From Candidatus Alistipes stercorigallinarum (GTDB taxonomy: Bacteria > Bacteroidota > Bacteroidia > Bacteroidales > Rikenellaceae): a DNA stretch of 64,000 nucleotides. The DNA lies in the NCBI GenBank assembly GCA_019119475.1, contig DWWY01000001.1, forward strand, positions 12,260 to 76,259. The letters run 5' to 3'. The notes below the pieces were generated by a model that saw nothing but the letters and a program-made list of their open reading frames with translations, ran no database searches and was not told where the DNA came from. The position numbers and the translations under genes were made by a program. Position 1 is the first letter of the stretch, and the number at the start of each line of letters is the position of its first letter. Shown here piece after piece: positions 1-64,000 of the stretch.

Positions 1-400
1 GGCGCGGCACAACGGGGGTGATGCGCCGGTTGAGCAACTCTGTCAAGCGTGTGATGACTTCGGGATGAACGCCCGAGCAGGCCTGAGCGAAGGTCTGGAT
101 GCGGGCCAGCATGGCCGCGCGCACGCACACCTCGGGAAGCGGTTCTCCGGCTCCTGTGGCATGGCTGCGTATGATGTTGTACTGGAGAGCGCGGAGGTTC
201 TCGTCGTCTATTCGGTACTGGGCCATTGGGCCGAACCCGGTGTTGATGCCGTAAATTACCTTGTCGGAGGCGAACTCCGCCAGAAAGCGGTGGCACTCCT
301 CTACTTCGCGGAGCATCCGTTCCTGAGGAACGACCTGCTCCTCCCCGAAGAGGATGCGTCCGACTTCGTCCAAACGCAGTGTGTTCCCGATTTGTATCAT
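1..400 (-). CDS. HAL/PAL/TAL-family (MIO-dependent) aromatic amino acid ammonia-lyase, 5' part only; runs off the left edge
   Basis: Hand translation of the minus strand from ATG at 400 gives 133 open codons: MIQIGNTLRLDEVGRILFGEE...SDKVIYGINTGFGPMAQYRI...LQYNIIRSHATGAG...SGVHPEV...LLNRRITPVVPR. YGINTGFG and SH.G.G are family hallmarks; the ASG motif would lie just beyond the edge. Confidence 0.88.
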   Translation of the reverse strand, partial: MIQIGNTLRLDEVGRILFGEEQVVPQERMLREVEECHRFLAEFASDKVIYGINTGFGPMAQYRIDDENLRALQYNIIRSHATGAGEPLPEVCVRAAMLARIQTFAQACSGVHPEVITRLTELLNRRITPVVPR

Positions 401-522
401 GATACGGTTCTGTTAGGTTGAGGCGGGTGGTTTCCCCGGCAGCTCTTACCGCCCGGATGCGATGTGTCTGTCCGCGGATGCGGCGAGATGTGTCGGTCCA
501 TTTCAAGGAGGCAAGAGTCGGA

Positions 523-530
523 CAAAGATA
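523..530 (-). promoter_or_regulatory. Bacteroidota -7 promoter box (TATCTTTG) for the ammonia-lyase
   Basis: CAAAGATA on + matches the TAnnTTTG consensus, about 120 nt upstream of the ATG at 400. Confidence 0.6.
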
Positions 531-849
531 AGAATTATTTCGCAAAAAGTGTCCGTTTTGGAGCAAAGTTCTTGCGTATTTGGCTCGGTCGGTATGAAAT
601 TCGGTCGCACGAATTTTCCTGTTGTGAGACTGACGTACACCGTCCAGTCGTTCGTGCGCGCGATATCGGCCGTATCGGCTGGTTCTGCCGAGGTGGAGCG
701 TAGGCCCTTAAAGGGTTTCCCGGGAACCGGTACTGCTTTCTCTTGTCTTGGGCGGGCGGGGGTGTGACGTCGTGGCCGGAACGCTCTCCGTGTGGCCGGA
801 TTGTGTCGGACGGACGAATTTTTCGGGAAGAAATCGGAGTCCTTTTTTG

Positions 850-876
850 TATTTTTGCGACGAAATAGTATTTTTG
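850..876 (+). promoter_or_regulatory. Two tandem -7 boxes (TATTTTTG at 850-857 and 869-876) upstream of the ECF sigma gene
   Basis: Two matches to TAnnTTTG in an AT-rich patch 55-80 nt before the start. Confidence 0.5.
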
Positions 877-931
877 TTTTCAGAGGTGTTTTGCATTTCG
901 TGGCGAAAGCCCCTCTTCGGAGCCTTTTCCG

Positions 932-1543
932 GTGAGCCGTCAGACGATGAAAGAGATACACGACAAGTTTGATTTCGGGGACAACCGCCGGGTTGTCGAT
1001 GCACTTCGCAACGGGGACGAGCATTGTTTCGACGCTCTGTTTCGCCAGAGCTACCGACCGTTGTGCGCCTATGCCTCCCGGTTCGTGCCGCTGGCCCGGG
1101 CCGAGGAGCTGGTGCAGGATACGCTCATGTGGCTCTGGGAGAATCGCCGGACGCTCATCCCCGAGATGCCCCTCAAGTCGCTGCTTTTTACCATCGTCAA
1201 GAACAAGTCGCTCAACAGCGTCTCCCGCAACAGCATCAAGAGCCGGGTCATCCGGCAGCTCGCCGCCGATTTCGAGGAGGAGTTCGACGACCCCGACCTC
1301 TACTTCGAGAGCGAACTGGTGCGGCGATTCTCTGCAGCCCTGCGGCGCATGCCCGAGGAGTTTCAGCAGGCCTTCCGGATGCACCGGCTCGAGGGCAAGA
1401 CCCATCGCGAAATCGCCGAGGAGCTTCACGTATCGCCCCAGACGGTCAACTACCGCATCGGGCAGACGGTGCGCTTCCTGCGCGAGGAGCTCAGCGACTA
1501 CTGGCCGCTCATCTTGCTACTCTTCTGGCCCGAAGGACGATGA
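932..1543 (+). CDS. ECF sigma-70 factor of the Bacteroidota PUL-associated type
   Basis: Region 2 AEELVQDTLMWLWENR, region 4 HRLEGKTHREIAEELHVSPQTVNYRI and a hydrophobic C-terminal tail; precedes fecR-susC. The start could be 947. Confidence 0.93.
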   Translation: MSRQTMKEIHDKFDFGDNRRVVDALRNGDEHCFDALFRQSYRPLCAYASRFVPLARAEELVQDTLMWLWENRRTLIPEMPLKSLLFTIVKNKSLNSVSRNSIKSRVIRQLAADFEEEFDDPDLYFESELVRRFSAALRRMPEEFQQAFRMHRLEGKTHREIAEELHVSPQTVNYRIGQTVRFLREELSDYWPLILLLFWPEGR

Positions 1544-1570
1544 GCATGCGCCCGCCGTCCCGTTCCGCCC

Positions 1571-1782
1571 GCCGCGTTGCACGGTCTGCCGCGCCGGGCT
1601 GTCTTTTGCCTCTGCCGGCCCTGCGTGCTGTCCCGCCGCGTTGTACGGTCTACCGCGCCGGGTTGTCTTTTGCCCCTGCCGTCCCTGCGTCCCGCCCACC
1701 GCGTTGCACGGTCTGCCGCGCTGGGCTGTCTTTTGCCTCTGCCGGCCCTGCGTGCTGTCCCGCCGCGTTGTACCGTCTTCCG
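1571..1782 (+). repeat. 63-64-bp tandem repeat, about 3.3 copies, between sigma and anti-sigma genes
   Basis: Units at 1571-1634, 1635-1697, 1698-1761 and a partial unit from 1762; core gccgcgttgYacggtctRccgcgcYgggYtgtcttttgcc. Confidence 0.9.
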
Positions 1783-1970
1783 TGCTGCCGCGCCCTCTGC
1801 GGCAGGCTCCGGAGCGGCCCCAATCCGTTGCAGCCGGCCCTGCGCCCCCTCCCCGGTTTTCGGTGCGGCATCGCCTTCGGCGGTGCGGATTTGCAGGGTG
1901 TCCGAAATTTTTTTGAAAAAAATATGCAGGACGGTTAGTAACCCGCCCCGCTCGATTGTATTACTATCAG

Positions 1971-2981
1971 ATGAAGACCCGAATGGAGCCATACCAGATG
2001 TCCGAAATGACCGAAGAACGGCTTGCCGCCTACCTGCGCGGTGAGCTCGAAGCTGCCGAAGCCGCCGAAATCGAGGCGTGGTACGATGCTTCGCCCGCCA
2101 ACCGCAAGATGCTGGGCGAGGTCTATTATATATTGTACCTCAACGACCGGCTCCGCGCTTCGGAGGAGGTCGATGTCGAGCGCTCGCTGCGCGCCCTCAA
2201 GTCGCGGATGCACCCGCGCCGGGGCATCGTCCGCCGCTGGGTGTGGCGCTCGGCCGCCGCAGCGGCTGCCGTGCTGCTCGTCGCCGGCGCTGCCGTGAAG
2301 ACCGTCTCCCTTGCCGAGCGGCTCGAGCGCCCCGTGGTGGTCTACACCGATTTGGGCGAACGCTCGCAGGTCGAGCTGCCCGACGGTACGAAGGTGTGGC
2401 TCAACTCGTCGAGCCGCGTCGAGTACCGCACCCCGCTCTTCTCGCGCGAACGCCGCGTGACGATGACCGGCGAGGCCTATTTCGAGGTGGAGCACGACCC
2501 CGCGTCGCCCTTCATCGTCTCGAGCGGCGGCCTGGATGTCAAGGTGCTCGGCACGAAATTCAACATCCGCAACGACAATGCGCGCCACTGTGTGACCACC
2601 GTGCTGCTCGAAGGAGCCGTGGCTGCCTCCGTCTCGGGCAGCGAGGACTATTCGGTCCGCCTGCGCCCGTCGCAGATGCTGGTCTTCGACACCCGGACCA
2701 AATACATGCAGCTGCACAACTGCGAGGCGGCCGGCAACTCGATTGACTGGATTGAGGGCCATTTCCGCTTCGAACAGAACACCTTCGAGGAGATTGTGGC
2801 CGAGCTGGAGCGCTACTACAACGTCACGGTGCGCTTCATGGACGACAGCCTGCGCAAGGAGCGCTTCTCGGGCGACTTCCACCTCGAGGACGGCATCTAC
2901 CACATCATGTCGGTGCTTCAGCTCACCTACAAGTTCCACTACAAGGTGAACTGCGAGGATATCGAGCTCTATGCCAATTGA
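1971..2981 (+). CDS. fecR: FecR-family anti-sigma factor
   Basis: N-terminal EERLAAYLRGEL...IEAWY, one TM helix, VELPDGTKVWLNSSS, GEAYFEV, VKVLGTKFN motifs. ATG 1971 chosen (the track starts at TTG 1956); 1998 or 2007 are possible. Confidence 0.93.
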   Translation: MKTRMEPYQMSEMTEERLAAYLRGELEAAEAAEIEAWYDASPANRKMLGEVYYILYLNDRLRASEEVDVERSLRALKSRMHPRRGIVRRWVWRSAAAAAAVLLVAGAAVKTVSLAERLERPVVVYTDLGERSQVELPDGTKVWLNSSSRVEYRTPLFSRERRVTMTGEAYFEVEHDPASPFIVSSGGLDVKVLGTKFNIRNDNARHCVTTVLLEGAVAASVSGSEDYSVRLRPSQMLVFDTRTKYMQLHNCEAAGNSIDWIEGHFRFEQNTFEEIVAELERYYNVTVRFMDDSLRKERFSGDFHLEDGIYHIMSVLQLTYKFHYKVNCEDIELYAN

Positions 2982-3146
2982 CGGGCTGGCCCCGGCGGCC
3001 GCCCATTCTGCCGATAAATCGAATAAACGGAATAATAACGAAAAAAACCAAATTTGCCTATGAGTAGATAACTACTACCCGACCGGACGTCGCCTACGAG
3101 GCGGCGAAAAATCACCAGAATTTCTAATTCAAACCTAAAACAACCA

Positions 3147-6100
3147 ATGAAAAAACAAACCTTGTCGCAGGCAGGGGGAGTACAGCGTGTATGCGCACGT
3201 CTCCGTTGCCTGTTGATTGTTCCGGTCCTGCTCTTTTCATGCTTCGGCCTGAAGGTATCCGCGCAGACCGCTGAGCCTCGTGTCACCGTAGAGGTGCGCG
3301 ACGCATCCATTTCCCAAGTTTTCCAGACTATTCAGGAGCAGACGGGCTTCTCGTTCGTCTACAATACCTCCGACATCAACCCCGCCGAGAAGGTGAGCCT
3401 CACGGCGCGCGATGCGGCTCTTCCTTCCGCACTCGACCAGCTCTTCGCCGGCCGGGGTATCAACTACACGGTCAAGGACAAGCATATTGTGCTTTCGAAG
3501 ACGGCCGACCAGGTTGCCGCCCAGCCCGCCAAGGGCGCCAAGGGCGTATCGGGTTCGGTCAAGGACGCCAAGGGCCTCGGCCTGATTGGCGCCACGGTGG
3601 TCATCAAGGGTACGACCGTCGGTGTGGCCGTCGACCTGGACGGTAACTTCACGCTGCCCCAGGCCAAGCCGGGCGACGTGCTCGAGGTATCGCTCATCGG
3701 CTATGCCAAGCAGGAGGTTCCCGTAACGGGCAACGTGCCTCTGAACATCGTCATGCACGAGGACACCGAGGTGCTCGACGCCGTGGTGGTTACCGCCCTC
3801 GGTATCAAGCGCTCGGAGAAGGCGCTGACCTACAACGTGCAGGAGGTGTCGGGCGACATCGTCAACGGTGTGAAGGACGCCAACTTCGTCAATGCCCTCT
3901 CGGGTAAGGTTGCCGGTCTCCAGATTAACGCCAGCGCCTCGGGTACGGGTGGTTCGACCCGCGTGGTGATGCGTGGTGTGAAGTCCATCAACGGCAACAA
4001 CAACGCCCTCTACGTAATCGACGGTATCCCGATGCCGAGCCTCCGTTCGGAGCAAACGGCCGGTATGTTCGAGACGCCCGACGGCGGTGACTACGAGGGT
4101 ATCTCGAACCTCAACCCCGAGGACATCGAGTCGATGTCGATTCTGTCGGGTGCAACGGCAGCCGCGCTCTACGGTTCGCAGGGTGCCAACGGTGTGATTC
4201 TCATCACCACCAAGAAGGGTGAGGAGGGCCGCCTGCAGGTGAACTACTCGAACAACACCACCTTCACGACCCCGTTCGTGATGCCGCAGTTCCAGAACCG
4301 CTACGGCACCGACGAGACCTCGCCCTCGATGAGCTGGGGTTCGCGTCTGGCCCATCCTACTTCCTATGACCCGAAAGACTTCTTCCAGACCGGCTACAAC
4401 ACGACCAACTCGGTGTCGGTATCGGCCGGCAACTCGCGCAACCAGACCTACGCTTCGGCCGCTTCGGTCAACTCGCGCGGTATCATCCCCAACAACGTCT
4501 ACAACCGCTACAACTTCTCGCTGCGCAATACGACGGAGCTGGTGAAGGACAAGCTGACGCTCGACGTGGGTGCCACCTACATGCGCCAGTACGACCGCAA
4601 CTCGCTCGTGCAGGGTCTCTACCACAACCCGCTGATTCCGATTTACCTCTTCCCGCGCGGTGACGATATCCGCAAGTACCAGATTTACGAGCGCTACGAC
4701 GCTACGGCCGGCTACATGAAGCAGTTCTGGCCCCTCGAGTTCCTCACCGGTGTCGAGAACCCCTACTGGGTGACCAACCGCGAGCTCTTCGAGAACACGG
4801 CGCACCGCTACACCTTCAACGGTACGATGAAGTGGGACATCACCGACTGGATGAGCCTGACGGGCCGCGTCCGCATGGACAACACGACGATGAACTACAC
4901 GCGTAAAATCTACGCATCGTCGGACGAGCTCTTCGCTTCGGAGTACGGTAACTACCTCGACCACACGGCTACCCACAACAACCTCTATGCCGACGCCCTG
5001 CTGAGCATCGACAAGATGTTCCTCGACGACCGCCTTTCGCTGCAGTTCAACCTGGGTGCCAGCCTCATGGACGACAAGAACAAGGTGACCGGCTTCGAGG
5101 GCCATCTGGCTACGCAGCCCAACAAGTTCACCCTCTACAACATCGACATGAAGCACTCGCAGACGAAGCCCTACATCAGCCGCTACCACGACCAGGTGCA
5201 GGCCGTCTACGCAACGCTCCAGCTGGGTTGGAAGGGTATGATTTACCTCGACGTGACGGCCCGCAACGAGTGGGCGTCGCAGCTGGCCTTCACCGGCGAC
5301 TACAAGATTTTCTATCCCTCGGTGGGTCTCTCGGCCGTGATTTCGTCGATGGCCGACCTCTCGAAGGCAGGCATCTCGTTCCTCAAGGTGCGCGCTTCGT
5401 ATGCCGAGGTAGGTAACGCCCCCGAGCGCTACATCACGGGCCGCAACTACCCCATCAACGTGGGCGGTATCGTCTCGTCGGAGGCCGCCGCACCGGCCGT
5501 CAACCTGACGCCCGAGCGCACCAAGTCGTTCGAGGTGGGTCTCAACGCCAAGTTCCTGGGCAACAAGTTCTGGTTGGATGCTACCTACTACAATACCAAT
5601 ACCTACAACCAGCTCTTCAAGTACGACGCACCTCCCAGCACGGGTTACAAGCAGGCCTACATCAACGCCGGTAAGGTGAACAACTGGGGTATCGAGGCCG
5701 TTGTGGGCTACAAGAACAAGTGGCGCGACTTCTCGTGGTCGACCAACGTCAACTTCTCGATGAACCGCAACAAGGTCAAGGAGCTGGTTCCCGAGGGCAC
5801 GCGCGACGTGGCCGGCAACCTGGTTACCGTCAACGAGGTCAACATGGACTACGGCGGCTACCGCATGCAGGTCAAGAAGGGCGGCTCCATCGGCGACTTC
5901 TACGTGACGGGCTTCAAGACCGACGAGTTCGGCAAAATCTATGTCGACCCCAACTCCAACACGGTGATTCTCGACCGCAACACGTGGATTTACGGTGGTA
6001 ACACCGAGGCCCGCTTCCGCTGGGGCTGGAACAACCAGTTCGCATGGAAGGGCATCACGCTCGGCGTCCTGATTGACGCCCGTATCGGCGGCCGCGGCGT

Positions 6101-6506
6101 ATCGGCCACGCAGGCCCTGATGGACGAGTACGGTGTATCGGAGGCTTCGGCCCAGGCCCGCGAGAACGGCGGCGTATGGGTATCCGACACGCAGCAGATT
6201 CCCGACGCGAAGACCTTCTACGCCAACTCGGGTAACGGTATGTCGATGCTGGCCCACTACGTCTACTCGTTGACCAACGTGCGCCTGCGCGAGCTGACGC
6301 TCGGTTACGACCTGCCTTCGAAGTGGTTCAACGACAAGCTGAACATGAGCGTTTCGCTCGTCGGCCGCAACCTCTTCATGTTCTACAACAAGGCTCCGTT
6401 CGACCCCGAAATCACCGCTTCGACGGGTACCTACTATCAGGGACTCGACTACTTCATGCAGCCTTCGGTCCGCACCATCGGCTTCAGCGTAAGACTCCAA
6501 TTCTAA
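3147..6506 (+). CDS. susC: SusC/RagA TonB-dependent transporter with N-terminal STN signalling extension
   Basis: STN-like domain, carboxypeptidase-regulatory-like domain, plug VLDAVVVTALGIKR, GATAAALYGSQGANGVILITTKKG, terminal Phe. Confidence 0.96.
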   Translation: MKKQTLSQAGGVQRVCARLRCLLIVPVLLFSCFGLKVSAQTAEPRVTVEVRDASISQVFQTIQEQTGFSFVYNTSDINPAEKVSLTARDAALPSALDQLFAGRGINYTVKDKHIVLSKTADQVAAQPAKGAKGVSGSVKDAKGLGLIGATVVIKGTTVGVAVDLDGNFTLPQAKPGDVLEVSLIGYAKQEVPVTGNVPLNIVMHEDTEVLDAVVVTALGIKRSEKALTYNVQEVSGDIVNGVKDANFVNALSGKVAGLQINASASGTGGSTRVVMRGVKSINGNNNALYVIDGIPMPSLRSEQTAGMFETPDGGDYEGISNLNPEDIESMSILSGATAAALYGSQGANGVILITTKKGEEGRLQVNYSNNTTFTTPFVMPQFQNRYGTDETSPSMSWGSRLAHPTSYDPKDFFQTGYNTTNSVSVSAGNSRNQTYASAASVNSRGIIPNNVYNRYNFSLRNTTELVKDKLTLDVGATYMRQYDRNSLVQGLYHNPLIPIYLFPRGDDIRKYQIYERYDATAGYMKQFWPLEFLTGVENPYWVTNRELFENTAHRYTFNGTMKWDITDWMSLTGRVRMDNTTMNYTRKIYASSDELFASEYGNYLDHTATHNNLYADALLSIDKMFLDDRLSLQFNLGASLMDDKNKVTGFEGHLATQPNKFTLYNIDMKHSQTKPYISRYHDQVQAVYATLQLGWKGMIYLDVTARNEWASQLAFTGDYKIFYPSVGLSAVISSMADLSKAGISFLKVRASYAEVGNAPERYITGRNYPINVGGIVSSEAAAPAVNLTPERTKSFEVGLNAKFLGNKFWLDATYYNTNTYNQLFKYDAPPSTGYKQAYINAGKVNNWGIEAVVGYKNKWRDFSWSTNVNFSMNRNKVKELVPEGTRDVAGNLVTVNEVNMDYGGYRMQVKKGGSIGDFYVTGFKTDEFGKIYVDPNSNTVILDRNTWIYGGNTEARFRWGWNNQFAWKGITLGVLIDARIGGRGVSATQALMDEYGVSEASAQARENGGVWVSDTQQIPDAKTFYANSGNGMSMLAHYVYSLTNVRLRELTLGYDLPSKWFNDKLNMSVSLVGRNLFMFYNKAPFDPEITASTGTYYQGLDYFMQPSVRTIGFSVRLQF

Positions 6507-6519
6507 AACAACCGACCCA

Positions 6520-8103
6520 ATGAAACGAAACATATTGAACATGACCAAAGGGGTATTCGTAGTCGCTCTCTCGGGCCTCATGCTGGGCTCCTGCACGAGC
6601 GGGTTCGAAGGGTTCAACACCGACCCCGATTCGGCTCAGGATATCGACCAGAAGACCCTGATTACGACCATGGAGATGGATGCCGTCATCCCCTGCAGCG
6701 ATGAGGGAGCCAATGCCTACCAGCGTGCCTGCAACCTGATGGGTGATTCCTACTCGGGCTACATGGCGGCCATCAGCTCGTTCGACAACGGCGGCGTCAA
6801 CACGACCACCTATGCGCTCGATGCCACCGACTACAACAACGTTCCCTTCTCGGTAGCCTTCACCGACGTGATGGCTGCATGGCTGACGCTGCGTTATGCC
6901 TACGAGGCCGAGCAGATTTCCGAGGATACCTTCGCCATCGCCGAGGTCATCAAGGTATTTGCCCTGCAGCGCGCCACCGACATCTACGGTCCGCTGCCCG
7001 TGACCCACTTCGGTGAGACGGAGAATCCCTACGACTCGCAGGAGACGGTTTACATGTCGATTTTCGAGGACCTCAATGCGGCCATCGAAGTGCTGAAGGA
7101 GTATGCGACCAATTCGCCCGACGCCACGCCGCTCTCGAGCGTCGACATCATCTACCAGGGCAGCTATCCCAAGTGGCTGCGTCTGGCCAACTCGCTCAAG
7201 CTGCGCATGGCCATGCGTCTGGTATACGTCATTCCCGACCAGGCCAAGACGTGGGCCGAAGAGGCTGTCCGCGACGGTGTCATCGAGTCGGCCGAAGAGA
7301 GCGCCACGCTGGCATCCTACGGTTCCATCCAGGTCTTCAACCCGCTCGAGGAGGTGTGGAACGCCTACGCCGACACGCGCATGGGCGCCACGATGGATGC
7401 CTACCTGAACGGCTACAGCGACCCGCGTCTCGCAACCTACTTCAAGCCCTGCGAGGACGGCAAGTATCACGGCGTGCGCAACGGTATCGCCGCCATCACC
7501 AAGGAGTACTACCTCGGCATGTCGGTGCCCAACGTCGACAAGACGACGCCCGTGCGCTGGCTCATGTCGTCGGAGGTTGCCTTCCTGCGCGCCGAAGGTG
7601 CGATGCGCGGCTGGGCAATGGGCGGTGACGCCAAAACCTTCTACAACAAGGGTATCGAGCTGTCGTTCCTCGAGAACGGTCTGTCGGCTGCCCAGGCTGC
7701 GACCTATGCCGAGAGCGAGGCCAAGCCGGCCGCATTCGAGGATGCTTCGTCGTCGACGACCACCTACAGCATCGGCGCTCCGTCGCAGATTACAGTCAAG
7801 TGGAACGACGGCGCCGACCAGGAGGAGCAGCTCGAGCGCATCATCACCCAGAAGTGGATTGCCATGTTCCCCAACGGTCAGGAGGCCTGGTCGGAGTTCC
7901 GTCGTACGGGCTATCCCAAGATTTTCCCGATTGTGCATGACCGCAGCAACGGCACGGTCGATGTCAACGAGCAGATTCGCCGCATGACCTTCCCCCGCTC
8001 GGAGTACTCGAACAACAGCGCCGCGCTCAACCGCGCCATCCGCCTGCTCGGAGGTCCCGACCAGGGTTCGACCAAGCTTTGGTGGGACAAGAAAAACAAC
8101 TAA
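6520..8103 (+). CDS. susD: SusD-family glycan-binding lipoprotein
   Basis: Lipobox LGSC, ATDIYGPLP, WLRLANSLKLRMAMR, IITQKWIAMFPNGQEAWSEFRRTGYP, LWWDK; 13 nt after susC. Confidence 0.95.
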   Translation: MKRNILNMTKGVFVVALSGLMLGSCTSGFEGFNTDPDSAQDIDQKTLITTMEMDAVIPCSDEGANAYQRACNLMGDSYSGYMAAISSFDNGGVNTTTYALDATDYNNVPFSVAFTDVMAAWLTLRYAYEAEQISEDTFAIAEVIKVFALQRATDIYGPLPVTHFGETENPYDSQETVYMSIFEDLNAAIEVLKEYATNSPDATPLSSVDIIYQGSYPKWLRLANSLKLRMAMRLVYVIPDQAKTWAEEAVRDGVIESAEESATLASYGSIQVFNPLEEVWNAYADTRMGATMDAYLNGYSDPRLATYFKPCEDGKYHGVRNGIAAITKEYYLGMSVPNVDKTTPVRWLMSSEVAFLRAEGAMRGWAMGGDAKTFYNKGIELSFLENGLSAAQAATYAESEAKPAAFEDASSSTTTYSIGAPSQITVKWNDGADQEEQLERIITQKWIAMFPNGQEAWSEFRRTGYPKIFPIVHDRSNGTVDVNEQIRRMTFPRSEYSNNSAALNRAIRLLGGPDQGSTKLWWDKKNN

Positions 8104-8127
8104 CCTGAAACCTTAAGACGAATAACG

Positions 8128-10533
8128 ATGAAAAATATCTTTAAATACGCGCTCTGCACCCTGTTGCTGGGTAGCCTGTTTGCCGGCTGCGAGAAGGAGA
8201 CGACTCCCGAGCGGGTGAACGTGCAGAACCCGAGCGAGCAGGAGCAGATTCATCGCGACAACGCCTACTACCAGCGTCTGCGCGAATACAAGAAGACCGA
8301 CCACAAGGTCGCATTCGGCTGGTACGGAAGCTGGACCGCAATGGGCCCCTCGTTCCAGACCCGCATTTCCAACTGCCCCGACTCGATGGACATCATCTCC
8401 ATCTGGAGCCAGTGGCACACGCTCACTCCCGCCCAGATTGCCGACAAGGAGTTCGTCCAGAAGGTCAAGGGTACGAAGGTGACCTATACCATCTTCTCGG
8501 ACAAGATGCCCGAGCCTTTTGCTTCGATGTTCGAGGACCCCTACAGCGATGAGGCCATCGAGGCCTACGCCAAGGCCTATTGCAAGGACTCGATGGACAA
8601 GTACAACTACGACGGTATCGACATCGACTATGAGCCGGGTTATGGTGCCAGCGGTCCCTTCGTGGGCAACCCCGCACCGGAGCTCTTCAACAAGCTGATT
8701 GTGGCGATGGGCAAGTACGTGGGTCCCAAGTCGGGAACCGGCCGCCTGTTCATGATTGACGGTGTGCCCTATGCCGTGCGCGGCGAGTATGTCGAGTATT
8801 TCGACTACGGTATCGTACAGGCCTATGCATCGAGCGGATATACCGACCTCCAGAACCGTTTCAACAACGCCTACGATGCAGGCTGGAAGCCCGAACAGTA
8901 TATCTTTGCCGAAAACTTCGAGTCCTATTGGAAGAACGGCGGCGTGGACCATCGTACGCGTGACGGCCAGACGGTCAATTCGCTGCTGGGTATGGCGCTC
9001 TTCAACCCGACGCAGGGTGAGGGCGGCGGCTTCGGTGCCTACCACATGGAGTACGAGTATGCCCACAACGACATGCCCTACAAGTACATGCGCCGCGCCA
9101 TCCAGGCCGTGAACCCCGCCCCCATCGGCGACTACTCGAAGACGCTGGTGGCCATCAACGAGGCCGGTAACGAGTCGTTCGAGGTGAGCGTGACTCCTTC
9201 GGGCGTCGTTTACGGCGATGTCACCACCACGCTTTCGGCTCGCCTGTCGCAGGTGGTCGAGGCCGATACCGACATCACGCTTGCTGTTGACAACACGCTT
9301 GTCGAGAGCTTCAACAAGGACAACGGTACCGAATACCAGACACTCGATGCCGCTCTGGTTACCTTCTCCGGCCCGCTTCATTTTGCAGCCGGCGCCGAGA
9401 AGAGCGAAAGCGACGTGACCGTGACGGTCGATGTCGCAGGGCTGGCCGACGGCGAATACCTCGTTCCTGTTCTCCCGGCCCTTCCCAATGGTTTCGGCTA
9501 TGACGAGACGGGCTATGTGAAGTATCTGATTATCACCAAGGGCACTACGACCATCAAGGTATCGACCATGGGTGACGTGGTGGAGAACATCTCGGTTCTC
9601 TCGCTGCTCGACGGCGGTTACAGCGCCGAGGTCGAGACGACGCTCTCGGCGCAGCTCTCGCTGGGAGCCGTTACCGACATCCAGTTCGGTTATGTCGTGG
9701 ACAACTCGCTTGTCGAGGCCTACAACGAGGCAAACGGCACTGAATACATGATGATTGAGGAGTCCGATGTTACCGTGAGCGGCAAGCTGTCGGTAGCGGC
9801 CGAGGCTACGACGTCGACCGGTGAGCTGACGGTTTCGGTTGCCGACCTGTCGGTCTTCGAGGCGGGTCATACGATGATTGCCCTGCGTCCCGACCTGGAG
9901 TCGCTGAACGACTACGAGGCCGATGCCGAGCGTGGCGTGAAGTACCTGTTGGTTTATCTCGGTGAGGAGAACCTTGCCGCCGAGCAGAACCTCGAACCCT
10001 TCGAGGATAACTGCACGATGATTGACAACGCGAACAACAAGCTCGGTTGGACGGTCGACATCGTCAACCTGAACACCTCCATCGGCGGTACGGGCGTCTG
10101 GGACTTCGACGGCGCGGATGCAGTTACCAAGCTCTTCAACGGCCGTAATGCGAAGAACGACAACGGATTCTATGCCATCTTCAACAACTACTACTCCTGG
10201 CGAGTGGGCGTCGGCGGCCGCATGACCATCGACATGAAGGAGAGCTACTCGGTAAGCACCGTTGCCTGGGGCGTTTGCTACAACAATATGACCTACTCGG
10301 TGAAGACCATCCGCAATGTCGAGATTTCGGCCGACGGCAAGACCTGGATACGTCAGGATGCCGACGGCGTGACGATTGCCCAGGCTACGGGCGACAACGG
10401 CGTCATGCAGTGGTTCACCTTCGCCAAGCCGGTAGAGGCCCGCTACATCCGCTTCGACATCACCGACCGCTACGATACCTCGAGTAATTTCTGCGGTATG
10501 CGTGAGCTCGAAATCTGGAGCCCGAAGAACTAA
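8128..10533 (+). CDS. Multidomain lipoprotein: GH18 endo-beta-N-acetylglucosaminidase (BT1044-like) + two DUF1735-like domains + F5/8 type C (CBM32-like) domain
   Basis: Lipobox FAGC; YYQRLREYKK..HKVAFGWY start; intact DGIDIDYE motif at 8611-8634; two repeats containing VDNTLVESFNKDNGTEY / VDNSLVEAYNEANGTEY; C-terminal FAKPVEARYIRFDI...MRELEIW. Confidence 0.85.
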   Translation: MKNIFKYALCTLLLGSLFAGCEKETTPERVNVQNPSEQEQIHRDNAYYQRLREYKKTDHKVAFGWYGSWTAMGPSFQTRISNCPDSMDIISIWSQWHTLTPAQIADKEFVQKVKGTKVTYTIFSDKMPEPFASMFEDPYSDEAIEAYAKAYCKDSMDKYNYDGIDIDYEPGYGASGPFVGNPAPELFNKLIVAMGKYVGPKSGTGRLFMIDGVPYAVRGEYVEYFDYGIVQAYASSGYTDLQNRFNNAYDAGWKPEQYIFAENFESYWKNGGVDHRTRDGQTVNSLLGMALFNPTQGEGGGFGAYHMEYEYAHNDMPYKYMRRAIQAVNPAPIGDYSKTLVAINEAGNESFEVSVTPSGVVYGDVTTTLSARLSQVVEADTDITLAVDNTLVESFNKDNGTEYQTLDAALVTFSGPLHFAAGAEKSESDVTVTVDVAGLADGEYLVPVLPALPNGFGYDETGYVKYLIITKGTTTIKVSTMGDVVENISVLSLLDGGYSAEVETTLSAQLSLGAVTDIQFGYVVDNSLVEAYNEANGTEYMMIEESDVTVSGKLSVAAEATTSTGELTVSVADLSVFEAGHTMIALRPDLESLNDYEADAERGVKYLLVYLGEENLAAEQNLEPFEDNCTMIDNANNKLGWTVDIVNLNTSIGGTGVWDFDGADAVTKLFNGRNAKNDNGFYAIFNNYYSWRVGVGGRMTIDMKESYSVSTVAWGVCYNNMTYSVKTIRNVEISADGKTWIRQDADGVTIAQATGDNGVMQWFTFAKPVEARYIRFDITDRYDTSSNFCGMRELEIWSPKN

Positions 10534-10556
10534 TCCGACCCAATTCAAAAACGAAA

Positions 10557-11720
10557 ATGACTATGAAACTGAAATATTTAGCATTTCCGCTGCTTTTCGC
10601 CGCAGCTCTTGCAACGGGTTGCCAGGAATCGGCGGAGTACGAACCCGTCGTCTACATGACGGATGCGCAGTCGGTGCCCTCGATGAGTGTGACCATCGAC
10701 GAACTTCCGGCCAGCACAGCCGTCTCGGTGACCGCGTCGGAGAAGGTTTCGCATGACCTCGAGGTGACGCTCGAGCTGCGTCCCGACCTGGTCGATTCCT
10801 ACAACCTCAAGTACGGCAAGAACTATCTGCCTCTGCCTGAGGGAAGTTACGAGTTCCTGAACGACAAGGTGGTCATCTCGGCCGGTTTCACCACCTCGTC
10901 GATGGCCGACTTCACGGTGACCTCGATGGATGACTTCGCCGAGGGCGCAACCTACTGCATGCCGGTAAGCATCCAGTCGGTCAACGGCTCGATGGGCATT
11001 CTCGAACCGTCGCGTACGGTCTACATCGTCTTCAAGACTCCGGTTATCAGCAAGGCCATTATGCTGGGCAGCGGCAACGTCTACAAGATTCCGTCGTTCC
11101 AGGAGACCTCAAGTCTTGCCGAGATGCCGCAGCTGACGCTCGAGGCGCGTGTCTTCATGGAGCGTTTTGCAAGCAGCGACCCCTACATTTCGTCGATTAT
11201 GGGTATCGAGGGCATGTGTGGCGTCCGTTTCGGCGACGTGAAAATCGACCCCAACGTGCTGCAGATTTGCCACGACAGCTACCAGCCGGCCGCAACGGAC
11301 AAACCGTTCGACACGAACAAGTGGTACCACGTGGCTGCCGTATGGACCGGTTCGTCGTGGGACATCTATATCGACGGCCAGTATGCGACGGGTACTCCGA
11401 CGCAGGGCGAGATGATGAACCTGACGAGCGACAACTCGGGTGGTTTCTACCTCGGAGCATCCTATGGCGGCGGCCGTTACCTCTACGGCTACATCGCCGA
11501 GGCCCGCGTATGGAGCCGCGCACTCTCGCAGAACGAAATCGCCAACAACATGAACTACGTCGACCCGACGTCGGAGGGCCTGGTGGCCTACTGGCGCATG
11601 AACGCATGGGAGCCCAATCCGAATGGAAGCGGCAACATCGTGCGCGATGAAACGGGCCACGGACACGATGCCGTCGGCGGTTCGGACAACCCGACGATGA
11701 TGGATACCCGCTGGTTGTAA
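10557..11720 (+). CDS. DUF1735 + LamG/ConA-like surface glycan-binding lipoprotein
   Basis: Lipobox ATGC, DLVDSYNLKYGKNY.PLPEGSY (DUF1735), KWYHVAAVW..IYIDG and IAEARVWSRALS (LamG). Confidence 0.85.
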   Translation: MTMKLKYLAFPLLFAAALATGCQESAEYEPVVYMTDAQSVPSMSVTIDELPASTAVSVTASEKVSHDLEVTLELRPDLVDSYNLKYGKNYLPLPEGSYEFLNDKVVISAGFTTSSMADFTVTSMDDFAEGATYCMPVSIQSVNGSMGILEPSRTVYIVFKTPVISKAIMLGSGNVYKIPSFQETSSLAEMPQLTLEARVFMERFASSDPYISSIMGIEGMCGVRFGDVKIDPNVLQICHDSYQPAATDKPFDTNKWYHVAAVWTGSSWDIYIDGQYATGTPTQGEMMNLTSDNSGGFYLGASYGGGRYLYGYIAEARVWSRALSQNEIANNMNYVDPTSEGLVAYWRMNAWEPNPNGSGNIVRDETGHGHDAVGGSDNPTMMDTRWL

Positions 11721-11761
11721 TCCCTGCGGGACCCGCAACAGCCGGGTAACCGTTTAGCAAG

Positions 11762-11812
11762 AGGCCGTGCGGTCGCGTCGCGTCGAGACGCAGCGACTGT
11801 ACGGCCTTTTTT
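11762..11812 (+). terminator. Long intrinsic terminator after the LamG gene
   Basis: Stem aggccgtgcggtcgc / gcgactgtacggcct (with G-U pairs) followed by a T tract. Confidence 0.8.
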
Positions 11813-11915
11813 CCATATCCGCCGGCGGCGAATGCCGGGACTGCGGGAAAAGGGTCCTGTCGGGGGGACAAGTCCGATACTGAAATCCATGAACATCACA
11901 AGAACCAAGAGAACC

Positions 11916-13964
11916 ATGAAAACCATCCGTTTGACGGTCGGCTGCCTACTGGCGGCCCTTCTGGCGGGAGCCTGCAGTCACGATGCGCCGTCGGGTCCGG
12001 GCATCATTCCCGTCCCGCAGTCGGTCGAGTGGGGCAAGGGCCATTTCGAGATGCCCGACACGCTCCTTTACGGCGACAACCTTCCGGCATCGGAACACGA
12101 CGACCTGGCAGCCTGGTGCCGCACGTCGCCTCTGCCGCTCCGCGAGGCCCAAAGCGACGAGTACGCACCGCTTCAGCTCCAGCGTACGGGCGAGGGCCCG
12201 GCCGAGGGGTACCGCCTCGAGGTGAGCCCTGCGGGGGTCGAAATCACGGCTTCCGATGCCGCCGGCCTCTTCTACGGTCTGCAGTCGCTCTGCCAGCTGG
12301 CCGAGCACTACGGCGGGTGCATCCCGGCGGTGCGGATTGACGACGCGCCCCGTTTCGGTTATCGCGGCTACATGCTCGACGTCTCGCGCCATTTCCGCGA
12401 TGCGGAGTTCGTGAAGAGCCAGCTCGACCTGATGGCGCGCTACAAGCTCAACCGCTTCCACTGGCATCTGACCGACGGGGCGGGGTGGCGCATCGAAATC
12501 CGCCGCTATCCCGAGCTGACCGACTTCGCCGCATGGCGTCCCGAGGCGACGTGGAGTGCCTGGACGGCCAACGGCAAACGCTATTGCCACCGCGACGACC
12601 CCGCAGCCCAGGGCGGCTACTATACGCAGGAGGAGATTCGCGAGGTGGTCGAGTATGCGCGCCAGCGCCACATCACGGTGATTCCCGAAATCGAGATGCC
12701 GGGCCACAGCGAGGAGGTGACCTCCACCTATCCCGGGCTCTCGTGCAGCGGCCGGCCCTACGTCGATGCGGACCTCTGCATCGGCAACGAGCAGACCTTC
12801 GCCTTCGTCGAGGGGGTGCTCGAGGAGGTGATGGAGCTCTTCCCCTCGGAGTATATCCACATCGGCGGCGACGAGGCGACCAAGCGGTCGTGGCCCGACT
12901 GTCCCAAGTGCCGCGAGCGGATGCGCCGCGAGGGGCTGGCCGGCGTCGACGAGCTGCAGAGCTACATGATTCACCGCGTGGAGCAGTTCCTCAACGCCCG
13001 CGGGCGGCGCCTGCTCGGCTGGGATGAAATCCTCCAGGGCGGCCTGGCCCCCAACGCCACGGTGATGTCGTGGCGCGGTGTGTCGGGCGGCATCGAGGCG
13101 GCCCGTGCCGGGCACGATGCCATCATGTCGCCGTCGGACTACTGCTACCTGGACTACTGCCAGGACGACCCCCGCAAGATGGTCGAGGCCCCCTTCGCCT
13201 TCCTTCCGCTCGAACGGGTCTACGGCTACGACCCGGCGCCCGATTCGCTGGGTGCCGAGGTGACGGGGCGGATTCTCGGCGTGCAGGGCAATCTCTGGTG
13301 CGAGCATGTCCCGACGGCGCGCGATGCCGAGGAGCATGCGTGGCCCCGCCTGCTGGCCGTGGCCGAGGTGGGGTGGAGCGCTCCGGAGCGCAAGGACTTT
13401 GCCGACTTCCGCACCCGGGCGCTCGAAGCCGTGGCATGGATGCAGCGTCGGGGACATACGCCCTTCGACCTCGAGCACGAGGTGGGTCCCCGTCCCGAAT
13501 CGCTGACGCCCTGCCGCTCGCTCTCGACGGGGTGCCCCGTAGCGTACGACCCGCCCTGCAGCGAGAAGTACCGTGCGGCGGGCGACGGCTCGCTCACCGA
13601 CGGCCTCCGCGGCGGCTGGAACTATGCCGACGGCCGCTGGCAGGGGTGGCTCGATACGGATGTCGCCGTGACGGTCGACCTGGGCAGGGTGCGCCCCGTG
13701 AAGCGGCTGGCGGCCGACTTCATGCAGAACTATTTCGCCGACATCCTGCTGCCCGAGTCGGTCGAGTTCTCCGTCTCGGACGACGGCGAGGAGTTCCGCC
13801 TGCTCGGGAGCGTCGCTGCGCCGGTAGCGCCCGACGCGCTGTCGGGCTACTACGAGACCTATGCCTGGGAGGGCGACGCCTCGTGCCGCTACGTGCGGCT
13901 GCGGGCGAAGCACAACGGCCGTCCCGGCAAGTGGATTTTCACCGACGAGGTGGTTGTCGAGTGA
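11916..13964 (+). CDS. GH20 beta-N-acetylhexosaminidase lipoprotein with C-terminal F5/8-type domain
   Basis: DAPRFGYRGYMLDVSRHF, FHWHLTDGAGWR, IPEIEMPGH, catalytic HIGGDE, GVQGNLWCE; lipobox AGAC. Start 11916 (11889 possible). Confidence 0.93.
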   Translation: MKTIRLTVGCLLAALLAGACSHDAPSGPGIIPVPQSVEWGKGHFEMPDTLLYGDNLPASEHDDLAAWCRTSPLPLREAQSDEYAPLQLQRTGEGPAEGYRLEVSPAGVEITASDAAGLFYGLQSLCQLAEHYGGCIPAVRIDDAPRFGYRGYMLDVSRHFRDAEFVKSQLDLMARYKLNRFHWHLTDGAGWRIEIRRYPELTDFAAWRPEATWSAWTANGKRYCHRDDPAAQGGYYTQEEIREVVEYARQRHITVIPEIEMPGHSEEVTSTYPGLSCSGRPYVDADLCIGNEQTFAFVEGVLEEVMELFPSEYIHIGGDEATKRSWPDCPKCRERMRREGLAGVDELQSYMIHRVEQFLNARGRRLLGWDEILQGGLAPNATVMSWRGVSGGIEAARAGHDAIMSPSDYCYLDYCQDDPRKMVEAPFAFLPLERVYGYDPAPDSLGAEVTGRILGVQGNLWCEHVPTARDAEEHAWPRLLAVAEVGWSAPERKDFADFRTRALEAVAWMQRRGHTPFDLEHEVGPRPESLTPCRSLSTGCPVAYDPPCSEKYRAAGDGSLTDGLRGGWNYADGRWQGWLDTDVAVTVDLGRVRPVKRLAADFMQNYFADILLPESVEFSVSDDGEEFRLLGSVAAPVAPDALSGYYETYAWEGDASCRYVRLRAKHNGRPGKWIFTDEVVVE

Positions 13965-13986
13965 CGACCGGCCCCGCGCCTGTATG

Positions 13987-14028
13987 CGGCTCCCGTCCCT
14001 TTGCGCAAGGGGCGGGAGCCGTTGTTTT
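13987..14028 (+). terminator. Intrinsic terminator after GH20
   Basis: cggctcccgtccctt-tgcgc-aaggggcgggagccg followed by ttgtttt. Confidence 0.7.
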
Positions 14029-14144
14029 CGCGATGGGGGAGGGAGGGGCTCTCCGCAACGCGGACCTCGGTTGCTGCGGATGGTCTCCCGGCGTTTCGGC
14101 CCGTTTCTTGATGCGCACCGGTGCGGACAAACAATTCGTGGAGT

Positions 14145-14837
14145 ATGGGATTTGATTTCCGGGCCCCGTTCCGCCGGATTCGGCCCGCGATGGTGGCGGC
14201 AAGCTGTGCCGGGGTTGTCCTGGCCTATCTGACGGGGATGCTTGTGACGGGCCCCTTCCATCGGGCTTCGGGCAGCATGGGGGCGATGCTGGCCTGTACG
14301 TCGGCCGTGGTGGTGCTGCAGACCCCGGGCCTGCGCGAGTCGCTGCGCGCCGGACTGCTTCGGGTTGCGGGCACGGCAATCGGGGCGCTGCTCGCCTATC
14401 TCTATCTGCGGCTCTTTGCCTTTTCGACCTTCGGGATGATGTGCTCCGTGGCGCTGCTCGTCACGTTGAGCATGTTGCTCGGCATTCCCGACAACGGCCG
14501 CATGGCAACCATCACGCTGCTGGCCATCCTGCTCGTCTCGCAGCAGAACCATGCGCTCGCCCCGGGGATGAACTGCCTGCTGCGCTTCGTCGAGTCGGCG
14601 CTCGGTGTGGCCATTGGGGTCGTGCTGGCATGGGCCTCGTCGCGGCTCTCCCCGCCGGCTGCGGCCGCACAGCCCGTGCAGTGCCCGCCGGCTGCGCCCG
14701 TCCCGTGCCGCCCCGCAGCCGCTCCGGAACCGGCCGCGGCATCCGTGCCTGTACCTGCCTCGGACCCCACTTCGGACTCCGCCGCGGCCGCCGCGAACAA
14801 AAAAGAGACCGGCTCCCCGCGGGAAGCCGGTCTCTGA
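14145..14837 (+). CDS. FUSC / aromatic acid exporter-family membrane protein with Pro/Ala-rich tail
   Basis: Several TM helices, ACTSAVVVLQ, LLRVAGTAIGALLA, LLRFVESALGVAIG. Confidence 0.75.
   Translation: MGFDFRAPFRRIRPAMVAASCAGVVLAYLTGMLVTGPFHRASGSMGAMLACTSAVVVLQTPGLRESLRAGLLRVAGTAIGALLAYLYLRLFAFSTFGMMCSVALLVTLSMLLGIPDNGRMATITLLAILLVSQQNHALAPGMNCLLRFVESALGVAIGVVLAWASSRLSPPAAAAQPVQCPPAAPVPCRPAAAPEPAAASVPVPASDPTSDSAAAAANKKETGSPREAGL
14799..14835 (-). terminator. Intrinsic terminator of rnpB, overlapping the last codons of the FUSC gene
   Basis: Perfect 11-bp stem agagaccggct / agccggtctct with an A6 tract on + (U tract on -). Confidence 0.75.
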
Positions 14838-14840
14838 GGT

Positions 14841-15212
14841 GTGCAGGTCCTGTAAGCCGGGTTCTGTCCCCGGAGTTGCCTCCGGGTCTCTGTCATTTAT
14901 CTAGGGCGGCAGTCTCCTGCCGTCTCAAGCAACCTACCCCCCGGCATCGGGCGAGCAACCCTTAATTGCCGGTATACATGGTCTTGCAACCCACGAGACG
15001 TACGGCCAGATGACATCGCTGCCTCTGCGGTGGGCTCTTACCCCGCCTTTTCACCCTTACCACCGCTCCGGGCGAACCCGGGATGCGGGGCGGTTATTCT
15101 CTGTTACGCTCCTATACCCTCACGGATATCAAGTGATTGGCTTGCGTGGCGCTCTGCGTTGCCCGGACTTTCCTCCCCCGGACGAACCGGCGGCGACAGA
15201 GCGGACCTGCAC
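14841..15212 (-). ncRNA. rnpB: RNase P RNA, bacterial type A
   Basis: Minus strand has GAGGAAAGUCC near the 5' end and ACAGAACCCGGCUUA near the 3' end; termini GUGCAGGUCC / GGACCUGCAC pair as P1; about 372 nt. Confidence 0.97.
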
Positions 15213-15214
15213 GG

Positions 15215-15222
15215 CAAAGGTA
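15215..15222 (-). promoter_or_regulatory. -7 box (TACCTTTG) of rnpB
   Basis: CAAAGGTA on +, 2 nt from the predicted RNA 5' end. Confidence 0.8.
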
Positions 15223-15455
15223 GGAATTAATGCGCGAAAAACCGCTGTGTCGGCCGAAAAATCCGCCGTTTCGCCTCCCCGCCACGCCGGGATGCCTCCG
15301 GACGGGGCTCTTCCCTCCATCCGTCATGCGGCCTGCGGACGGTTGTCCGGCGTCGCGGCAAATAGGCCAATAGGGCGAATGGGGCGGAAGAAGCGAGTAG
15401 AGCGAATGGGGCGGTCGGAATGGGTGGCGGGCCCGAACGGATGGGCCGAATCGAA

Positions 15456-15522
15456 CGGATGGCGCGGATGGCGCGGATGGCGCGAATGGCGCGAACCGGC
15501 GGGCTGCGGCGGGCTGCGGCGG
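15456..15522. repeat. Short tandem repeats: 9-mer cggatggcg x3 plus variants, then 10-mer gggctgcggc x2
   Basis: Read directly between rnpB and batB. Confidence 0.8.
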
Positions 15523-15542
15523 TTCGCGTGCGCCGAGTGTGC

Positions 15543-15614
15543 AAAAAAAAGTAACCCGGAAGGCCGGAGCGACACGTCGTCCCGGCCCTTCGGTGGTGAG
15601 GGACGACCGGGTTA
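15543..15614 (-). terminator. Probable terminator of the bat operon
   Basis: taacccgg...ccgggtta outer stem with an inner gaaggccgg / ccggccctt stem and an A8 tract on +. Confidence 0.6.
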
Positions 15615-16646
15615 CCGTCTCTTCTTCTCGCGGAAGATGTTCAGATGGGCCAGCAGCGGGTTGCGGCGGTCGAGCAGCACGAACTCGAAGAGCAGGATGA
15701 CGAGCGCCAGTGCCAGCAGATAGGGGTACTGTTCGTTGAACTCCTCGAACTTGACGGTCGAAAACTCCGTCTGCTCCATGTCGTTGATGCTCTTGACGAT
15801 TTCGTCGAGTCCGATGGACTGTTTCGACGAGCGGACATAGGCTCCGTCGGTCAGCTCGGCAATCTTGCGGAGCGTCTCCTCGTCGAGCTTCGAGACCACC
15901 ATGTCTCCCTTGGCGTCCTTGATGAATTCGCCGTTAATCTGGATGGGAGCACCTTCGGGGGTGCCGATGCCGATGGTGTAGATGCGGATGCCCGCCTCGG
16001 CAGCCTGCCGGGCCACCTCCAGTGCGTCGTCCTCGTGGTTTTCGCCGTCGGTGATGAGGATGATGACGCGGCTGTGGCTGTCGGCCGTCTCGCCCGAGAA
16101 GGAGAGCAGCGCCTGCGAGAGCGCCTTGCCGATGGCCGTGCCCTGGACGTCGGCCAGCGAGGGGTCGATGCGCCGGGCGAAGGCCTTGGCCATGCGGTAG
16201 TCCGAGGTGATGGGGAGCTGCACCTTCGGCTCGCCGGCGAAGACGATGAGTCCCACGCGGTCCTGATGCAGCCCGTCGAAGAGCTTGTTGATGGCGTATT
16301 TGGTCCGCTCGAGGCGGTTGGGTTCGAAGTCCTCGGCCAGCATCGAGTTCGAGATGTCGACCACGAGCATCATCTCGACGCCCTGGCTCTTCTGTTCGCG
16401 GAGTTTCGACCCGAACTGCGGGCGTGCGGCGGCGAGGATGAGGAGCATCATCGCCGTGCAGAAGAGGATGAACTTGAACTTCACGCGCCCCGTCGAGACG
16501 TCGGGCATCAGCTCGCGCAGCACGTCGAGATGGCCGAAGCGTTCGAGCCGTTTGCGGCGGCTGCGTGCGGCCGCCCAGAAGAGCGCCACGAGCAGCGGCA
16601 GCAGCCAGAGCAGCCAGAGGTATTGCGGATTGGCAAAGCGGAACAT
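15612..16646 (-). CDS. batB: BatB-like VWA-domain membrane protein
   Basis: MFRFANPQYLWLL, ARPQFG, VDISNSMLAEDFEPNRLERTK, LITDGENHE, GIGTPEGAPI. Confidence 0.88.
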   Translation of the reverse strand: MFRFANPQYLWLLWLLPLLVALFWAAARSRRKRLERFGHLDVLRELMPDVSTGRVKFKFILFCTAMMLLILAAARPQFGSKLREQKSQGVEMMLVVDISNSMLAEDFEPNRLERTKYAINKLFDGLHQDRVGLIVFAGEPKVQLPITSDYRMAKAFARRIDPSLADVQGTAIGKALSQALLSFSGETADSHSRVIILITDGENHEDDALEVARQAAEAGIRIYTIGIGTPEGAPIQINGEFIKDAKGDMVVSKLDEETLRKIAELTDGAYVRSSKQSIGLDEIVKSINDMEQTEFSTVKFEEFNEQYPYLLALALVILLFEFVLLDRRNPLLAHLNIFREKKRR

Positions 16647-16802
16647 AGCGGAATGGGGTCCGACCGGAGGGTGTTACGTGGGGGATGCCGCCTCGTCTCC
16701 GGTCGGAGCTTTCGGGCGCCGGTCAGGCGCTCCCGACGCGGGGCATCCTCTCCCGATGGGGTTGCGCGCCTCCGGCGGGAGTGTCCGGAGGCGCTGCGCC
16801 GG

Positions 16803-17789
16803 CTACGGCAGCCGCCGCAGCACGAAGGCGCCGAGCAGGAACTCGGTCAGGAGCAGCACGATGGCCGCCACGACCCACGGCACGAAGAGCTCGTGGTAGG
16901 TGACGTGCTCCGAAACCTCGACGCGGCTCTTCTCGAGCTGGTTGATTTCGTCGTAGATGGCCTTGAGCTTCGAGTTGTCGGTGGCGCGGAAGTAGCGTCC
17001 TCCCGTCTGCTCGGCAATCTGGGAGAGCATCTTCTCGTCGATTTCGACCTTCTGCTGGATAAAGGTCGTGTTGCCGAACATGTCGACGGCAGGGTAGGGG
17101 GCCATGCCGCGCGTGCCCACGCCGATGGTGTAGACGCGGATACCCTGTGCGCGGGCGATGGCAGCCGCCGTCAGGGGGGCAATCTCGCCGCTGTTGTTCA
17201 CGCCGTCGGTCAGCAGGATGATGACCTTCGACTTGGCCTCGCTTTCGCGCAGGCGGTTGATGGCCGTGGCCAGGCCGTTGCCGATGGCCGTTCCGTCCTC
17301 GATGATGCCGCTGCGGATGCGCGAGAGGAGCGTCTGGAGCGTGCTCTGGTCGGTGGTCAGGGGGCTCTGCGTGTAGGCTTCGCCGGCGAAGGCCACCAGA
17401 CCGATGCGGTCGCCGTAGCGGTCGGCGATGAAGGAGCCGGCCACCTCCTTGGCGGCGGTGATGCGGTCGGGCTTGAAGTCGCGGGCGAGCATCGAGCCCG
17501 AGACGTCGATGGCGAGCATGATGTCGATGCCTTCGGTCGAGCTGTGCGTGTTGCGTTCGATATCCTGCGGACGGGCGAGCGCAACGACGGCAAGCGCAAA
17601 GGCGGCGGCGCGCAGCACGAAGGGGAGGTGGCGCAGGTAGTAGCGCCAGGTCCTGGGGGCGCGGAGCACCCCCTCGACCGTCGAAATCTGGATGGCGGCA
17701 CCGCCCTGCAGCGTCCGCCAGACGTAGTAGGCCGTCATGGGGACGAGCAGCACGAGCAGCCAGAGCAAATGGGGTGTTGCGAAGTGCAT
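16803..17789 (-). CDS. batA: BatA-like VWA-domain membrane protein
   Basis: MHFATPHLLWLL, EGIDIMLAIDVSGSMLARDFKPDRI, GTAIGNGLATA, LLTDGVNNSG, GGRYFRATD. Confidence 0.92.
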   Translation of the reverse strand: MHFATPHLLWLLVLLVPMTAYYVWRTLQGGAAIQISTVEGVLRAPRTWRYYLRHLPFVLRAAAFALAVVALARPQDIERNTHSSTEGIDIMLAIDVSGSMLARDFKPDRITAAKEVAGSFIADRYGDRIGLVAFAGEAYTQSPLTTDQSTLQTLLSRIRSGIIEDGTAIGNGLATAINRLRESEAKSKVIILLTDGVNNSGEIAPLTAAAIARAQGIRVYTIGVGTRGMAPYPAVDMFGNTTFIQQKVEIDEKMLSQIAEQTGGRYFRATDNSKLKAIYDEINQLEKSRVEVSEHVTYHELFVPWVVAAIVLLLTEFLLGAFVLRRLP

Positions 17790-17861
17790 GTCGTATTCTT
17801 TAATATCGTTCGTCGGGCCGTGTGCCGGGAGGCTGCGGAAGAGTCGTTCCGGCGGGCCGCG

Positions 17862-18659
17862 TTACCAGTTCTTGCCGCTGCGGACCACCATGGCGCGCCG
17901 CTTCTCCTTGAGTTTCTCCTGCGTGCGGTCCTCCTGTGCCTGGATGGCGTCGAGCATCTGCTCCTGCTCCTGCTGCGAGAGTCCCTCGGGACGGGGCTGA
18001 CCCTCGCCTTCGCGCGGCTCGCCGTCCTCACGCCCGGGCTGACCCTGACCCTGCTGGTCCTGATTCTGATTCTGGTCCTGCTGGTCCTGACCCTGGTCCT
18101 TGTTCTGGTCCTGCTGGTCCTGGCCCTGCTGGTTCTGATTCTGGTTCTGGCCCTGCTGGTTCCGGTCGTTCTGTTGGTTCTGCTGGTTCTGGTCGTTGCC
18201 TCCGCCTCCGCCGTTCTTCTGCTCGTCGTCGAGCAGATGCTTGGTGTAGGCGTAGTTGTACTTGGCCTCGCGGTCGTCGGGGTTGAGCAGCAGCGAACGC
18301 TTGTAACTCTCGAGCGCCTCCTGATACTTCTTCTGACGGAACTGCGTGTTGCCCAGATTGTAGTACGCCTCGGCGCGGTCGCTGTCGCTGCGCAGCGTGT
18401 CGGCCGCCGCACGGCCCAGCATCTGCTCGGCCTTGTCGTACATTTCGGCCTTGCTCATGGCGTTGCCCATGTTGTAGGTGGCCTCGAACGACGTGGGGTC
18501 GAACATCAGCGCCCGGCCGTAACGTTCGATGCTCTGCTGATACTCGCCCTTGTTGTAGAGGCGGTTGCCCTTGCGCACCTCGCGCCGCTCGGGCATCTGC
18601 TGCGCCCGTGCGCCGACAACCGCGAAGAGCGCCAGCAGGAAAAATAGGTATCGCTGCAT
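17862..18659 (-). CDS. batC: BatC-like TPR protein with Gln/Asn-rich linker
   Basis: GNRLYNKGEYQQ, AYYNLGN, YKRSLLLNPDDREAKYNYAY, QN-rich tract, LDAIQAQE..TQEKL, terminal KNW. Confidence 0.85.
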   Translation of the reverse strand: MQRYLFFLLALFAVVGARAQQMPERREVRKGNRLYNKGEYQQSIERYGRALMFDPTSFEATYNMGNAMSKAEMYDKAEQMLGRAAADTLRSDSDRAEAYYNLGNTQFRQKKYQEALESYKRSLLLNPDDREAKYNYAYTKHLLDDEQKNGGGGGNDQNQQNQQNDRNQQGQNQNQNQQGQDQQDQNKDQGQDQQDQNQNQDQQGQGQPGREDGEPREGEGQPRPEGLSQQEQEQMLDAIQAQEDRTQEKLKEKRRAMVVRSGKNW

Positions 18660-18660
18660 G

Positions 18661-19641
18661 CTAATCCTCGATTTTGTACTCGGTATTGGGTTTCTGCCCT
18701 TCGGAGGGGTCGACCTCGGGTTTGGTCTCCTCGACGAAGTAGTAGCACTTCAGATAGTCGTTCTCGTTCTGCTCGGGGTCGGGCTCCGCCTTGGCGAACT
18801 TCACCAGGTCGGCGTCGCGCAGCAGCGAGCCGAGGTCCATGCGCGCCTTGTCGGGCAGTTCGATGCCGCGCATCGCCGCGATGATTTCGTCCGAGGTCAT
18901 CTCCAGTGCGCCGATGCCCCAGCGGCGGACGATGTAGTTGCGCAGGATGTCGCTCAGCGCCGAGTAGTAGGCCTTGTAGCGGCTGTTCTGCCACAGCTTC
19001 TGGTTGTGGAGCGTTTCGAGCGCCTTGATGGCCTCGACGTGGGGCGGCAGCGGGGGTGCGGGCTTGAAGAGCGAGCCGAGCCCCTTGCCTTTCTGGCGCA
19101 GATAGCGCACCACGCCGTAGAGCCCCACGAGCAGTATGGCCAGCAGGGCGAGGCCCCAGAGCACGTAGCTGCGGATTTCGGCGAAGCGGAACGGCAGCGT
19201 CTTCTGCATCTTGAGGTCGTAGATGGACTGCGACGTGGAGTCAATCTGGAAGGTGCCCACGCGCAGCAGCAGCGAGTCGGCCGTGTAGAGCGTGTCGATG
19301 ATGTTCTTGTCGGCATAGAGCACCTGTCCCGTGCCGAGGTTGAAGCGTCCCTCCTCGAAGGCGGCCATGCGGTAGCGCTTGCGCAGCTTCATGCTCCGGC
19401 CCTCGCGCTCGAGCGTGTCGACCGGAAGCGAGGCGACGAGTTCGAGCCCCTCGCCCGCGTTGCGGAATTCTGGGAACTCGACCACCTGCACCAGGTCCTT
19501 CTCCACCTCGATGACGTAGTCGAAGCGGTCGCCTATGAAGACGCTGTCGGGTTCGAGCCGCGCCGTGACGACGGGCCGCTCCTGGGCGCCGGCGGCAAAG
19601 GCTCCGGCCGTGAACAGCATCGTGGCTATGAGTCGTTTCAT
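18661..19641 (-). CDS. Bat-operon hypothetical membrane protein (BatD-like Ig domain, one TM, helical C-terminus)
   Basis: Signal peptide, DSVFIGDRF, PPHVEAIKALE, YYSALSDILRNYI, ADLVKFAK; ATGA overlap with the DUF58 gene. Confidence 0.75.
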   Translation of the reverse strand: MKRLIATMLFTAGAFAAGAQERPVVTARLEPDSVFIGDRFDYVIEVEKDLVQVVEFPEFRNAGEGLELVASLPVDTLEREGRSMKLRKRYRMAAFEEGRFNLGTGQVLYADKNIIDTLYTADSLLLRVGTFQIDSTSQSIYDLKMQKTLPFRFAEIRSYVLWGLALLAILLVGLYGVVRYLRQKGKGLGSLFKPAPPLPPHVEAIKALETLHNQKLWQNSRYKAYYSALSDILRNYIVRRWGIGALEMTSDEIIAAMRGIELPDKARMDLGSLLRDADLVKFAKAEPDPEQNENDYLKCYYFVEETKPEVDPSEGQKPNTEYKIED

Positions 19642-20522
19642 CGTTGTTTGAAGAGTTTAATGAGCTCGACCACGTAGTCTCCGTCGGTCGGCACGGTCGC
19701 CGTGTCGATGCGGTTGTGGCGGAGCATCGTCTCGATTTGCTCGCTGCGGCGGCGCCACGTCTCGGCGTAGTGGTCGCGCACGGCGCGCGACGAGGTGTCG
19801 GTCCACACCTTGCGGCCGCTCTCGGCATCGCGCAGCTCGATGATGCCCACGTCGGGGAGCTCCGCCTCGCGGGGGTCGTAGACGCGGATGCCCACCAGGT
19901 CGTGCTTTCCGCCGGCAATCTTGAGGGCGTCTTCGAGCGCCTCGCCGTCGGACGAGGTGTCGAGGAAGTCCGAGAGGATGAAGGTCGTGCAGTGCTTCTT
20001 GTTGACGTTGGTCAGGAAGCGCAGCGGTTCGGAGAGCTTCGTGCCCGTACCCTGGGGGCGGAAGCCGACCAGTTCGCGGATAATCATGAGGATGTGGCTG
20101 CGCCCCTTCTTCGGGGGGATGAACTTCTCGAGGCGGTCCGAGAAGAAGATGCAGCCCACCTTGTCGTTGTTCTGGGCGGCCGAGAAGGCCAGCACGGCGG
20201 CAATTTCCGTGATGACGTTCTTCTTGAGCCGGTCGGTCGAGCCGAACATCCGCGAGGCCGAGACGTCGACGATGAGCATCATCGTCAGCTCGCGCTCCTC
20301 CTCGTAGACCTTGATGTGGGGCTTCGACGAGCGTGCCGTGACGTTCCAGTCGATGTCGCGCACGTCGTCGCCGGCGCGGTACTCCCTCACCTCGGAAAAC
20401 GACATGCCGCGTCCCCGGAAGGCCGTGTGGTACTTTCCGGCGAAAATCTCGTTCGAAAGACCGCGGGTCTTGATTTCGATTTTGCGGACGCGTCTGAGAA
20501 TATCGTTCTCGCTCTGTTCCAT
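19638..20522 (-). CDS. DUF58-domain protein
   Basis: FRGRGMSFSEVREYRAGDDVRDIDWNVTAR, EERELT, VDVSASRMFG. Confidence 0.92.
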   Translation of the reverse strand: MEQSENDILRRVRKIEIKTRGLSNEIFAGKYHTAFRGRGMSFSEVREYRAGDDVRDIDWNVTARSSKPHIKVYEEERELTMMLIVDVSASRMFGSTDRLKKNVITEIAAVLAFSAAQNNDKVGCIFFSDRLEKFIPPKKGRSHILMIIRELVGFRPQGTGTKLSEPLRFLTNVNKKHCTTFILSDFLDTSSDGEALEDALKIAGGKHDLVGIRVYDPREAELPDVGIIELRDAESGRKVWTDTSSRAVRDHYAETWRRRSEQIETMLRHNRIDTATVPTDGDYVVELIKLFKQR

Positions 20523-20535
20523 GCTCGGCGGAGGG

Positions 20536-21534
20536 TTAAGGTACGATGACGTTGTTGAGGATGTCGGTGATGATTTCCTCGGTGGTGATGTTCTCGGCCT
20601 CGGCCTCGTAGGTGAGCCCGATGCGGTGGCGCAGCACGTCGTGGCATACGGCGCGCACGTCCTCGGGAATCACATATCCGCGGCGGCGGATGAAGGCGTA
20701 GGCGCGTGCGGCCTTGGCCAGCGAGATGGAGGCACGGGGCGAACCGCCGTAGGCAATCAGGTTCTGGAGCTTCTGGAGGTTGTACTCGGCCGGTTCGCGC
20801 GTGGCGAAGATGATGTCGACGATGTACTTCTCGATTTTCTCATCCATGTAGACGTCCTCGACCACCCGGCGGGCCTTGACGATGTCCTCGGGCGAGATGA
20901 CCTTGTTGACCACGGGCATGCCGGCGCCCGAGAGGTTCATGCGGACGATGTCGCGCTCCTCCTGCTTCTTGGGGTAGGAGATGCGGACCTTGAGCATGAA
21001 ACGGTCGACCTGGGCCTCGGGCAGCGGATAGGTTCCCTCCTGCTCCAGCGGGTTCTGCGTGGCGAGCACCAGGAAGGGCTGCGGCAGCGCATAGGTCTCC
21101 TCGCCGATGGTCACCTGACGCTCCTGCATCGCCTCGAGCAGCGCCGACTGCACCTTGGCCGGCGAACGGTTAATCTCGTCGGCCAGCACGAAGTTGGCGA
21201 AGACGGGGCCCTTCTTGACGATGAAATCCTCGCTCTTCTGCGAATAGATGAGCGTACCGATGAGGTCGGCGGGCAGCAGGTCGGGGGTGAACTGGATGCG
21301 GGAGAACTGGGCGTCGACGGCCTTGGCCAGCGTGGTGATGGCCAGCGTCTTGGCCAGTCCCGGCACACCTTCGAGCAGGATGTGGCCGTTGGAGAGCAGG
21401 CCGATGAGCAGCGTGTCGACCAGATGGCTCTGGCCCACGATGACCTTGCCCATTTCGTTGCGGAGCGTATCGACGAAGACCGATTCGCGTTCGATGCGCT
21501 CGTTGAGTTCCTTGATATTGATGACTTCGCTCAT
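20536..21534 (-). CDS. moxR: MoxR-family AAA+ ATPase
   Basis: Walker A GVPGLAKT, RIQFTPDLLPAD, DEINRSPAKVQSALLEAMQE, YPLPEAQVDRF. Confidence 0.96.
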   Translation of the reverse strand: MSEVINIKELNERIERESVFVDTLRNEMGKVIVGQSHLVDTLLIGLLSNGHILLEGVPGLAKTLAITTLAKAVDAQFSRIQFTPDLLPADLIGTLIYSQKSEDFIVKKGPVFANFVLADEINRSPAKVQSALLEAMQERQVTIGEETYALPQPFLVLATQNPLEQEGTYPLPEAQVDRFMLKVRISYPKKQEERDIVRMNLSGAGMPVVNKVISPEDIVKARRVVEDVYMDEKIEKYIVDIIFATREPAEYNLQKLQNLIAYGGSPRASISLAKAARAYAFIRRRGYVIPEDVRAVCHDVLRHRIGLTYEAEAENITTEEIITDILNNVIVP

Positions 21535-21592
21535 TTGAGGTATTTATATATAAGTAAATTCCGGTTCGTTCAGTTAGGTAACGACAGCCCTG

Positions 21593-21717
21593 CAAAATTA
21601 TTGCAAAATTACGAAAAAAAGCACAATCCGCCGATGCGATGCGTCGCGACGGGCCCCGCGGCGGGAAAATTCGTGGAAAAATCAGCCTGCCGGATTCCGA
21701 ATTTGTTCGTACCTTTG
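21593..21717. promoter_or_regulatory. Divergent promoter region: two -7 boxes on - (21593-21600, 21604-21611) for moxR and one on + (21710-21717) for uvrD
   Basis: CAAAATTA twice (TAATTTTG on -) and TACCTTTG on +. Confidence 0.7.
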
Positions 21718-21738
21718 TCCTTCCAAGATTACGCAACG

Positions 21739-24375
21739 ATGGAATCTCCGCAATCACCCATACTCGAGGGGCTCAACCCCGCCCAACTCGCCGCCGTGGT
21801 CAACTACGACTCGCCCTCGCTCATCATCGCCGGGGCGGGCTCGGGCAAGACCCGCGTGCTGACCGCCCGCATCGCCTACATGATTGAACAGGGCGTCAAG
21901 CCGTGGAACATCCTGGCGCTCACCTTCACCAACAAGGCCGCCGAGCAGATGCGCGACCGCATCGCGCGCATGGTGCCGGGCGAGCGCTCGCGCTACATCC
22001 GCATGGGCACCTTCCACTCGGTCTTTTCGCGCATCCTGCGCGAGAATGCCGGGCGCATCGGCTTCACCGAGTCGTTCACCATCTACGACACGTCGGACAG
22101 CCGCAACCTGCTGAAGACCATCGTCCGCGAGCTCAACCTCCCCGACGAGCGCTACAAGCCCGCCGCGGTGGCTTCGCGCATCTCGCTGGCCAAGAACAAG
22201 CTCATCACCCCGGGGGCCTATCTGGCCAACGCCTCCTATGCCGCCGAGGACCGTCAGGCGCAGATGCCCGAGTTCGGCAACATCTACAACCTCTACTGCC
22301 AGCGCTGCAAGCACAACGGCGCGATGGACTTCGACGACCTGCTGCTGCAGACCAACATCCTGCTGCGCGACTGCCCCGACGTGCTGGCGCGCTACCAGGA
22401 GCTCTTCCAGTACATCCTGGTCGACGAGTACCAGGACACCAACTACGCGCAGTATGTCATCATCCGCCGCCTCTCGCAGCACCACTCGAAGGTCTGCGTC
22501 GTGGGCGACGACGCGCAGTCCATCTACTCGTTCCGCGGCGCCAAAATCGAGAACATCCTCTCGTTCCGCAACGACTATCCCACGGCACAGGTCTTCAAGC
22601 TCGAGCAGAACTACCGCTCGACGCGCACCATCGTCGATGCGGCCAACTCGGTCATCGTCCACAACGCCAAGCGCATGGAGAAGCACTGCTTCTCGGCGGG
22701 CGACGAGGGGGAGAAAATCCGCATCCTGAAGGCCTATACCGACCGTGAGGAGGCCGAGATGGTGGTCTCCGAACTGCGTGACCGCATCCGCCGCACGGGC
22801 GACGACTGGTCCGAGGCGGTCATCCTCTACCGTACGAACAACCAGTCGGCCGTACTGGAGGACAACCTCCGCCGCCGGGGCATTCCCTACCGCATCTACA
22901 AGGGCTCGTCGTTCTACGACCACAAGGAGGTGAAGGACCTGATGGCCTACATCCGTCTGGTCATCAATCCGCGCGACGACGAGGCCTTCCGCCGCATCGT
23001 CAACTATCCGGCGCGCGGCATCGGCGACGCGACCGTGCAGCGCATCGCCGAGCTGGCCTCGGCGCGGGGCGTCTCGATGTGGGAGGCGGTCGACACGCTG
23101 GTGGCCGAACCGGCCCCCGACCCCGTCGCGCGGACCGTCGCACGCAAGGTGCGCGAATTCGTCGAGCTCATCCACAGCCTCTCGCTCGCGCGTACGGGGC
23201 GGAGCCTCTACGACTTCGGTCTGGAGGTGGCCACGCGTTCGGGCATCATCGCCCTCTACCGTGCCGAGTCCTCGCCCGAGGCCACCTCGGCGCTGGGCAA
23301 TATCGAGGAGCTGCTCAACTCGATGCAGGAGTTCAAGGAGCGGTGCGACGCCGAAATCCGCAACGGCGAGCGGCAGCCCGACGAGGAGGCCACCGTCGAG
23401 GAGTGGCTTCAGGGCATGATGCTCATGTCGGACATGGACAAGGAGGACCCCGAGAGCAGCAACAAGGTGACCCTCATGACGGTCCACTCGGCCAAGGGAC
23501 TCGAATACAAGTACGTCTACATCGTGGGCATGGAGGAGAACCTCTTCCCCTCGCAGCGGGCCTCCGAATCGCCCGACGGCGTGGAGGAGGAACGCCGCCT
23601 CTTCTACGTGGCCCTTACGCGCGCCAAGGTGGCCGCCACCATCTCCTATGCCGAGATGCGTTTCCGCTGGGGCAACATGGAGTTCTCGCGGCCGAGCTGC
23701 TTCCTGCGCGAAATCGACCCGCGTTACGTCGAGACCGACGTCGACCTGGGGGCCTCGCGCGAAAGGCGCCCCGAGGGCGAGGGCTCGTCGGCCATCGACG
23801 AGCTGCGCCGCCGCTTCGACTACCGCTTCCAGCAGCGTTCGCGCGACGGCGAGCCTTCTGCGGGAGTTGCGCGGGGCGGCTATCGCCCGGCACAGGGCTC
23901 GTCGGGCGGCTACGGGGGCGGCCAGGCATCGGGCAGCCGCGGTTACGGAGCCTACGGCTCTTCGGGCAGCGGCAGCCATGGCGGCGGCAGCGGCTATGGC
24001 GGCTCGGGTGCCGCACGTCAGTTCCAGCGCGCCCAGCCGGCACGTCCGTCGGGCAGGCCCGACCCCGAACTGGTGCGCTCTGCCTCGCCGCGCCCCTCGA
24101 CCGAGGGGATGCGCCGTCTGGGTGTGCGTCCCGCCGGCGGAGGAGCCTCGGCGGCTCCGGGCTCCGTGCCGTCGCCCTCGGCGCCGACTCCGGGGGCGGG
24201 AAGCGCCGCTTCATGCGACTATGCGGTGGGGGAGCGCGTCGAGCATGCCAAGTTCGGCCGCGGCGTGGTCCGCGAGGTCGATACCTCGGGCCCCGATGCA
24301 CGGCTGGTGGTCGAATTCGAGACCGAGGGGCGGCGTACGCTTCTGCTCCGCTTTGCCAAGCTCAGGCGGCTCTGA
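21739..24375 (+). CDS. uvrD: UvrD/PcrA superfamily 1 helicase
   Basis: AGAGSGKTRVL, LVDEYQDTN, VGDDAQSIYSFRGA, LEQNYRST, TVHSAKGLE, EERRLFYVALTRA and a C-terminal Tudor-like VGERVEHAKFGRG. True start ATG 21739; the track extends it from 20311. Confidence 0.96.
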   Translation: MESPQSPILEGLNPAQLAAVVNYDSPSLIIAGAGSGKTRVLTARIAYMIEQGVKPWNILALTFTNKAAEQMRDRIARMVPGERSRYIRMGTFHSVFSRILRENAGRIGFTESFTIYDTSDSRNLLKTIVRELNLPDERYKPAAVASRISLAKNKLITPGAYLANASYAAEDRQAQMPEFGNIYNLYCQRCKHNGAMDFDDLLLQTNILLRDCPDVLARYQELFQYILVDEYQDTNYAQYVIIRRLSQHHSKVCVVGDDAQSIYSFRGAKIENILSFRNDYPTAQVFKLEQNYRSTRTIVDAANSVIVHNAKRMEKHCFSAGDEGEKIRILKAYTDREEAEMVVSELRDRIRRTGDDWSEAVILYRTNNQSAVLEDNLRRRGIPYRIYKGSSFYDHKEVKDLMAYIRLVINPRDDEAFRRIVNYPARGIGDATVQRIAELASARGVSMWEAVDTLVAEPAPDPVARTVARKVREFVELIHSLSLARTGRSLYDFGLEVATRSGIIALYRAESSPEATSALGNIEELLNSMQEFKERCDAEIRNGERQPDEEATVEEWLQGMMLMSDMDKEDPESSNKVTLMTVHSAKGLEYKYVYIVGMEENLFPSQRASESPDGVEEERRLFYVALTRAKVAATISYAEMRFRWGNMEFSRPSCFLREIDPRYVETDVDLGASRERRPEGEGSSAIDELRRRFDYRFQQRSRDGEPSAGVARGGYRPAQGSSGGYGGGQASGSRGYGAYGSSGSGSHGGGSGYGGSGAARQFQRAQPARPSGRPDPELVRSASPRPSTEGMRRLGVRPAGGGASAAPGSVPSPSAPTPGAGSAASCDYAVGERVEHAKFGRGVVREVDTSGPDARLVVEFETEGRRTLLLRFAKLRRL

Positions 24376-24460
24376 GTCCCGCGTCCGGAGGCCGGACCGT
24401 CCCCGCGTCGGGGCTGCCGGGGCCGTCCGGAGCTGAAAACGAAAGCAATTTACCGAGAAG

Positions 24461-25399
24461 ATGAATACCACTCCGCTCGTTTCGGTCTGCATGACCACCT
24501 ACAACCACGCCCCCTACATCGCCCGGGCCATCGAGAGCGTGCTTGCGCAACGTACCTCCTTCGCCGTCGAACTGCTTCTGGGCGAGGACTGCAGCAGCGA
24601 TTCGACGCCCGACATCTGCCGCTCCTATGCCGAGCGCTATCCCGACCGCATCCGCCTGGTGACCTCGGAGCACAACGTCGGCATGCGGGCTAACTACCGC
24701 CGCACCATCGAGGCGTGCCGCGGCCGCTACGTCGCCATCTGCGACGGCGACGACTGGTGGTGCGACCCCGACAAGCTCGAGCGGCAGGTGGCGATGCTCG
24801 AGGCCGACCCCTCGCTCGGACTCTGCTATACGCGTTCGCTGCGCCTCTTCGAGGAGACGGGCAGCGAGCGCCACTACCCCGATGCGATGTTCACCGACTT
24901 CGACCGCCTGCTCTTCAACAACACGGTCGAGAACTGCACGGCCGTCGCCCGGCGCGACCTCATCCTGCGCTACTACGCCGAGGTGCGCCCCGAGGAGCAT
25001 CCCGAATGGCTCACCGACGACGCCCCGATGTGGCTCTGGTTTGCCGCCGAGTCGCGCATCGCATGGCTCGACGCCGAGACGGCCGTCCACCGCATGCTGC
25101 CCCAAAGCGTGAGCCAGAGCGGCCTCTACCGCAAGCGCATCGCCTTCTGCGACTCGCTCATGGACACGAGCCTCTGGTTCGATGCCCGCTACGGCACGGG
25201 GCGCCACCGCTACCGGCTCCTCTGCCGGCGCAGCGACGTGGCGCTCTGGGTGCTCTCCTACCACGGCCCGGTGAGCGAGTATCTGGCCCGCTGGTGGCGC
25301 GACGTGCGCCGCACGCCGCGGCTGGCCCTCCGCCCCGTGGGCTACGGACTGTTGCTCAAGAAGGTTCTTCTGCGCCGCAACTCCTCCGAAAACCGATAG
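24461..25399 (+). CDS. GT2 glycosyltransferase
   Basis: PLVSVCMTTYNH, EDCSSD, intact DGDD motif, KLERQV. Confidence 0.9.
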   Translation: MNTTPLVSVCMTTYNHAPYIARAIESVLAQRTSFAVELLLGEDCSSDSTPDICRSYAERYPDRIRLVTSEHNVGMRANYRRTIEACRGRYVAICDGDDWWCDPDKLERQVAMLEADPSLGLCYTRSLRLFEETGSERHYPDAMFTDFDRLLFNNTVENCTAVARRDLILRYYAEVRPEEHPEWLTDDAPMWLWFAAESRIAWLDAETAVHRMLPQSVSQSGLYRKRIAFCDSLMDTSLWFDARYGTGRHRYRLLCRRSDVALWVLSYHGPVSEYLARWWRDVRRTPRLALRPVGYGLLLKKVLLRRNSSENR

Positions 25400-25471
25400 C
25401 AACTCTCGTGTCCGGCGGGCTTCGGCCCGGCCGCTCCCGGCGGACACGCAACTCAAAAAAACTTCCCGACA

Positions 25472-26203
25472 ATGACCCTCCGCCAACGTTACGACGGCGT
25501 AATCGCCTGGTTCTCGGAACACATGCCCGTGGCCGAGAGCGAACTTCGCTACGAAAACCCCTTCCAGCTGCTCGTTGCGGTGATTCTCTCGGCACAGTGC
25601 ACCGACAAGCGGGTCAACATGACCACGCCGGCCCTCTTCGCCGCCTTCCCGACACCCGAGGCGATGGCCGCCGCCACGGCCGAGGAGATTTTCCCCTACA
25701 TCCGGAGCATCTCCTACCCCAACAACAAGGCGAAGAACCTCGCCGGCATGGCCCGCATGCTCTGCGCGGAGTTCGGCGGCGAGGTGCCCACCGACCTCGA
25801 GGCGATGCAGCGGCTGCCGGGCGTGGGGCGCAAGACGGCCAACGTGCTGGGCGCGGTGCTCTGGCAGCGCGAGGTGATGCCCGTCGACACGCACGTCTTC
25901 CGCGTCTCGGAGCGCATCGGGCTGACGACCGGCTCGAAGACGCCGCTGCAGACCGAGCGGACGCTCGAGCGGAACATCCCCTCGCACCTGCTCCCCATCG
26001 CCCACCACTGGCTGATTCTCCACGGACGCTACGTCTGCACGGCCCGCTCGCCCCGCTGCGACGCGTGCGGCATCGCCCCCTGGTGCCGCAAGGCAGCCGC
26101 CGACCGCCGCGCCGAGGCCCGCGAAGCGGCCGCCGGAGCGCCGGCCAAGGCAACCGCCGCCCGAACGCGCAAAACGGCTGCCGGGACCGGTAAAACCGGT
26201 TGA
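25472..26203 (+). CDS. nth: Endonuclease III
   Basis: LLVAVILSAQCTD, HhH LPGVGRKTANV, VDTHVFRV, Fe-S motif C-X6-C-X2-C-X5-C. Confidence 0.96.
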   Translation: MTLRQRYDGVIAWFSEHMPVAESELRYENPFQLLVAVILSAQCTDKRVNMTTPALFAAFPTPEAMAAATAEEIFPYIRSISYPNNKAKNLAGMARMLCAEFGGEVPTDLEAMQRLPGVGRKTANVLGAVLWQREVMPVDTHVFRVSERIGLTTGSKTPLQTERTLERNIPSHLLPIAHHWLILHGRYVCTARSPRCDACGIAPWCRKAAADRRAEAREAAAGAPAKATAARTRKTAAGTGKTG

Positions 26204-26281
26204 AACGACAACCGCCGGAGGTATTCCGACGCTCCGGCTCCTTCTTGAGACACCGCTTCCTGAACAAACACGATACCGACC

Positions 26282-27526
26282 ATGAAAACCTGTCTCTCCC
26301 TTCTTGCGGCGGCTGCCCTCCTGCTTGGCTTGTGCTCATGCGGCGGCAACCGCTTCCGGCTCGAGGTCGAAACGGCCCCCGAGACCGGGTGCGACAACTG
26401 CGCGGTCTACCTCTTTGCCCGCATGGGCAACCAGCTCACGCTGGTCGACTCCGCGCGGCTGGTCCGTCATGCGGCGCAGCTCTCGGGTCCGCTTCCCGAC
26501 CCTGAGAGCCTGGTCGAACTGCTCATCCCGGGGCAGGGGAGCTACATCCTGCTTGCAGCCCGCGGGGAGCGGGTCTCGCTGCGCATCGACACTGCCGCAC
26601 GCTCCTTCTTCCCCGCCTGCCGCGGCTCGTTCGCCACGGAGCGCATGACCGAAATCAGCCGCCGCTATCGGGAAATCGGATACGGGGCGCTGGAGCAGCT
26701 GCGCAGCGAGGCGGCCGTTCCGGGGCTCGATGCCCGGCGCCGGCAGGAGCTCGAGACCCTGCTTGCGGCCCGCGAGGCGGAGCTCGACTCCCTGGCCCGC
26801 TCGGCGATTTTCAACGACCGGAGCGCGCTGCTGGCCGTCGTTGCGACGATGTGGTATGCCGATACCTCTCCGAACATGACCGAGGACAGCCTCCGCACCC
26901 TGGTCCGGCAGCTTCGTGCACGCTTCCCCGGAAGCCCCTGCCTCAACTCGCTCGATGAGCAGGCGGCGCCCGAGCCGCCGACCCGCGAGAGCATGCGGAC
27001 GGAGAACCTCCGTGCGCGGCTTTCGGGCCTTCCGGAGCCCTATCCCGAGGGGGCGGAGCAGGCACCCGGGGGCGCACCGGAGCCCGGGACAGAGGCGTGC
27101 TCCCTGCCGCCCTACGCCGTTGGAGAGCGGGTCGAAGCCTTCTCGCTTCCCGACGGGGAGGGGGTGAGGCGGAACCCGCTGGAGGCTACGGAGGAGTATG
27201 TGCTGCTCGACTTCTGGGCGTCGTGGTGCGCTCCCTGCCGCAGGGAGCTCCCCGGGCTGCTCGATGCGGCGAGCCGTTTCGACGGGGTGCTCTCCGTCTG
27301 CGCCGTCTCGGTCGACGAGGATGCCGCCGCCTGGAGGAGCGCCGTGGAGCAGGAGGGGCTTTCGCCGCTGCTCAACCTCCGCCTCGACCGCAGCGACGCC
27401 TCGTTCGCGGAGCTGGTCGCCCGCTTCGACATCCGGACCATCCCGCACAACCTGCTGCTGGATGGGGAGCGCCGGGTCGTGGCGGTCGATTTGCGGGGCG
27501 ACGCCCTGCGCGAGTGGCTCGAGTAG
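26282..27526 (+). CDS. TlpA/ResA-type thioredoxin-fold lipoprotein
   Basis: Lipobox LCSC; C-terminal VLLDFWASWCAPCRRELP and IPHNLLLD. Confidence 0.85.
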   Translation: MKTCLSLLAAAALLLGLCSCGGNRFRLEVETAPETGCDNCAVYLFARMGNQLTLVDSARLVRHAAQLSGPLPDPESLVELLIPGQGSYILLAARGERVSLRIDTAARSFFPACRGSFATERMTEISRRYREIGYGALEQLRSEAAVPGLDARRRQELETLLAAREAELDSLARSAIFNDRSALLAVVATMWYADTSPNMTEDSLRTLVRQLRARFPGSPCLNSLDEQAAPEPPTRESMRTENLRARLSGLPEPYPEGAEQAPGGAPEPGTEACSLPPYAVGERVEAFSLPDGEGVRRNPLEATEEYVLLDFWASWCAPCRRELPGLLDAASRFDGVLSVCAVSVDEDAAAWRSAVEQEGLSPLLNLRLDRSDASFAELVARFDIRTIPHNLLLDGERRVVAVDLRGDALREWLE

Positions 27527-27871
27527 CATGCCGGCCGCTGAACCGGCCGCTGCCGGGGATGGCGGACGGTTTCTGGGCCGCAGTGTTTTCAGCCGCCATG
27601 TTTCTGAATCGGGCTCCGGGAATATTCTCCCGGCCCGGTTCTTCCGGCCTGGCCCGGTTCTTCTCGCCCGTCCCGCTCTTCCTTTCTCCCGGCTCCGCCT
27701 CCTGCCGGTTCGGTTCGTTCTGCCCGCCGCCTTTTTCTCCGGTCGGCTCCGCCTCGGTTCCCTCGTCTCCGCCCGGCTCATTTCTCGCCTTCCGCTTCGG
27801 GTCCCAACCGCTCTTTTTCACCCGCAAAGCGATAAAAATCGCCGAAAAGTGTTGATTTCCCGGATTTTTCG

Positions 27872-27879
27872 TATCTTTG
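27872..27879 (+). promoter_or_regulatory. -7 box (TATCTTTG) of rplY-pth
   Basis: Exact consensus match with TTG about 17 nt upstream. Confidence 0.8.
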
Positions 27880-27892
27880 TGGCCCAATGCAA

Positions 27893-27934
27893 GCGGTAGT
27901 GGGGTGCGACGCCGGTCGCCGCACTGAGAACCGC
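27893..27934 (+). promoter_or_regulatory. Structured 5' leader hairpin of rplY (candidate autoregulatory element)
   Basis: GCGGU/ACCGC, GAGA bulge, AGUG/CACU, GCGAC/GUCGC stem with GCCG loop, between the promoter and an A-rich start region. Confidence 0.45.
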
Positions 27935-27968
27935 CCAAGGTAACACTTTAAAAAACAAAACTTTAACT

Positions 27969-28538
27969 ATGAAAACCATTTCCGTAAAGGCCGTAAAGCG
28001 TGAAGAGTACGGCAAGAAGGCAGCCAAGTCGGTACGTCGTGAGGGCATGGTTCCCTGCGTACTGTGTGGCAACGGCGAGACGGTCACCTTCTCGGTTGAC
28101 CCCCGCGAGATTAAGCCCCTGATTTACACCCCGAACTCCTACATCATCGAGTTCGACTTCGACGGCAAGAAGGAGCTCGCCGTACTGCGTGAGGCTCAGT
28201 TCCACCCCGTACGCGAGGAGATTCTCCACCTCGACTTCTTCCGCATCGCCGACGGCAAGCCCGTATCGATTGCCATTCCCGTCCGCCTGTCGGGTAACGC
28301 CGAGGGTGTGAAGGTCGGCGGTAAGCTGGCCCTGTCGGCCCGCAAGCTCACCGTGAGCGCCCTGGTTGAGAACCTGCCCGACGAAATCGTGGTAGACGTG
28401 ACGAACCTGGGTGTCGGCAAGACGATTTTCGTCGGCGACCTGAAGTTCGAGAACCTGAAGTTCGTGACGCCGGCTACGACGGCCGTCTGCGCCGTACGCG
28501 TAACGCGTGCATCGCGCGGTGCCGCTGCTCAGGCCTAA
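27969..28538 (+). CDS. rplY: 50S ribosomal protein bL25 (Ctc type)
   Basis: GKKAAKSVRREGMVPCVL, QFHPVREEILHLDF, G.AEGVKVGGKL; followed by pth. Confidence 0.96.
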   Translation: MKTISVKAVKREEYGKKAAKSVRREGMVPCVLCGNGETVTFSVDPREIKPLIYTPNSYIIEFDFDGKKELAVLREAQFHPVREEILHLDFFRIADGKPVSIAIPVRLSGNAEGVKVGGKLALSARKLTVSALVENLPDEIVVDVTNLGVGKTIFVGDLKFENLKFVTPATTAVCAVRVTRASRGAAAQA

Positions 28539-28550
28539 TCCTGACGGAGT

Positions 28551-29114
28551 ATGAAATACCTCATTGTTGGGCTGGGGAACATCGGCGCCGAGTACGCCGA
28601 GACCCGACACAACATCGGTTTCAAAGTGTTGGACGCGCTCGCAGAGGCGTCCAACGCTGTTTTTACGACGGCCCGTTACGGCGCCGTGGCCGAGATGAAG
28701 GTGCGCGGGCGGACGGTGCTGCTGCTCAAGCCCTCGACCTACATGAACCTCTCGGGCAAGGCGGTGCGCTACTGGCTCGATGCCGAGAAGATTCCGCTCG
28801 AGAACCTGCTGGTCATCTCGGACGACATCGCGCTGCCGTTCGGTACGCTGCGCATGCGTCCGAAGGGGAGTGCCGGCGGCCACAACGGCCTGAAGAACAT
28901 CGCCGAGCTGCTCGGCACGGAGGAGTATGCCCGCATGCGCTTCGGCGTGGGGGGCGACTTCCCGCGCGGCCACCAGGTCGACTACGTGCTGGGCGAGTGG
29001 ACGGCCGAGGAGCGCGAGGCGATGCCCGAGCGGCTGAAGCTCTTCGGCGATGCCATCCGTTCGTTCGTCTCGGTGGGCGTGGCCCTCACGATGAACACCT
29101 ATAACAAGAAGTAA
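28551..29114 (+). CDS. pth: Peptidyl-tRNA hydrolase
   Basis: [38 protein letters not shown]. Confidence 0.98.
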
Positions 29115-29147
29115 GCGCGCATCCGGCGACGGATGCCTCCGGCGTGT

Positions 29148-29183
29148 GAAGCGGCGGCCCCTCGGCAGAGGGACCGCCGCTTC
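29148..29183 (+). terminator. Hairpin after pth (probable terminator)
   Basis: gaagcggcgg / ccgccgcttc plus ccctc / gaggg stems with a GGCA loop; weak T tract. Confidence 0.55.
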
Positions 29184-29193
29184 GGTTTGTGCG

Positions 29194-29219
29194 CCGCCCG
29201 CGGCACATTTTCCGCCCGC
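29194..29219 (+). repeat. Left copy of a 26/27-bp direct repeat flanking the FN3 lipoprotein gene
   Basis: ccgcccgcggcacattttccgcccgc; the right copy is at 31302-31328. Confidence 0.75.
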
Positions 29220-29458
29220 CGAGGGAGCGGCCGGGCGAGCGATGTCGGGAGCGGCTGCCGGGCGGTTGTACGGCGTGGGACGCCGTCTTCGGCTGAGTGA
29301 CCGGCGGAGTGTTCGGCTGCCGGGCGGTCGTCAAATCCGGAGGCCCGGCGGTGTGCCGTTGCCGGCGGCTGCGCGGGAGCAGCCGGGCGCCGGGCGGGTG
29401 ACGGTATAAAATAGTGATTGCGAGCGCTCCAAATGCTTGTTTTTCTCGAAACAACGTT

Positions 29459-29466
29459 TATCTTTG
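29459..29466 (+). promoter_or_regulatory. -7 box (TATCTTTG) of the FN3 lipoprotein gene
   Basis: Exact consensus match 43 nt before ATG 29510. Confidence 0.75.
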
Positions 29467-29509
29467 TAAAACCTATCCCCAAAACACCCTTAAACTAATT
29501 ATACCTTTT

Positions 29510-31015
29510 ATGAAAAAATTCCGTTTCCATCTCCTGCTGACCGCGCTCATCGCGCTGTTGTCGGCATGCGGCAGCGACTCCGACTCGCCGGACAAGATTC
29601 TTCCGTTGCCCGTCCCCGCATCGCTCGTCTCCGAGGGCGACGAGGCCTCGCTCACCTTCACGTGGGAGGCCGTTCCCGATGCCAAATGCTATGCCTATCG
29701 GTTCAACGAAGGCGACGAGGTCTACACCAACGAGACTTCGGTCCGTTTCGACGGGCTGACCCCCTCGACGCAATACAGCTTCAAGGTCAAGGCCGTTTCG
29801 GGCGACCTCGGCCGCTGGAGCGACTCCGACTGGGCTTCGGCAACCGCCACGACGGGCGAGCAGCCCGTGCCTCCCTTCGTCATCACGCTCGGTGAGGTGA
29901 CCTTCTACAGCGCCGAGGTGACCGTTACGCCGGCCGACCCCTCGATGACCTACTTCTGCAACATCCTGCCCCGCACCGAATTCGACGCCTTCCCCTCGGA
30001 GGAGAAGCTCATCGAGGCCCAGATAGCCCAGATAGCCCAGACGGCCGAGACCAACGGCATGAATTTCGGGGAGTTCTGCCAGGCGATGGGGCTCCTCATC
30101 TCGGGAACCCAGACCTTCGTGACGGCCGAGGAGCTGGCGGGCGATACGGAGTATGTCGAATATGTCTTCGGACTCGACTATTCGGGCAATGCGACCACCG
30201 GGCTGGTCAGTACGACGTTCCGCACCGCCAAGGAGCCCACGGTGAAGCCTTCGACGATGACCTTTACCCTCGAGGTGACCGACCTGACGGATGTGAGCGC
30301 ACGGTTGAAGGTGACGCCGTCGACCGACGACGAGGATTACTTCTGCCTCTTCGTGCTGCGTGAGAACCTCGACGTGATGGGCGAGGATGCGGTCATTGCC
30401 GCCTGCATCGACGACCTGAACGAGCACATCTCCAGCTCGGACTACGCCACGGTGGTGGCCGAGCAGTGCCATCGGGGCGCCTATACGCTCTCCTATGCCG
30501 AGTTCGAGCCCAATACCGAGTACGTGGGCTTCGCCTTCGGCGTCGGCCAGCACGGACTGCGCGCTGCGGCGACGACCCGGCTGTTCACCACCGAGCCCTT
30601 CATGATGAAGGACCAGGAGGGCGGCGAGGACCCCATCCGCATCGAGGTGGTCGAGTGGGGCATCGAGCATGCGCAAATCAAGTTCATCCCCACGGCCGAG
30701 GCCACTCCCTACCGTTGCGAGCTGACCAAGCTCTCCGACTTCGCCGGTCTGAGCGACGAGGAGATTCTGGCCCGTGACATGGAGAAGCTCTGGAACGATT
30801 ATGCCGACTACTATTCGATGATGCTCCTCTACGAGAGCTTCACCATGACGCGCTACATGCCGCTCGACCCCGATACCGACTACATCGTCTATGCCTATGG
30901 TCTGAGCGATGCGGAGTTCAAGGCGACCTCGAAGCTCTGCAAGAAGGTGCTCCGTACGCCGGCGGCCGATGCCTCCGCGTCGGGTGCTCTCCGGAGCCGT
31001 CTGCTCGGCCGGTAG
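29510..31015 (+). CDS. Uncharacterised lipoprotein with an N-terminal FN3 domain and three FN3-like repeats
   Basis: Lipobox LSAC followed by acidic GSDSDSPD; FN3 signature LTFTWEAV...FDGLTPSTQYSFKVKAV; three ~120-aa repeats ending LAGDTEYVEYVFG / FEPNTEYVGFAFG / LDPDTDYIVYAYG. Confidence 0.8.
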   Translation: MKKFRFHLLLTALIALLSACGSDSDSPDKILPLPVPASLVSEGDEASLTFTWEAVPDAKCYAYRFNEGDEVYTNETSVRFDGLTPSTQYSFKVKAVSGDLGRWSDSDWASATATTGEQPVPPFVITLGEVTFYSAEVTVTPADPSMTYFCNILPRTEFDAFPSEEKLIEAQIAQIAQTAETNGMNFGEFCQAMGLLISGTQTFVTAEELAGDTEYVEYVFGLDYSGNATTGLVSTTFRTAKEPTVKPSTMTFTLEVTDLTDVSARLKVTPSTDDEDYFCLFVLRENLDVMGEDAVIAACIDDLNEHISSSDYATVVAEQCHRGAYTLSYAEFEPNTEYVGFAFGVGQHGLRAAATTRLFTTEPFMMKDQEGGEDPIRIEVVEWGIEHAQIKFIPTAEATPYRCELTKLSDFAGLSDEEILARDMEKLWNDYADYYSMMLLYESFTMTRYMPLDPDTDYIVYAYGLSDAEFKATSKLCKKVLRTPAADASASGALRSRLLGR

Positions 31016-31090
31016 GCGGCACCGCAGGGAGGGTCAGCCGTCCGATGACCGCCCGATGGCCCTCTTCTCACGGCTCCCTTCCGGGTATGG

Positions 31091-31127
31091 AAAAAGCCTC
31101 TGCCGCTTTGCTGCGGCAGAGGCTTTT
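31091..31127. terminator. Bidirectional intrinsic terminator between the FN3 gene and hslR
   Basis: aaaagcctctgccgc-tttgct-gcggcagaggctttt, a perfect 15-bp stem including A/T tracts. Confidence 0.88.
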
Positions 31128-31161
31128 CGGTATCCTTCCCGGCGGGTTGCGACGGCGGGTT

Positions 31162-31328
31162 GCGGCGGCAGAGGCTGTGCCCGCCCCTTCTCTTGGACGT
31201 TTAACCGCCCGCGGAGCTTTCCGCCTGCGGCGGCAGAGGCTGTGCCCGCCCCCTCTCTTGGGCGTTTAGCCGCCCGCGGTGCTTTCCGCCCGCGGTGCTT
31301 CCCGCCTGCGGCACATTTTTCCGCCCGC
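31162..31328. repeat. Two 65-bp tandem repeats followed by 16-19-bp subrepeats, including the right copy of the flanking direct repeat (31302-31328)
   Basis: Units 31162-31226 and 31227-31291 differ at about 5 positions. Confidence 0.88.
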
Positions 31329-31337
31329 GGCGGCGGA

Positions 31338-31733
31338 CTACTCCTCGTCGTCGTAGTAGATTTCGTCCATCAGCGTGTCGAGCTCGCGGCGCTCCTTCTT
31401 GGTGGGGCGTCCCGTGCCGCGCTCGCGGAAGACGAAGATTGTCTCGCGCGGGATGTTGAGCTTGTCGCGCTCCTCTTGCGGCGTGACGTCGAGGCAGTAG
31501 AGCGGCACGTTCTTGGCCGGCTGGCGGCTCGACACCAGGTCGAGCACCTTGTACGAATAGGTCACCTGCTGCTTGCGTACGGCGACCAGGTCGCCGATTT
31601 TCACCTCGCGCGACGGCTTGGCATAGGAGCCGTTGACCGTCACCTTGTTGTTGCGGATGGCGTCGGCCGCATCGCTCCGGGTCTTGAAGACCCGCACGGC
31701 CCACAGATATTTGTCGAGTCGGATGTCCTCCAT
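31338..31733 (-). CDS. hslR: S4-domain RNA-binding protein, Hsp15 type
   Basis: RLDKYLWAVRVFKTRS.A, KPSREVKIGD, GTGRPTKKERR. Confidence 0.93.
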   Translation of the reverse strand: MEDIRLDKYLWAVRVFKTRSDAADAIRNNKVTVNGSYAKPSREVKIGDLVAVRKQQVTYSYKVLDLVSSRQPAKNVPLYCLDVTPQEERDKLNIPRETIFVFRERGTGRPTKKERRELDTLMDEIYYDDEE

Positions 31734-31836
31734 GTCTTCTTTTCGTTTTTTTGTCGCCGGGCCGCAGTGCCGTGGGTTCGCCGAGGGTCGACGCCGTGGG
31801 GCGTCGCGGCGGACCGCCGCAGATGCCGGCGGGCGG

Positions 31837-33246
31837 TTATTTTTCGTAGATGGTCTCGCTGCGCGGCCGGTCGTGCGACTGCTCGTCGTTCTGGCGGCTG
31901 ACGCTCAGTATCATTCCCAGCGCGATGGTGGTGAAGAGCACCGACGAACCGCCGCGCGAGATGAGCGGCAGCGTCTGCCCCGTCTCGGGAATCAGGTTGA
32001 CGGTCACCATCACGTGCAACAGCGCCTGACAGGTGATGAGCAGCGCCAGTCCCAGCACCAGCAGTCCTGGGAAGGCGGTGCCGCAGCGGCGGAAGATTTC
32101 GATGGCGCGGAAGAAAATCCACAGGTAGAGCATCAGCAGCACCACGGCCAGCACGATGCCGTACTCCTCGACGAAGAAGGCGTAGGCGTAGTCGCTCTCG
32201 GGGTGAATCATCTCCACGCGCATGGCGCTCTGCCCTGCCCCTTCGCCCAGCAGGCCGCCGTTGTGGATGGCAATCATCGAACGCTCGGTGTCGCTCAGGT
32301 GCTCGATGGGTTTGTCGGTCTGCGACGTGGTCCAGAGGTGGAGCCACGTGCCGACGCGTCCTTCGGCCGTCTCGCTTCGTCCGAGGTTGAGCGTCCAGAC
32401 CAGCAGTATGGCCGCGATGCCCAGTCCGACGAGTTTCATGAGCTCGCGGATGTTGACCCGCCCGATGAGCATCATCACCCACGAGGCCATGCAGACCAGC
32501 ACGGCCGACGAGGTGTGGGCCGGGAAGATGACCACGGCCGAGACGGCCACCGGCATCAGGATGGGCCACGTCCCTTCGCGCCAGATGCGCCGCTGCTCGC
32601 GCGAGCGGCGCCAGGTCCAGAACTTGAGCGAGGGGACGATGCGGATTTTGTCGATGCGGCTCTGGCGGCTTCCCAGCTGGCGGGCCAGGAAGAGCACCGT
32701 GGCGACCTTCAGCGCCTCGGAGGGCTGCAGGTCGAAGAATCCGAGCGGAATCCAGCGCGCGGCGCCGTTGGTCGTGCGTCCGATGAAGTAGGCCAGCAGC
32801 GTGAGCAGCACGCTGGCGATGTAGGCCGGCTGGGCCAGCGTGCGGTAGACGCGGCAGTTGATTTTCTGCACGGCAATCATCACACCCAGACTCAGGATGA
32901 GCACCATGACCTGCTGGCGCAGGAAGTGGTAGGTCGTGCGCTCGGTGTGGGCGTCGTAGGCCATCTTGGCCGTCGACGAGTAGACCACGAGAATCGAAAT
33001 CACCGCCAGCGCCGCAATGATAATCCAGAGCACGCGGTCGCCGTTGAAGAGCCTCTTGAGCCGCTCGATGAAGGGCGACGAGGCGCTCTGCTCCCCGGCG
33101 TCGGGCCCGGCATCGCCGCTCCGCCGCGCCGTGGCGCTCCTGCGCGTACGGCTGCGGGCCTCCTCGGCCGCGCCGTCTGCCGCGCCGCTCGTCCCGCAGG
33201 TGCCGGGACGCACTCCGTCGTCGTAGTTCATCGCTTCGCGTTCCAT
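31837..33246 (-). CDS. ftsW: FtsW/RodA SEDS glycosyltransferase
   Basis: NGAARWI, QPSEALK, GGLLGEGAGQS, PESDYAYA..VEEYG, PETGQTLPLISRGGSS; low-complexity N-terminal extension. The start may be 33231. Confidence 0.93.
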   Translation of the reverse strand: MEREAMNYDDGVRPGTCGTSGAADGAAEEARSRTRRSATARRSGDAGPDAGEQSASSPFIERLKRLFNGDRVLWIIIAALAVISILVVYSSTAKMAYDAHTERTTYHFLRQQVMVLILSLGVMIAVQKINCRVYRTLAQPAYIASVLLTLLAYFIGRTTNGAARWIPLGFFDLQPSEALKVATVLFLARQLGSRQSRIDKIRIVPSLKFWTWRRSREQRRIWREGTWPILMPVAVSAVVIFPAHTSSAVLVCMASWVMMLIGRVNIRELMKLVGLGIAAILLVWTLNLGRSETAEGRVGTWLHLWTTSQTDKPIEHLSDTERSMIAIHNGGLLGEGAGQSAMRVEMIHPESDYAYAFFVEEYGIVLAVVLLMLYLWIFFRAIEIFRRCGTAFPGLLVLGLALLITCQALLHVMVTVNLIPETGQTLPLISRGGSSVLFTTIALGMILSVSRQNDEQSHDRPRSETIYEK

Positions 33247-33274
33247 CGTTCGGTTGCCGTTGTGCGGTTCATCC

Positions 33275-34624
33275 TCAGGCGTTCTTCAGCACCCACTCCT
33301 TGAAGAGTTCGCCGCGGTTTTCGTAGTTCTTGAAGAGGTCGAAGCTGGCGCATGCCGGCGAGAGAAGCACCACGTCGCCCGGACGTGCCGCCTCGCGTGC
33401 GGCGCGCATCGCCGCATCGAGCGAGTCGGTCGAGACGATGCGGGGCACCACACCTTCGAATTCGCGCAGCAGTTTGGCGTTGTCGAGCCCCATGCAGACC
33501 AGCGTGTGGACCTTCTCGCGGGCAAACTCCTTGAGGGGCGTGTAGTCGTTGCCCTTGTCCGTGCCGCCGGCAATCCAGACCACCGGGCGCTTCATCCCCT
33601 CGAGGGCGTACCACACCGAGTCGACGTTGGTCGCCTTCGAGTCGTTGAGCCAGAGTACGCCGCCGCGCTCGGCCACCGGTTCGAGGCGGTGCTCGACGGG
33701 GGCGAAGTCGTAGATGGAGCGACTCACCTGCTCGGGGTCGACACCGGCGGCGAGCGTCGCCAGCGCCGCGGCCATGGCGTTGTAGGCGTTGTGGAGCCCC
33801 TTGATTTGCATCCGGTCGGTGTCGATTTCGACCGAAGCCTTGCCCGCCGTGGCGGTGAAGCGGCCGTCGAGCAGGAAGGCGTCGCCGGCGCCGCTGGCCA
33901 CGGCGTTGCGGGCCGCGAAGGGGAGCTGGCGCATGCGCAGGTCGTAGCGGGGCAGCTGCGCCCAGATGGTCTCGTCGTCGCCCGAGTAGATGAACCAGTC
34001 GCGCGAGGTCATGTTCTGCGTGATGCGCATCTTGGCGTCGACGTAGTTCTGGAAGCAGTGGTCGTAGCGGTCCAGGTGGTCGGGCGTGATGTTCGTCAGC
34101 ACGCCGATGTGGGCCCTGAAGCGGTACATGCCGTCGAGCTGGAACGAGCTCAGTTCGAGCACATACCAGTCGTAGCTGCCCGTGGCCACCGAGTAGGCGA
34201 AGCTCTCGCCGATGTTGCCTCCCAGGGCGACGTTCATCCCGGCGTCGCGCATGATTTTGTAGATGAGCGACGTGGTGGTCGTCTTGCCGTTCGAACCGGT
34301 GATGCAGATGCAGCGCGCGCGGCCGATGTAGCGGCCGGCGAATTCGATTTCCGAGATGACGGGGATGCCCGCCTCGCGGATTTTGCGCACGATGGGGGCC
34401 GATTCGGGGATGCCCGGCGACTTGATGACCTCCGTGGCGGCGAGGATGCGCTCCTCGGTGTGGCCCCCCTCCTCGTAGGGGACCTCCCACTGGTCGAGTT
34501 TGGCTTTGTAGCGGTCGGCGATTCGCCCCGAGTCGGAGAGCAGTACGTCGAAACCCTTCTTGCGGGCGAGGATGGCGGAGCCGTAACCGCTGATTCCGCC
34601 GCCCAGAACGACTATTTTCTTCAT
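33275..34624 (-). CDS. murD: UDP-MurNAc-L-Ala:D-Glu ligase
   Basis: From ATG 34624: MKKIVVLGGGISG, ITGSNGKTTTT, LELSSFQL, NDSKATNV, LSPACASFD. Confidence 0.97.
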   Translation of the reverse strand: MKKIVVLGGGISGYGSAILARKKGFDVLLSDSGRIADRYKAKLDQWEVPYEEGGHTEERILAATEVIKSPGIPESAPIVRKIREAGIPVISEIEFAGRYIGRARCICITGSNGKTTTTSLIYKIMRDAGMNVALGGNIGESFAYSVATGSYDWYVLELSSFQLDGMYRFRAHIGVLTNITPDHLDRYDHCFQNYVDAKMRITQNMTSRDWFIYSGDDETIWAQLPRYDLRMRQLPFAARNAVASGAGDAFLLDGRFTATAGKASVEIDTDRMQIKGLHNAYNAMAAALATLAAGVDPEQVSRSIYDFAPVEHRLEPVAERGGVLWLNDSKATNVDSVWYALEGMKRPVVWIAGGTDKGNDYTPLKEFAREKVHTLVCMGLDNAKLLREFEGVVPRIVSTDSLDAAMRAAREAARPGDVVLLSPACASFDLFKNYENRGELFKEWVLKNA

Positions 34625-35328
34625 AACGTGGTGTTTTCCGTGGTTGTCTCCCCGGCCTCGGCGGGACGCATCAGGTCGAAGAGGGGTTTGTATCTGCCTT
34701 CGGACACCCCGGCGGGAAGTCCGGCCCAGAGCGAGCGGAAAAGCGAGTCGCATCCCGTCTCGAGGGCCATCTCGTAGAGATAGGCGGCCGTTGCGGGCGA
34801 TTCGGGGTGGTTGCGGATGCGTTCGATGCGGTAGGCGTGGTTCCAGGCCGTCAGCGAGTCGAGCTCGAGCTGCTGCTGCTCGTCGAGCTGTCCGCCCGCC
34901 TCGACAATCCGGTTGAGGGTGGTCAGACGGCGGATTTGCGGACCGAAGGGCGCATTCTCGCGCTCCATTGCCTCGTAGAGTTCGCTGCCGCGGATTTCCA
35001 GTTCGGCGTTGCCCTCGTCGTCGTGGAGCAGGCCTCCGATGCGGAGCCGTTCGCCCGGGAAGAGCAGCAGCGACCACTCCTCGGTGTAGCCTTCGGCCGA
35101 GGTGAAGAGCAGCCGCACGACATTCACCCCGTCGTCGGGGATGTCGTATCCGGCCTCGACGGGCACCGCCTGCATGTAGCCTCCGGGGCGGAGGGAGCCG
35201 TGCAGCGGAGCGTATTCGACGCCGTCGAGTTCGGCGTCCCCGAGCGCCGCCGCGATGCGGGGCGCACGTCCGTCATCGCCGCACGAGGCGGCAAGCAGCA
35301 GGGAGAGGAGGATGAATAATTTTTGCAT
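34621..35328 (-). CDS. Hypothetical 235-aa lipoprotein resembling the non-catalytic N-terminal part of TlpA-type lipoproteins
   Basis: MQKLFILLSLLLAASC lipobox, LFPGERLRIGG beta region, helical ...RIRNHPESPATAAYLY; no CxxC. ATG 20 nt after the mraY stop; its stop overlaps the murD start (ATGA). Confidence 0.75.
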   Translation of the reverse strand: MQKLFILLSLLLAASCGDDGRAPRIAAALGDAELDGVEYAPLHGSLRPGGYMQAVPVEAGYDIPDDGVNVVRLLFTSAEGYTEEWSLLLFPGERLRIGGLLHDDEGNAELEIRGSELYEAMERENAPFGPQIRRLTTLNRIVEAGGQLDEQQQLELDSLTAWNHAYRIERIRNHPESPATAAYLYEMALETGCDSLFRSLWAGLPAGVSEGRYKPLFDLMRPAEAGETTTENTTL

Positions 35329-35348
35329 GGGTCTTTTTTTTGAGGGGG

Positions 35349-36593
35349 TTATCGGATTTTGAGCGTCACGAGCGTGATGGCCGCCAGCAGCAGCGAGATA
35401 ATCCAGAAGCGGACGACAATCTTCGTCTCGAAAATCTCCTTCTTCTGGTAGTGGTGGTGCAGCGGCGACATGAGCAGGATGCGGCGCCCCTCGCCGTAGC
35501 GGCGCTTGGTGTACTTGAAGTAGGATACCTGGAGCATTACCGAGAGGCTCTCGACCAGGAAGACGCCGCAGAGCAGCGGCAGCAGCAGCTCCTTGCGGAT
35601 GCAGAGGGCGAAGACGGCGATGATGCCTCCGATGGAGAGCGAGCCGGTGTCGCCCATGAAAATCTGCGCCGGGAAGGAGTTGTACCAAAGGAAGCCGATG
35701 AGCGCACCGAGGAAGGCGGCGGCGAAGACCGTCAGCTCGCCGGCGCCGGGGATGTACATGATGTTGAGGTAGTCGGCATAGACGATATGGCCCGAAAGGT
35801 AGGCCAGCACGCCCAGCACGGCGACAATCGGCGCCGAGACGCCCGTGGCCAGGCCGTCGAGACCGTCGGTGAGGTTGGCGCCGTTCGATACGGCCGTGAT
35901 GACGAAGATGGCCACGAAGACGTAGAGCAGCCAGGCGGCCGTCTCGTTGCCTCCGGTGAGCCAGGCGTAGTCGAGCTCGTTGTTCTTGATGAAGGGGATG
36001 GTGGTCTTGGTGGTCTTGCTGCTTTCGGAGCTGAGCACCACGTTGTGGCGGACATCCTGCACCACGGTGCCGTCCTGCTCGACGATGAGCGTGTCGACGG
36101 GCTGCACGACCTTCTCGCGCACGACGATATCCTGCGAGAGCCACATCGTCGTGCCGACGATGATGCCCAGACCGACCTGTCCCACAATCTTGAAGCGTCC
36201 CTTGAGCCCCTCCTTGTTGTGGCGGAAGACCTTGATGTAGTCGTCCAGGCCGCCGATGAAGCCCAGCCAGAGCGTCGAGACGAGCATCAGCCGGATGTAG
36301 ATGTTGTCGAGCTTGCCCACCAGCAGCGTGGGGACCAGGATGGCCAGCAGGATGATGACTCCGCCCATGGTCGGGGTGCCGCGCTTCTGGAGCTGTCCTT
36401 CGAGTCCCAGGTCGCGGATATCCTCGCCGATTTGCTTGCGGCGCAGGAAGTCGATGATGCGGCGTCCGAAGATGATGACGATGAGCAGCGCGAGGATGAT
36501 GGCTGCCGCCGCCCGGAACGAGAGGTACTGGAACATGCCCGAGCCCGGGAAGTCGTACGCATGGTCGAGGTATTGGAAAAGATGGTAAAGCAT
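35349..36593 (-). CDS. mraY: Phospho-MurNAc-pentapeptide transferase
   Basis: From ATG 36593: [44 protein letters not shown]. Confidence 0.97.
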
Positions 36594-36725
36594 GGATAGT
36601 CGTTTCTCTTGTCGTGTGTCGTTGTTCTCTGTTTTTCGTATTTTGCCGCGGGCGGGGCTCCGGGGGCCGCGCACGGTCTTCGGCGGCCGAAGGCCGGAGG
36701 TCGGGGCCGCTTCGCGTGGCGGGGG

Positions 36726-38192
36726 CTACCTTGCCGGAGCGGCGAGCGCCGCGAAGTTGCGGCGCAGCTCCTCGCGGTCGTCGAAATGGTGGCGCTCGTC
36801 GCCCACAATCTGGTAGGTCTCGTGTCCCTTGCCGGCCACGAGCAGCAGGTCGCCCGGAGCGGCGAGCATCACGGCCGTGCGGATGGCCTCGGCGCGGTCG
36901 GTGATGCGCAGGTATCGGTCGCCGGGCTGCAGTCCGGCGACCATCTCGTCGAGAATCGCCTCGGGCGATTCGTGGCGCGGGTTGTCCGAGGTGAAGATGG
37001 CCGTCGAGGCGTACTTGACGGCAATCTGCGCCATCTCGGGCCGCTTCGTGCGGTCGCGGTCGCCGCCGCAGCCGCAGACGACGATGAGCTGCTGTGCGGG
37101 GCGGCGCACCTCGCCGAGCGTCTGGAGCACGTTCTCCAGAGCGTCGGGCGTGTGGGCGTAGTCCACCACGGCGGTGGTGCCGTTGGCGGCGCGGATGAAC
37201 TCCAGCCGGCCGCTCACGGGGTGCAGGGCGCTCATCGCGCGCAGCACCTCCTCGCGGTCGAATCCCAGCAGGCGCGCCGTGCCGTAGACGGCCAGCAGGT
37301 TGCTGGCGTTGAAGCGTCCGAGGAACCCGACCCACACCTCGCTGCCGTCGATGCGCAGCAGCATGCCGTCGGGGTGCTGCTCGAGGATTTTGGCCCGGAA
37401 GTCGGCCATCGAGCGCAGCGAGTAGGAGAACTTCCGGGCGGCGGTGTTCTGGAGCATCACCGCGCCGTTGCGGTCGTCGGCGTTGGTCAGCGCGAAGGAG
37501 CCGCGCGGCAGCCGGTCGAAGAAGAGCTTCTTGGCGCGGATGTACTCGGCGAAGGTCTTGTGGTAGTCGAGGTGGTCGTGGGTGATGTTGGTGAAGAGTC
37601 CTCCGGCGAAGTCGAGCCCGCGCGTCCGCTCCTGGACGATGGCGTGCGACGAGCACTCCATGAAGCAGTAGTCGCAGCCGGCGTCGACCATGCGGCGCAG
37701 CATGGCGTTGAGCCGCACGGGGTCGGGCGTGGTGTGGGTCGATTCGATGCACTCCTCGTCGATGCGGTAGACCACCGTCGAGATGAGTCCGGCGCGGTAG
37801 CCGAGCGCCCGCACCAGGTCGTAGAGCAGCGTGGCGGTGGTGGTCTTGCCGTTGGTGCCCGTCACGCCGACGAGCTTCAGCGAGCGGCTCGGGTAGCCGT
37901 AGAAGGCCGCCGCCGCATCGGCCAGTGCGCCGTGGGCGTCCTTCACGCGTACGAAGGCGACCCCTTCGGGCCGCACGGCGGGCATGCGCTCGCAGACGAC
38001 GGCCGAGGCGCCGGCGGCGAGTGCCGCGGCGATGAAGTCGTGCCCGTCGCACTGCGTGCCGGGGATGGCGAAGAAGCAGCTGCCCTGCCCGACGGCACGC
38101 GAGTCGAAGACGAGTGCCTCGATTGCGGCGTCGCGGGGCCCTGCCAGCTCCTCGACGGCTATGTCGTGCAAAAGTTCTTCCAAACGTTTCAT
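36726..38192 (-). CDS. murE: UDP-MurNAc-dipeptide:diaminopimelate ligase
   Basis: From ATG 38192: GVTGTNGKTTT, HTTPDP, MECSSH, DHLDYH, DYAHTPDAL, DNPR specificity motif, GKGHETYQ. Confidence 0.97.
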   Translation of the reverse strand: MKRLEELLHDIAVEELAGPRDAAIEALVFDSRAVGQGSCFFAIPGTQCDGHDFIAAALAAGASAVVCERMPAVRPEGVAFVRVKDAHGALADAAAAFYGYPSRSLKLVGVTGTNGKTTTATLLYDLVRALGYRAGLISTVVYRIDEECIESTHTTPDPVRLNAMLRRMVDAGCDYCFMECSSHAIVQERTRGLDFAGGLFTNITHDHLDYHKTFAEYIRAKKLFFDRLPRGSFALTNADDRNGAVMLQNTAARKFSYSLRSMADFRAKILEQHPDGMLLRIDGSEVWVGFLGRFNASNLLAVYGTARLLGFDREEVLRAMSALHPVSGRLEFIRAANGTTAVVDYAHTPDALENVLQTLGEVRRPAQQLIVVCGCGGDRDRTKRPEMAQIAVKYASTAIFTSDNPRHESPEAILDEMVAGLQPGDRYLRITDRAEAIRTAVMLAAPGDLLLVAGKGHETYQIVGDERHHFDDREELRRNFAALAAPAR

Positions 38193-38254
38193 TGCGTATC
38201 TCTGTTGTTTTCTGACAAATCCTTGTTCTCGGCGGGTCTCTTCCGCCCTGCGGG

Positions 38255-38360
38255 CCTGAATCATCCCGGGGCTCCGAATCATTCCGCCGCCATGCATCAT
38301 TCTCGGCCCTGCATCATCCCGTCGCCCTGCATCATTCTCGGCCCGGCGTCATCCCGCCGT
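38255..38360. repeat. Six degenerate 17-18-bp tandem units between ftsI and murE
   Basis: cctgaatcatcccggggc / tccgaatcattccgccgc / catgcatcattctcggc / cctgcatcatcccgtcgc / cctgcatcattctcggc / ccggcgtcatcccgccgt. Confidence 0.8.
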
Positions 38361-38383
38361 CAGGGGAATTTCGCATTCGGCCG

Positions 38384-40648
38384 CTACCGGAGCGTGATGG
38401 AGACCGTCGCTCCCGGCGAGACGGGAGCCCCCGGCGGGATGCTCTGCCGGCGGACCGAACCCTCGCCCGTGAAGGCGACGCGCAGCCCGTGCGACTCGAG
38501 CACGAAGAGCGCATCCTTGAGTCCCATGCCCCGTACGTCGGGCATGGCGTTGCGCTTCTCGGAGAGCGTCTCGATGGTCACGCGCGCCGTGCTGTCGACC
38601 GTCGCGCGGCCCCAGCCGCGGCGGCTCTCGCTGCGGACGTTGCGCGCCAGTTCGCCGGCCACCTCGCGCATCTGCTCGATGCTGCCCCCCTTGATATGCT
38701 CGGGATAGTGCCGTTCGCCGCTCTGCTCCACGCGGCCGTGCCACTCCTGCTCGCGGTTCGAGATGTAGTCGACCATCCGCTTGACGACCGGACCGGCCAG
38801 CGGTCCGCCGTAGTAGGCCTTGCCCGGCTGGGCGCGGGTCTCGATGGTGGTCAGCACCGTATATCGGGGGTCGTCCGAGGGGAAGAAGGCAATCATCGAG
38901 CCCAGGTAGTAGCGTCCCCCCATGCGGCTGTCGGTAATCTGCGCCGTGCCGGTCTTGGCGGCCACGCGGTAGCGCGTCGAGTCGCGGAAATAGAGGCTGG
39001 CCGTACCCGTGCGGCAGACCTCCTCGAGGTCGCGCGTCACCTCGCGCAGCGTCCCGTGCGAGCAGATGCGGCTCTCGATGGTCTCGCTTCCGAAGCGGCG
39101 TACCACCTCGTCGCCCCGCCGCAGCTCGCGCACGAGCACCGGCGAAATCATCTTGCCGCCGTTGGCGATGGCGTTGTAGAAGGTGAGCATCTGGATGGGT
39201 GCCAGCCGCACGCGGTAGCCGTAGCTCATCTTGACGAGCATCACGCCCGGGTCGGGCACCTTCCAGTCGCGCGTGATGGAGGGCTTGCGCTCGCCCAGCC
39301 GCTCCAGCCCGACGGTCTGTCCCAGGTGGAGCTGTTCGTGGAGGAAGTTGCTGTAGTCCATCTTCTTGCCCGTGGCGCCGTAGCGCTCCCAGATGGCCTT
39401 GGCGAAGTAGACGTTCGACGACGAGGCCACCGCACGGCGGAAGTCGATGACGTGGTCGCCCCGGTGCGAGTCGCGGATGTTGCGGGCCGGGCCCACCGTC
39501 ACGGGGTCGCCGTTGTGGGTGTCGTACTCCGTGTCGGGCGACATGCCGGCGTCGTCGAGCAGCAGCAGCATCGAGGCGAGCTTGAAGGTCGAGCCGGGCT
39601 CCATGCTGCGTCCCAGGGCGTAGTTCTCGCGCTCGGCGAAGCTCCCCTCGCTTCCCGTGCGGCCGAGGTTGGCCATGGCCAGAATCTCGCCCGTGCGGGT
39701 CTCCATGACGATGGTCGTCCCCCAGATGGCGTTCTGCGCCTCGAGCTGCCGGCGCAGCGCCTTGTCGGCCACGTCCTGCAGGTCGAGGTCGAGCGTCGTT
39801 ACCACGTCGGCGCCGTCGAGCGGCTCCTCGTTGCCCTTGCCGGCCACGCGGCCGTAGAAGCCGCGGGCGATGCGCTGCCGCACGGCCTTTCCGGGGCGTC
39901 CGGCCAGCTCCTCGCGGTAGGCGTCCTCGATGCCGTAGTTGCCTCGGTCGCCCGTCAGGCCGACCGTACGGCGGGCCAGCTCGCCCTGGGGATAGATGCG
40001 CTCGTCGCGCTCGACCAGGTTGTAGACCATGCCCATGTTCCAGTTGAGCAGCGGGTAGCGGCGCAGCGTCTCCCACTCGGCGCGGTCGACCTCGCGCGGG
40101 AAGATGTTGACGGGGGTGTGGTCGCGCAGCGTGTCGTAGATGCGGCGCGTGATGAACTCCTCGCCCCGCAGCCGGTCGATGAGGCGCCCCAGGAAGCCCT
40201 CGGAGCGGTGGTAGGTGGTGTCGCGGCCATTGACGAGCCGGTATCGTTTCGCATGTTCGGCGCGGAAGAAGCGGCGGTACTCCGAGGCGGGCTTGTCGCG
40301 GAAGAAGGCGGCGAGCAGCTTGGCCAGCGAGTCGCTCTGTTCGTGGAAGGTCTTCAGCGAGTCGAGGCCCGGGCTGCCGAAGTCGAATGCGGCCTGGTAG
40401 CGGAAAATCGAGGTGGCCAGCGGCTCGCCGTTGCGGGCGAGGATGCTGCCCCGCTGGGCGGGGATGACCTCTTCGGTGAAGATGCGGCTGGCGAGCCGGT
40501 CGGCGTTGTAGGCCACCTCGCGGCTGAAGAGCTGCACCCAGACAAGGCGCAGCAGCACGACGGCCGCCACGATGATGAAGCATGCGTAGAGCAGCCGGAC
40601 CCGCAGCAGGATGTCCTTCTTGATGGGGGAGTGTACCTCTTTCTTCAT
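38384..40648 (-). CDS. ftsI: Class B penicillin-binding protein (PBP3) with C-terminal PASTA domain
   Basis: SxxK (EPGSTFK), SxN (SSNVYF), KTG (AAKTGTAQ), MPDVRGMGLKDA PASTA. Confidence 0.95.
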   Translation of the reverse strand: MKKEVHSPIKKDILLRVRLLYACFIIVAAVVLLRLVWVQLFSREVAYNADRLASRIFTEEVIPAQRGSILARNGEPLATSIFRYQAAFDFGSPGLDSLKTFHEQSDSLAKLLAAFFRDKPASEYRRFFRAEHAKRYRLVNGRDTTYHRSEGFLGRLIDRLRGEEFITRRIYDTLRDHTPVNIFPREVDRAEWETLRRYPLLNWNMGMVYNLVERDERIYPQGELARRTVGLTGDRGNYGIEDAYREELAGRPGKAVRQRIARGFYGRVAGKGNEEPLDGADVVTTLDLDLQDVADKALRRQLEAQNAIWGTTIVMETRTGEILAMANLGRTGSEGSFAERENYALGRSMEPGSTFKLASMLLLLDDAGMSPDTEYDTHNGDPVTVGPARNIRDSHRGDHVIDFRRAVASSSNVYFAKAIWERYGATGKKMDYSNFLHEQLHLGQTVGLERLGERKPSITRDWKVPDPGVMLVKMSYGYRVRLAPIQMLTFYNAIANGGKMISPVLVRELRRGDEVVRRFGSETIESRICSHGTLREVTRDLEEVCRTGTASLYFRDSTRYRVAAKTGTAQITDSRMGGRYYLGSMIAFFPSDDPRYTVLTTIETRAQPGKAYYGGPLAGPVVKRMVDYISNREQEWHGRVEQSGERHYPEHIKGGSIEQMREVAGELARNVRSESRRGWGRATVDSTARVTIETLSEKRNAMPDVRGMGLKDALFVLESHGLRVAFTGEGSVRRQSIPPGAPVSPGATVSITLR

Positions 40649-40654
40649 GGCCGG

Positions 40655-41164
40655 CTATTCGATGATTTCCCCCGGAACGACGGGGTCGTAGAGTTCGATG
40701 CCGCGGGCGCGGAGCTCCTCGGCCACGGCCGAATGGGTCGTCACGCGGTAGCGCTGCTGCTGCAGCCGCACGGAACGTTCGCGCAGCATCTGCACCTCGC
40801 GCTCCAGGCGCGAGTAGCGGCGGTCGAGGTGGAGCGACCAGAACATCACCACGATGCTCAGGAAGAACATTCCCGCGATGCAGAGCAGGTAGGGATAGGC
40901 CTCCGATGCCTCCTTGCGCAGGAGGATGGTGCCCGATATGAGCTGCCGGAAGGTGCTCGAGGCCCGCTTGCGCTCGCGCTCTTCGGCCTCCTCGCGTTCG
41001 CGGCGTTCGGCCTCTTCGCGCTCGGCATCCTCGCGCAGTTCGTCGTCGGCTTCGCCCCGCTGGATGCGCACCACCTCCCGGCGAATCTTGCGGGCAAGCT
41101 CCGCCTCGCGCTCGCGTTCGGCGAGCTCCTCGGGGGTTATGGGGTCGAATTCGTGGTCCTGCAT
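40655..41164 (-). CDS. ftsL: FtsL-like cell division protein
   Basis: Position between rsmH and ftsI; charged N-terminus, one TM helix, coiled coil. Confidence 0.75.
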   Translation of the reverse strand: MQDHEFDPITPEELAEREREAELARKIRREVVRIQRGEADDELREDAEREEAERREREEAEERERKRASSTFRQLISGTILLRKEASEAYPYLLCIAGMFFLSIVVMFWSLHLDRRYSRLEREVQMLRERSVRLQQQRYRVTTHSAVAEELRARGIELYDPVVPGEIIE

Positions 41165-41221
41165 CGTGTCGGGTTGTTTTCCGGTTGTCTGTTGTCTGTC
41201 GGTTTGTCGTTTTTCGCTTGC

Positions 41222-42169
41222 CTACCGTTTCCGCGGGGTGTCGGCCTCGCCGGCGGGCATTTCGCGCTTGACGGCCGCCCGCAGCCGGGCCGAACGCGAC
41301 CGGGGGTTGCGCTCCAGTTCCTCCCCGGAGGGGACCACCGCCTTGCGCGTGAGCGTCTCGAAGGGGGTCTGGCTCCGTCCGAAGAAGTCCTTCTCGATGC
41401 GCCCCTCGAAATTGCCGCTGCGCATGAAGTTCTTCACCAGCCGGTCCTCGAGCGAGTGGTAGGAGATGACCACCAGCCGCCCGCCCGGGCGCAGCACCTT
41501 GAGGCTCTGCTCGAGCGCCATCTTGAGCGCCTCCATCTCGCCGTTGACCTCGATGCGGAGCGCCTGGAAGAGCTTGGTGAGGAACTTCGCCTCCTCCTTG
41601 CGGGGGGTGCAGGGGCGTACGGCCTCGACCAGCTGCGCGGTGGTGCGGACGGGCTCCGCGGTGCGGGCCCGTTCGATGCAGTTGGCGATTTTCCAGGGGG
41701 TCTCCAGCTCGCCCCAGTCGCGCAGCACGCGCGTCAGTTCGGCGTTGGTGTAGCCGTTGACCACGTCGGCGGCCGTCAGCCGGCCGCGCTGGTTCATCCG
41801 CATGTCGAGCGGCGCCTCGCCGCGGAACGAGAAGCCCCGTTCGAGGGCGTCGAAGTGGTGCGACGAGACCCCGAGGTCGGCCAGAATGCCGTCGACCTGC
41901 CCGACGCCGCGCAGCCGCAGCGCCCCGCGCAGGAAGCGGAAGTTGCTCTCGACGTAGTGGAAACGGGCGTCGTCGGGGCAGTTGGCGCGCGTGTCGCTGT
42001 CCTGGTCGAAGGCGTAGAGACGCCCTTCGGGCCCCAGTGCGGCGAGGATGCGGCGCGAGTGGCCTCCGCCGCCGAAGGTCAGGTCGGCATAGGTGCCTCG
42101 AGGGTCGATGTCGAGCAGCCCGACGGACTCTTCGAGCAGTACGGGTACGTGGTATTCCGGAGCAGCCAT
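41222..42169 (-). CDS. rsmH: 16S rRNA m4C1402 methyltransferase
   Basis: HVPVLL, DLTFGGGGHS, DLGVSSHHFD, FQALRIEVN, ISYHSLEDR, NPRSRSARLR. Confidence 0.98.
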   Translation of the reverse strand: MAAPEYHVPVLLEESVGLLDIDPRGTYADLTFGGGGHSRRILAALGPEGRLYAFDQDSDTRANCPDDARFHYVESNFRFLRGALRLRGVGQVDGILADLGVSSHHFDALERGFSFRGEAPLDMRMNQRGRLTAADVVNGYTNAELTRVLRDWGELETPWKIANCIERARTAEPVRTTAQLVEAVRPCTPRKEEAKFLTKLFQALRIEVNGEMEALKMALEQSLKVLRPGGRLVVISYHSLEDRLVKNFMRSGNFEGRIEKDFFGRSQTPFETLTRKAVVPSGEELERNPRSRSARLRAAVKREMPAGEADTPRKR

Positions 42170-42222
42170 TTCAGCAAAGTCGATTTGGGCGTAAAGTTAG
42201 CGACTTTTTCCCGAAGAATGTT

Positions 42223-42230
42223 TATCTTTG
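42223..42230 (+). promoter_or_regulatory. -7 box (TATCTTTG) for the acyltransferase pair
   Basis: Exact consensus match. Confidence 0.65.
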
Positions 42231-42399
42231 CGGATATAATTTTCCCCTCCCGCCGGGAATCCCGGCGGGGCCCGTTTCCGGCTGCGAGCGCCGGGCCGCG
42301 CATGCCGTTGTCCCGCAGGCCGGGAGGGCCTCCCTGCCTTCGGCTCCGCGCCGCCGGCTGCCGATACGGGGCGGGGGAGCACCGAAAACAGAGACCGAA

Positions 42400-43233
42400 A
42401 TGCCCGAAATCGACATAGCCCGCGTGCTTGCGGAAAAAGCACCGGGTCTTGCCCGCCGTCTTCCCGGCTTCGTCGTGCGCTGGCTGCGCCGTACCATCCA
42501 CGAAGAGGACATCAACTACATCCTGCGCACCTTCTGGGACCTCCCGCCGCAGGAGTTCATCCGCGCCTGCTTCCGGACGTGGGGCGTCACCTACTCCTCG
42601 GAGGGGCTCGGAGAGCTCGACCCCGCGGGCCGCTACCTCTTCGTCTCGAACCATCCCTTCGGCGGGATGGACGGCATGATGCTGGCCGACGAGCTCATCG
42701 GCCGCTTCGGCGATGCGCGCGTGGTGGTCAACGACCTGCTCATGCACCTCGAGCCGCTGCGTCCGCTCTGGATTCCGGTCAACAAGCACGGGGCGCAGAG
42801 CGCCGCCTATGCCCGGCGGTTCGAGGAGGAGCTCTTCGGCGACCGCCCGATTCTGACCTTTCCCGCCGGGTTGTGCTCGCGCCGCATCGGGGGCGAGGTG
42901 ACCGACCTGCCGTGGAAGGTCAACTTCCTGAAGAAGGCCTACGCCTCGCAGCGGCAGATTGTCCCGGTCTTCGTCGAGGGCGAGCTGTCGAACTTCTTCT
43001 ACCGCGTGGCCTCGCTGCGCAAGGCGCTGGGCGTCAAGTTCAATATCGAGATGCTCTGGTTGCCCGACGAGATGTTCTCGCAGGGGGGCAAACACTTCCG
43101 CATCCTCTTCGGCAAGCCCATCTCCACGTCGGAACTTCAGGACGCGGGCTCGCTGCGCGAGCAGGTGGAGTTCATACGCAAAAAGACCTATTTTTTGAAA
43201 AATAGCCTTCCGGGCGAGGAAAAAACGCGATAA
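42400..43233 (+). CDS. glsA: PlsC-like O-acyltransferase; probable glycine-lipid O-acyltransferase
   Basis: From ATG 42400: HX4D motif (NHPFGGMD), LTFPAGLCSR; adjacent to an OlsB-like N-acyltransferase. Confidence 0.7.
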   Translation: MPEIDIARVLAEKAPGLARRLPGFVVRWLRRTIHEEDINYILRTFWDLPPQEFIRACFRTWGVTYSSEGLGELDPAGRYLFVSNHPFGGMDGMMLADELIGRFGDARVVVNDLLMHLEPLRPLWIPVNKHGAQSAAYARRFEEELFGDRPILTFPAGLCSRRIGGEVTDLPWKVNFLKKAYASQRQIVPVFVEGELSNFFYRVASLRKALGVKFNIEMLWLPDEMFSQGGKHFRILFGKPISTSELQDAGSLREQVEFIRKKTYFLKNSLPGEEKTR

Positions 43234-43312
43234 AATCCCTATTTTTGTGCCGTAATAACCATGCCGCCGACCGTTCTCATCCGACCGGCCGGCGCCCAAT
43301 CTCGTGACGCAA

Positions 43313-44314
43313 ATGCAGCCAATCATTCCACCCGTGGAGCGGGAACTGTTGCGGGCCGAACTGACCCCCGAACGCAAGTACCGCGATACGAACAAGGCTT
43401 CGAACGAAATCTATGTCTTCGCGGCCTCGGAGTGTCCGGCCCTGATGCGCGAGGTGGGCCGTCTGCGCGAGGAGGCATTCCGCATCGCCGGCGGCGGCAC
43501 GGGGCTCGAGGTGGACATCGACGAGGAGGACCTCGCTCCGGACGGTTACTACCAGCTCATCGTCTGGGACCCCCATGCCGAGGAGATTGTGGGCGGCTAC
43601 CGCTTCATCGTCTGCACGTCGGAGCATCCGCGCCACCTCTCGACCGAGCACTACTTCCGCTTCAGCGAGAAGTTCCGCCGCGAATACCTTCCCTATACCA
43701 TCGAATTGGGGCGCTCGTTCGTCCAGCGCTCCTACCAGGCGCGGGCCAACCGCAAGAGCATCTACGCGCTCGACAACCTCTGGGACGGTCTGGGGGCGCT
43801 CATCGTGCTCAATCCACAGGCGAAGTACCTCTTCGGCAAGGTGACCATGTATACGACCTACAAGTCCGTGGCGCGCAATGCGCTCATCTGGTTCCTGCGC
43901 CGCTACTTCCCCGACCGCGACAATCTGGTGACGGCCATCAACCCCCTGCAGCTCGACCTGGACGACCCCTACTACGAGGAGTTCTTCACCGGGCGCGACT
44001 ATGCCGAGAACTACCGGATTCTGCTGCAGAAAATCCGCGAGTTCGACGAGACCATCCCGCCGCTCATCAACGCCTACATGAACCTCTCGCCCACGATGCG
44101 GGTCTTCGATACGGTGTCGAACCCCGATTTCGGCGGCGTCGAGGAGACGGGCATCCTGGTGACCATCCCCGACATCTATCCCGAGAAGCGCGAGCGCTAC
44201 ACCCGCTGGCAGGGGTGGCAGGCGAACCTCAAACACCGGCGCGAGGTCTTCCGCCAGCGGCTGCACGAGCATCTGCAGCGCATCAACCGCAAGGTGCGCA
44301 GCGGCGGCGAGTGA
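43313..44314 (+). CDS. glsB: OlsB-like GNAT N-acyltransferase; probable N-acyl glycine synthase
   Basis: EVGRLREEAFR..GGGTG..DID, EIVGGYR, IELGRSFV, LDNLWDGLG, IPPLINAY. Confidence 0.72.
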   Translation: MQPIIPPVERELLRAELTPERKYRDTNKASNEIYVFAASECPALMREVGRLREEAFRIAGGGTGLEVDIDEEDLAPDGYYQLIVWDPHAEEIVGGYRFIVCTSEHPRHLSTEHYFRFSEKFRREYLPYTIELGRSFVQRSYQARANRKSIYALDNLWDGLGALIVLNPQAKYLFGKVTMYTTYKSVARNALIWFLRRYFPDRDNLVTAINPLQLDLDDPYYEEFFTGRDYAENYRILLQKIREFDETIPPLINAYMNLSPTMRVFDTVSNPDFGGVEETGILVTIPDIYPEKRERYTRWQGWQANLKHRREVFRQRLHEHLQRINRKVRSGGE

Positions 44315-44402
44315 CGCTGCGGGGCGGCCCGCTCCGCCGACTGAAAGGCAAACAAGTATTTAAGTATAATAAGTATTGTGTTGAAGACGGCCCTGCCGTC
44401 AG

Positions 44403-44431
44403 AGCCCCGGAGCGAATCTCCGGGGCTTTTT
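44403..44431 (+). terminator. Intrinsic terminator after the acyltransferase pair
   Basis: agccccggag-cgaat-ctccggggct-tttt. Confidence 0.85.
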
Positions 44432-44453
44432 CGTGGCGGGGCCCGGCAGCGCA

Positions 44454-44520
44454 CACGTCAAGGCACGTCAAGGCACGTCAAGGCACGTCAAGGTACGTCA
44501 GGCACGTCAGGCACGCAAGG
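44454..44520. repeat. 10-bp tandem repeat cacgtcaagg x4 plus three 9-bp variants
   Basis: Read directly upstream of the porin gene. Confidence 0.92.
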
Positions 44521-44645
44521 CCGCCGACCGCTGAAATGGCCGGGATGCCGCCTTTTTTCGCCCTTGCTGTCCAGAAAGTAAACTCGCGAGTTGGAACATT
44601 CGTCGGAATTTCCTTTTTTTGCCCCCGAGAAAAGCCCCGGAACCA

Positions 44646-45995
44646 ATGAAGAACCACCTCCTCGCACTTTTTGTGTGTGCGGTTTGCACCAGTGCTCTGC
44701 CTGAACGACTTTTCGCCCGTGAGGTTACCTCCGGCAATCTCCCTTGTCCGCTTCGTGCGGCCTCCGCGGCCGACGGCGCTCCGTCGGCTTCGTTGCGGAG
44801 CGACAACCCCGACAACCCCGACAACCCCGACAACCCCGACAACCCCGACGGCGCCCTTCGCGCCGAAGTATCCGAATCCCCCGAGGCATCCGGCCTCTTT
44901 TCGGCCTCTTTGCCGGCGGATGGCGGTGTGCTGCCGGAGACTGCGCCGGCCGTGGATGACGGGGAGGTAAGCCTTCCTTCGGACCTCTCGGACCCGACGA
45001 CCGGCCTTGTGGAGCGGCTCTCGGCCTGGGAGCGTATCCGCGCCCGGCTGCCCCGCATCTCGGGTTACCTTCAGCTCGGGTACGAGTGGCTGGAGCATAC
45101 CTCTTCGGAGTTCTTCATCCGGCGCGTGCGGCTCGATTTCCACGGCGACCTCGCACCGAAGCTCGACTACCGCTTCCATGTCGAACTGGTCTCGCCCCGG
45201 CTGCTCGACGCCTACCTGCGCTACCGCCCCTTCGACCAGCTCAACCTCCAGGTCGGCGAGTTCAAGATACCCTTCTCCATCGAGAATACGGAGTATCCGC
45301 CCACGCGCTTCGAGTTCATCGACTACCCGATGGCGCTCGTCCGGCTGATGGGGTTCAACGACATCTGCGGCCTTACGGCGACGGGCCGCGACCTGGGAGC
45401 GCAGCTCTACGGCGGCTTCTGGCGGCGTGAGGGCCGCCACCTGCTCTGCTACAACCTGGCGCTCTTCAACGGCGAAGGGGTCAATGCAGCCGACCGCAAC
45501 CGCTCGAAGGACTTCGTGGCGCGGCTGACCCTCCGCCCGATGGACGGGCTGCAGGTCTCGGGCTCCTGGTATTGGGGCGAGTATGGCGAGCACAGCCGCA
45601 AGCGCGTGCGTTACGCTGCGGGCGTCTGCTACGACCGGGGCCGTTTCATGCTGCGCGGCGAGTATCTGCTGGGCGTGACGGGCCTCCCGGCGGCCGAGCC
45701 CGGGGCCCGGCCGGTCGAGCAGGAGAGCCAGGGATGGTACGTGGCGGCCGGCTGGCGGGCGACGCGTTCGCTCCAACCGGTGGTGCGCTGCGACACCTTC
45801 GAGGAGGACCTGCGGTGGAACCTTCGCCAGACGAACTATACGGCCGGTCTGCTGTGGACTCCCCTGAAGTACCTCCGCTGCCAGCTCAACTACACCTTCG
45901 AGGACCATTATGCCGACGCGAAGGCCCGGGCGGCTGCCGCGGGCCGCGACTTCGGCCGCCATCGGGTCGCGGTGATGCTCACCGGCATGTTCTGA
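44646..45995 (+). CDS. OprO/OprP-like outer-membrane porin with long low-complexity N-terminal segment
   Basis: From ATG 44646: signal peptide, FIRRVRLDFHG, LLDAYL, QVGEFKIPFS.E, GRDLG, amphipathic beta strands, terminal Phe. Confidence 0.8.
   Translation: MKNHLLALFVCAVCTSALPERLFAREVTSGNLPCPLRAASAADGAPSASLRSDNPDNPDNPDNPDNPDGALRAEVSESPEASGLFSASLPADGGVLPETAPAVDDGEVSLPSDLSDPTTGLVERLSAWERIRARLPRISGYLQLGYEWLEHTSSEFFIRRVRLDFHGDLAPKLDYRFHVELVSPRLLDAYLRYRPFDQLNLQVGEFKIPFSIENTEYPPTRFEFIDYPMALVRLMGFNDICGLTATGRDLGAQLYGGFWRREGRHLLCYNLALFNGEGVNAADRNRSKDFVARLTLRPMDGLQVSGSWYWGEYGEHSRKRVRYAAGVCYDRGRFMLRGEYLLGVTGLPAAEPGARPVEQESQGWYVAAGWRATRSLQPVVRCDTFEEDLRWNLRQTNYTAGLLWTPLKYLRCQLNYTFEDHYADAKARAAAAGRDFGRHRVAVMLTGMF
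44802..44849 (+). repeat. In-frame 9-bp VNTR (gacaacccc x5) encoding (Asp-Asn-Pro)5
   Basis: Perfect copies inside the porin N-terminal region. Confidence 0.95.
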
Positions 45996-46034
45996 CATGC
46001 AGCCCCGGCGCTGCCACTGCAAACGACGAACGAA

Positions 46035-46739
46035 ATGAACGATTACGACAAGATAGAGGTCGTCGCCTTCGATGCCGACGACACGCTGTGGGTCAACGAA
46101 CCCTTTTTCCGCGAGAGCGAGCGGCGGTTCTGCTCGCTCGTGGCCCCCTGGGCTGCGGCCGATGAGGCCGTCGAGCGGCTCTACGGCCGCGAGGTGGCCA
46201 ACATGTCGCTCTACGGCTACGGCGTCAAGGCCTGCGTGCTCTCGATGGTCGAGACGGCGCTCGAACTGGGCGGCGAGGCCCTCCCGGCCGAGGTCGTGCG
46301 GGGTATTGTCGCGCTGGGGCGCGACCAGCTGCAGCGCCCCGTCGAGCTGCTCCCCGGCGTGCGGGAGACGCTCCGGCGGCTGCAGGGGCGCTACCGGCTG
46401 GCGGTCGTCACGAAGGGCGACCTGCTCGACCAGCGGCGCAAGCTCCGCCTCTCGGGGCTGGCCCCCTGCTTCGATGCCGTCGAGGTGATGGCCGACAAAG
46501 ACGAGGCCTCGTACGGCGAGGTGATGCGGCGGCTGGGTGTCGCCCCCGGGGCCTTCCTCATGGTGGGCAACTCGCTGCGGTCGGACGTGCTACCCGTGCT
46601 GGCGCTGGGCAGCCGGGCGGTCCATATCCCCTTCGTGGAGACGTGGCGCCACGAGGAGGTTGCACCCGAGGAGTGTGCGCTCCACGATATACCGACGCTC
46701 GGCACCATCTCCGAACTCGCCCCGCTGCTGGGGTGCTGA
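46035..46739 (+). CDS. HAD-superfamily hydrolase
   Basis: Motif I FDADDTLW, VTKGDL, MVGNSLRSDV. Confidence 0.9.
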   Translation: MNDYDKIEVVAFDADDTLWVNEPFFRESERRFCSLVAPWAAADEAVERLYGREVANMSLYGYGVKACVLSMVETALELGGEALPAEVVRGIVALGRDQLQRPVELLPGVRETLRRLQGRYRLAVVTKGDLLDQRRKLRLSGLAPCFDAVEVMADKDEASYGEVMRRLGVAPGAFLMVGNSLRSDVLPVLALGSRAVHIPFVETWRHEEVAPEECALHDIPTLGTISELAPLLGC

Positions 46740-46776
46740 GCCGGGGAGGCGGTGCTTTCTGTCGTTTCCCGAATCC

Positions 46777-46819
46777 AAAAAAAGAGGCGGAGCGGTCCAT
46801 TGGAGGACTGCTCCGCTTC
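46777..46819 (-). terminator. Terminator between the convergent HAD and GNAT genes
   Basis: gaggcggagcggtcc / ggactgctccgcttc stem with an A7 tract on +. Confidence 0.75.
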
Positions 46820-46937
46820 GTCTCTTGAGGTGTGTCGGGAGTTGGGGCGCTCCGTGCCGTCCGTGCTGTCCGCTCCCGCGCTCCGTGTTGCCTGCCCGGG
46901 CGCCCGCCCTGCAACCGGGCCCCGCTCCTCGGGCTCC

Positions 46938-47507
46938 TTATCCTTCCGGCTCCTCGTCGCGGCGGAAGAGCCTTGCAATCGGCTCCAGCCAGCGCCGCAG
47001 ACGGTCGCCCGCCCGGCGCTCCACGCCCGCCGTCGGGCGGCACATGATATCCTCCCCGCCGTGGCTCCGCACCGTCTCGAAGCCCATGCGCAGGTAGAGC
47101 CTCCGGGCCGGATTGGCGCGCTGCACCGAGAGCGAGAGGCGCTCCATCCCTTCGTCGGCGGCCTGCAGCAGCATCCTGCGGAGCAGCTCTGTGCCGATAC
47201 CGCGGCCGCGGAAGGGCTCCTCGACGACGAGTACCAGCTCGGGCGTCGCGTCGTCCAGATAGCCGAACCCCTTGACCAGCCGCACCCAGACGGCGCCGAT
47301 GACCTCTCCGCGCACTACGGCGCAGAGCGCCCGGTCGTAGGCGCCGGCTCCGAAGCCGACCGTATAGGGCAGCAACTCGGGGGTGAAGACCACCTGGAAG
47401 GAGGGCGGTGGCGTCCCTTCGGGCAGGTAGATTGCCTTGAGCAGCAGGCCGGGCAGCATGGCGTACTCTGACTGCCGCATCCGGCGGATGGTCCAGCCGC
47501 CGCTCAT
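46938..47507 (-). CDS. GNAT acetyltransferase
   Basis: IGAVWVR, PFRGRGIGTELL, SLSVQRANPARRLYLRMGF; 4-nt overlap with the ygiQ stop. Confidence 0.88.
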   Translation of the reverse strand: MSGGWTIRRMRQSEYAMLPGLLLKAIYLPEGTPPPSFQVVFTPELLPYTVGFGAGAYDRALCAVVRGEVIGAVWVRLVKGFGYLDDATPELVLVVEEPFRGRGIGTELLRRMLLQAADEGMERLSLSVQRANPARRLYLRMGFETVRSHGGEDIMCRPTAGVERRAGDRLRRWLEPIARLFRRDEEPEG

Positions 47508-49498
47508 CGCCGCCCGTTTTTTGCCCTTCCGGGGCGGCGCCCCGAAGCGGTGGTTTCGCGCGGCTCCCGCCGGTCAGACCAATCGAATCGCTCGGACTGG
47601 CCGGTGCGGGCCGGAGCCTTTGCCGGGAACTTGCCCGAGCCGGCCGCCTGCCCCCGCTTCACGCCCCGGTTTGCATCCCGGGACGAACTGCGCGTCGAAT
47701 CGTGCTCCGGTCCGCCTCCTGCGCCCCGGGCCGAATCCTGTGCCGCGGCGTGCCCTGCGCCGCGCGGCGCCCTCTTGGCCGGCGCGGCCCCCGCCTGTCC
47801 CGGGCGGAAGAAGTAGCTCTTCTGGCGGCGCTTCTCCTCCTGCGTGCGTGCGACGTAGACCGGCTCGTGGGTATAGGGGTTCTCGCCCGTGTAGAACATC
47901 ACCGACGAGAGGGTCATCGGCGTGGGGGTGAGGTCCTGCACCTGCTCGAGCGTGAAGTGGAGCCGTCCGAGCACCTTGTGCGCCAGCTCGCGCATGTCGT
48001 GCTCCGTGCAGCCGGGGTGCGACGAGATGAAGTAGGGGATGAGCTGGTAGGGAAGCCCCTCGCGGCGGCAGATGGCGTGGAACGACTCGTTGAGCTGCTC
48101 GAAGAGGGCGAAGGGCGGCTTGCGCATCAGCCGCAGCACATGCTCCTCGGTGTGCTCGGGGGCCACCTTGAGCCGTCCCGAGGTGTGGTGGCGGAGCACC
48201 GTCTCGAGGTAGGGCGTCCCGTCGAAGAGGTCGTAGCGGATACCGCTGCCGATGAAGGCCTTGCGGATGCCCTTCACGGCGCGGATTTTTTCGTAGAGGG
48301 CCAGCAGCGGCCGGTGGTCGTTGTCGAGGTTGGGGCAGCGCTGCGGGTGGAGGCACGAGGGGCGCCGGCAGCGGGCGCAGAGCGTCCGGTCGCGGCCCCC
48401 CATGCGGTACATGTTGGCCGAGGGGGCCCCGATGTCCGAGAGGTAGCCCTTGAAGTCCGGCATGCGGACGATGCGCTCCACCTCGGCGAGAATCGACCGC
48501 TCGCTGCGCGAGTGGATGAACTTGCCCTGGTGGGCCGAGATGGTGCAGAAGGAGCAGCCGCCGAAGCAGCCCCGGTGGATGTTGAGCGAGAACTTAATCA
48601 TCTCCCAGGCCGGGATGTCGCCCTTGCCGCGGTAGCGCGGGTGGGGCACCCGCTCGTAGGGGAGGTCGAACGAGTGGTCGAGCTCCTCGGTCGAGAGCGC
48701 GGCGTTGGGGGGCGTGACCACCACCCAGCGGTCGCCCGTCCGCTCGACGAGCGTCGCCACGGGCTCCATCAGGTTGCTCTGCGTCTCGATGACGGTGAAG
48801 TTCTCGCCGAAGGCGCGCTTGTCGGCCCGGCACTCCTCGAAGGAGTGGAGACGGATGGTCGTCGCGGGGTCGAGCCGCGCGACGTAGTCGTCGTCGGCCA
48901 CGAAGGCCACCTGGCGGATGCGGCGCAGCAGCTTGGCGTTGTAGCCGTTGTGCATGGCGCGGGCGACCTGCTGCACCACCCCCTCGCCCATGCCGTAGAT
49001 GAGCAGGTCGGCGCCCGACTCGACGAGCACCGAGGGGCGCAGCGCATCGCTCCAGTAGTCGTAGTGGGTCAGCCGCCGCAGCGAGGCCTCGATGCCTCCC
49101 ACGACCACCGGCACATGGGGGAAGAGGCGCTTGAGGATGCGCGTGTAGACCGTCACGGCGTAGTCGGGGCGGAAGCCCGCGCGGCCGCCGGGCGTGTAGG
49201 CGTCGTCGTGGCGCAGCCTGAGGTTGGCCGTATAGTGGTTGACCATCGAGTCCATCGCGCCGCCCGAGATGCCGAAGAAGAGGCGCGGCGCGCCCAGCTT
49301 GGTGAAGTCGCGCAGGTCGTCCCGCCAGTTGGGCTGGGGAACGATGGCGACGCGGTAGCCCTCGGCTTCGAGCAGGCGGCCGATGACCGCGGCGCCGAAG
49401 GCCGGGTGGTCGATGTAGGCGTCGCCCGTGAAGAGGATGACGTCGAGGTAATCCCATCCGCGTTCGCGGACCTCTTTGACGGTTGTCGGCAGAAACAT
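47504..49498 (-). CDS. ygiQ: YgiQ-family radical SAM protein
   Basis: TGDAYIDHPAFG, HRGCFGGCSFC cluster motif, LKVAPEH, YFISSHPGC, QVQDLTPTPMT. Confidence 0.93.
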   Translation of the reverse strand: MFLPTTVKEVRERGWDYLDVILFTGDAYIDHPAFGAAVIGRLLEAEGYRVAIVPQPNWRDDLRDFTKLGAPRLFFGISGGAMDSMVNHYTANLRLRHDDAYTPGGRAGFRPDYAVTVYTRILKRLFPHVPVVVGGIEASLRRLTHYDYWSDALRPSVLVESGADLLIYGMGEGVVQQVARAMHNGYNAKLLRRIRQVAFVADDDYVARLDPATTIRLHSFEECRADKRAFGENFTVIETQSNLMEPVATLVERTGDRWVVVTPPNAALSTEELDHSFDLPYERVPHPRYRGKGDIPAWEMIKFSLNIHRGCFGGCSFCTISAHQGKFIHSRSERSILAEVERIVRMPDFKGYLSDIGAPSANMYRMGGRDRTLCARCRRPSCLHPQRCPNLDNDHRPLLALYEKIRAVKGIRKAFIGSGIRYDLFDGTPYLETVLRHHTSGRLKVAPEHTEEHVLRLMRKPPFALFEQLNESFHAICRREGLPYQLIPYFISSHPGCTEHDMRELAHKVLGRLHFTLEQVQDLTPTPMTLSSVMFYTGENPYTHEPVYVARTQEEKRRQKSYFFRPGQAGAAPAKRAPRGAGHAAAQDSARGAGGGPEHDSTRSSSRDANRGVKRGQAAGSGKFPAKAPARTGQSERFDWSDRREPRETTASGRRPGRAKNGRR

Positions 49499-49676
49499 GG
49501 CGGTTTGTTCGGTAACGGATGATAAAAGGTATTGCGGCGCCCGGCCGTGCGGACGGGTCCCGCGGAGCGGGCTTCCCGTCTGTCCGGAGCCATCCCGGAC
49601 GGCGGGCGGGGCTCGGCGGCCTGCGGCCGGCGGAGGGGATGCCGCCTCCCGCCCGGCAGCTGCGGGCGGGGCGGTC

Positions 49677-50864
49677 TCAGAGCGTCTCCTCGTCGGTGCG
49701 GCCCGCGGCCACGTAGGCGTCCCATTTGGCGATGACGGCGCGGAAATCCTCCGGCAGCTCGCTCTCGAAGCAGACGTCGCGGTGCGTCGTCGGGTGGACG
49801 AAGCCCAGCGAGCGGGCGTGGAGCGCCTGGCGCGGCATCAGCGCGAAGCAGTTCTCGATGAACTGCCGGTACTTGGCGAAGGTCGTCCCCTTGAGGATGC
49901 GGTCGCCGCCGTAGCGCTCGTCGTTGAAGAGCGGGTGGCCCTGCCAGGCCATGTGGACGCGAATCTGGTGCGTGCGCCCCGTCTCGAGACGGCACTCGAC
50001 CAGCGTCACGTAGCCGTAGCGCTTGAGCACGCGCCAGTGGGTGACGGCATGCTTGCCTTCCTCGCCGTTGGCGAAGACGTGCATCTTGAGCCGGTCCCTG
50101 GGGTCGCGGCCGATGTTGCCCGTGATGGTTCCCTCGTCCTGCTCGAAGTTGCCCCAGACGAGGGCCACGTAGCGGCGATGGATGGTGTGGTCGAAGAACT
50201 GCTTGGCCAGCCGGGCGTGCGCCAGTTCGTTCTTGGCGATGACCAGCAGCCCCGAGGTGTCCTTGTCGATGCGGTGGACCAGTCCGGCGCGCATGTCCCC
50301 CTCGCGGAACATCGGGAGCGAGCGCAGGTGGTAGGTCAGCGCGTTGACCAGCGTCCCCTGGTAGTTGCCGTGGCCCGGGTGGACCACCATGCCGGCCGCC
50401 TTGTTGACAATCAGCAGGTCGTCGTCCTCGTAGGGTATTTCGAGCGGGATGTTTTCGGGGATAATCTCCACCTCGCGGCGCGGGTAGGGCATCACCAGCG
50501 AGATGTGGTCCAGCGGCTTGACCTTGTAGCTCGACTTGGCCGGCTTGCCGTTGACGAGGATGTTGCCGCTGTCGGCCGCCGCCTGGATGCGGTTGCGCGA
50601 GCACTTCTCCATGCGGCAGGTGAGGTACTTGTCGAGCCGGATGAGCGTCTGCCCCTTGTCGGCCGTGATGGAGAAGTGTTCGTAGAGCCCCTGCCCGCCG
50701 GCCTCGCCGTCGTCGCCATCCTCGTCGTCGCAGTACGGCTCCCCCTCGTCGCTCGCGGGTGCGGCGGCGCGGGTCTCGTCGGCCGGGGGGTTGCCCCCGT
50801 CCGGACCGGAAGCGGGACGGAGCTCCGCGGACGGGCCCGTCGGTTCGTATTCGGTGCGTATCAT
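49677..50864 (-). CDS. rluD: RluA/RluD-family pseudouridine synthase with S4 domain
   Basis: RLDKYL, VNKAAGMVVHP, HRIDKDTSG, LETGRTHQIRVH, RQALHA. Confidence 0.92.
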   Translation of the reverse strand: MIRTEYEPTGPSAELRPASGPDGGNPPADETRAAAPASDEGEPYCDDEDGDDGEAGGQGLYEHFSITADKGQTLIRLDKYLTCRMEKCSRNRIQAAADSGNILVNGKPAKSSYKVKPLDHISLVMPYPRREVEIIPENIPLEIPYEDDDLLIVNKAAGMVVHPGHGNYQGTLVNALTYHLRSLPMFREGDMRAGLVHRIDKDTSGLLVIAKNELAHARLAKQFFDHTIHRRYVALVWGNFEQDEGTITGNIGRDPRDRLKMHVFANGEEGKHAVTHWRVLKRYGYVTLVECRLETGRTHQIRVHMAWQGHPLFNDERYGGDRILKGTTFAKYRQFIENCFALMPRQALHARSLGFVHPTTHRDVCFESELPEDFRAVIAKWDAYVAAGRTDEETL

Positions 50865-50873
50865 CGTCTGCCG

Positions 50874-51842
50874 TCAGTCGAAAAATCCTTCGTCGTCGTT
50901 CGTCGTGCCGCGGTGCGTATCGGCGGGGGTGTCGCCGCCTGCCGGGGAGGTCGCCTCCTCGAAGCGGACGAGTGCCAGCGAGTCGGCCTCGGCCTGCTCG
51001 CGGGCGATGCGCTCCTGAGCCAGGCGGGCGGCCTCCTTTTCGGCTGCGGCCCGGCTCTCTGAGGCCTTGTCGGCATCGAGCGTCAGCCACAGCTCCACGC
51101 GGTCACCCAGCCGTACGGTCTGCTCCGCGGCAGGGCTCTGGCGGTAGACGCGCGCCTGCTTCTGGTTGAGCAGGTTGATGCCCTCGTCGTAGTTCACCCG
51201 CCCGACGTTGATGCCCAGCTCCCAGAGCCGGCTCTTGGCCTCGCGCAGGCCGTATCCGGTAACCAGCGGGACGGGCGTGGTCTCCGACCCCGCCTCGACG
51301 CCCACGTAGAGCGTCACGCCCGAACCCATTTCGGCCTCGATGCGGCTCGTGGCCTGCACCGGACGACCGTCGCAGTACTCCTCGAGCACGTAGTTGGTCG
51401 CCATGTCGGGACGGTAGACGAGCTCCTCGATTTCGAGCCCTGCAATCTCGAGCATGTTCTTGGCCTGGCGCAGCGAGCGTCCGGCGACGTAGGGCACCGG
51501 CACGCTCTTCTGGCGGAAGGAGTTGATGGTGACGTAGACCGTCCGCCCGGGCTTCACCTCGACGCCGCCGGCCGGCAGCTGGTCGAGGACGATGCCGCCC
51601 TCGTAGGCCGGCACGAAGAGCGAGTCGTTGATGAAGAGCGTGAGGTCGTTCCTGAGGGCGATGCGCTGCGCCTCCTCGAGCGGAATGCCCGAGAAGTCGG
51701 GTACGGTGCGGCGTGCGCCGTGGCGCGTGCCCGCCTGCATGGCGAAGTGGGCGACGAACGCCAGCGCCAGCAGCGTGAGCACGATGAGGGTCAGGTTGTA
51801 GGCCAGGGGATGGGCCTTGAGTCGTTTCCAGTAGTTTTCCAT
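50874..51842 (-). CDS. PASTA-domain membrane protein (three repeats)
   Basis: N-terminal TM helix; VPDFSG, VPYVAGRSLRQA, VPLVTGYGLREA repeats. Confidence 0.88.
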   Translation of the reverse strand: MENYWKRLKAHPLAYNLTLIVLTLLALAFVAHFAMQAGTRHGARRTVPDFSGIPLEEAQRIALRNDLTLFINDSLFVPAYEGGIVLDQLPAGGVEVKPGRTVYVTINSFRQKSVPVPYVAGRSLRQAKNMLEIAGLEIEELVYRPDMATNYVLEEYCDGRPVQATSRIEAEMGSGVTLYVGVEAGSETTPVPLVTGYGLREAKSRLWELGINVGRVNYDEGINLLNQKQARVYRQSPAAEQTVRLGDRVELWLTLDADKASESRAAAEKEAARLAQERIAREQAEADSLALVRFEEATSPAGGDTPADTHRGTTNDDEGFFD

Positions 51843-51855
51843 GACGGAGCGCGGT

Positions 51856-52959
51856 TTATTTCGGAGCCTTCCGGTAGAGGTAGAGGGCGATGCCGAGATA
51901 GATGATGTTGGGGAGCCATACGGCCAGACCGGGCGGCAGCGAGCCGCTCTTGGCGAACTCCTCGAAGAAGCGGTTGAAGAGGATGTAGGAGAAGCAGAGA
52001 CCCGTACCGATACCGATGTGGAGTCCCGTGCCGCCGCGCACCTTGCGCGAGGAGAGCGATACGCCGATGAGCGTCAGGATGAAGGTCGAGAGCGGGTAGG
52101 CGTAACGGGCGTGGCGCTCCACCTCGATGAGGTTGATGGAGTCCGAACCCTTGGCCTTCTGCTGGTCGAGGAACTCGTTCAGCTCGGAGATGTTCATCGT
52201 CTGGATGAGTTCGCCGACGCGTCCCAGCTCGGTCACCTCGAGGTTGATGAGCGTGTCGAGGTTGCGGTGCTGGCGGAACTGCTCCACCCCGAGCGAGTCG
52301 AACGAGCGGGTGGTGTAGCGCAGCGCCGTCCAGCGGCGGGTCTCGGGGTCGAAGGTGACGTCGGCCGCCTCGAGCGAATGGGTCATCGTACCGCTGGCGT
52401 AGTGTTCCAGGGCGAAGAACGAGGCCTTGTTGTTGTTTTCGGTGTAGCCGCGGATGTAGGCGAAGGTGCCCGGCTCAATCTGGCGGTAGATGTGGCGGTC
52501 GAACTGGGCGTTGCGCTTGCGCTTGATGTACTGCGACTCGAAGTCGACAATCTCCTTCTGCGAGAGGGGGATGAGCCAGAGGTTGAGCACCAGCGAGAGG
52601 GCGCCGATGATGAAGGCGCCGAGGAAGTAGGGCCACATGAGCCGCCGGAACGACATGCCGCCCGAGAGCATGGCCACGATTTCGGTCTGGTAGGCCATCT
52701 TCGAGGTGAAGAAGATGCAGGCGATGAAGGTGAACAGACCGCTGAACTGGTTGATGAAGAAGGGGATGAAGTTGAGGTAGTACTGGAAGATGATTTTGTT
52801 GAGGGGGGCCTTCAGCTCGGTGAAGTTGTCGAGCTTCTCGACATAGTCGAAGAGCACCACCACGATGATAATCATCGCGATGGCGAAGAAGTAGGTCGAA
52901 AGGAACTTCCCCAGTATGTAGCGGTCCAGAATCTTGAACCCCGGGAATTTGAATTTCAT
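51856..52959 (-). CDS. LptF/LptG-family LPS export permease
   Basis: KILDRYIL.KF, EIVAMLSGGMSF.RL.PY, ARYAYPLS, AVWLPN. Confidence 0.9.
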   Translation of the reverse strand: MKFKFPGFKILDRYILGKFLSTYFFAIAMIIIVVVLFDYVEKLDNFTELKAPLNKIIFQYYLNFIPFFINQFSGLFTFIACIFFTSKMAYQTEIVAMLSGGMSFRRLMWPYFLGAFIIGALSLVLNLWLIPLSQKEIVDFESQYIKRKRNAQFDRHIYRQIEPGTFAYIRGYTENNNKASFFALEHYASGTMTHSLEAADVTFDPETRRWTALRYTTRSFDSLGVEQFRQHRNLDTLINLEVTELGRVGELIQTMNISELNEFLDQQKAKGSDSINLIEVERHARYAYPLSTFILTLIGVSLSSRKVRGGTGLHIGIGTGLCFSYILFNRFFEEFAKSGSLPPGLAVWLPNIIYLGIALYLYRKAPK

Positions 52960-53024
52960 CTCCTTGTTCCGAATGTTATGGTCGTGTGTCGTTCGTTCGT
53001 CTCATTGCGGCCCGCCCCCGAGGG

Positions 53025-54155
53025 TCAGAGCCGGCGCGCCAGGCGGGGCACCATCTGCTCCTTCCAGGCGGCGAAGTCGCCCGCCACGATGTGTTCGCGG
53101 GCCATGCCCACCAGCCGCAGGTAGAAGGCGATGTTGTGCAGCGAGGCAATCTCGGCCGCCAGCATCTCGCCGCAGACGCAGAGATGGTGCAGGTAGGCCT
53201 TCGAGTAGAGCCGGTCGACGAAGGCCGTCCCCTCGGGGTCGATGGGCGAGAAGTCGGCCTCCCACTTCTTGTTGCGGATGTTGATGACGCCCTCGGCCGT
53301 GAAGAGCTGGCCGTTGCGGCCGTTGCGCGTCGGCATCACGCAGTCGAACATGTCGACGCCGCGGGCGATGCCCTCGAGGATGTTGACCGGCGTGCCGACC
53401 CCCATCAGGTAGCGGGGGCGGTCTTCGGGCAGCACGGCGTCGACCACCTCGAGCATCTCGTACATCTTCTCGGCCGGTTCGCCCACGGCCAGACCGCCGA
53501 TGGCGTATCCGTCGGCGTTGTAGCGCATGCCATCCTCGGCCGCGGCGACGCGCAGGTCGGGATAGGTGCACCCCTGCACGATGGGGAAGAGCGCCTGGTA
53601 GTGTCCGTAGCGGGGCGCCGTCTGGTGGTAGCGGTTGAAGCAGCGCTCGAGCCAGCGCTGGGTGAGCGCCAGCGACTTGGCCGCATAGTCGCGCGGCGAG
53701 TCGCCCGGCGGGCACTCGTCGAAGGCCATCATGATGTCGGCGCCGATGGTTCGTTCGGTGTCGATGACGCTCTCGGGGGTGAAGAGGTGCTTCGAGCCGT
53801 CGATGTGTGACCGGAAGTGGCACCCCTCCTCGCGCAGCTTGCGGCAGGCGGCCAGCGAGAAGACCTGGAAGCCGCCGCTGTCGGTGAGCATCGGCCCCTC
53901 CCAGGTCGAGAAGCGGTGGACGCCGCCCGCCTGCTCGATGATGTCCATGCCGGGACGCAGGTAGAGGTGGTAGGTGTTGGCCAGGATAATCTGGGCCTTC
54001 GCCTCGTCGCGCACGTCGCGGTGGAAGAGCCCCTTGACCGTGGCGGCCGTGCCGACGGGCATGAAGATGGGCGTGCGAATCACGCCGTGGTCGGTCGTGA
54101 GTTCGCCTGCTCGGGCCCGCGAAGCGGGGTCCCGGTGCTGTAGGGTAAATTGCAT
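53025..54155 (-). CDS. tgt: Queuine tRNA-ribosyltransferase
   Basis: From ATG 54155: TPIFMPVGT, TDSGGFQVFSL, PRYLMGVG, DMFDCVMPTRNGR, C-X-C zinc region. Confidence 0.98.
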   Translation of the reverse strand: MQFTLQHRDPASRARAGELTTDHGVIRTPIFMPVGTAATVKGLFHRDVRDEAKAQIILANTYHLYLRPGMDIIEQAGGVHRFSTWEGPMLTDSGGFQVFSLAACRKLREEGCHFRSHIDGSKHLFTPESVIDTERTIGADIMMAFDECPPGDSPRDYAAKSLALTQRWLERCFNRYHQTAPRYGHYQALFPIVQGCTYPDLRVAAAEDGMRYNADGYAIGGLAVGEPAEKMYEMLEVVDAVLPEDRPRYLMGVGTPVNILEGIARGVDMFDCVMPTRNGRNGQLFTAEGVINIRNKKWEADFSPIDPEGTAFVDRLYSKAYLHHLCVCGEMLAAEIASLHNIAFYLRLVGMAREHIVAGDFAAWKEQMVPRLARRL

Positions 54156-54170
54156 GCTCATACTGTCCCG

Positions 54171-54418
54171 CAAAAGTAGGGAAAATAATGCGAATTATGA
54201 ATTTTGCGCCGCGATTTGTTGCCGCGGCCGCTTCGCGGGCACGTTCGGGGCGGCATCGGGGCGTTCGGGCAACGATGCGTGCCGGCGTACGCATGCGTGG
54301 AGGGCGCTCGTACCGGGCGTTCCGCGCCGGTGGGCCGGCCTGCGGGGCGCCGGCTGCCGGGGGAGTGAAAATTATTCCCGCTTTTGGCTCCCGAATTCTG
54401 AATTGTTTCGTACCTTTG
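54171..54418. promoter_or_regulatory. Divergent -7 boxes: TACTTTTG on - (54171-54178, tgt) and TACCTTTG on + (54411-54418, GT2)
   Basis: Both match TAnnTTTG close to their start codons. Confidence 0.7.
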
Positions 54419-54446
54419 CTCCGGTTTTCGAACTCCCGGACTATAC

Positions 54447-55601
54447 ATGCAAATCATCGATACGGTTCTCTCTTACTGCGGCTGGCAGGGTGTGGCCCTT
54501 GCGGCGGTGTTGCTGCTGTCGCTGGGCATCCAGCTTTACTACTATCTTTTCGTCTACGGCCGCATCCCCGGCTACAAGAACAGCCGCCGTCGTCCGGTGC
54601 TCGACCGCGAGCCCCCCATCTCGGTGGTGATTCCGATGTTCTCGGAGGATTACGCCTTCATCGAGGAGCGTCTCTCGCTCATTCTGGCCCAGAGCTATCC
54701 CGATTTCGAGGTGGTGATTGTCTACGTGGGCCAGGACACCGACTTCTACGACGAGCTGCGCCGCCTCGGCACCTCCTTCCCGCGGATTATGACGACCAAG
54801 ATTCTGCTCGACCCGCGCTTCCCGATTTCGCGCAAGATGGCGCTCAACGTCGGCATCAAGTCGGCCCACTACGAGCACATGGTCTTCACCTCGACCGACG
54901 CCGTGCCGCGCAGCGACCGCTGGCTCTCGCTCATGGCCAAGGGTTTCCTCACGGGCGACATCGTCATAGGCTACTGCGGCATGGAGCGCGGCCGCGGCTT
55001 TGCCAACTACTTCATGCGCACCTGGCGGATGATGCACGCCGCCGACTGGCTGGCGCGGGCCATCCGCCGCCGCCCCTACAAGGGCATTCTCCACAACTTC
55101 GGTTTCACGAAGAAAATCTACTTCGGCGCCAACGGCTTCAACCACCTCAACATGAACATCGGCGAGGACGACCTCTTCATGAAGCAGGTGATGACGCGCG
55201 ACAACGTGAGCGTGGTGCTCTCGCCGCGGGCAACCCTCTCCGAGAAGGTGTGGGGCGGCCTGGGGTGGTGGATGAGCCAGCTGCGCTACTACGGCTCGGC
55301 CTTCCGCTTCTATCCGGGGGCGGTCAAGCGCTTCATCCGCCTCGAGCTGCTCTCGCGGCTGCTTTTCTGGGTGTCGGCCGTCGTGGCCCTGGTGCTCATG
55401 CCGCTCGAATACAAACTGGCTGCCGCGGCCCTCGTCGTGGTGCGCTACGTCGTCGTGGCGCTCGAGGTGCGCCGCATCGCCCGGCGTCTGGGCGAGGGGG
55501 GCATGGTGCGCGGATACTTCCTCTATGACCTGCTGAGCCCCTTCTATGCCGTGGTGCTGGGGCTTGTGCTCCGCCGCAAGGATGAACGCGTATGGAGATA
55601 G
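54447..55601 (+). CDS. Membrane-anchored GT2-fold protein with degenerate nucleotide-binding motifs
   Basis: N-terminal TM, PISVVIP, YPDFEVVIV, SRKMALNVGIKSA, GEDDLF, C-terminal TMs. Confidence 0.82.
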   Translation: MQIIDTVLSYCGWQGVALAAVLLLSLGIQLYYYLFVYGRIPGYKNSRRRPVLDREPPISVVIPMFSEDYAFIEERLSLILAQSYPDFEVVIVYVGQDTDFYDELRRLGTSFPRIMTTKILLDPRFPISRKMALNVGIKSAHYEHMVFTSTDAVPRSDRWLSLMAKGFLTGDIVIGYCGMERGRGFANYFMRTWRMMHAADWLARAIRRRPYKGILHNFGFTKKIYFGANGFNHLNMNIGEDDLFMKQVMTRDNVSVVLSPRATLSEKVWGGLGWWMSQLRYYGSAFRFYPGAVKRFIRLELLSRLLFWVSAVVALVLMPLEYKLAAAALVVVRYVVVALEVRRIARRLGEGGMVRGYFLYDLLSPFYAVVLGLVLRRKDERVWR

Positions 55602-56152
55602 CCGACTACATCGTCGCCGAGGACCGCGAACTGGTCCGGCTGGCGCTCGCGGGCGACGACGTTGCTTTCGAGTACCTCTTCGACCGCTACCGCGAAGCCA
55701 TCCTGCGGCTCTTCGTGCAGCGGCTCGGCGGGACCGACGGTGCCGACGACCTGTTGCAGGAGACCTTCATCAAGGTCTACATCAACCTCCACCGCTACCG
55801 TCCCGACTACACCTTCGGGCAGTGGGTCTACACCATCGCCCGCAACACCTTCATCGACTTCGTGCGCAAGCGGCAGGAGGAGCTCCCCATCGACGAGCGT
55901 TTCGCCTCGCCGCCGTCGCCGTCGCCGACCCCCGAGGAGAGCTTCATCAACCGCCAGCAGCGGACGCAGCTCGAGCACTACCTCGAGCAGCTCTCGCCCC
56001 GCTACCGCCAGTTGATTCGGATGCGCTTCTTCGACGAGTACTCCTACGAGGAGATTGCCACCAAGCTCGGGCTGCCGCTCGGAACGGTCAAGACGCAGAT
56101 TCACCGCGCCCGCGAGCAGATGTGCCGCCTCATCACCCGGGGCGGCGAATAG
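55592..56152 (+). CDS. ECF sigma factor
   Basis: DLLQETFIKVY, WVYTIARNTFID, YSYEEIATKLGLPLGTVKTQIHRAR; 10-nt overlap with the GT2 gene. Confidence 0.93.
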   Translation: MEIADYIVAEDRELVRLALAGDDVAFEYLFDRYREAILRLFVQRLGGTDGADDLLQETFIKVYINLHRYRPDYTFGQWVYTIARNTFIDFVRKRQEELPIDERFASPPSPSPTPEESFINRQQRTQLEHYLEQLSPRYRQLIRMRFFDEYSYEEIATKLGLPLGTVKTQIHRAREQMCRLITRGGE

Positions 56153-56310
56153 CCGGGGCGGCCGGCCCCGTGCGAAATCCCCGGCCGCCGGCAGCGGCTC
56201 CGCCGCATCGGCGAGCGCCCGACCCGGCCCCCGTTTTCCCGGCAGCCTGATAGTCCGACAGCCCCGACGACCAACGAAAAACACCGTATCTCCCCGAAAA
56301 AATCTCCGGA

Positions 56311-56934
56311 ATGGAACTGATTCTGAAATATTTCCCCGACCTGAGTCCCGAGCAGCGGCAGCGTTTCGCCGCCATGTATGACCTCTATGCCGACTGGAAC
56401 GCCAAAATCAACGTCGTCTCGCGCAAGGACTTCGACCAGCTCTACCTGCGCCACGTGCTCCACTCGCTCGCCATTGCGCGGGTCTGCCGCTTCGATGCCG
56501 GGGCGCGCATCCTCGACGTGGGGTGCGGCGGCGGCTTTCCGTCGGTGCCGCTGGCGGTCCTCTTCCCCGAGGCGCACTTCGTGGCGGCCGACTCCATCCG
56601 CAAGAAAATCACGGTGGTCGAGGGGGTCTCTTCGGCGCTGGGGCTGACCAACCTCGAGGCGCGCTGCGTGCGTGTCGAGCAGCTCACCGAGCGCTTCGAT
56701 TATGTCGTTTCGCGCGCCGTGACCGAGATGGCGACCTTCGTGGGGTGGATTTGGAACCGCATCGAGCGGGGACAGCACGGCTCGCTGCCCAACGGAATCC
56801 TCTACCTGAAGGGGGGCGACCTTGCCGAGGAGCTGGCCGCCACGCGTCTCCGCTGGCAGCTTTTCGACATCGCCGATTTCTTCGACGAGGAGTTTTTCGC
56901 CACCAAGCGCGTGGTCTACACGCCCAAGGTGTGA
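56311..56934 (+). CDS. rsmG: 16S rRNA m7G527 methyltransferase
   Basis: WNAKINVVSR, HVLHSL, LDVGCGGGFP, VVSRAV, LKGG. Confidence 0.96.
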   Translation: MELILKYFPDLSPEQRQRFAAMYDLYADWNAKINVVSRKDFDQLYLRHVLHSLAIARVCRFDAGARILDVGCGGGFPSVPLAVLFPEAHFVAADSIRKKITVVEGVSSALGLTNLEARCVRVEQLTERFDYVVSRAVTEMATFVGWIWNRIERGQHGSLPNGILYLKGGDLAEELAATRLRWQLFDIADFFDEEFFATKRVVYTPKV

Positions 56935-57024
56935 CGTCCGGATTCGTCGCGTTCCCGAGACGGGTCTGAGCCGCGGCGGGTTGTCGGCGCCGAGGGGCGG
57001 TATCCGACAGCCGGATGAAAACAG

Positions 57025-57055
57025 CAGGGGCGGAAGCACAACGCTTCCGCCCCTG
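57025..57055. terminator. Hairpin between convergent rsmG and lrp
   Basis: Perfect 13-bp stem caggggcggaagc / gcttccgcccctg. Confidence 0.7.
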
Positions 57056-57149
57056 TCCGTTTCGGGGTATAGAGCGACCTGCGGCGTGCGCGCACGGGAA
57101 ATGCCCGGTGGGGAGTACTCGTCCGCGCGCCGGCCTCTTCGGGGGAGGG

Positions 57150-57623
57150 TTACTCCTCGATGAAGTCGACGTTCACCTGACGCTGGAACGTCTCCTGCAG
57201 CGAGATGAAGGTCTCGGTGGTCGAGACGCCCGGAATGCGGAGGATGCCGTCGAAGATGGTGCGCATCAGATGCTCGTTGTCCAGACAGTAGAGCTTCGCC
57301 AGGATGTTGTAGCTGCCCGTGATGAAGTGGCACTCCACAATCTCGGGCACGTCGCGCAGCTTCTCCATCGTCTGCATCAGCTGCTGCGGGTCCTTGATGA
57401 TGATGCCGATGTGGGCACACACGTCGAATCCCAGCATCTTGGGGTCGACGATGAGGCGGCTGCCCAGGATGACGCCCGATTCGTCCAGCTTGCGGATGCG
57501 CTGGTGGATGGCGGCTCCCGAAATGCCGCATTCGCGGGCGATTTCGAGGAACGGCATGCGGGCGTTCTTAATCAGATACTTCAGGATTTTCCGGTCGATG
57601 GCGTCCAGTGCGATTTTCGGCAT
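57150..57623 (-). CDS. Lrp/AsnC-family transcriptional regulator
   Basis: LDAIDRKILKYL..NARMPF.EIARECGISGAAIHQRIRKL, ECHFITGSY. Confidence 0.93.
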   Translation of the reverse strand: MPKIALDAIDRKILKYLIKNARMPFLEIARECGISGAAIHQRIRKLDESGVILGSRLIVDPKMLGFDVCAHIGIIIKDPQQLMQTMEKLRDVPEIVECHFITGSYNILAKLYCLDNEHLMRTIFDGILRIPGVSTTETFISLQETFQRQVNVDFIEE

Positions 57624-57657
57624 GGCGATGGTTGGTTTATTCAGTCAGTGAGTCCGT

Positions 57658-58845
57658 TTATTTGAGAACATTGAGCTCCTTGCCCACCTTGATGAAGGCG
57701 GCGATGCAGCGGTCGAGCTGTTCGAAGGTGTGTCCGGCCGATACCTGCACGCGGATGCGGGCCTGTCCCTTCGGCACGACGGGGTAGTAGAAGCCCGTCA
57801 CGAAGATGCCCTCGTCCTGCAGACGGGCGGCGAAGTCCTGCGAGAGCTTGGCGTCGTAGAGCATCACGGCGCAGATGGCCGACTGCGTGGGCTTGATGTC
57901 GAAGCCGGCGGCCATCATGCCGCTGCGGAAGTGCTCGACGTTGGCCACCAGACGGTCGTGGATTTCGTCGCTCTCGGCCAGCATGCGGAAGAGTTCGATG
58001 CCGGCACCCACCACGGCGGGGGGCAGCGAGTTGGAGAAGAGATAGGGGCGCGAACGCTGGCGCAGCATGTCGATGATTTCGCGACGGCCCGTCGTGAAAC
58101 CGCCCACGGCGCCGCCGAAGGCCTTGCCCAGCGTGCCGGTGAGGATGTCGACCTGGCCGCGCAGGTTGAAGAGCTCGGTGATGCCGCGGCCCGTCTTGCC
58201 CAGCACGCCGGCCGAGTGGCACTCGTCGACCATCACCAGCGCGTCGTACTTCTCGGCCAGTGCGCAGATTTTGTCCAGCGGCGCGGCGTTGCCGTCCATC
58301 GAGAAGACGCCGTCGGTGACGATGATGCGGAAGCGCTGTGCCTGGGCGCGCTTGAGGCAGTCCTCCAGCTCCTCCATGTCGGCGTTGGCGTAGCGGTAGC
58401 GCACCGCCTTGCAGAGGCGCACGCCGTCGATGATGGAGGCGTGGTTGAGCGCGTCGGAGATGATGGCGTCCTGCTCGGTGAAGAGCGGTTCGAAGACACC
58501 GCCGTTGGCGTCGAAGCAGGCGGCGTAGAGAATCGTGTCCTCGGTGCCGAAGTAGTCGGAGATGGCCTTCTCGAGCTCCTTGTGGATGTCCTGGCAGCCG
58601 CAGATGAAGCGGACGGAGGACATGCCGAAGCCGCGGGCGTCCATGGCGCGCTTGGCCGCCTCGACGAGGCGCGGGTTGTCCGACAGCCCGAGGTAGTTGT
58701 TTGCACAGAAATTCAGTACCTTGCGGCCGCCGACCTCGATTTCGGCACGCTGGGGCGAACAGATGATGCGTTCGTTCTTGTAGAGACCCGCGGCCTTGAT
58801 GTCGGCGAGTTCCTGTTGCAGATGGGCTTTGATTTTTCCGTACAT
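57658..58845 (-). CDS. kbl: Glycine C-acetyltransferase (2-amino-3-ketobutyrate CoA ligase)
   Basis: GLYKNERII, NFCANNYLGLS, SVRFICG.QDIH, TDGVFSMDG, TGTLGKAFGG, ARIRVQ. Confidence 0.96.
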   Translation of the reverse strand: MYGKIKAHLQQELADIKAAGLYKNERIICSPQRAEIEVGGRKVLNFCANNYLGLSDNPRLVEAAKRAMDARGFGMSSVRFICGCQDIHKELEKAISDYFGTEDTILYAACFDANGGVFEPLFTEQDAIISDALNHASIIDGVRLCKAVRYRYANADMEELEDCLKRAQAQRFRIIVTDGVFSMDGNAAPLDKICALAEKYDALVMVDECHSAGVLGKTGRGITELFNLRGQVDILTGTLGKAFGGAVGGFTTGRREIIDMLRQRSRPYLFSNSLPPAVVGAGIELFRMLAESDEIHDRLVANVEHFRSGMMAAGFDIKPTQSAICAVMLYDAKLSQDFAARLQDEGIFVTGFYYPVVPKGQARIRVQVSAGHTFEQLDRCIAAFIKVGKELNVLK

Positions 58846-58897
58846 GGTTCGTTATGGTTTTAAGGTTTTGTCTTGTTTCGGAGTGACAATCTGTTAG

Positions 58898-58905
58898 CAA
58901 AGATA
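58898..58905 (-). promoter_or_regulatory. -7 box (TATCTTTG) of kbl-lrp
   Basis: CAAAGATA on +. Confidence 0.75.
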
Positions 58906-59128
58906 GGTAAAATTCGGAAGAAACGGAACTTTCGTGCGAATATTTTCATTTTCGGGGTTACGAATTGTTAGGCTGCGGCCCCGCTGGCCGCTTCCGGCGG
59001 GAGCCAATAGGCTGGTGCATGGGCGTTTGCGCCGGTTTCATCCTTCGGCCCAGCCGCGGGCGTGCGGCTGCCCTCGTTCCGCCTCTTTTTCCGGTCCCGA
59101 TGCGCATCGGATGCGTCCCGGACGGTCT

Positions 59129-59387
59129 CCCGAAAATATATCCGGGAACATGTCCGAAGATATGTCCGGAAACCTGTCCGGGGTCCTGCCCGAAAGAGCC
59201 TCGCGAAGGAGCTCCGGATGGCTCCGAAAAGAGGCCCGAACGGCCCTCCGGGAAGTCCTGCAAACGACGCTCTGGGAAACCCGCAGACGGCGCTCCGGGA
59301 AGTCCTGCAAACGGCGCTCCGGGAAGTCCTGCAAACGGCGTTCCGGGAAACCCTGCAAACGACGTCCCGGGAAGTCCTGCAACGGCG
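59129..59387. repeat. Compound array: degenerate 12-bp units followed by six 23-24-bp units (ctccgggaagtcctgcaaacggcg)
   Basis: 24-mer units at 59246, 59270, 59293, 59317, 59341 and 59365; 12-mers such as tccgggaacatg, tccgaagatatg and tccggaaacctg from 59129. Confidence 0.9.
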
Positions 59388-59526
59388 TCCCTCGGGCGCC
59401 TCGGAGCCCGGCACCCGGGGTCCCGGACCTGCCGCAGCCCTCGCGCGCGACGGCCGGAGCCCGTTTTATTCGGTTGCGGGAGAACATTTTTCTGTTATTC
59501 GAATAACGGAATCCGAAATATTTCCG

Positions 59527-59534
59527 TAAATTTG
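59527..59534 (+). promoter_or_regulatory. -7 box (TAAATTTG) of pgk
   Basis: Consensus match 60 nt before the start. Confidence 0.7.
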
Positions 59535-59594
59535 TCACGAAATAAATCCGCGAAGGAAAGGTTTCAATAAAAAATACTTAAAAATCAAACAGCT

Positions 59595-60857
59595 ATGATT
59601 TCGATTGACAACTACGATTTCAAAGGCAAACGCGCGATTATCCGCGTGGACTTCAACGTGCCCCTCAACGACAAGGGCGAGGTGACCGACGACACGCGTA
59701 TCCGTGCCGCCATGCCCACCGTCAAGAAGGTGCTCGCCGAGGGCGGCTCCGTGATTCTGATGTCGCACATGGGCCGTCCCAAGAAGAATCCCGACCCCAA
59801 ATATTCGCTCGAGCAGATTGTTCCCGCCATCGAGAAGAACCTGGGCGTGAAGGTCCAGTTCGCCGGCGACTGCATGGGTGAGAAGGCTGCCCAGATGTGC
59901 AAGGACCTCAAGCCGGGCGAGGTTGTCCTGCTCGAAAACCTCCGCTTCTATGCCGAGGAGGAGGGCAAGCCCCGCGGTCTTGCGGAGGATGCCACCAAGG
60001 AGGAGAAGGACGCCGCCAAGAAGGCCCTCAAGGAGGGTCCCCAGAAGGAGTTCGTCAAGAAGCTGGCTTCGTATGCCGACTGCTACATCAACGACGCCTT
60101 CGGTACGGCTCACCGCAAGCACGCTTCGACCTATCTGATTGCCAAGCACTTCCCCAACGACAAGATGTTCGGCTACCTGATGGAGAAGGAGGTCAAGGCC
60201 ATCTCGTCGCTCATGGAGGCTCCGCAGCATCCCTTCTGCGCCATCATCGGCGGTTCGAAGGTTTCGACCAAAATCGGCGTCATCAAGTCGCTCATCGAGA
60301 AGGTTGATTCGATTGTCATCGGCGGCGGTATGACCTATACCTTCGCGGCAGCCCAGGGCGGCAAGGTCGGCGGTTCGATTTGCGAGCCCGACATGTTCCC
60401 CGTGGCTCTGGAGATTCTCGAGCTGGCCAAGCAGAAGGGCGTGAAGCTCGTCATGTCGCCCGACGCCCTGATTGCCGACGCATTCTCGGCCGACGCCAAC
60501 ACCACGACGGCTCCCGCCAACAACATCCCCGACGGATGGGAAGGCGTCGACATCGCCGACGAGGGCAAGAAGATTTTCCGCGAGCACATCCTCGGCTGCA
60601 AGACCATCCTGTGGAACGGCCCCGTGGGTGTCTTCGAAATCGACAAGTTCGCAACGGGTTCGAAGGAGGTGGCACTGGCCATCGCCGAGGCTACGAAGAA
60701 CGGCGCCTACTCGCTCATCGGCGGCGGCGACTCGGTAGCCTGCATCAACAAGTTCGGTCTGGCCGACCAGGTTTCCTACATCTCGACGGGCGGCGGCGCG
60801 CTGCTCGAGTACATCGAGTTCGGCGACCTGCCGGGTGTAGCGGCCATCCGCGACTAA
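59595..60857 (+). CDS. pgk: Phosphoglycerate kinase
   Basis: [50 protein letters not shown]. Confidence 0.99.
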
Positions 60858-60869
60858 CGACAAAACGAG

Positions 60870-60895
60870 GGGCCGCGGCGAGCGGCCCTTTTTTT
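60870..60895 (+). terminator. Intrinsic terminator after pgk
   Basis: gggccgc / gcggccc stem followed by T7. Confidence 0.8.
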
Positions 60896-61050
60896 CGACA
60901 ACCCCGTCAAGATACCTCGAAACCCGACGGCATGCGCGCCCGACCCCGAAGCTCCCTGCGGGGTGTCGCCTTCCGGCGGCGGGCAGAGGCCGGTTCCCCG
61001 GCCGCAATCCGCACCGCGACGGCCGCACGTGTCAAAAACAGAACAAACAC

Positions 61051-63078
61051 ATGAAGAAAATTCTTTTCATCGCAGCTATGGCTTGTATGGCTTCCGCCTG
61101 CCAGAATACGCCCAAGACGCCGGCCATCGACGTGACGAACATGGACCTCACGGTGGCTCCCAACGTCGACTTCTATCAGTATGCAACCGGCGGGTGGCAG
61201 GCCAAAAACCCGCTCAAACCCGAATATTCGCGCTATGGTGCCTTCGACGTAATCGGCGAAAACAACCAGAAGCGCATCAACGAACTCTTCCAGGAGATGT
61301 CGAAACTCGATGCGGCCAAGGGCAGCGTCGAGCAGAAGATTTCCGACCTCTACAAGATGGGTCTCGACTCCGCACGGCTCAATGCCGAGGGTGCCGCCCC
61401 CATCCAGAGCAAGCTCGGTGAGCTGCTCGCCATCTCGGACCGCTCGCAGCTGACGGCCGCCATCGCCGACCTGCACCACTCGGTAGGCAACCCCTTCTTC
61501 GGCGTGGGTGTCGAGTCCGACCTGATGAACAGCAACATGAACGCCCTCTACATCTCGCAGAGCGGCCTGGGCATGGGCACGCGCGACTACTATGTCGACG
61601 AGTCGAATGCCGAAATCAAGAAGGCCTACGGCGAGATGCTCGCCCGTCTGTTCCGCCTTGCGGGCCTCGAGCAGGCCGAGCAGGCTGCCGCCGATGTCGT
61701 TTCGCTCGAGACGCGCATGGCCGAGAAGATGTGGTCGAACGTCGAGCTGCGCAACATAGTTGCCCAGTACAACCCCATGTCGAAGGCCGACTTCGAGAAG
61801 ACCTACGACGCCATCGACTGGCCGACCTATTACAAGGCGATGGGCATCGGTGACTTCGACACGATTATCGTCACCACGCCGTCGGCCGTCGCCAATGTCA
61901 ACGAACTGCTCAAGACAGCCTCGCTCGACGAGCTGCGCTACTACCTGGCCGCACAGTACGTCACGGCAGCCGCCTCGTACCTGAGCGACGAATTCCAGCA
62001 GGCGTCGTTCGACTTCTTCGGCAAGGTGATGTCGGGCCAGCAGGAGATGAAGCCCCGCTGGAAGCGCGCCATGTCGGTGCCCAACGGCACGCTGGGTGAG
62101 GCCGTCGGCGAGATGTACGTGGCCAAGTACTTCCCGGCCAAGGACAAGGAGCGCATGCTCGCTCTGGTGAAGAACCTGCAGACGGCTCTTTCGGAGCACA
62201 TCGCCGCCCTCGACTGGATGTCCGACGCCACGAAGGCCAAGGCTCAGGAGAAGCTCTCGACCTTCACGGTGAAAATCGGCTATCCCGACAAGTGGAAGGA
62301 CTATTCGACGCTCGAGATTGACCCCTCGAAGAGCTACTGGGAGAACATCGTCAACGCCAGCGCCTGGTATACGGCCGACAACATCGCGAAGCTGGGCAAG
62401 CCGGTCGACCGCGACGAGTGGCACATGACGCCGCAGACGGTCAACGCCTACTATAACCCGACGACCAACGAAATCTGCTTCCCGGCCGCCATCCTCCAGC
62501 CGCCGTTCTACAATCCCGAGGCGGACGATGCGGTCAACTACGGCGCCATCGGCGTGGTGATTGGCCACGAGATGACCCACGGATTCGACGACCAGGGCCG
62601 TCAGTTCGATAAGGACGGCAACATGAACAACTGGTGGACCGAGGAGGATACGGCCGCCTTCAACGAGAAGGCCGCCGTGCTGGTTAAGCAGTTCGACGCC
62701 ATCGAGGTGCTTCCGGCCAAGGACGGACAGCCGGCCTTGATGGCCAACGGCTCGCTCTGTCTTGGCGAGAACATCGCCGACCAGGGCGGTCTGCGCGTAG
62801 CCTGGACGGCATTCCACAATTCGCTCAAGGATAAGGGTATGCCTGAGCCCATCGACGGCTTCACGGCCGACCAGCGCTTCTACCTGGCCTACGCGACGCT
62901 GTGGGGCCAGAACATCCGTGATGAGGAGGCTGCCCGTCTGACGAAGCTCGACGTACACTCGCTGGGCAAGTGGCGCGTCAACGCCACGCTGCGCAACCTG
63001 CAGAGCTTCTACGACGCCTTCGGCATCACCGACGGCCCGATGTTCCTGCCCGAGGAGGAGCGCGTGATTATCTGGTAG
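61051..63078 (+). CDS. pepO: M13 (neprilysin/PepO-like) zinc endopeptidase lipoprotein
   Basis: Lipobox ASAC, VNAYY, GHEMTHGFD (HExxH), ENIAD.GG. Confidence 0.95.
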   Translation: MKKILFIAAMACMASACQNTPKTPAIDVTNMDLTVAPNVDFYQYATGGWQAKNPLKPEYSRYGAFDVIGENNQKRINELFQEMSKLDAAKGSVEQKISDLYKMGLDSARLNAEGAAPIQSKLGELLAISDRSQLTAAIADLHHSVGNPFFGVGVESDLMNSNMNALYISQSGLGMGTRDYYVDESNAEIKKAYGEMLARLFRLAGLEQAEQAAADVVSLETRMAEKMWSNVELRNIVAQYNPMSKADFEKTYDAIDWPTYYKAMGIGDFDTIIVTTPSAVANVNELLKTASLDELRYYLAAQYVTAAASYLSDEFQQASFDFFGKVMSGQQEMKPRWKRAMSVPNGTLGEAVGEMYVAKYFPAKDKERMLALVKNLQTALSEHIAALDWMSDATKAKAQEKLSTFTVKIGYPDKWKDYSTLEIDPSKSYWENIVNASAWYTADNIAKLGKPVDRDEWHMTPQTVNAYYNPTTNEICFPAAILQPPFYNPEADDAVNYGAIGVVIGHEMTHGFDDQGRQFDKDGNMNNWWTEEDTAAFNEKAAVLVKQFDAIEVLPAKDGQPALMANGSLCLGENIADQGGLRVAWTAFHNSLKDKGMPEPIDGFTADQRFYLAYATLWGQNIRDEEAARLTKLDVHSLGKWRVNATLRNLQSFYDAFGITDGPMFLPEEERVIIW

Positions 63079-63120
63079 CGGAGCCTGCGGCCCTGTGCCG
63101 CGCTTCGGCCTGAGACGAAT

Positions 63121-63160
63121 GACTCCCGGACCCGTTGATGGGTTCGGGAGTCTTTTTTTT
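63121..63160. terminator. Intrinsic terminator after the M13 gene
   Basis: gactcccggaccc-gttgat-gggttcgggagtc followed by T8. Confidence 0.85.
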
Positions 63161-63232
63161 GAGGGTGCGGCCGGATGGCCCGGATGGGGCGGGGCGGCGA
63201 TGCCGACAGGGGGAGGCCGGCGTTCCGGAGCG

Positions 63233-63655
63233 CTATTGCTCCTTCGGTCGCCGGGCGTTGAGGATGCGCTCGATTTCGGCCATGAACTCCTCGGCCGGGG
63301 CGGCTCCCCGGATGCGGCCGAGCAGTTCGCCCTCGGTGTCGAAGACCAGGTAGAGGGGTACGGCCCGGCTGCCGTAGCGTTTCAGCAGCTCGCGGCCCGT
63401 CGTCTTGTCGACGTCGTACTTGGCGCAGACGAAGCGGCTTGCCATGAACTCGCCCACGTCGCTGCGCGAGAAGACCTCGCGCTCCATCATCTGGCACGGA
63501 GGGCACCACGTGGCGTAGAGGTCGATGAAGACCAGTTTTTGCTGCTCGATGGCCATGCGGCGCACGGCGTCGGTCGAGCGGGTGGAGAATCGGACCTGCG
63601 CTCCGGCGCTTGCGGCGCCGAGCAGCAGCAGAAGCATCAGTGCGAATCGTTTCAT
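63233..63655 (-). CDS. Exported thioredoxin-family protein
   Basis: Signal peptide, VFIDLYATWCPPCQMM, YDVDK. Confidence 0.88.
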   Translation of the reverse strand: MKRFALMLLLLLGAASAGAQVRFSTRSTDAVRRMAIEQQKLVFIDLYATWCPPCQMMEREVFSRSDVGEFMASRFVCAKYDVDKTTGRELLKRYGSRAVPLYLVFDTEGELLGRIRGAAPAEEFMAEIERILNARRPKEQ

Positions 63656-63711
63656 GGCAATGTGTCGTTTTTGAACTGTTGCGTTTCGGGGTGGGCAGGC
63701 TGCGTGGACTA

Positions 63712-63976
63712 CGACGGGCTGCGGCTGGCAGCGACGGGCTGCGGCTGGCAGCGACGGGCTGCAGCGGGCTGCAGCGGGCTGCGGTTTGCCTCCGCATGCG
63801 CTGGACCGGAATATCCCGCCTCCTGCGGCCGAGCTTGTCCCTCCTGCGGCCGGGGTACCTCCCCTCCTCTAAAGCCGGGACGTTTTCCCGTCTCCTGCAG
63901 TCGGGGTACCTCCCCTTCTCTAAAGCCGGGGCTTGTCCCTCCTGCTTTCAGTCCGTTTCCCTCCCGCGGCCGGGGT
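63712..63976. repeat. Two adjacent arrays: 20-bp/10-bp units (63712-63784) and ~50-bp units (63820-63976)
   Basis: cgacgggctgcggctggcag x2 then cagcgggctg x2; ctcctgc...ggggtacctcccct.ctctaaagccggg at 63841 and 63892. Confidence 0.85.
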
Positions 63977-64000
63977 CTCCCGCTCCCGATGGCCGGAAGG

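Follow-up and report, generated by a model that had tools for sequence, protein, structure and literature searches.

Near-complete purge of GATC from the core DNA of two sister Alistipes species and a candidate resident restriction-modification cassette

The Alistipes MAG of this study (G000; 2.37 Mb, 99.76% complete) was nearly devoid of the word GATC in its core DNA, about 99% of the sites having been removed by synonymous codon rewriting. The same state was encountered in its sister species. Our preferred reading, to which we assign a probability of about 0.6, is that the purge was driven in both species by a type II restriction-modification (R-M) cassette, carried by G000 on contig C15. 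Read in this way, the case would be an extreme example of known restriction-site avoidance, accompanied by a candidate new restriction-enzyme family.

The window, i.e. the whole stretch of 64,000 nucleotides analysed here (positions 1..64000, corresponding to G000:C13:12260-76259), is a piece of core chromosome in which Pfam matches of the ORFs indicated a SusC/SusD PUL, the dcw cell-wall cluster and further housekeeping genes. The initial annotation had claimed that GATC was absent from it, and a string search over all 64,000 bases indeed returned zero on both strands. Expectations were 350 ± 17 occurrences over both strands, or about 175 sites, with dinucleotide-preserving shuffles, 210 sites from base composition and 261 from a second-order Markov model (overall span 175-260); the earlier estimate of about 200 sites at about 65% GC agrees with these figures and with the measured GC content of 64.3%. 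The four codon choices that had been singled out were also recovered, all on the plus strand. Isoleucine was written ATT instead of the usual ATC after Leu CTG at 3582..3587, inside a SusC-like gene (3147-6506), and a second such ATT followed Gln CAG at 3921..3926. Asp-Leu was written GAT TTG, thereby sidestepping GAT CTG, at 2349..2354 and again at 27488..27493.

At the genome level, 433 GATC were counted where about 9,900 were expected (second-order O/E 0.044). Core DNA, i.e. DNA outside the islands described below, retained 86 of them in 2.28 Mb, about 1% of expectation. The codon-preserving null proposed by the initial annotation was built by shuffling synonymous codons within each of the 1,506 core genes; it predicted 8,968 ± 60 sites, and 55 were observed (O/E 0.006). 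All three reading frames of the core genes were purged (31/1,094, 6/333 and 18/7,541 observed/expected), the largest expected class being xxG|ATC, at the codon junction. Depletion also held in the approximately 0.47 Mb outside called core genes, which contained 31 of the 86 non-island sites. An equal depletion of all NATC and GATN words, the outcome that would have spoken for codon-pair bias, was not seen: genome-wide second-order O/E values were 1.05 for GATA/TATC, 1.38 for GATT/AATC and 1.63 for GATG/CATC. Likewise, the four classes of R/Y GATC R/Y flanks were equally depleted, which indicates that the avoided word is the 4-mer itself; RGATCY or any other 6-mer subset was rejected on this ground.

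Genome-wide codon counts confirmed the bending of codons that the examples had suggested. After a G-ending codon, Ile was ATT in 87% of cases, ATA in 12.5% and ATC in 0.3%, compared with 81-91% of ATC elsewhere. Asp was GAT in 0.4% of cases before C-starting codons and in 17-26% elsewhere; these C-starting codons include those for Pro, His, Gln and Arg, before which the T>C change from GAT to GAC is the sole synonymous escape from GATC. TTG and TTA together made up 93% of the Leu codons that follow Asp GAT; their share was about 4% behind non-Asp codons and 1.6% behind GAC. Upstream of Ile, G-ending four-fold codons amounted to 15% (51% before Met), and the main replacement was a C-ending codon (73% versus 41% before Met), a G>C change that is a transversion. 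Every synonymous escape route was thus in use, which argues for selection on the word rather than for one mutational bias.

The sites that remained were far from evenly spread. Mapping of residual clusters as acquired DNA, also suggested by the initial annotation, placed 347 of the 433 GATC (80%) in 21 clusters that cover about 90 kb, or 3.8% of the genome. In these mobile or acquired islands of lower GC content (44-64%), genes for integrases, a Mob_Pre relaxase, TraG, a reverse transcriptase, HsdR, Fic and KilA/ANT were encountered, and the distance to a tRNA gene was 0.1-1.0 kb for four clusters. Residual GATC sits in recently acquired DNA, as expected for site avoidance by a resident type II R-M system. 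Such DNA (e.g. integrative and conjugative elements, phage remnants, a type I R-M island and an efflux operon) would enter with a normal GATC density and be tolerated owing to its methylation, which would leave the clusters observed. The GATC map can be used as a built-in marker for recently acquired DNA.

GATC was measured in core regions of about 20 kb around the anchor gene murE (36726..38300 of the window, minus strand) in about 140 relatives, and a tree was built from the same sample. In the sister species, Ca. A. excrementigallinarum, 32 GATC were found against 547 expected in 137 kb. The tree joins the two genomes with 100% support and places them within a group of species whose O/E values are 0.95-1.05; they were the only GATC-depleted members of their subclade, the next relatives having an O/E of about 1. 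The purge is a derived state of this pair. It has, furthermore, been actively maintained in both lineages since their split: 16% of four-fold sites differ between the two, and unconstrained synonymous turnover of that size would restore about 1,200-2,400 GATC in core genes (O/E 0.13-0.27), compared with the 55 present in G000.

The candidate cassette (G000:C15:319-2491) is composed of two convergent genes located directly after a 5S rRNA gene. One of them codes for a methyltransferase of 418 aa belonging to the C5 cytosine class (PF00145, E = 1e-59) and the other for a protein of 279 aa. The sister has both genes in intact form and in synteny (aa identity 83% and 72%, respectively; nucleotide identity 77-80%), and the slot, from 5S to an ABC transporter, is the same in both species. 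The cassette was found in two of 376 Alistipes genomes, G000 and its sister, both of which are GATC-depleted; the 279-aa gene was found in none of the 374 other Alistipes species searched. Yet, this link with depletion was not exclusive since other depleted Alistipes are without the cassette. The closest annotated homologues of the methyltransferase displayed 43-47% identity over their full length, and their neighbours were a 'Sau3AI family type II restriction endonuclease', a MutH-like gene or an enzyme of the BglII/BstYI family. Homologues from two other Bacteroidales (G039, 57% identity, and G036, 50%) adjoin PF02976 Sau3AI/MutH matches. Taken together, identity to methyltransferases adjoining Sau3AI/MutH-family genes was 43-57% over 98-100% of the length, target-recognition region included. 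On the strength of these neighbours, the C15 methyltransferase is assigned to an M.Sau3AI-like clade and predicted to make GAT(5m)C. The composition of the cassette is foreign (46% GC versus 62%). Two GATC sites, one of them conserved in the sister, lie within the methyltransferase gene, although a gene subjected to the purge for a long time would not be expected to keep them.

The 279-aa partner protein gave no Pfam match, even at E ≤ 10 over 29 family members, no NCBIfam or PADLOC match and nothing significant in PDB by sequence or by profile; its confident AlphaFold model (pLDDT 91) had no Foldseek match in PDB or BFVD. No similarity to a nuclease was detected. At 50% identity its family falls into about 430 clusters, none of which carries an annotation, and 33 columns were invariant across 29 homologues, with K64, E68, D84, E184, D185 and K187 among the invariant residues. 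In each of the 12 distinct contexts inspected, homologues with 38-70% identity adjoined a homologue of the methyltransferase, the two genes being convergent in 11 of them and co-directional in one (L206). A small HTH_3 gene precedes the 279-aa homologue in two contexts and overlaps it in one of these (L164), as is common among controller-protein genes. In these respects the partner resembles a restriction enzyme gene. Judging from gene context alone, the protein would be an endonuclease cutting unmethylated GATC. We tentatively propose, at something less than an even chance, that it acts as a restriction endonuclease specific for GATC whose fold differs from all solved structures, that it took the place of the MutH-like Sau3AI nuclease next to this methyltransferase clade and that it drove the purge. 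If so, a candidate endonuclease family without known fold would be at hand, and long vertical residence in two Alistipes would have produced one of the deepest site purges in a cellular chromosome, a natural system to gauge the selection that R-M exerts on its own host.

Cassettes homologous to the C15 pair were examined in other Bacteroidales. Chromosomal ones sit in GATC-depleted housekeeping DNA (1/77, 1/69, 0/46 and 3/31 observed/expected). Most mobile elements with the pair had no GATC where about 20-40 were expected, even where the host flank was normal. Two mobile-element cassettes, L171 (O/E 0.47) and L206 (O/E 0.38), displayed mild depletion and GATC inside their genes, so that not all family members may recognise GATC.

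Avoidance of recognition sites in hosts carrying type II R-M systems was reportedly described by Gelfand and Koonin in 1997. Host genomes under-represent the short palindromic sites of orthodox type II systems, an effect that depends on residence time and was ascribed to occasional self-restriction under incomplete methylation (Rusinov et al. 2015, PMC4687349). Along the same lines, the C15 methyltransferase would shield the chromosome from the 279-aa endonuclease, and this protection would lapse at times, e.g. after replication or repair or under fluctuating expression. Each unprotected GATC would then be a possible self-inflicted double-strand break, with a small cost per site, and over a long residence substitutions deleting sites without protein change would be favoured, until the low level seen in core DNA is reached. 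Under simple mutation-selection balance, scaled selection per site would be about 5. The initial annotation had put forward long-term selection, with the DNA-targeting or DNA-modifying system behind it being encoded by genes elsewhere than in the window, and the escape routes, the maintenance in two lineages, the location of residual sites and the candidate pair on C15 all fit this proposal.

The search for GATC-specific enzymes that it had recommended yielded the candidate pair on another contig and none of the classical families that it had listed. G000 had no match to the DpnII family (PF04556), to N6_N4 methyltransferases (PF01555), to MutH/Sau3AI (PF02976, for which a control genome gave a match) or to DndC (TIGR03183, the only dnd/ssp gene searched). 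The DpnI model (PF06044) had no match in G000 either, a weak negative as it matched none of 14 control genomes. A Vsr gene was likewise not found in G000. A Dam-class candidate beside a ThyA-like gene (C5:43003-43833, PF02086, 34.7 bits) was rejected: the match is weak, it lies in a low-GC islet, and a search of the depleted sister did not recover it. Also rejected as the driver was the type I system of contig C39, being inside a GATC-rich island and of a type not associated with site avoidance (PMC4687349).

Selection on GATC could be real and yet exerted by another agent, either unrecognised, lost in MAG binning or alternating within the pan-genome like pneumococcal DpnI/DpnII, the C15 pair then having another specificity or being a passenger. 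We regard this as rather unlikely, though likelier than the other alternatives. Most of the strongly depleted Alistipes species sampled were without a C15-type pair, DpnII or Sau3AI/MutH; some other driver must therefore exist in the genus and could act in G000 too. Strong GATC depletion was recorded in about 15-25% of sampled Bacteroidales genomes, which makes the co-occurrence of cassette and purge weaker evidence than it appears. The behaviour of the DpnI model leaves room for DpnI-like enzymes, the foreign GC content and the GATC kept in the methyltransferase gene would suit a passenger, and a published survey noted GATC avoidance for 38 of 42 genomes encoding methyl-directed GATC enzymes, linking it to within-species alternation of systems (PMC4687349). 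As G000 is a MAG, binning could have missed a mobile R-M island; the completeness of the genome speaks against such a loss. So do, for another agent in general, the missing matches to DpnII, MutH/Sau3AI, N6_N4 methyltransferase and DndC and the poor quality of the sole Dam-class match, which the equally depleted sister lacked in our search. Within the genus, moreover, the distribution of the C15 pair coincides exactly with the two depleted sister species, the other depleted Alistipes lying outside this subclade, and homologous chromosomal cassettes elsewhere lie in depleted DNA.

A mainly mutational origin would require no host cutting: GAT(5m)C methylation without Vsr repair would create a deamination hotspot (GATC>GATT/AATC). 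In its favour, G000 encodes a Sau3AI-clade C5 methyltransferase and gave no Vsr match. After G, ATC is mostly replaced by ATT (ATT:ATA 7:1, against 1.2-3.9:1 in other contexts), and GAT-TTG, the C>T route, accounts for about one quarter of Asp-Leu escapes. Deamination, however, cannot yield the change from GAT to GAC before Pro, His, Gln and Arg, where 99.6% of Asp codons are GAC, and the codon before Ile shows a G>C change with no excess of A. Vertebrate CpG has an O/E of about 0.2, and the 0.006 of core genes is far below the reach of hotspot decay alone. The conservation of the partner gene (33 invariant columns) also argues for selection on that gene. The escape-route spectrum led us to reject deamination as sole cause, and as main cause we hold it to be improbable. 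Codon-pair bias, translational effects or general composition, acting without any DNA-level constraint, are hardly credible. Such effects exist in bacteria and the largest expected class spans a codon junction; yet this reading is already contradicted by the purge of all frames and of DNA outside called genes, and by close relatives that have the same proteins and similar GC with an O/E of about 1. Sibling words are not depleted, and foreign islands in the same cell are unpurged.

If the R-M cassette is indeed responsible, the case resembles described type II site avoidance in that a short palindrome is under-represented in the host chromosome, and differs from it by degree and by a proposed endonuclease outside known families: the survey cut-off was Kr ≤ 0.78 (PMC4687349), while O/E was 0.044 genome-wide and 0.006-0.01 in core DNA here. 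The nearest parallel is Calothrix PCC 7103, the most extreme among 97 cyanobacteria, in which a chromosome-wide, lineage-specific fall of GATC was ascribed to 'infection' by a GATC-specific restriction enzyme (Elhai 2015, PMC4390886). Calothrix retained 16% of expected GATC, compared with 4% for the whole Alistipes genome and about 1% for its core DNA, and Calothrix has a recognisable GATC restriction enzyme with a Dam-type methyltransferase instead of a C5 methyltransferase with an unrecognisable partner. A documented instance of GATC cytosine methylation within the Bacteroidales is the GAT(m)C-modifying system of Prevotella bryantii TC1-1 (Accetto et al., as cited in PMC5608340). With regard to Sau3AI R-M, which combines the C5 methyltransferase M.Sau3AI with MutH-like R.Sau3AI, the C15 methyltransferase is like those beside Sau3AI-family genes on Bacillota plasmids and in Bacteroidales genomes; its partner, in contrast, is not MutH/Sau3AI-like, as it counts 279 aa, compared with about 490 aa encoded by the L081 gene of the Sau3AI family, and no homology between the two was detected. 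A DpnII/MboI-type system was not recognised, given the lack of PF04556 and PF01555 matches in G000 and its single weak PF02086 match.

Restriction-site avoidance in hosts is usually mild and hard to link to a cause. Here, it is near-complete, limited to one pair of sister species, with unaffected nearest relatives, and coincides with one vertically inherited gene pair. This offers a clean natural experiment on the fitness cost of R-M to its own host and on the speed at which a genome responds. On the practical side, tetranucleotide-based binning, DpnII Hi-C and MboI libraries will behave abnormally on such genomes.

A literature search found no report of GATC avoidance in Alistipes. Depletion of the word recurs patchily across the genus, which suggests further unrecognised GATC-targeting systems in gut Bacteroidales, since for most depleted species no GATC enzyme could be recognised. 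CTAG was also near-absent from G000, but this was observed across almost all sampled Alistipes and is a trait separate from the GATC purge.

The initial annotation, made by eye, had suggested that GATC was missing from the window, and a string search over its 64,000 bases indeed returned none; the four codon examples that it quoted were all present at their positions. Dinucleotide-preserving shuffles predicted 350 ± 17 both-strand matches (about 175 sites); the corresponding predictions were 210 sites from base composition and 261 from a second-order Markov model. The window occupies positions 12260-76259 of contig C13, and SusC/SusD genes assign the assembly to Bacteroidota. Genome-wide (a MAG of 2.37 Mb in 41 contigs, 99.76% complete with 0.35% contamination), 433 GATC were counted versus about 9,900 expected (second-order observed/expected ratio, O/E, 0.044). 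Genes were called with a simple codon-usage model (1,556 approximate calls covering 79% of the genome). When synonymous codons were shuffled gene by gene in the 1,506 genes outside GATC clusters (core genes), 55 sites were observed for 8,968 ± 60 expected (O/E 0.006), so that depletion appeared under both the codon-preserving and the Markov null. All three reading frames were purged (31/1,094, 6/333 and 18/7,541 observed/expected), and so was non-coding DNA, since the ~0.47 Mb without gene calls contained 31 non-island sites. For the sibling words GATA, GATT and GATG, genome-wide O/E was 1.05-1.63, which rules out an equal depletion of all NATC and GATN words and upholds a word-specific effect; 4-mer palindromes other than GATC and CTAG ranged from 0.70 to 1.43. 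The four purine/pyrimidine flank classes of GATC were equally rare, indicating that the 4-mer itself is the avoided word.

Codon usage was bent accordingly. Isoleucine, written ATC in 81-91% of cases, was ATC in 0.3%, ATT in 87% and ATA in 12.5% after a G-ending codon (genome-wide). Aspartate was GAT in only 0.4% before a C-starting codon, as against 17-26% elsewhere, including Asp-Pro, Asp-His, Asp-Gln and Asp-Arg, where the sole site-removing change is T>C in the Asp codon. Leucine codons following GAT were TTG or TTA in 93%, and serine codons after xGA were AGY in place of TCN. G-ending four-fold codons made up 15% before Ile versus 51% before Met, which shares the 'AT' context; C-ending ones (73% versus 41%), not A-ending ones, took over before Ile. 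Any available synonymous route was thus used, transversions included, and this escape pattern is the signature of selection on the word GATC.

A large majority of the residual sites (347 of 433) lay in 21 clusters totalling 90 kb, with GC mostly 44-58% versus 62% for the genome; only 86 occurred in the remaining 2.28 Mb. The initial annotation had proposed mapping such clusters as recently acquired DNA. They contained tyrosine integrases (contigs C38, C39, C21 and C3), a Mob_Pre relaxase with Fic and type I HsdR (C39), a TraG coupling protein (C8), a capsule epimerase (C24) and, on C38, a reverse transcriptase, a DpnD/PcfM-ART polyvalent protein and a KilA/ANT antirepressor. Four clusters were located 0.1-1.0 kb from tRNA genes. 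Gene content and tRNA proximity thus indicate that GATC density maps recently acquired DNA. Roughly 1 kb from a tRNA gene, the AcrB/OEP efflux operon at G000:C29:36602-39101 (G000 being the genome under study) displayed 24 GATC in 2.5 kb at a host-like 64% GC, which suggests that it was acquired recently from a donor resembling Alistipes but not itself depleted. Another GATC-rich island near a tRNA gene carried a Cas9 fragment, a 698-aa ORF with HNH and RuvC-III domains (G000:C22:20306-22402, i.e. L182:2807-4903), possibly a truncated or compact Cas9. The tolerance of such islands points to present-day protection of GATC, presumably through methylation, and to a low cost of each site.

Among some 140 genomes sampled around murE (5-21 kb, mostly ~20 kb), GATC O/E was patchy, with a continuous range from 0 to 1.1, and the single-gene MurE tree (FastTree) required at least 12-20 changes of GATC state. 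The nearest species, the chicken-gut MAG Candidatus Alistipes excrementigallinarum (MurE 92-93% identity, pairing support 100), was equally depleted, with 0 GATC versus ~80 expected around murE and 32 versus 547 across seven further regions (137 kb in total). The closest relatives beyond this pair, at 73-78% MurE identity, were all normal (O/E 0.88-1.12); extra sampling gave 271/272 observed/expected in G085 and 414/443 in G183. The sister comparison suggested by the initial annotation thus establishes the purge as a derived state of the lineage formed by these two species. Many other Alistipes were also strongly depleted (O/E 0.00-0.15; genomes G006, G010, G013, G014, G003, G022 and others; loci L011-L022, L116-L119, L144 and L162).

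The two sister species differed at 16.2% of four-fold degenerate sites (15 orthologues). In a rebuild simulation, which drew new synonymous codons according to the codon usage of G000 irrespective of context, a turnover of 5.5-11% of four-fold sites, bracketing the per-lineage share of this divergence, restored 1,198-2,417 GATC in core genes (O/E 0.13-0.27). Actual values were far lower (0.006 in G000 core genes, ~0.06 in the sister), so that selection against GATC acted in both lineages after their split; the agent is expected to persist today, unless it disappeared very recently.

Of the enzyme types listed by the initial annotation, DpnII/MboI (PF04556), MutH/Sau3AI (PF02976) and, for dnd, DndC gave no match in G000. 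N6_N4 methyltransferases (PF01555) and Vsr gave none either, nor did DpnI (PF06044), a weak negative since that model matched in no control genome either. Its view that the agent is encoded outside the window fared better, a candidate pair being located on contig C15. Three DNA methyltransferases were found: a type I HsdM, a weak Dam-class and a C5 enzyme. The first (C39) was rejected as driver because it lies within a GATC-rich island and type I systems are not linked to site avoidance (Rusinov et al. 2015, PMC4687349). The Dam-class protein (276 aa, DPPY motif) directly follows a truncated thymidylate-synthase-like protein (212 aa, PF00303, E = 2e-19) in a low-GC islet (G000:C5:42372-43833, i.e. 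L045:4373-5834), possibly a DNA-modification module. This protein was discarded as driver on account of its weak match (34.7 bits), its islet location and the failure to find it or the islet in the equally depleted sister.

The C5 methyltransferase (418 aa, C15:319-1575) lies directly after a 5S rRNA gene and is convergent with a partner ORF (C15:1655-2491; 279 aa from a plausible start). The sister carries both genes intact and in synteny, with the 5S gene on one side and the same ABC-transporter genes on the other (77-80% nucleotide identity; methyltransferase 83% and partner 72% identical). The partner was not found in any other of 374 Alistipes species searched, making the pair exactly co-extensive, within the genus, with this depleted lineage. 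The methyltransferase matched one specific PADLOC type II methyltransferase model full-length (E = 1e-154), and its nearest annotated homologues were 43-47% identical over 98-100% of the length, variable target-recognition region included. Neighbours of plasmid homologues were a 'Sau3AI family type II restriction endonuclease' in Priestia, a MutH-like gene in Bacillus and a BglII/BstYI-family enzyme in Macrococcus. Among 40 relatives, close homologues occurred only in G039 (57%) and G036 (50%), each adjoining that genome's PF02976 Sau3AI/MutH matches. Judged by the neighbours of these homologues, the putative specificity of the methyltransferase is GATC. Within Bacteroidales, GATC is known to be cytosine-methylated in Prevotella bryantii (cited in Johnston et al. 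2017, PMC5608340). Both sisters display a GATC within the methyltransferase gene (G000:C15:697-700 and G132:C1:1990-1993, G132 being the sister). It falls on D127-R128, in the catalytic ENV-D-R motif, where the codons read GAT CGN; at other places, GAC accounts for 99.6% of Asp codons before C. The site could be due to chance, recent allelic replacement or a regulatory role.

The partner had no match in Pfam, NCBIfam, PADLOC or PDB by sequence and profile searches. Its AlphaFold2 model was confident (pLDDT 91.4, pTM 0.87), and Foldseek returned nothing significant (best E 0.49 in PDB, 0.22 in BFVD). Its family comprised 434 clusters at 50% identity (E <= 0.001), the 26 closer ones bearing neither functional name nor Pfam domain. 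An alignment of 29 members displayed 33 invariant columns, with motifs such as GKxGKE, NDMxP, RNxxxxxxH, EDVKY and GRxNNMxTY. In 12 of 12 distinct contexts examined, a partner homologue adjoined a ~420-aa C5 methyltransferase of the same clade, the pair converging in 11 contexts and running in one direction, with two genes interposed, in locus L206. A small HTH_3 gene directly upstream of the partner homologue in L164 (23-nt overlap) and L169 is placed as is typical of controller (C) proteins in R-M operons, and one context included a Vsr gene. Gene context thus makes the partner a candidate endonuclease. An additional conserved gene (~201-210 aa, no Pfam match), often found beside the methyltransferase and a 250-aa family member (L068-L075, L169-L170, L206-L208), may form an optional third part of the cassette, one that the G000 copy lacks.

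In other Bacteroidales, cassettes among housekeeping genes were flanked by depleted DNA (GATC observed/expected 1/77 in L164, 1/69 in L169, 3/31 in L204 and 0/46 in L205, whose host is related to that of L169 with an identical insertion site). Mobile elements with the cassette were usually GATC-free (0 versus ~20 expected in L068-L080, 0 versus 42 in L207), while adjacent host DNA can be normal (18 sites in the 2.2 kb host flank of L068), as expected for a GATC-specific system that depletes its host only after long residence. Exceptions were two mobile copies, L171 (O/E 0.47) and L206 (O/E 0.38), in both of which the genes themselves contain GATC; members of the cassette family may differ in specificity.

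The best explanation would be classical restriction-site avoidance of extreme degree. A long-resident GATC R-M pair would, through occasional self-restriction, impose a small cost per site, and over time every neutral site-removing change would be taken. Rusinov et al. (PMC4687349) call a site avoided at Kr <= 0.78, and Calothrix PCC 7103, the most extreme of 97 cyanobacteria, kept 16% of expected GATC (Elhai 2015, PMC4390886), both much milder than G000. We estimate at roughly 60% the probability that the C15 cassette causes the purge. The uncertainty stems from the putative nature of both the methyltransferase specificity and the partner's nuclease activity, from the foreign composition of the cassette and the D127-R128 site conserved in both species, and from the commonness of GATC depletion in Bacteroidales. 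Another GATC-targeting system, possibly unbinned, is a less probable agent: neither DpnII, MutH/Sau3AI, a Sau3AI-clade methyltransferase nor the 279-aa family was found in the other depleted Alistipes, which implies another driver in the genus. Mainly mutational decay is improbable, since escape routes vary and include transversions, a poor fit to any single mutational process such as 5-methylcytosine deamination; a bias acting elsewhere than on DNA is given next to no weight.

CTAG was the sole other word as rare as GATC (81 sites genome-wide, second-order O/E 0.030), with a single occurrence in the window at about position 14901 (C13:27160). It was near zero in almost every Alistipes sampled, independently of GATC status (exceptions L156, 0.71, and G017, 0.56); its rarity is a genus-wide trait with a cause separate from the GATC purge. 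CTAG is under-represented in most genomes whatever their R-M content (Rusinov et al. 2015, PMC4687349). In one cassette-bearing chromosome from other Bacteroidales (L164, L165 and L168), GGCC was about 10-fold depleted besides GATC and CTAG (7 versus 71 expected), which points to an additional site under avoidance pressure in that host.
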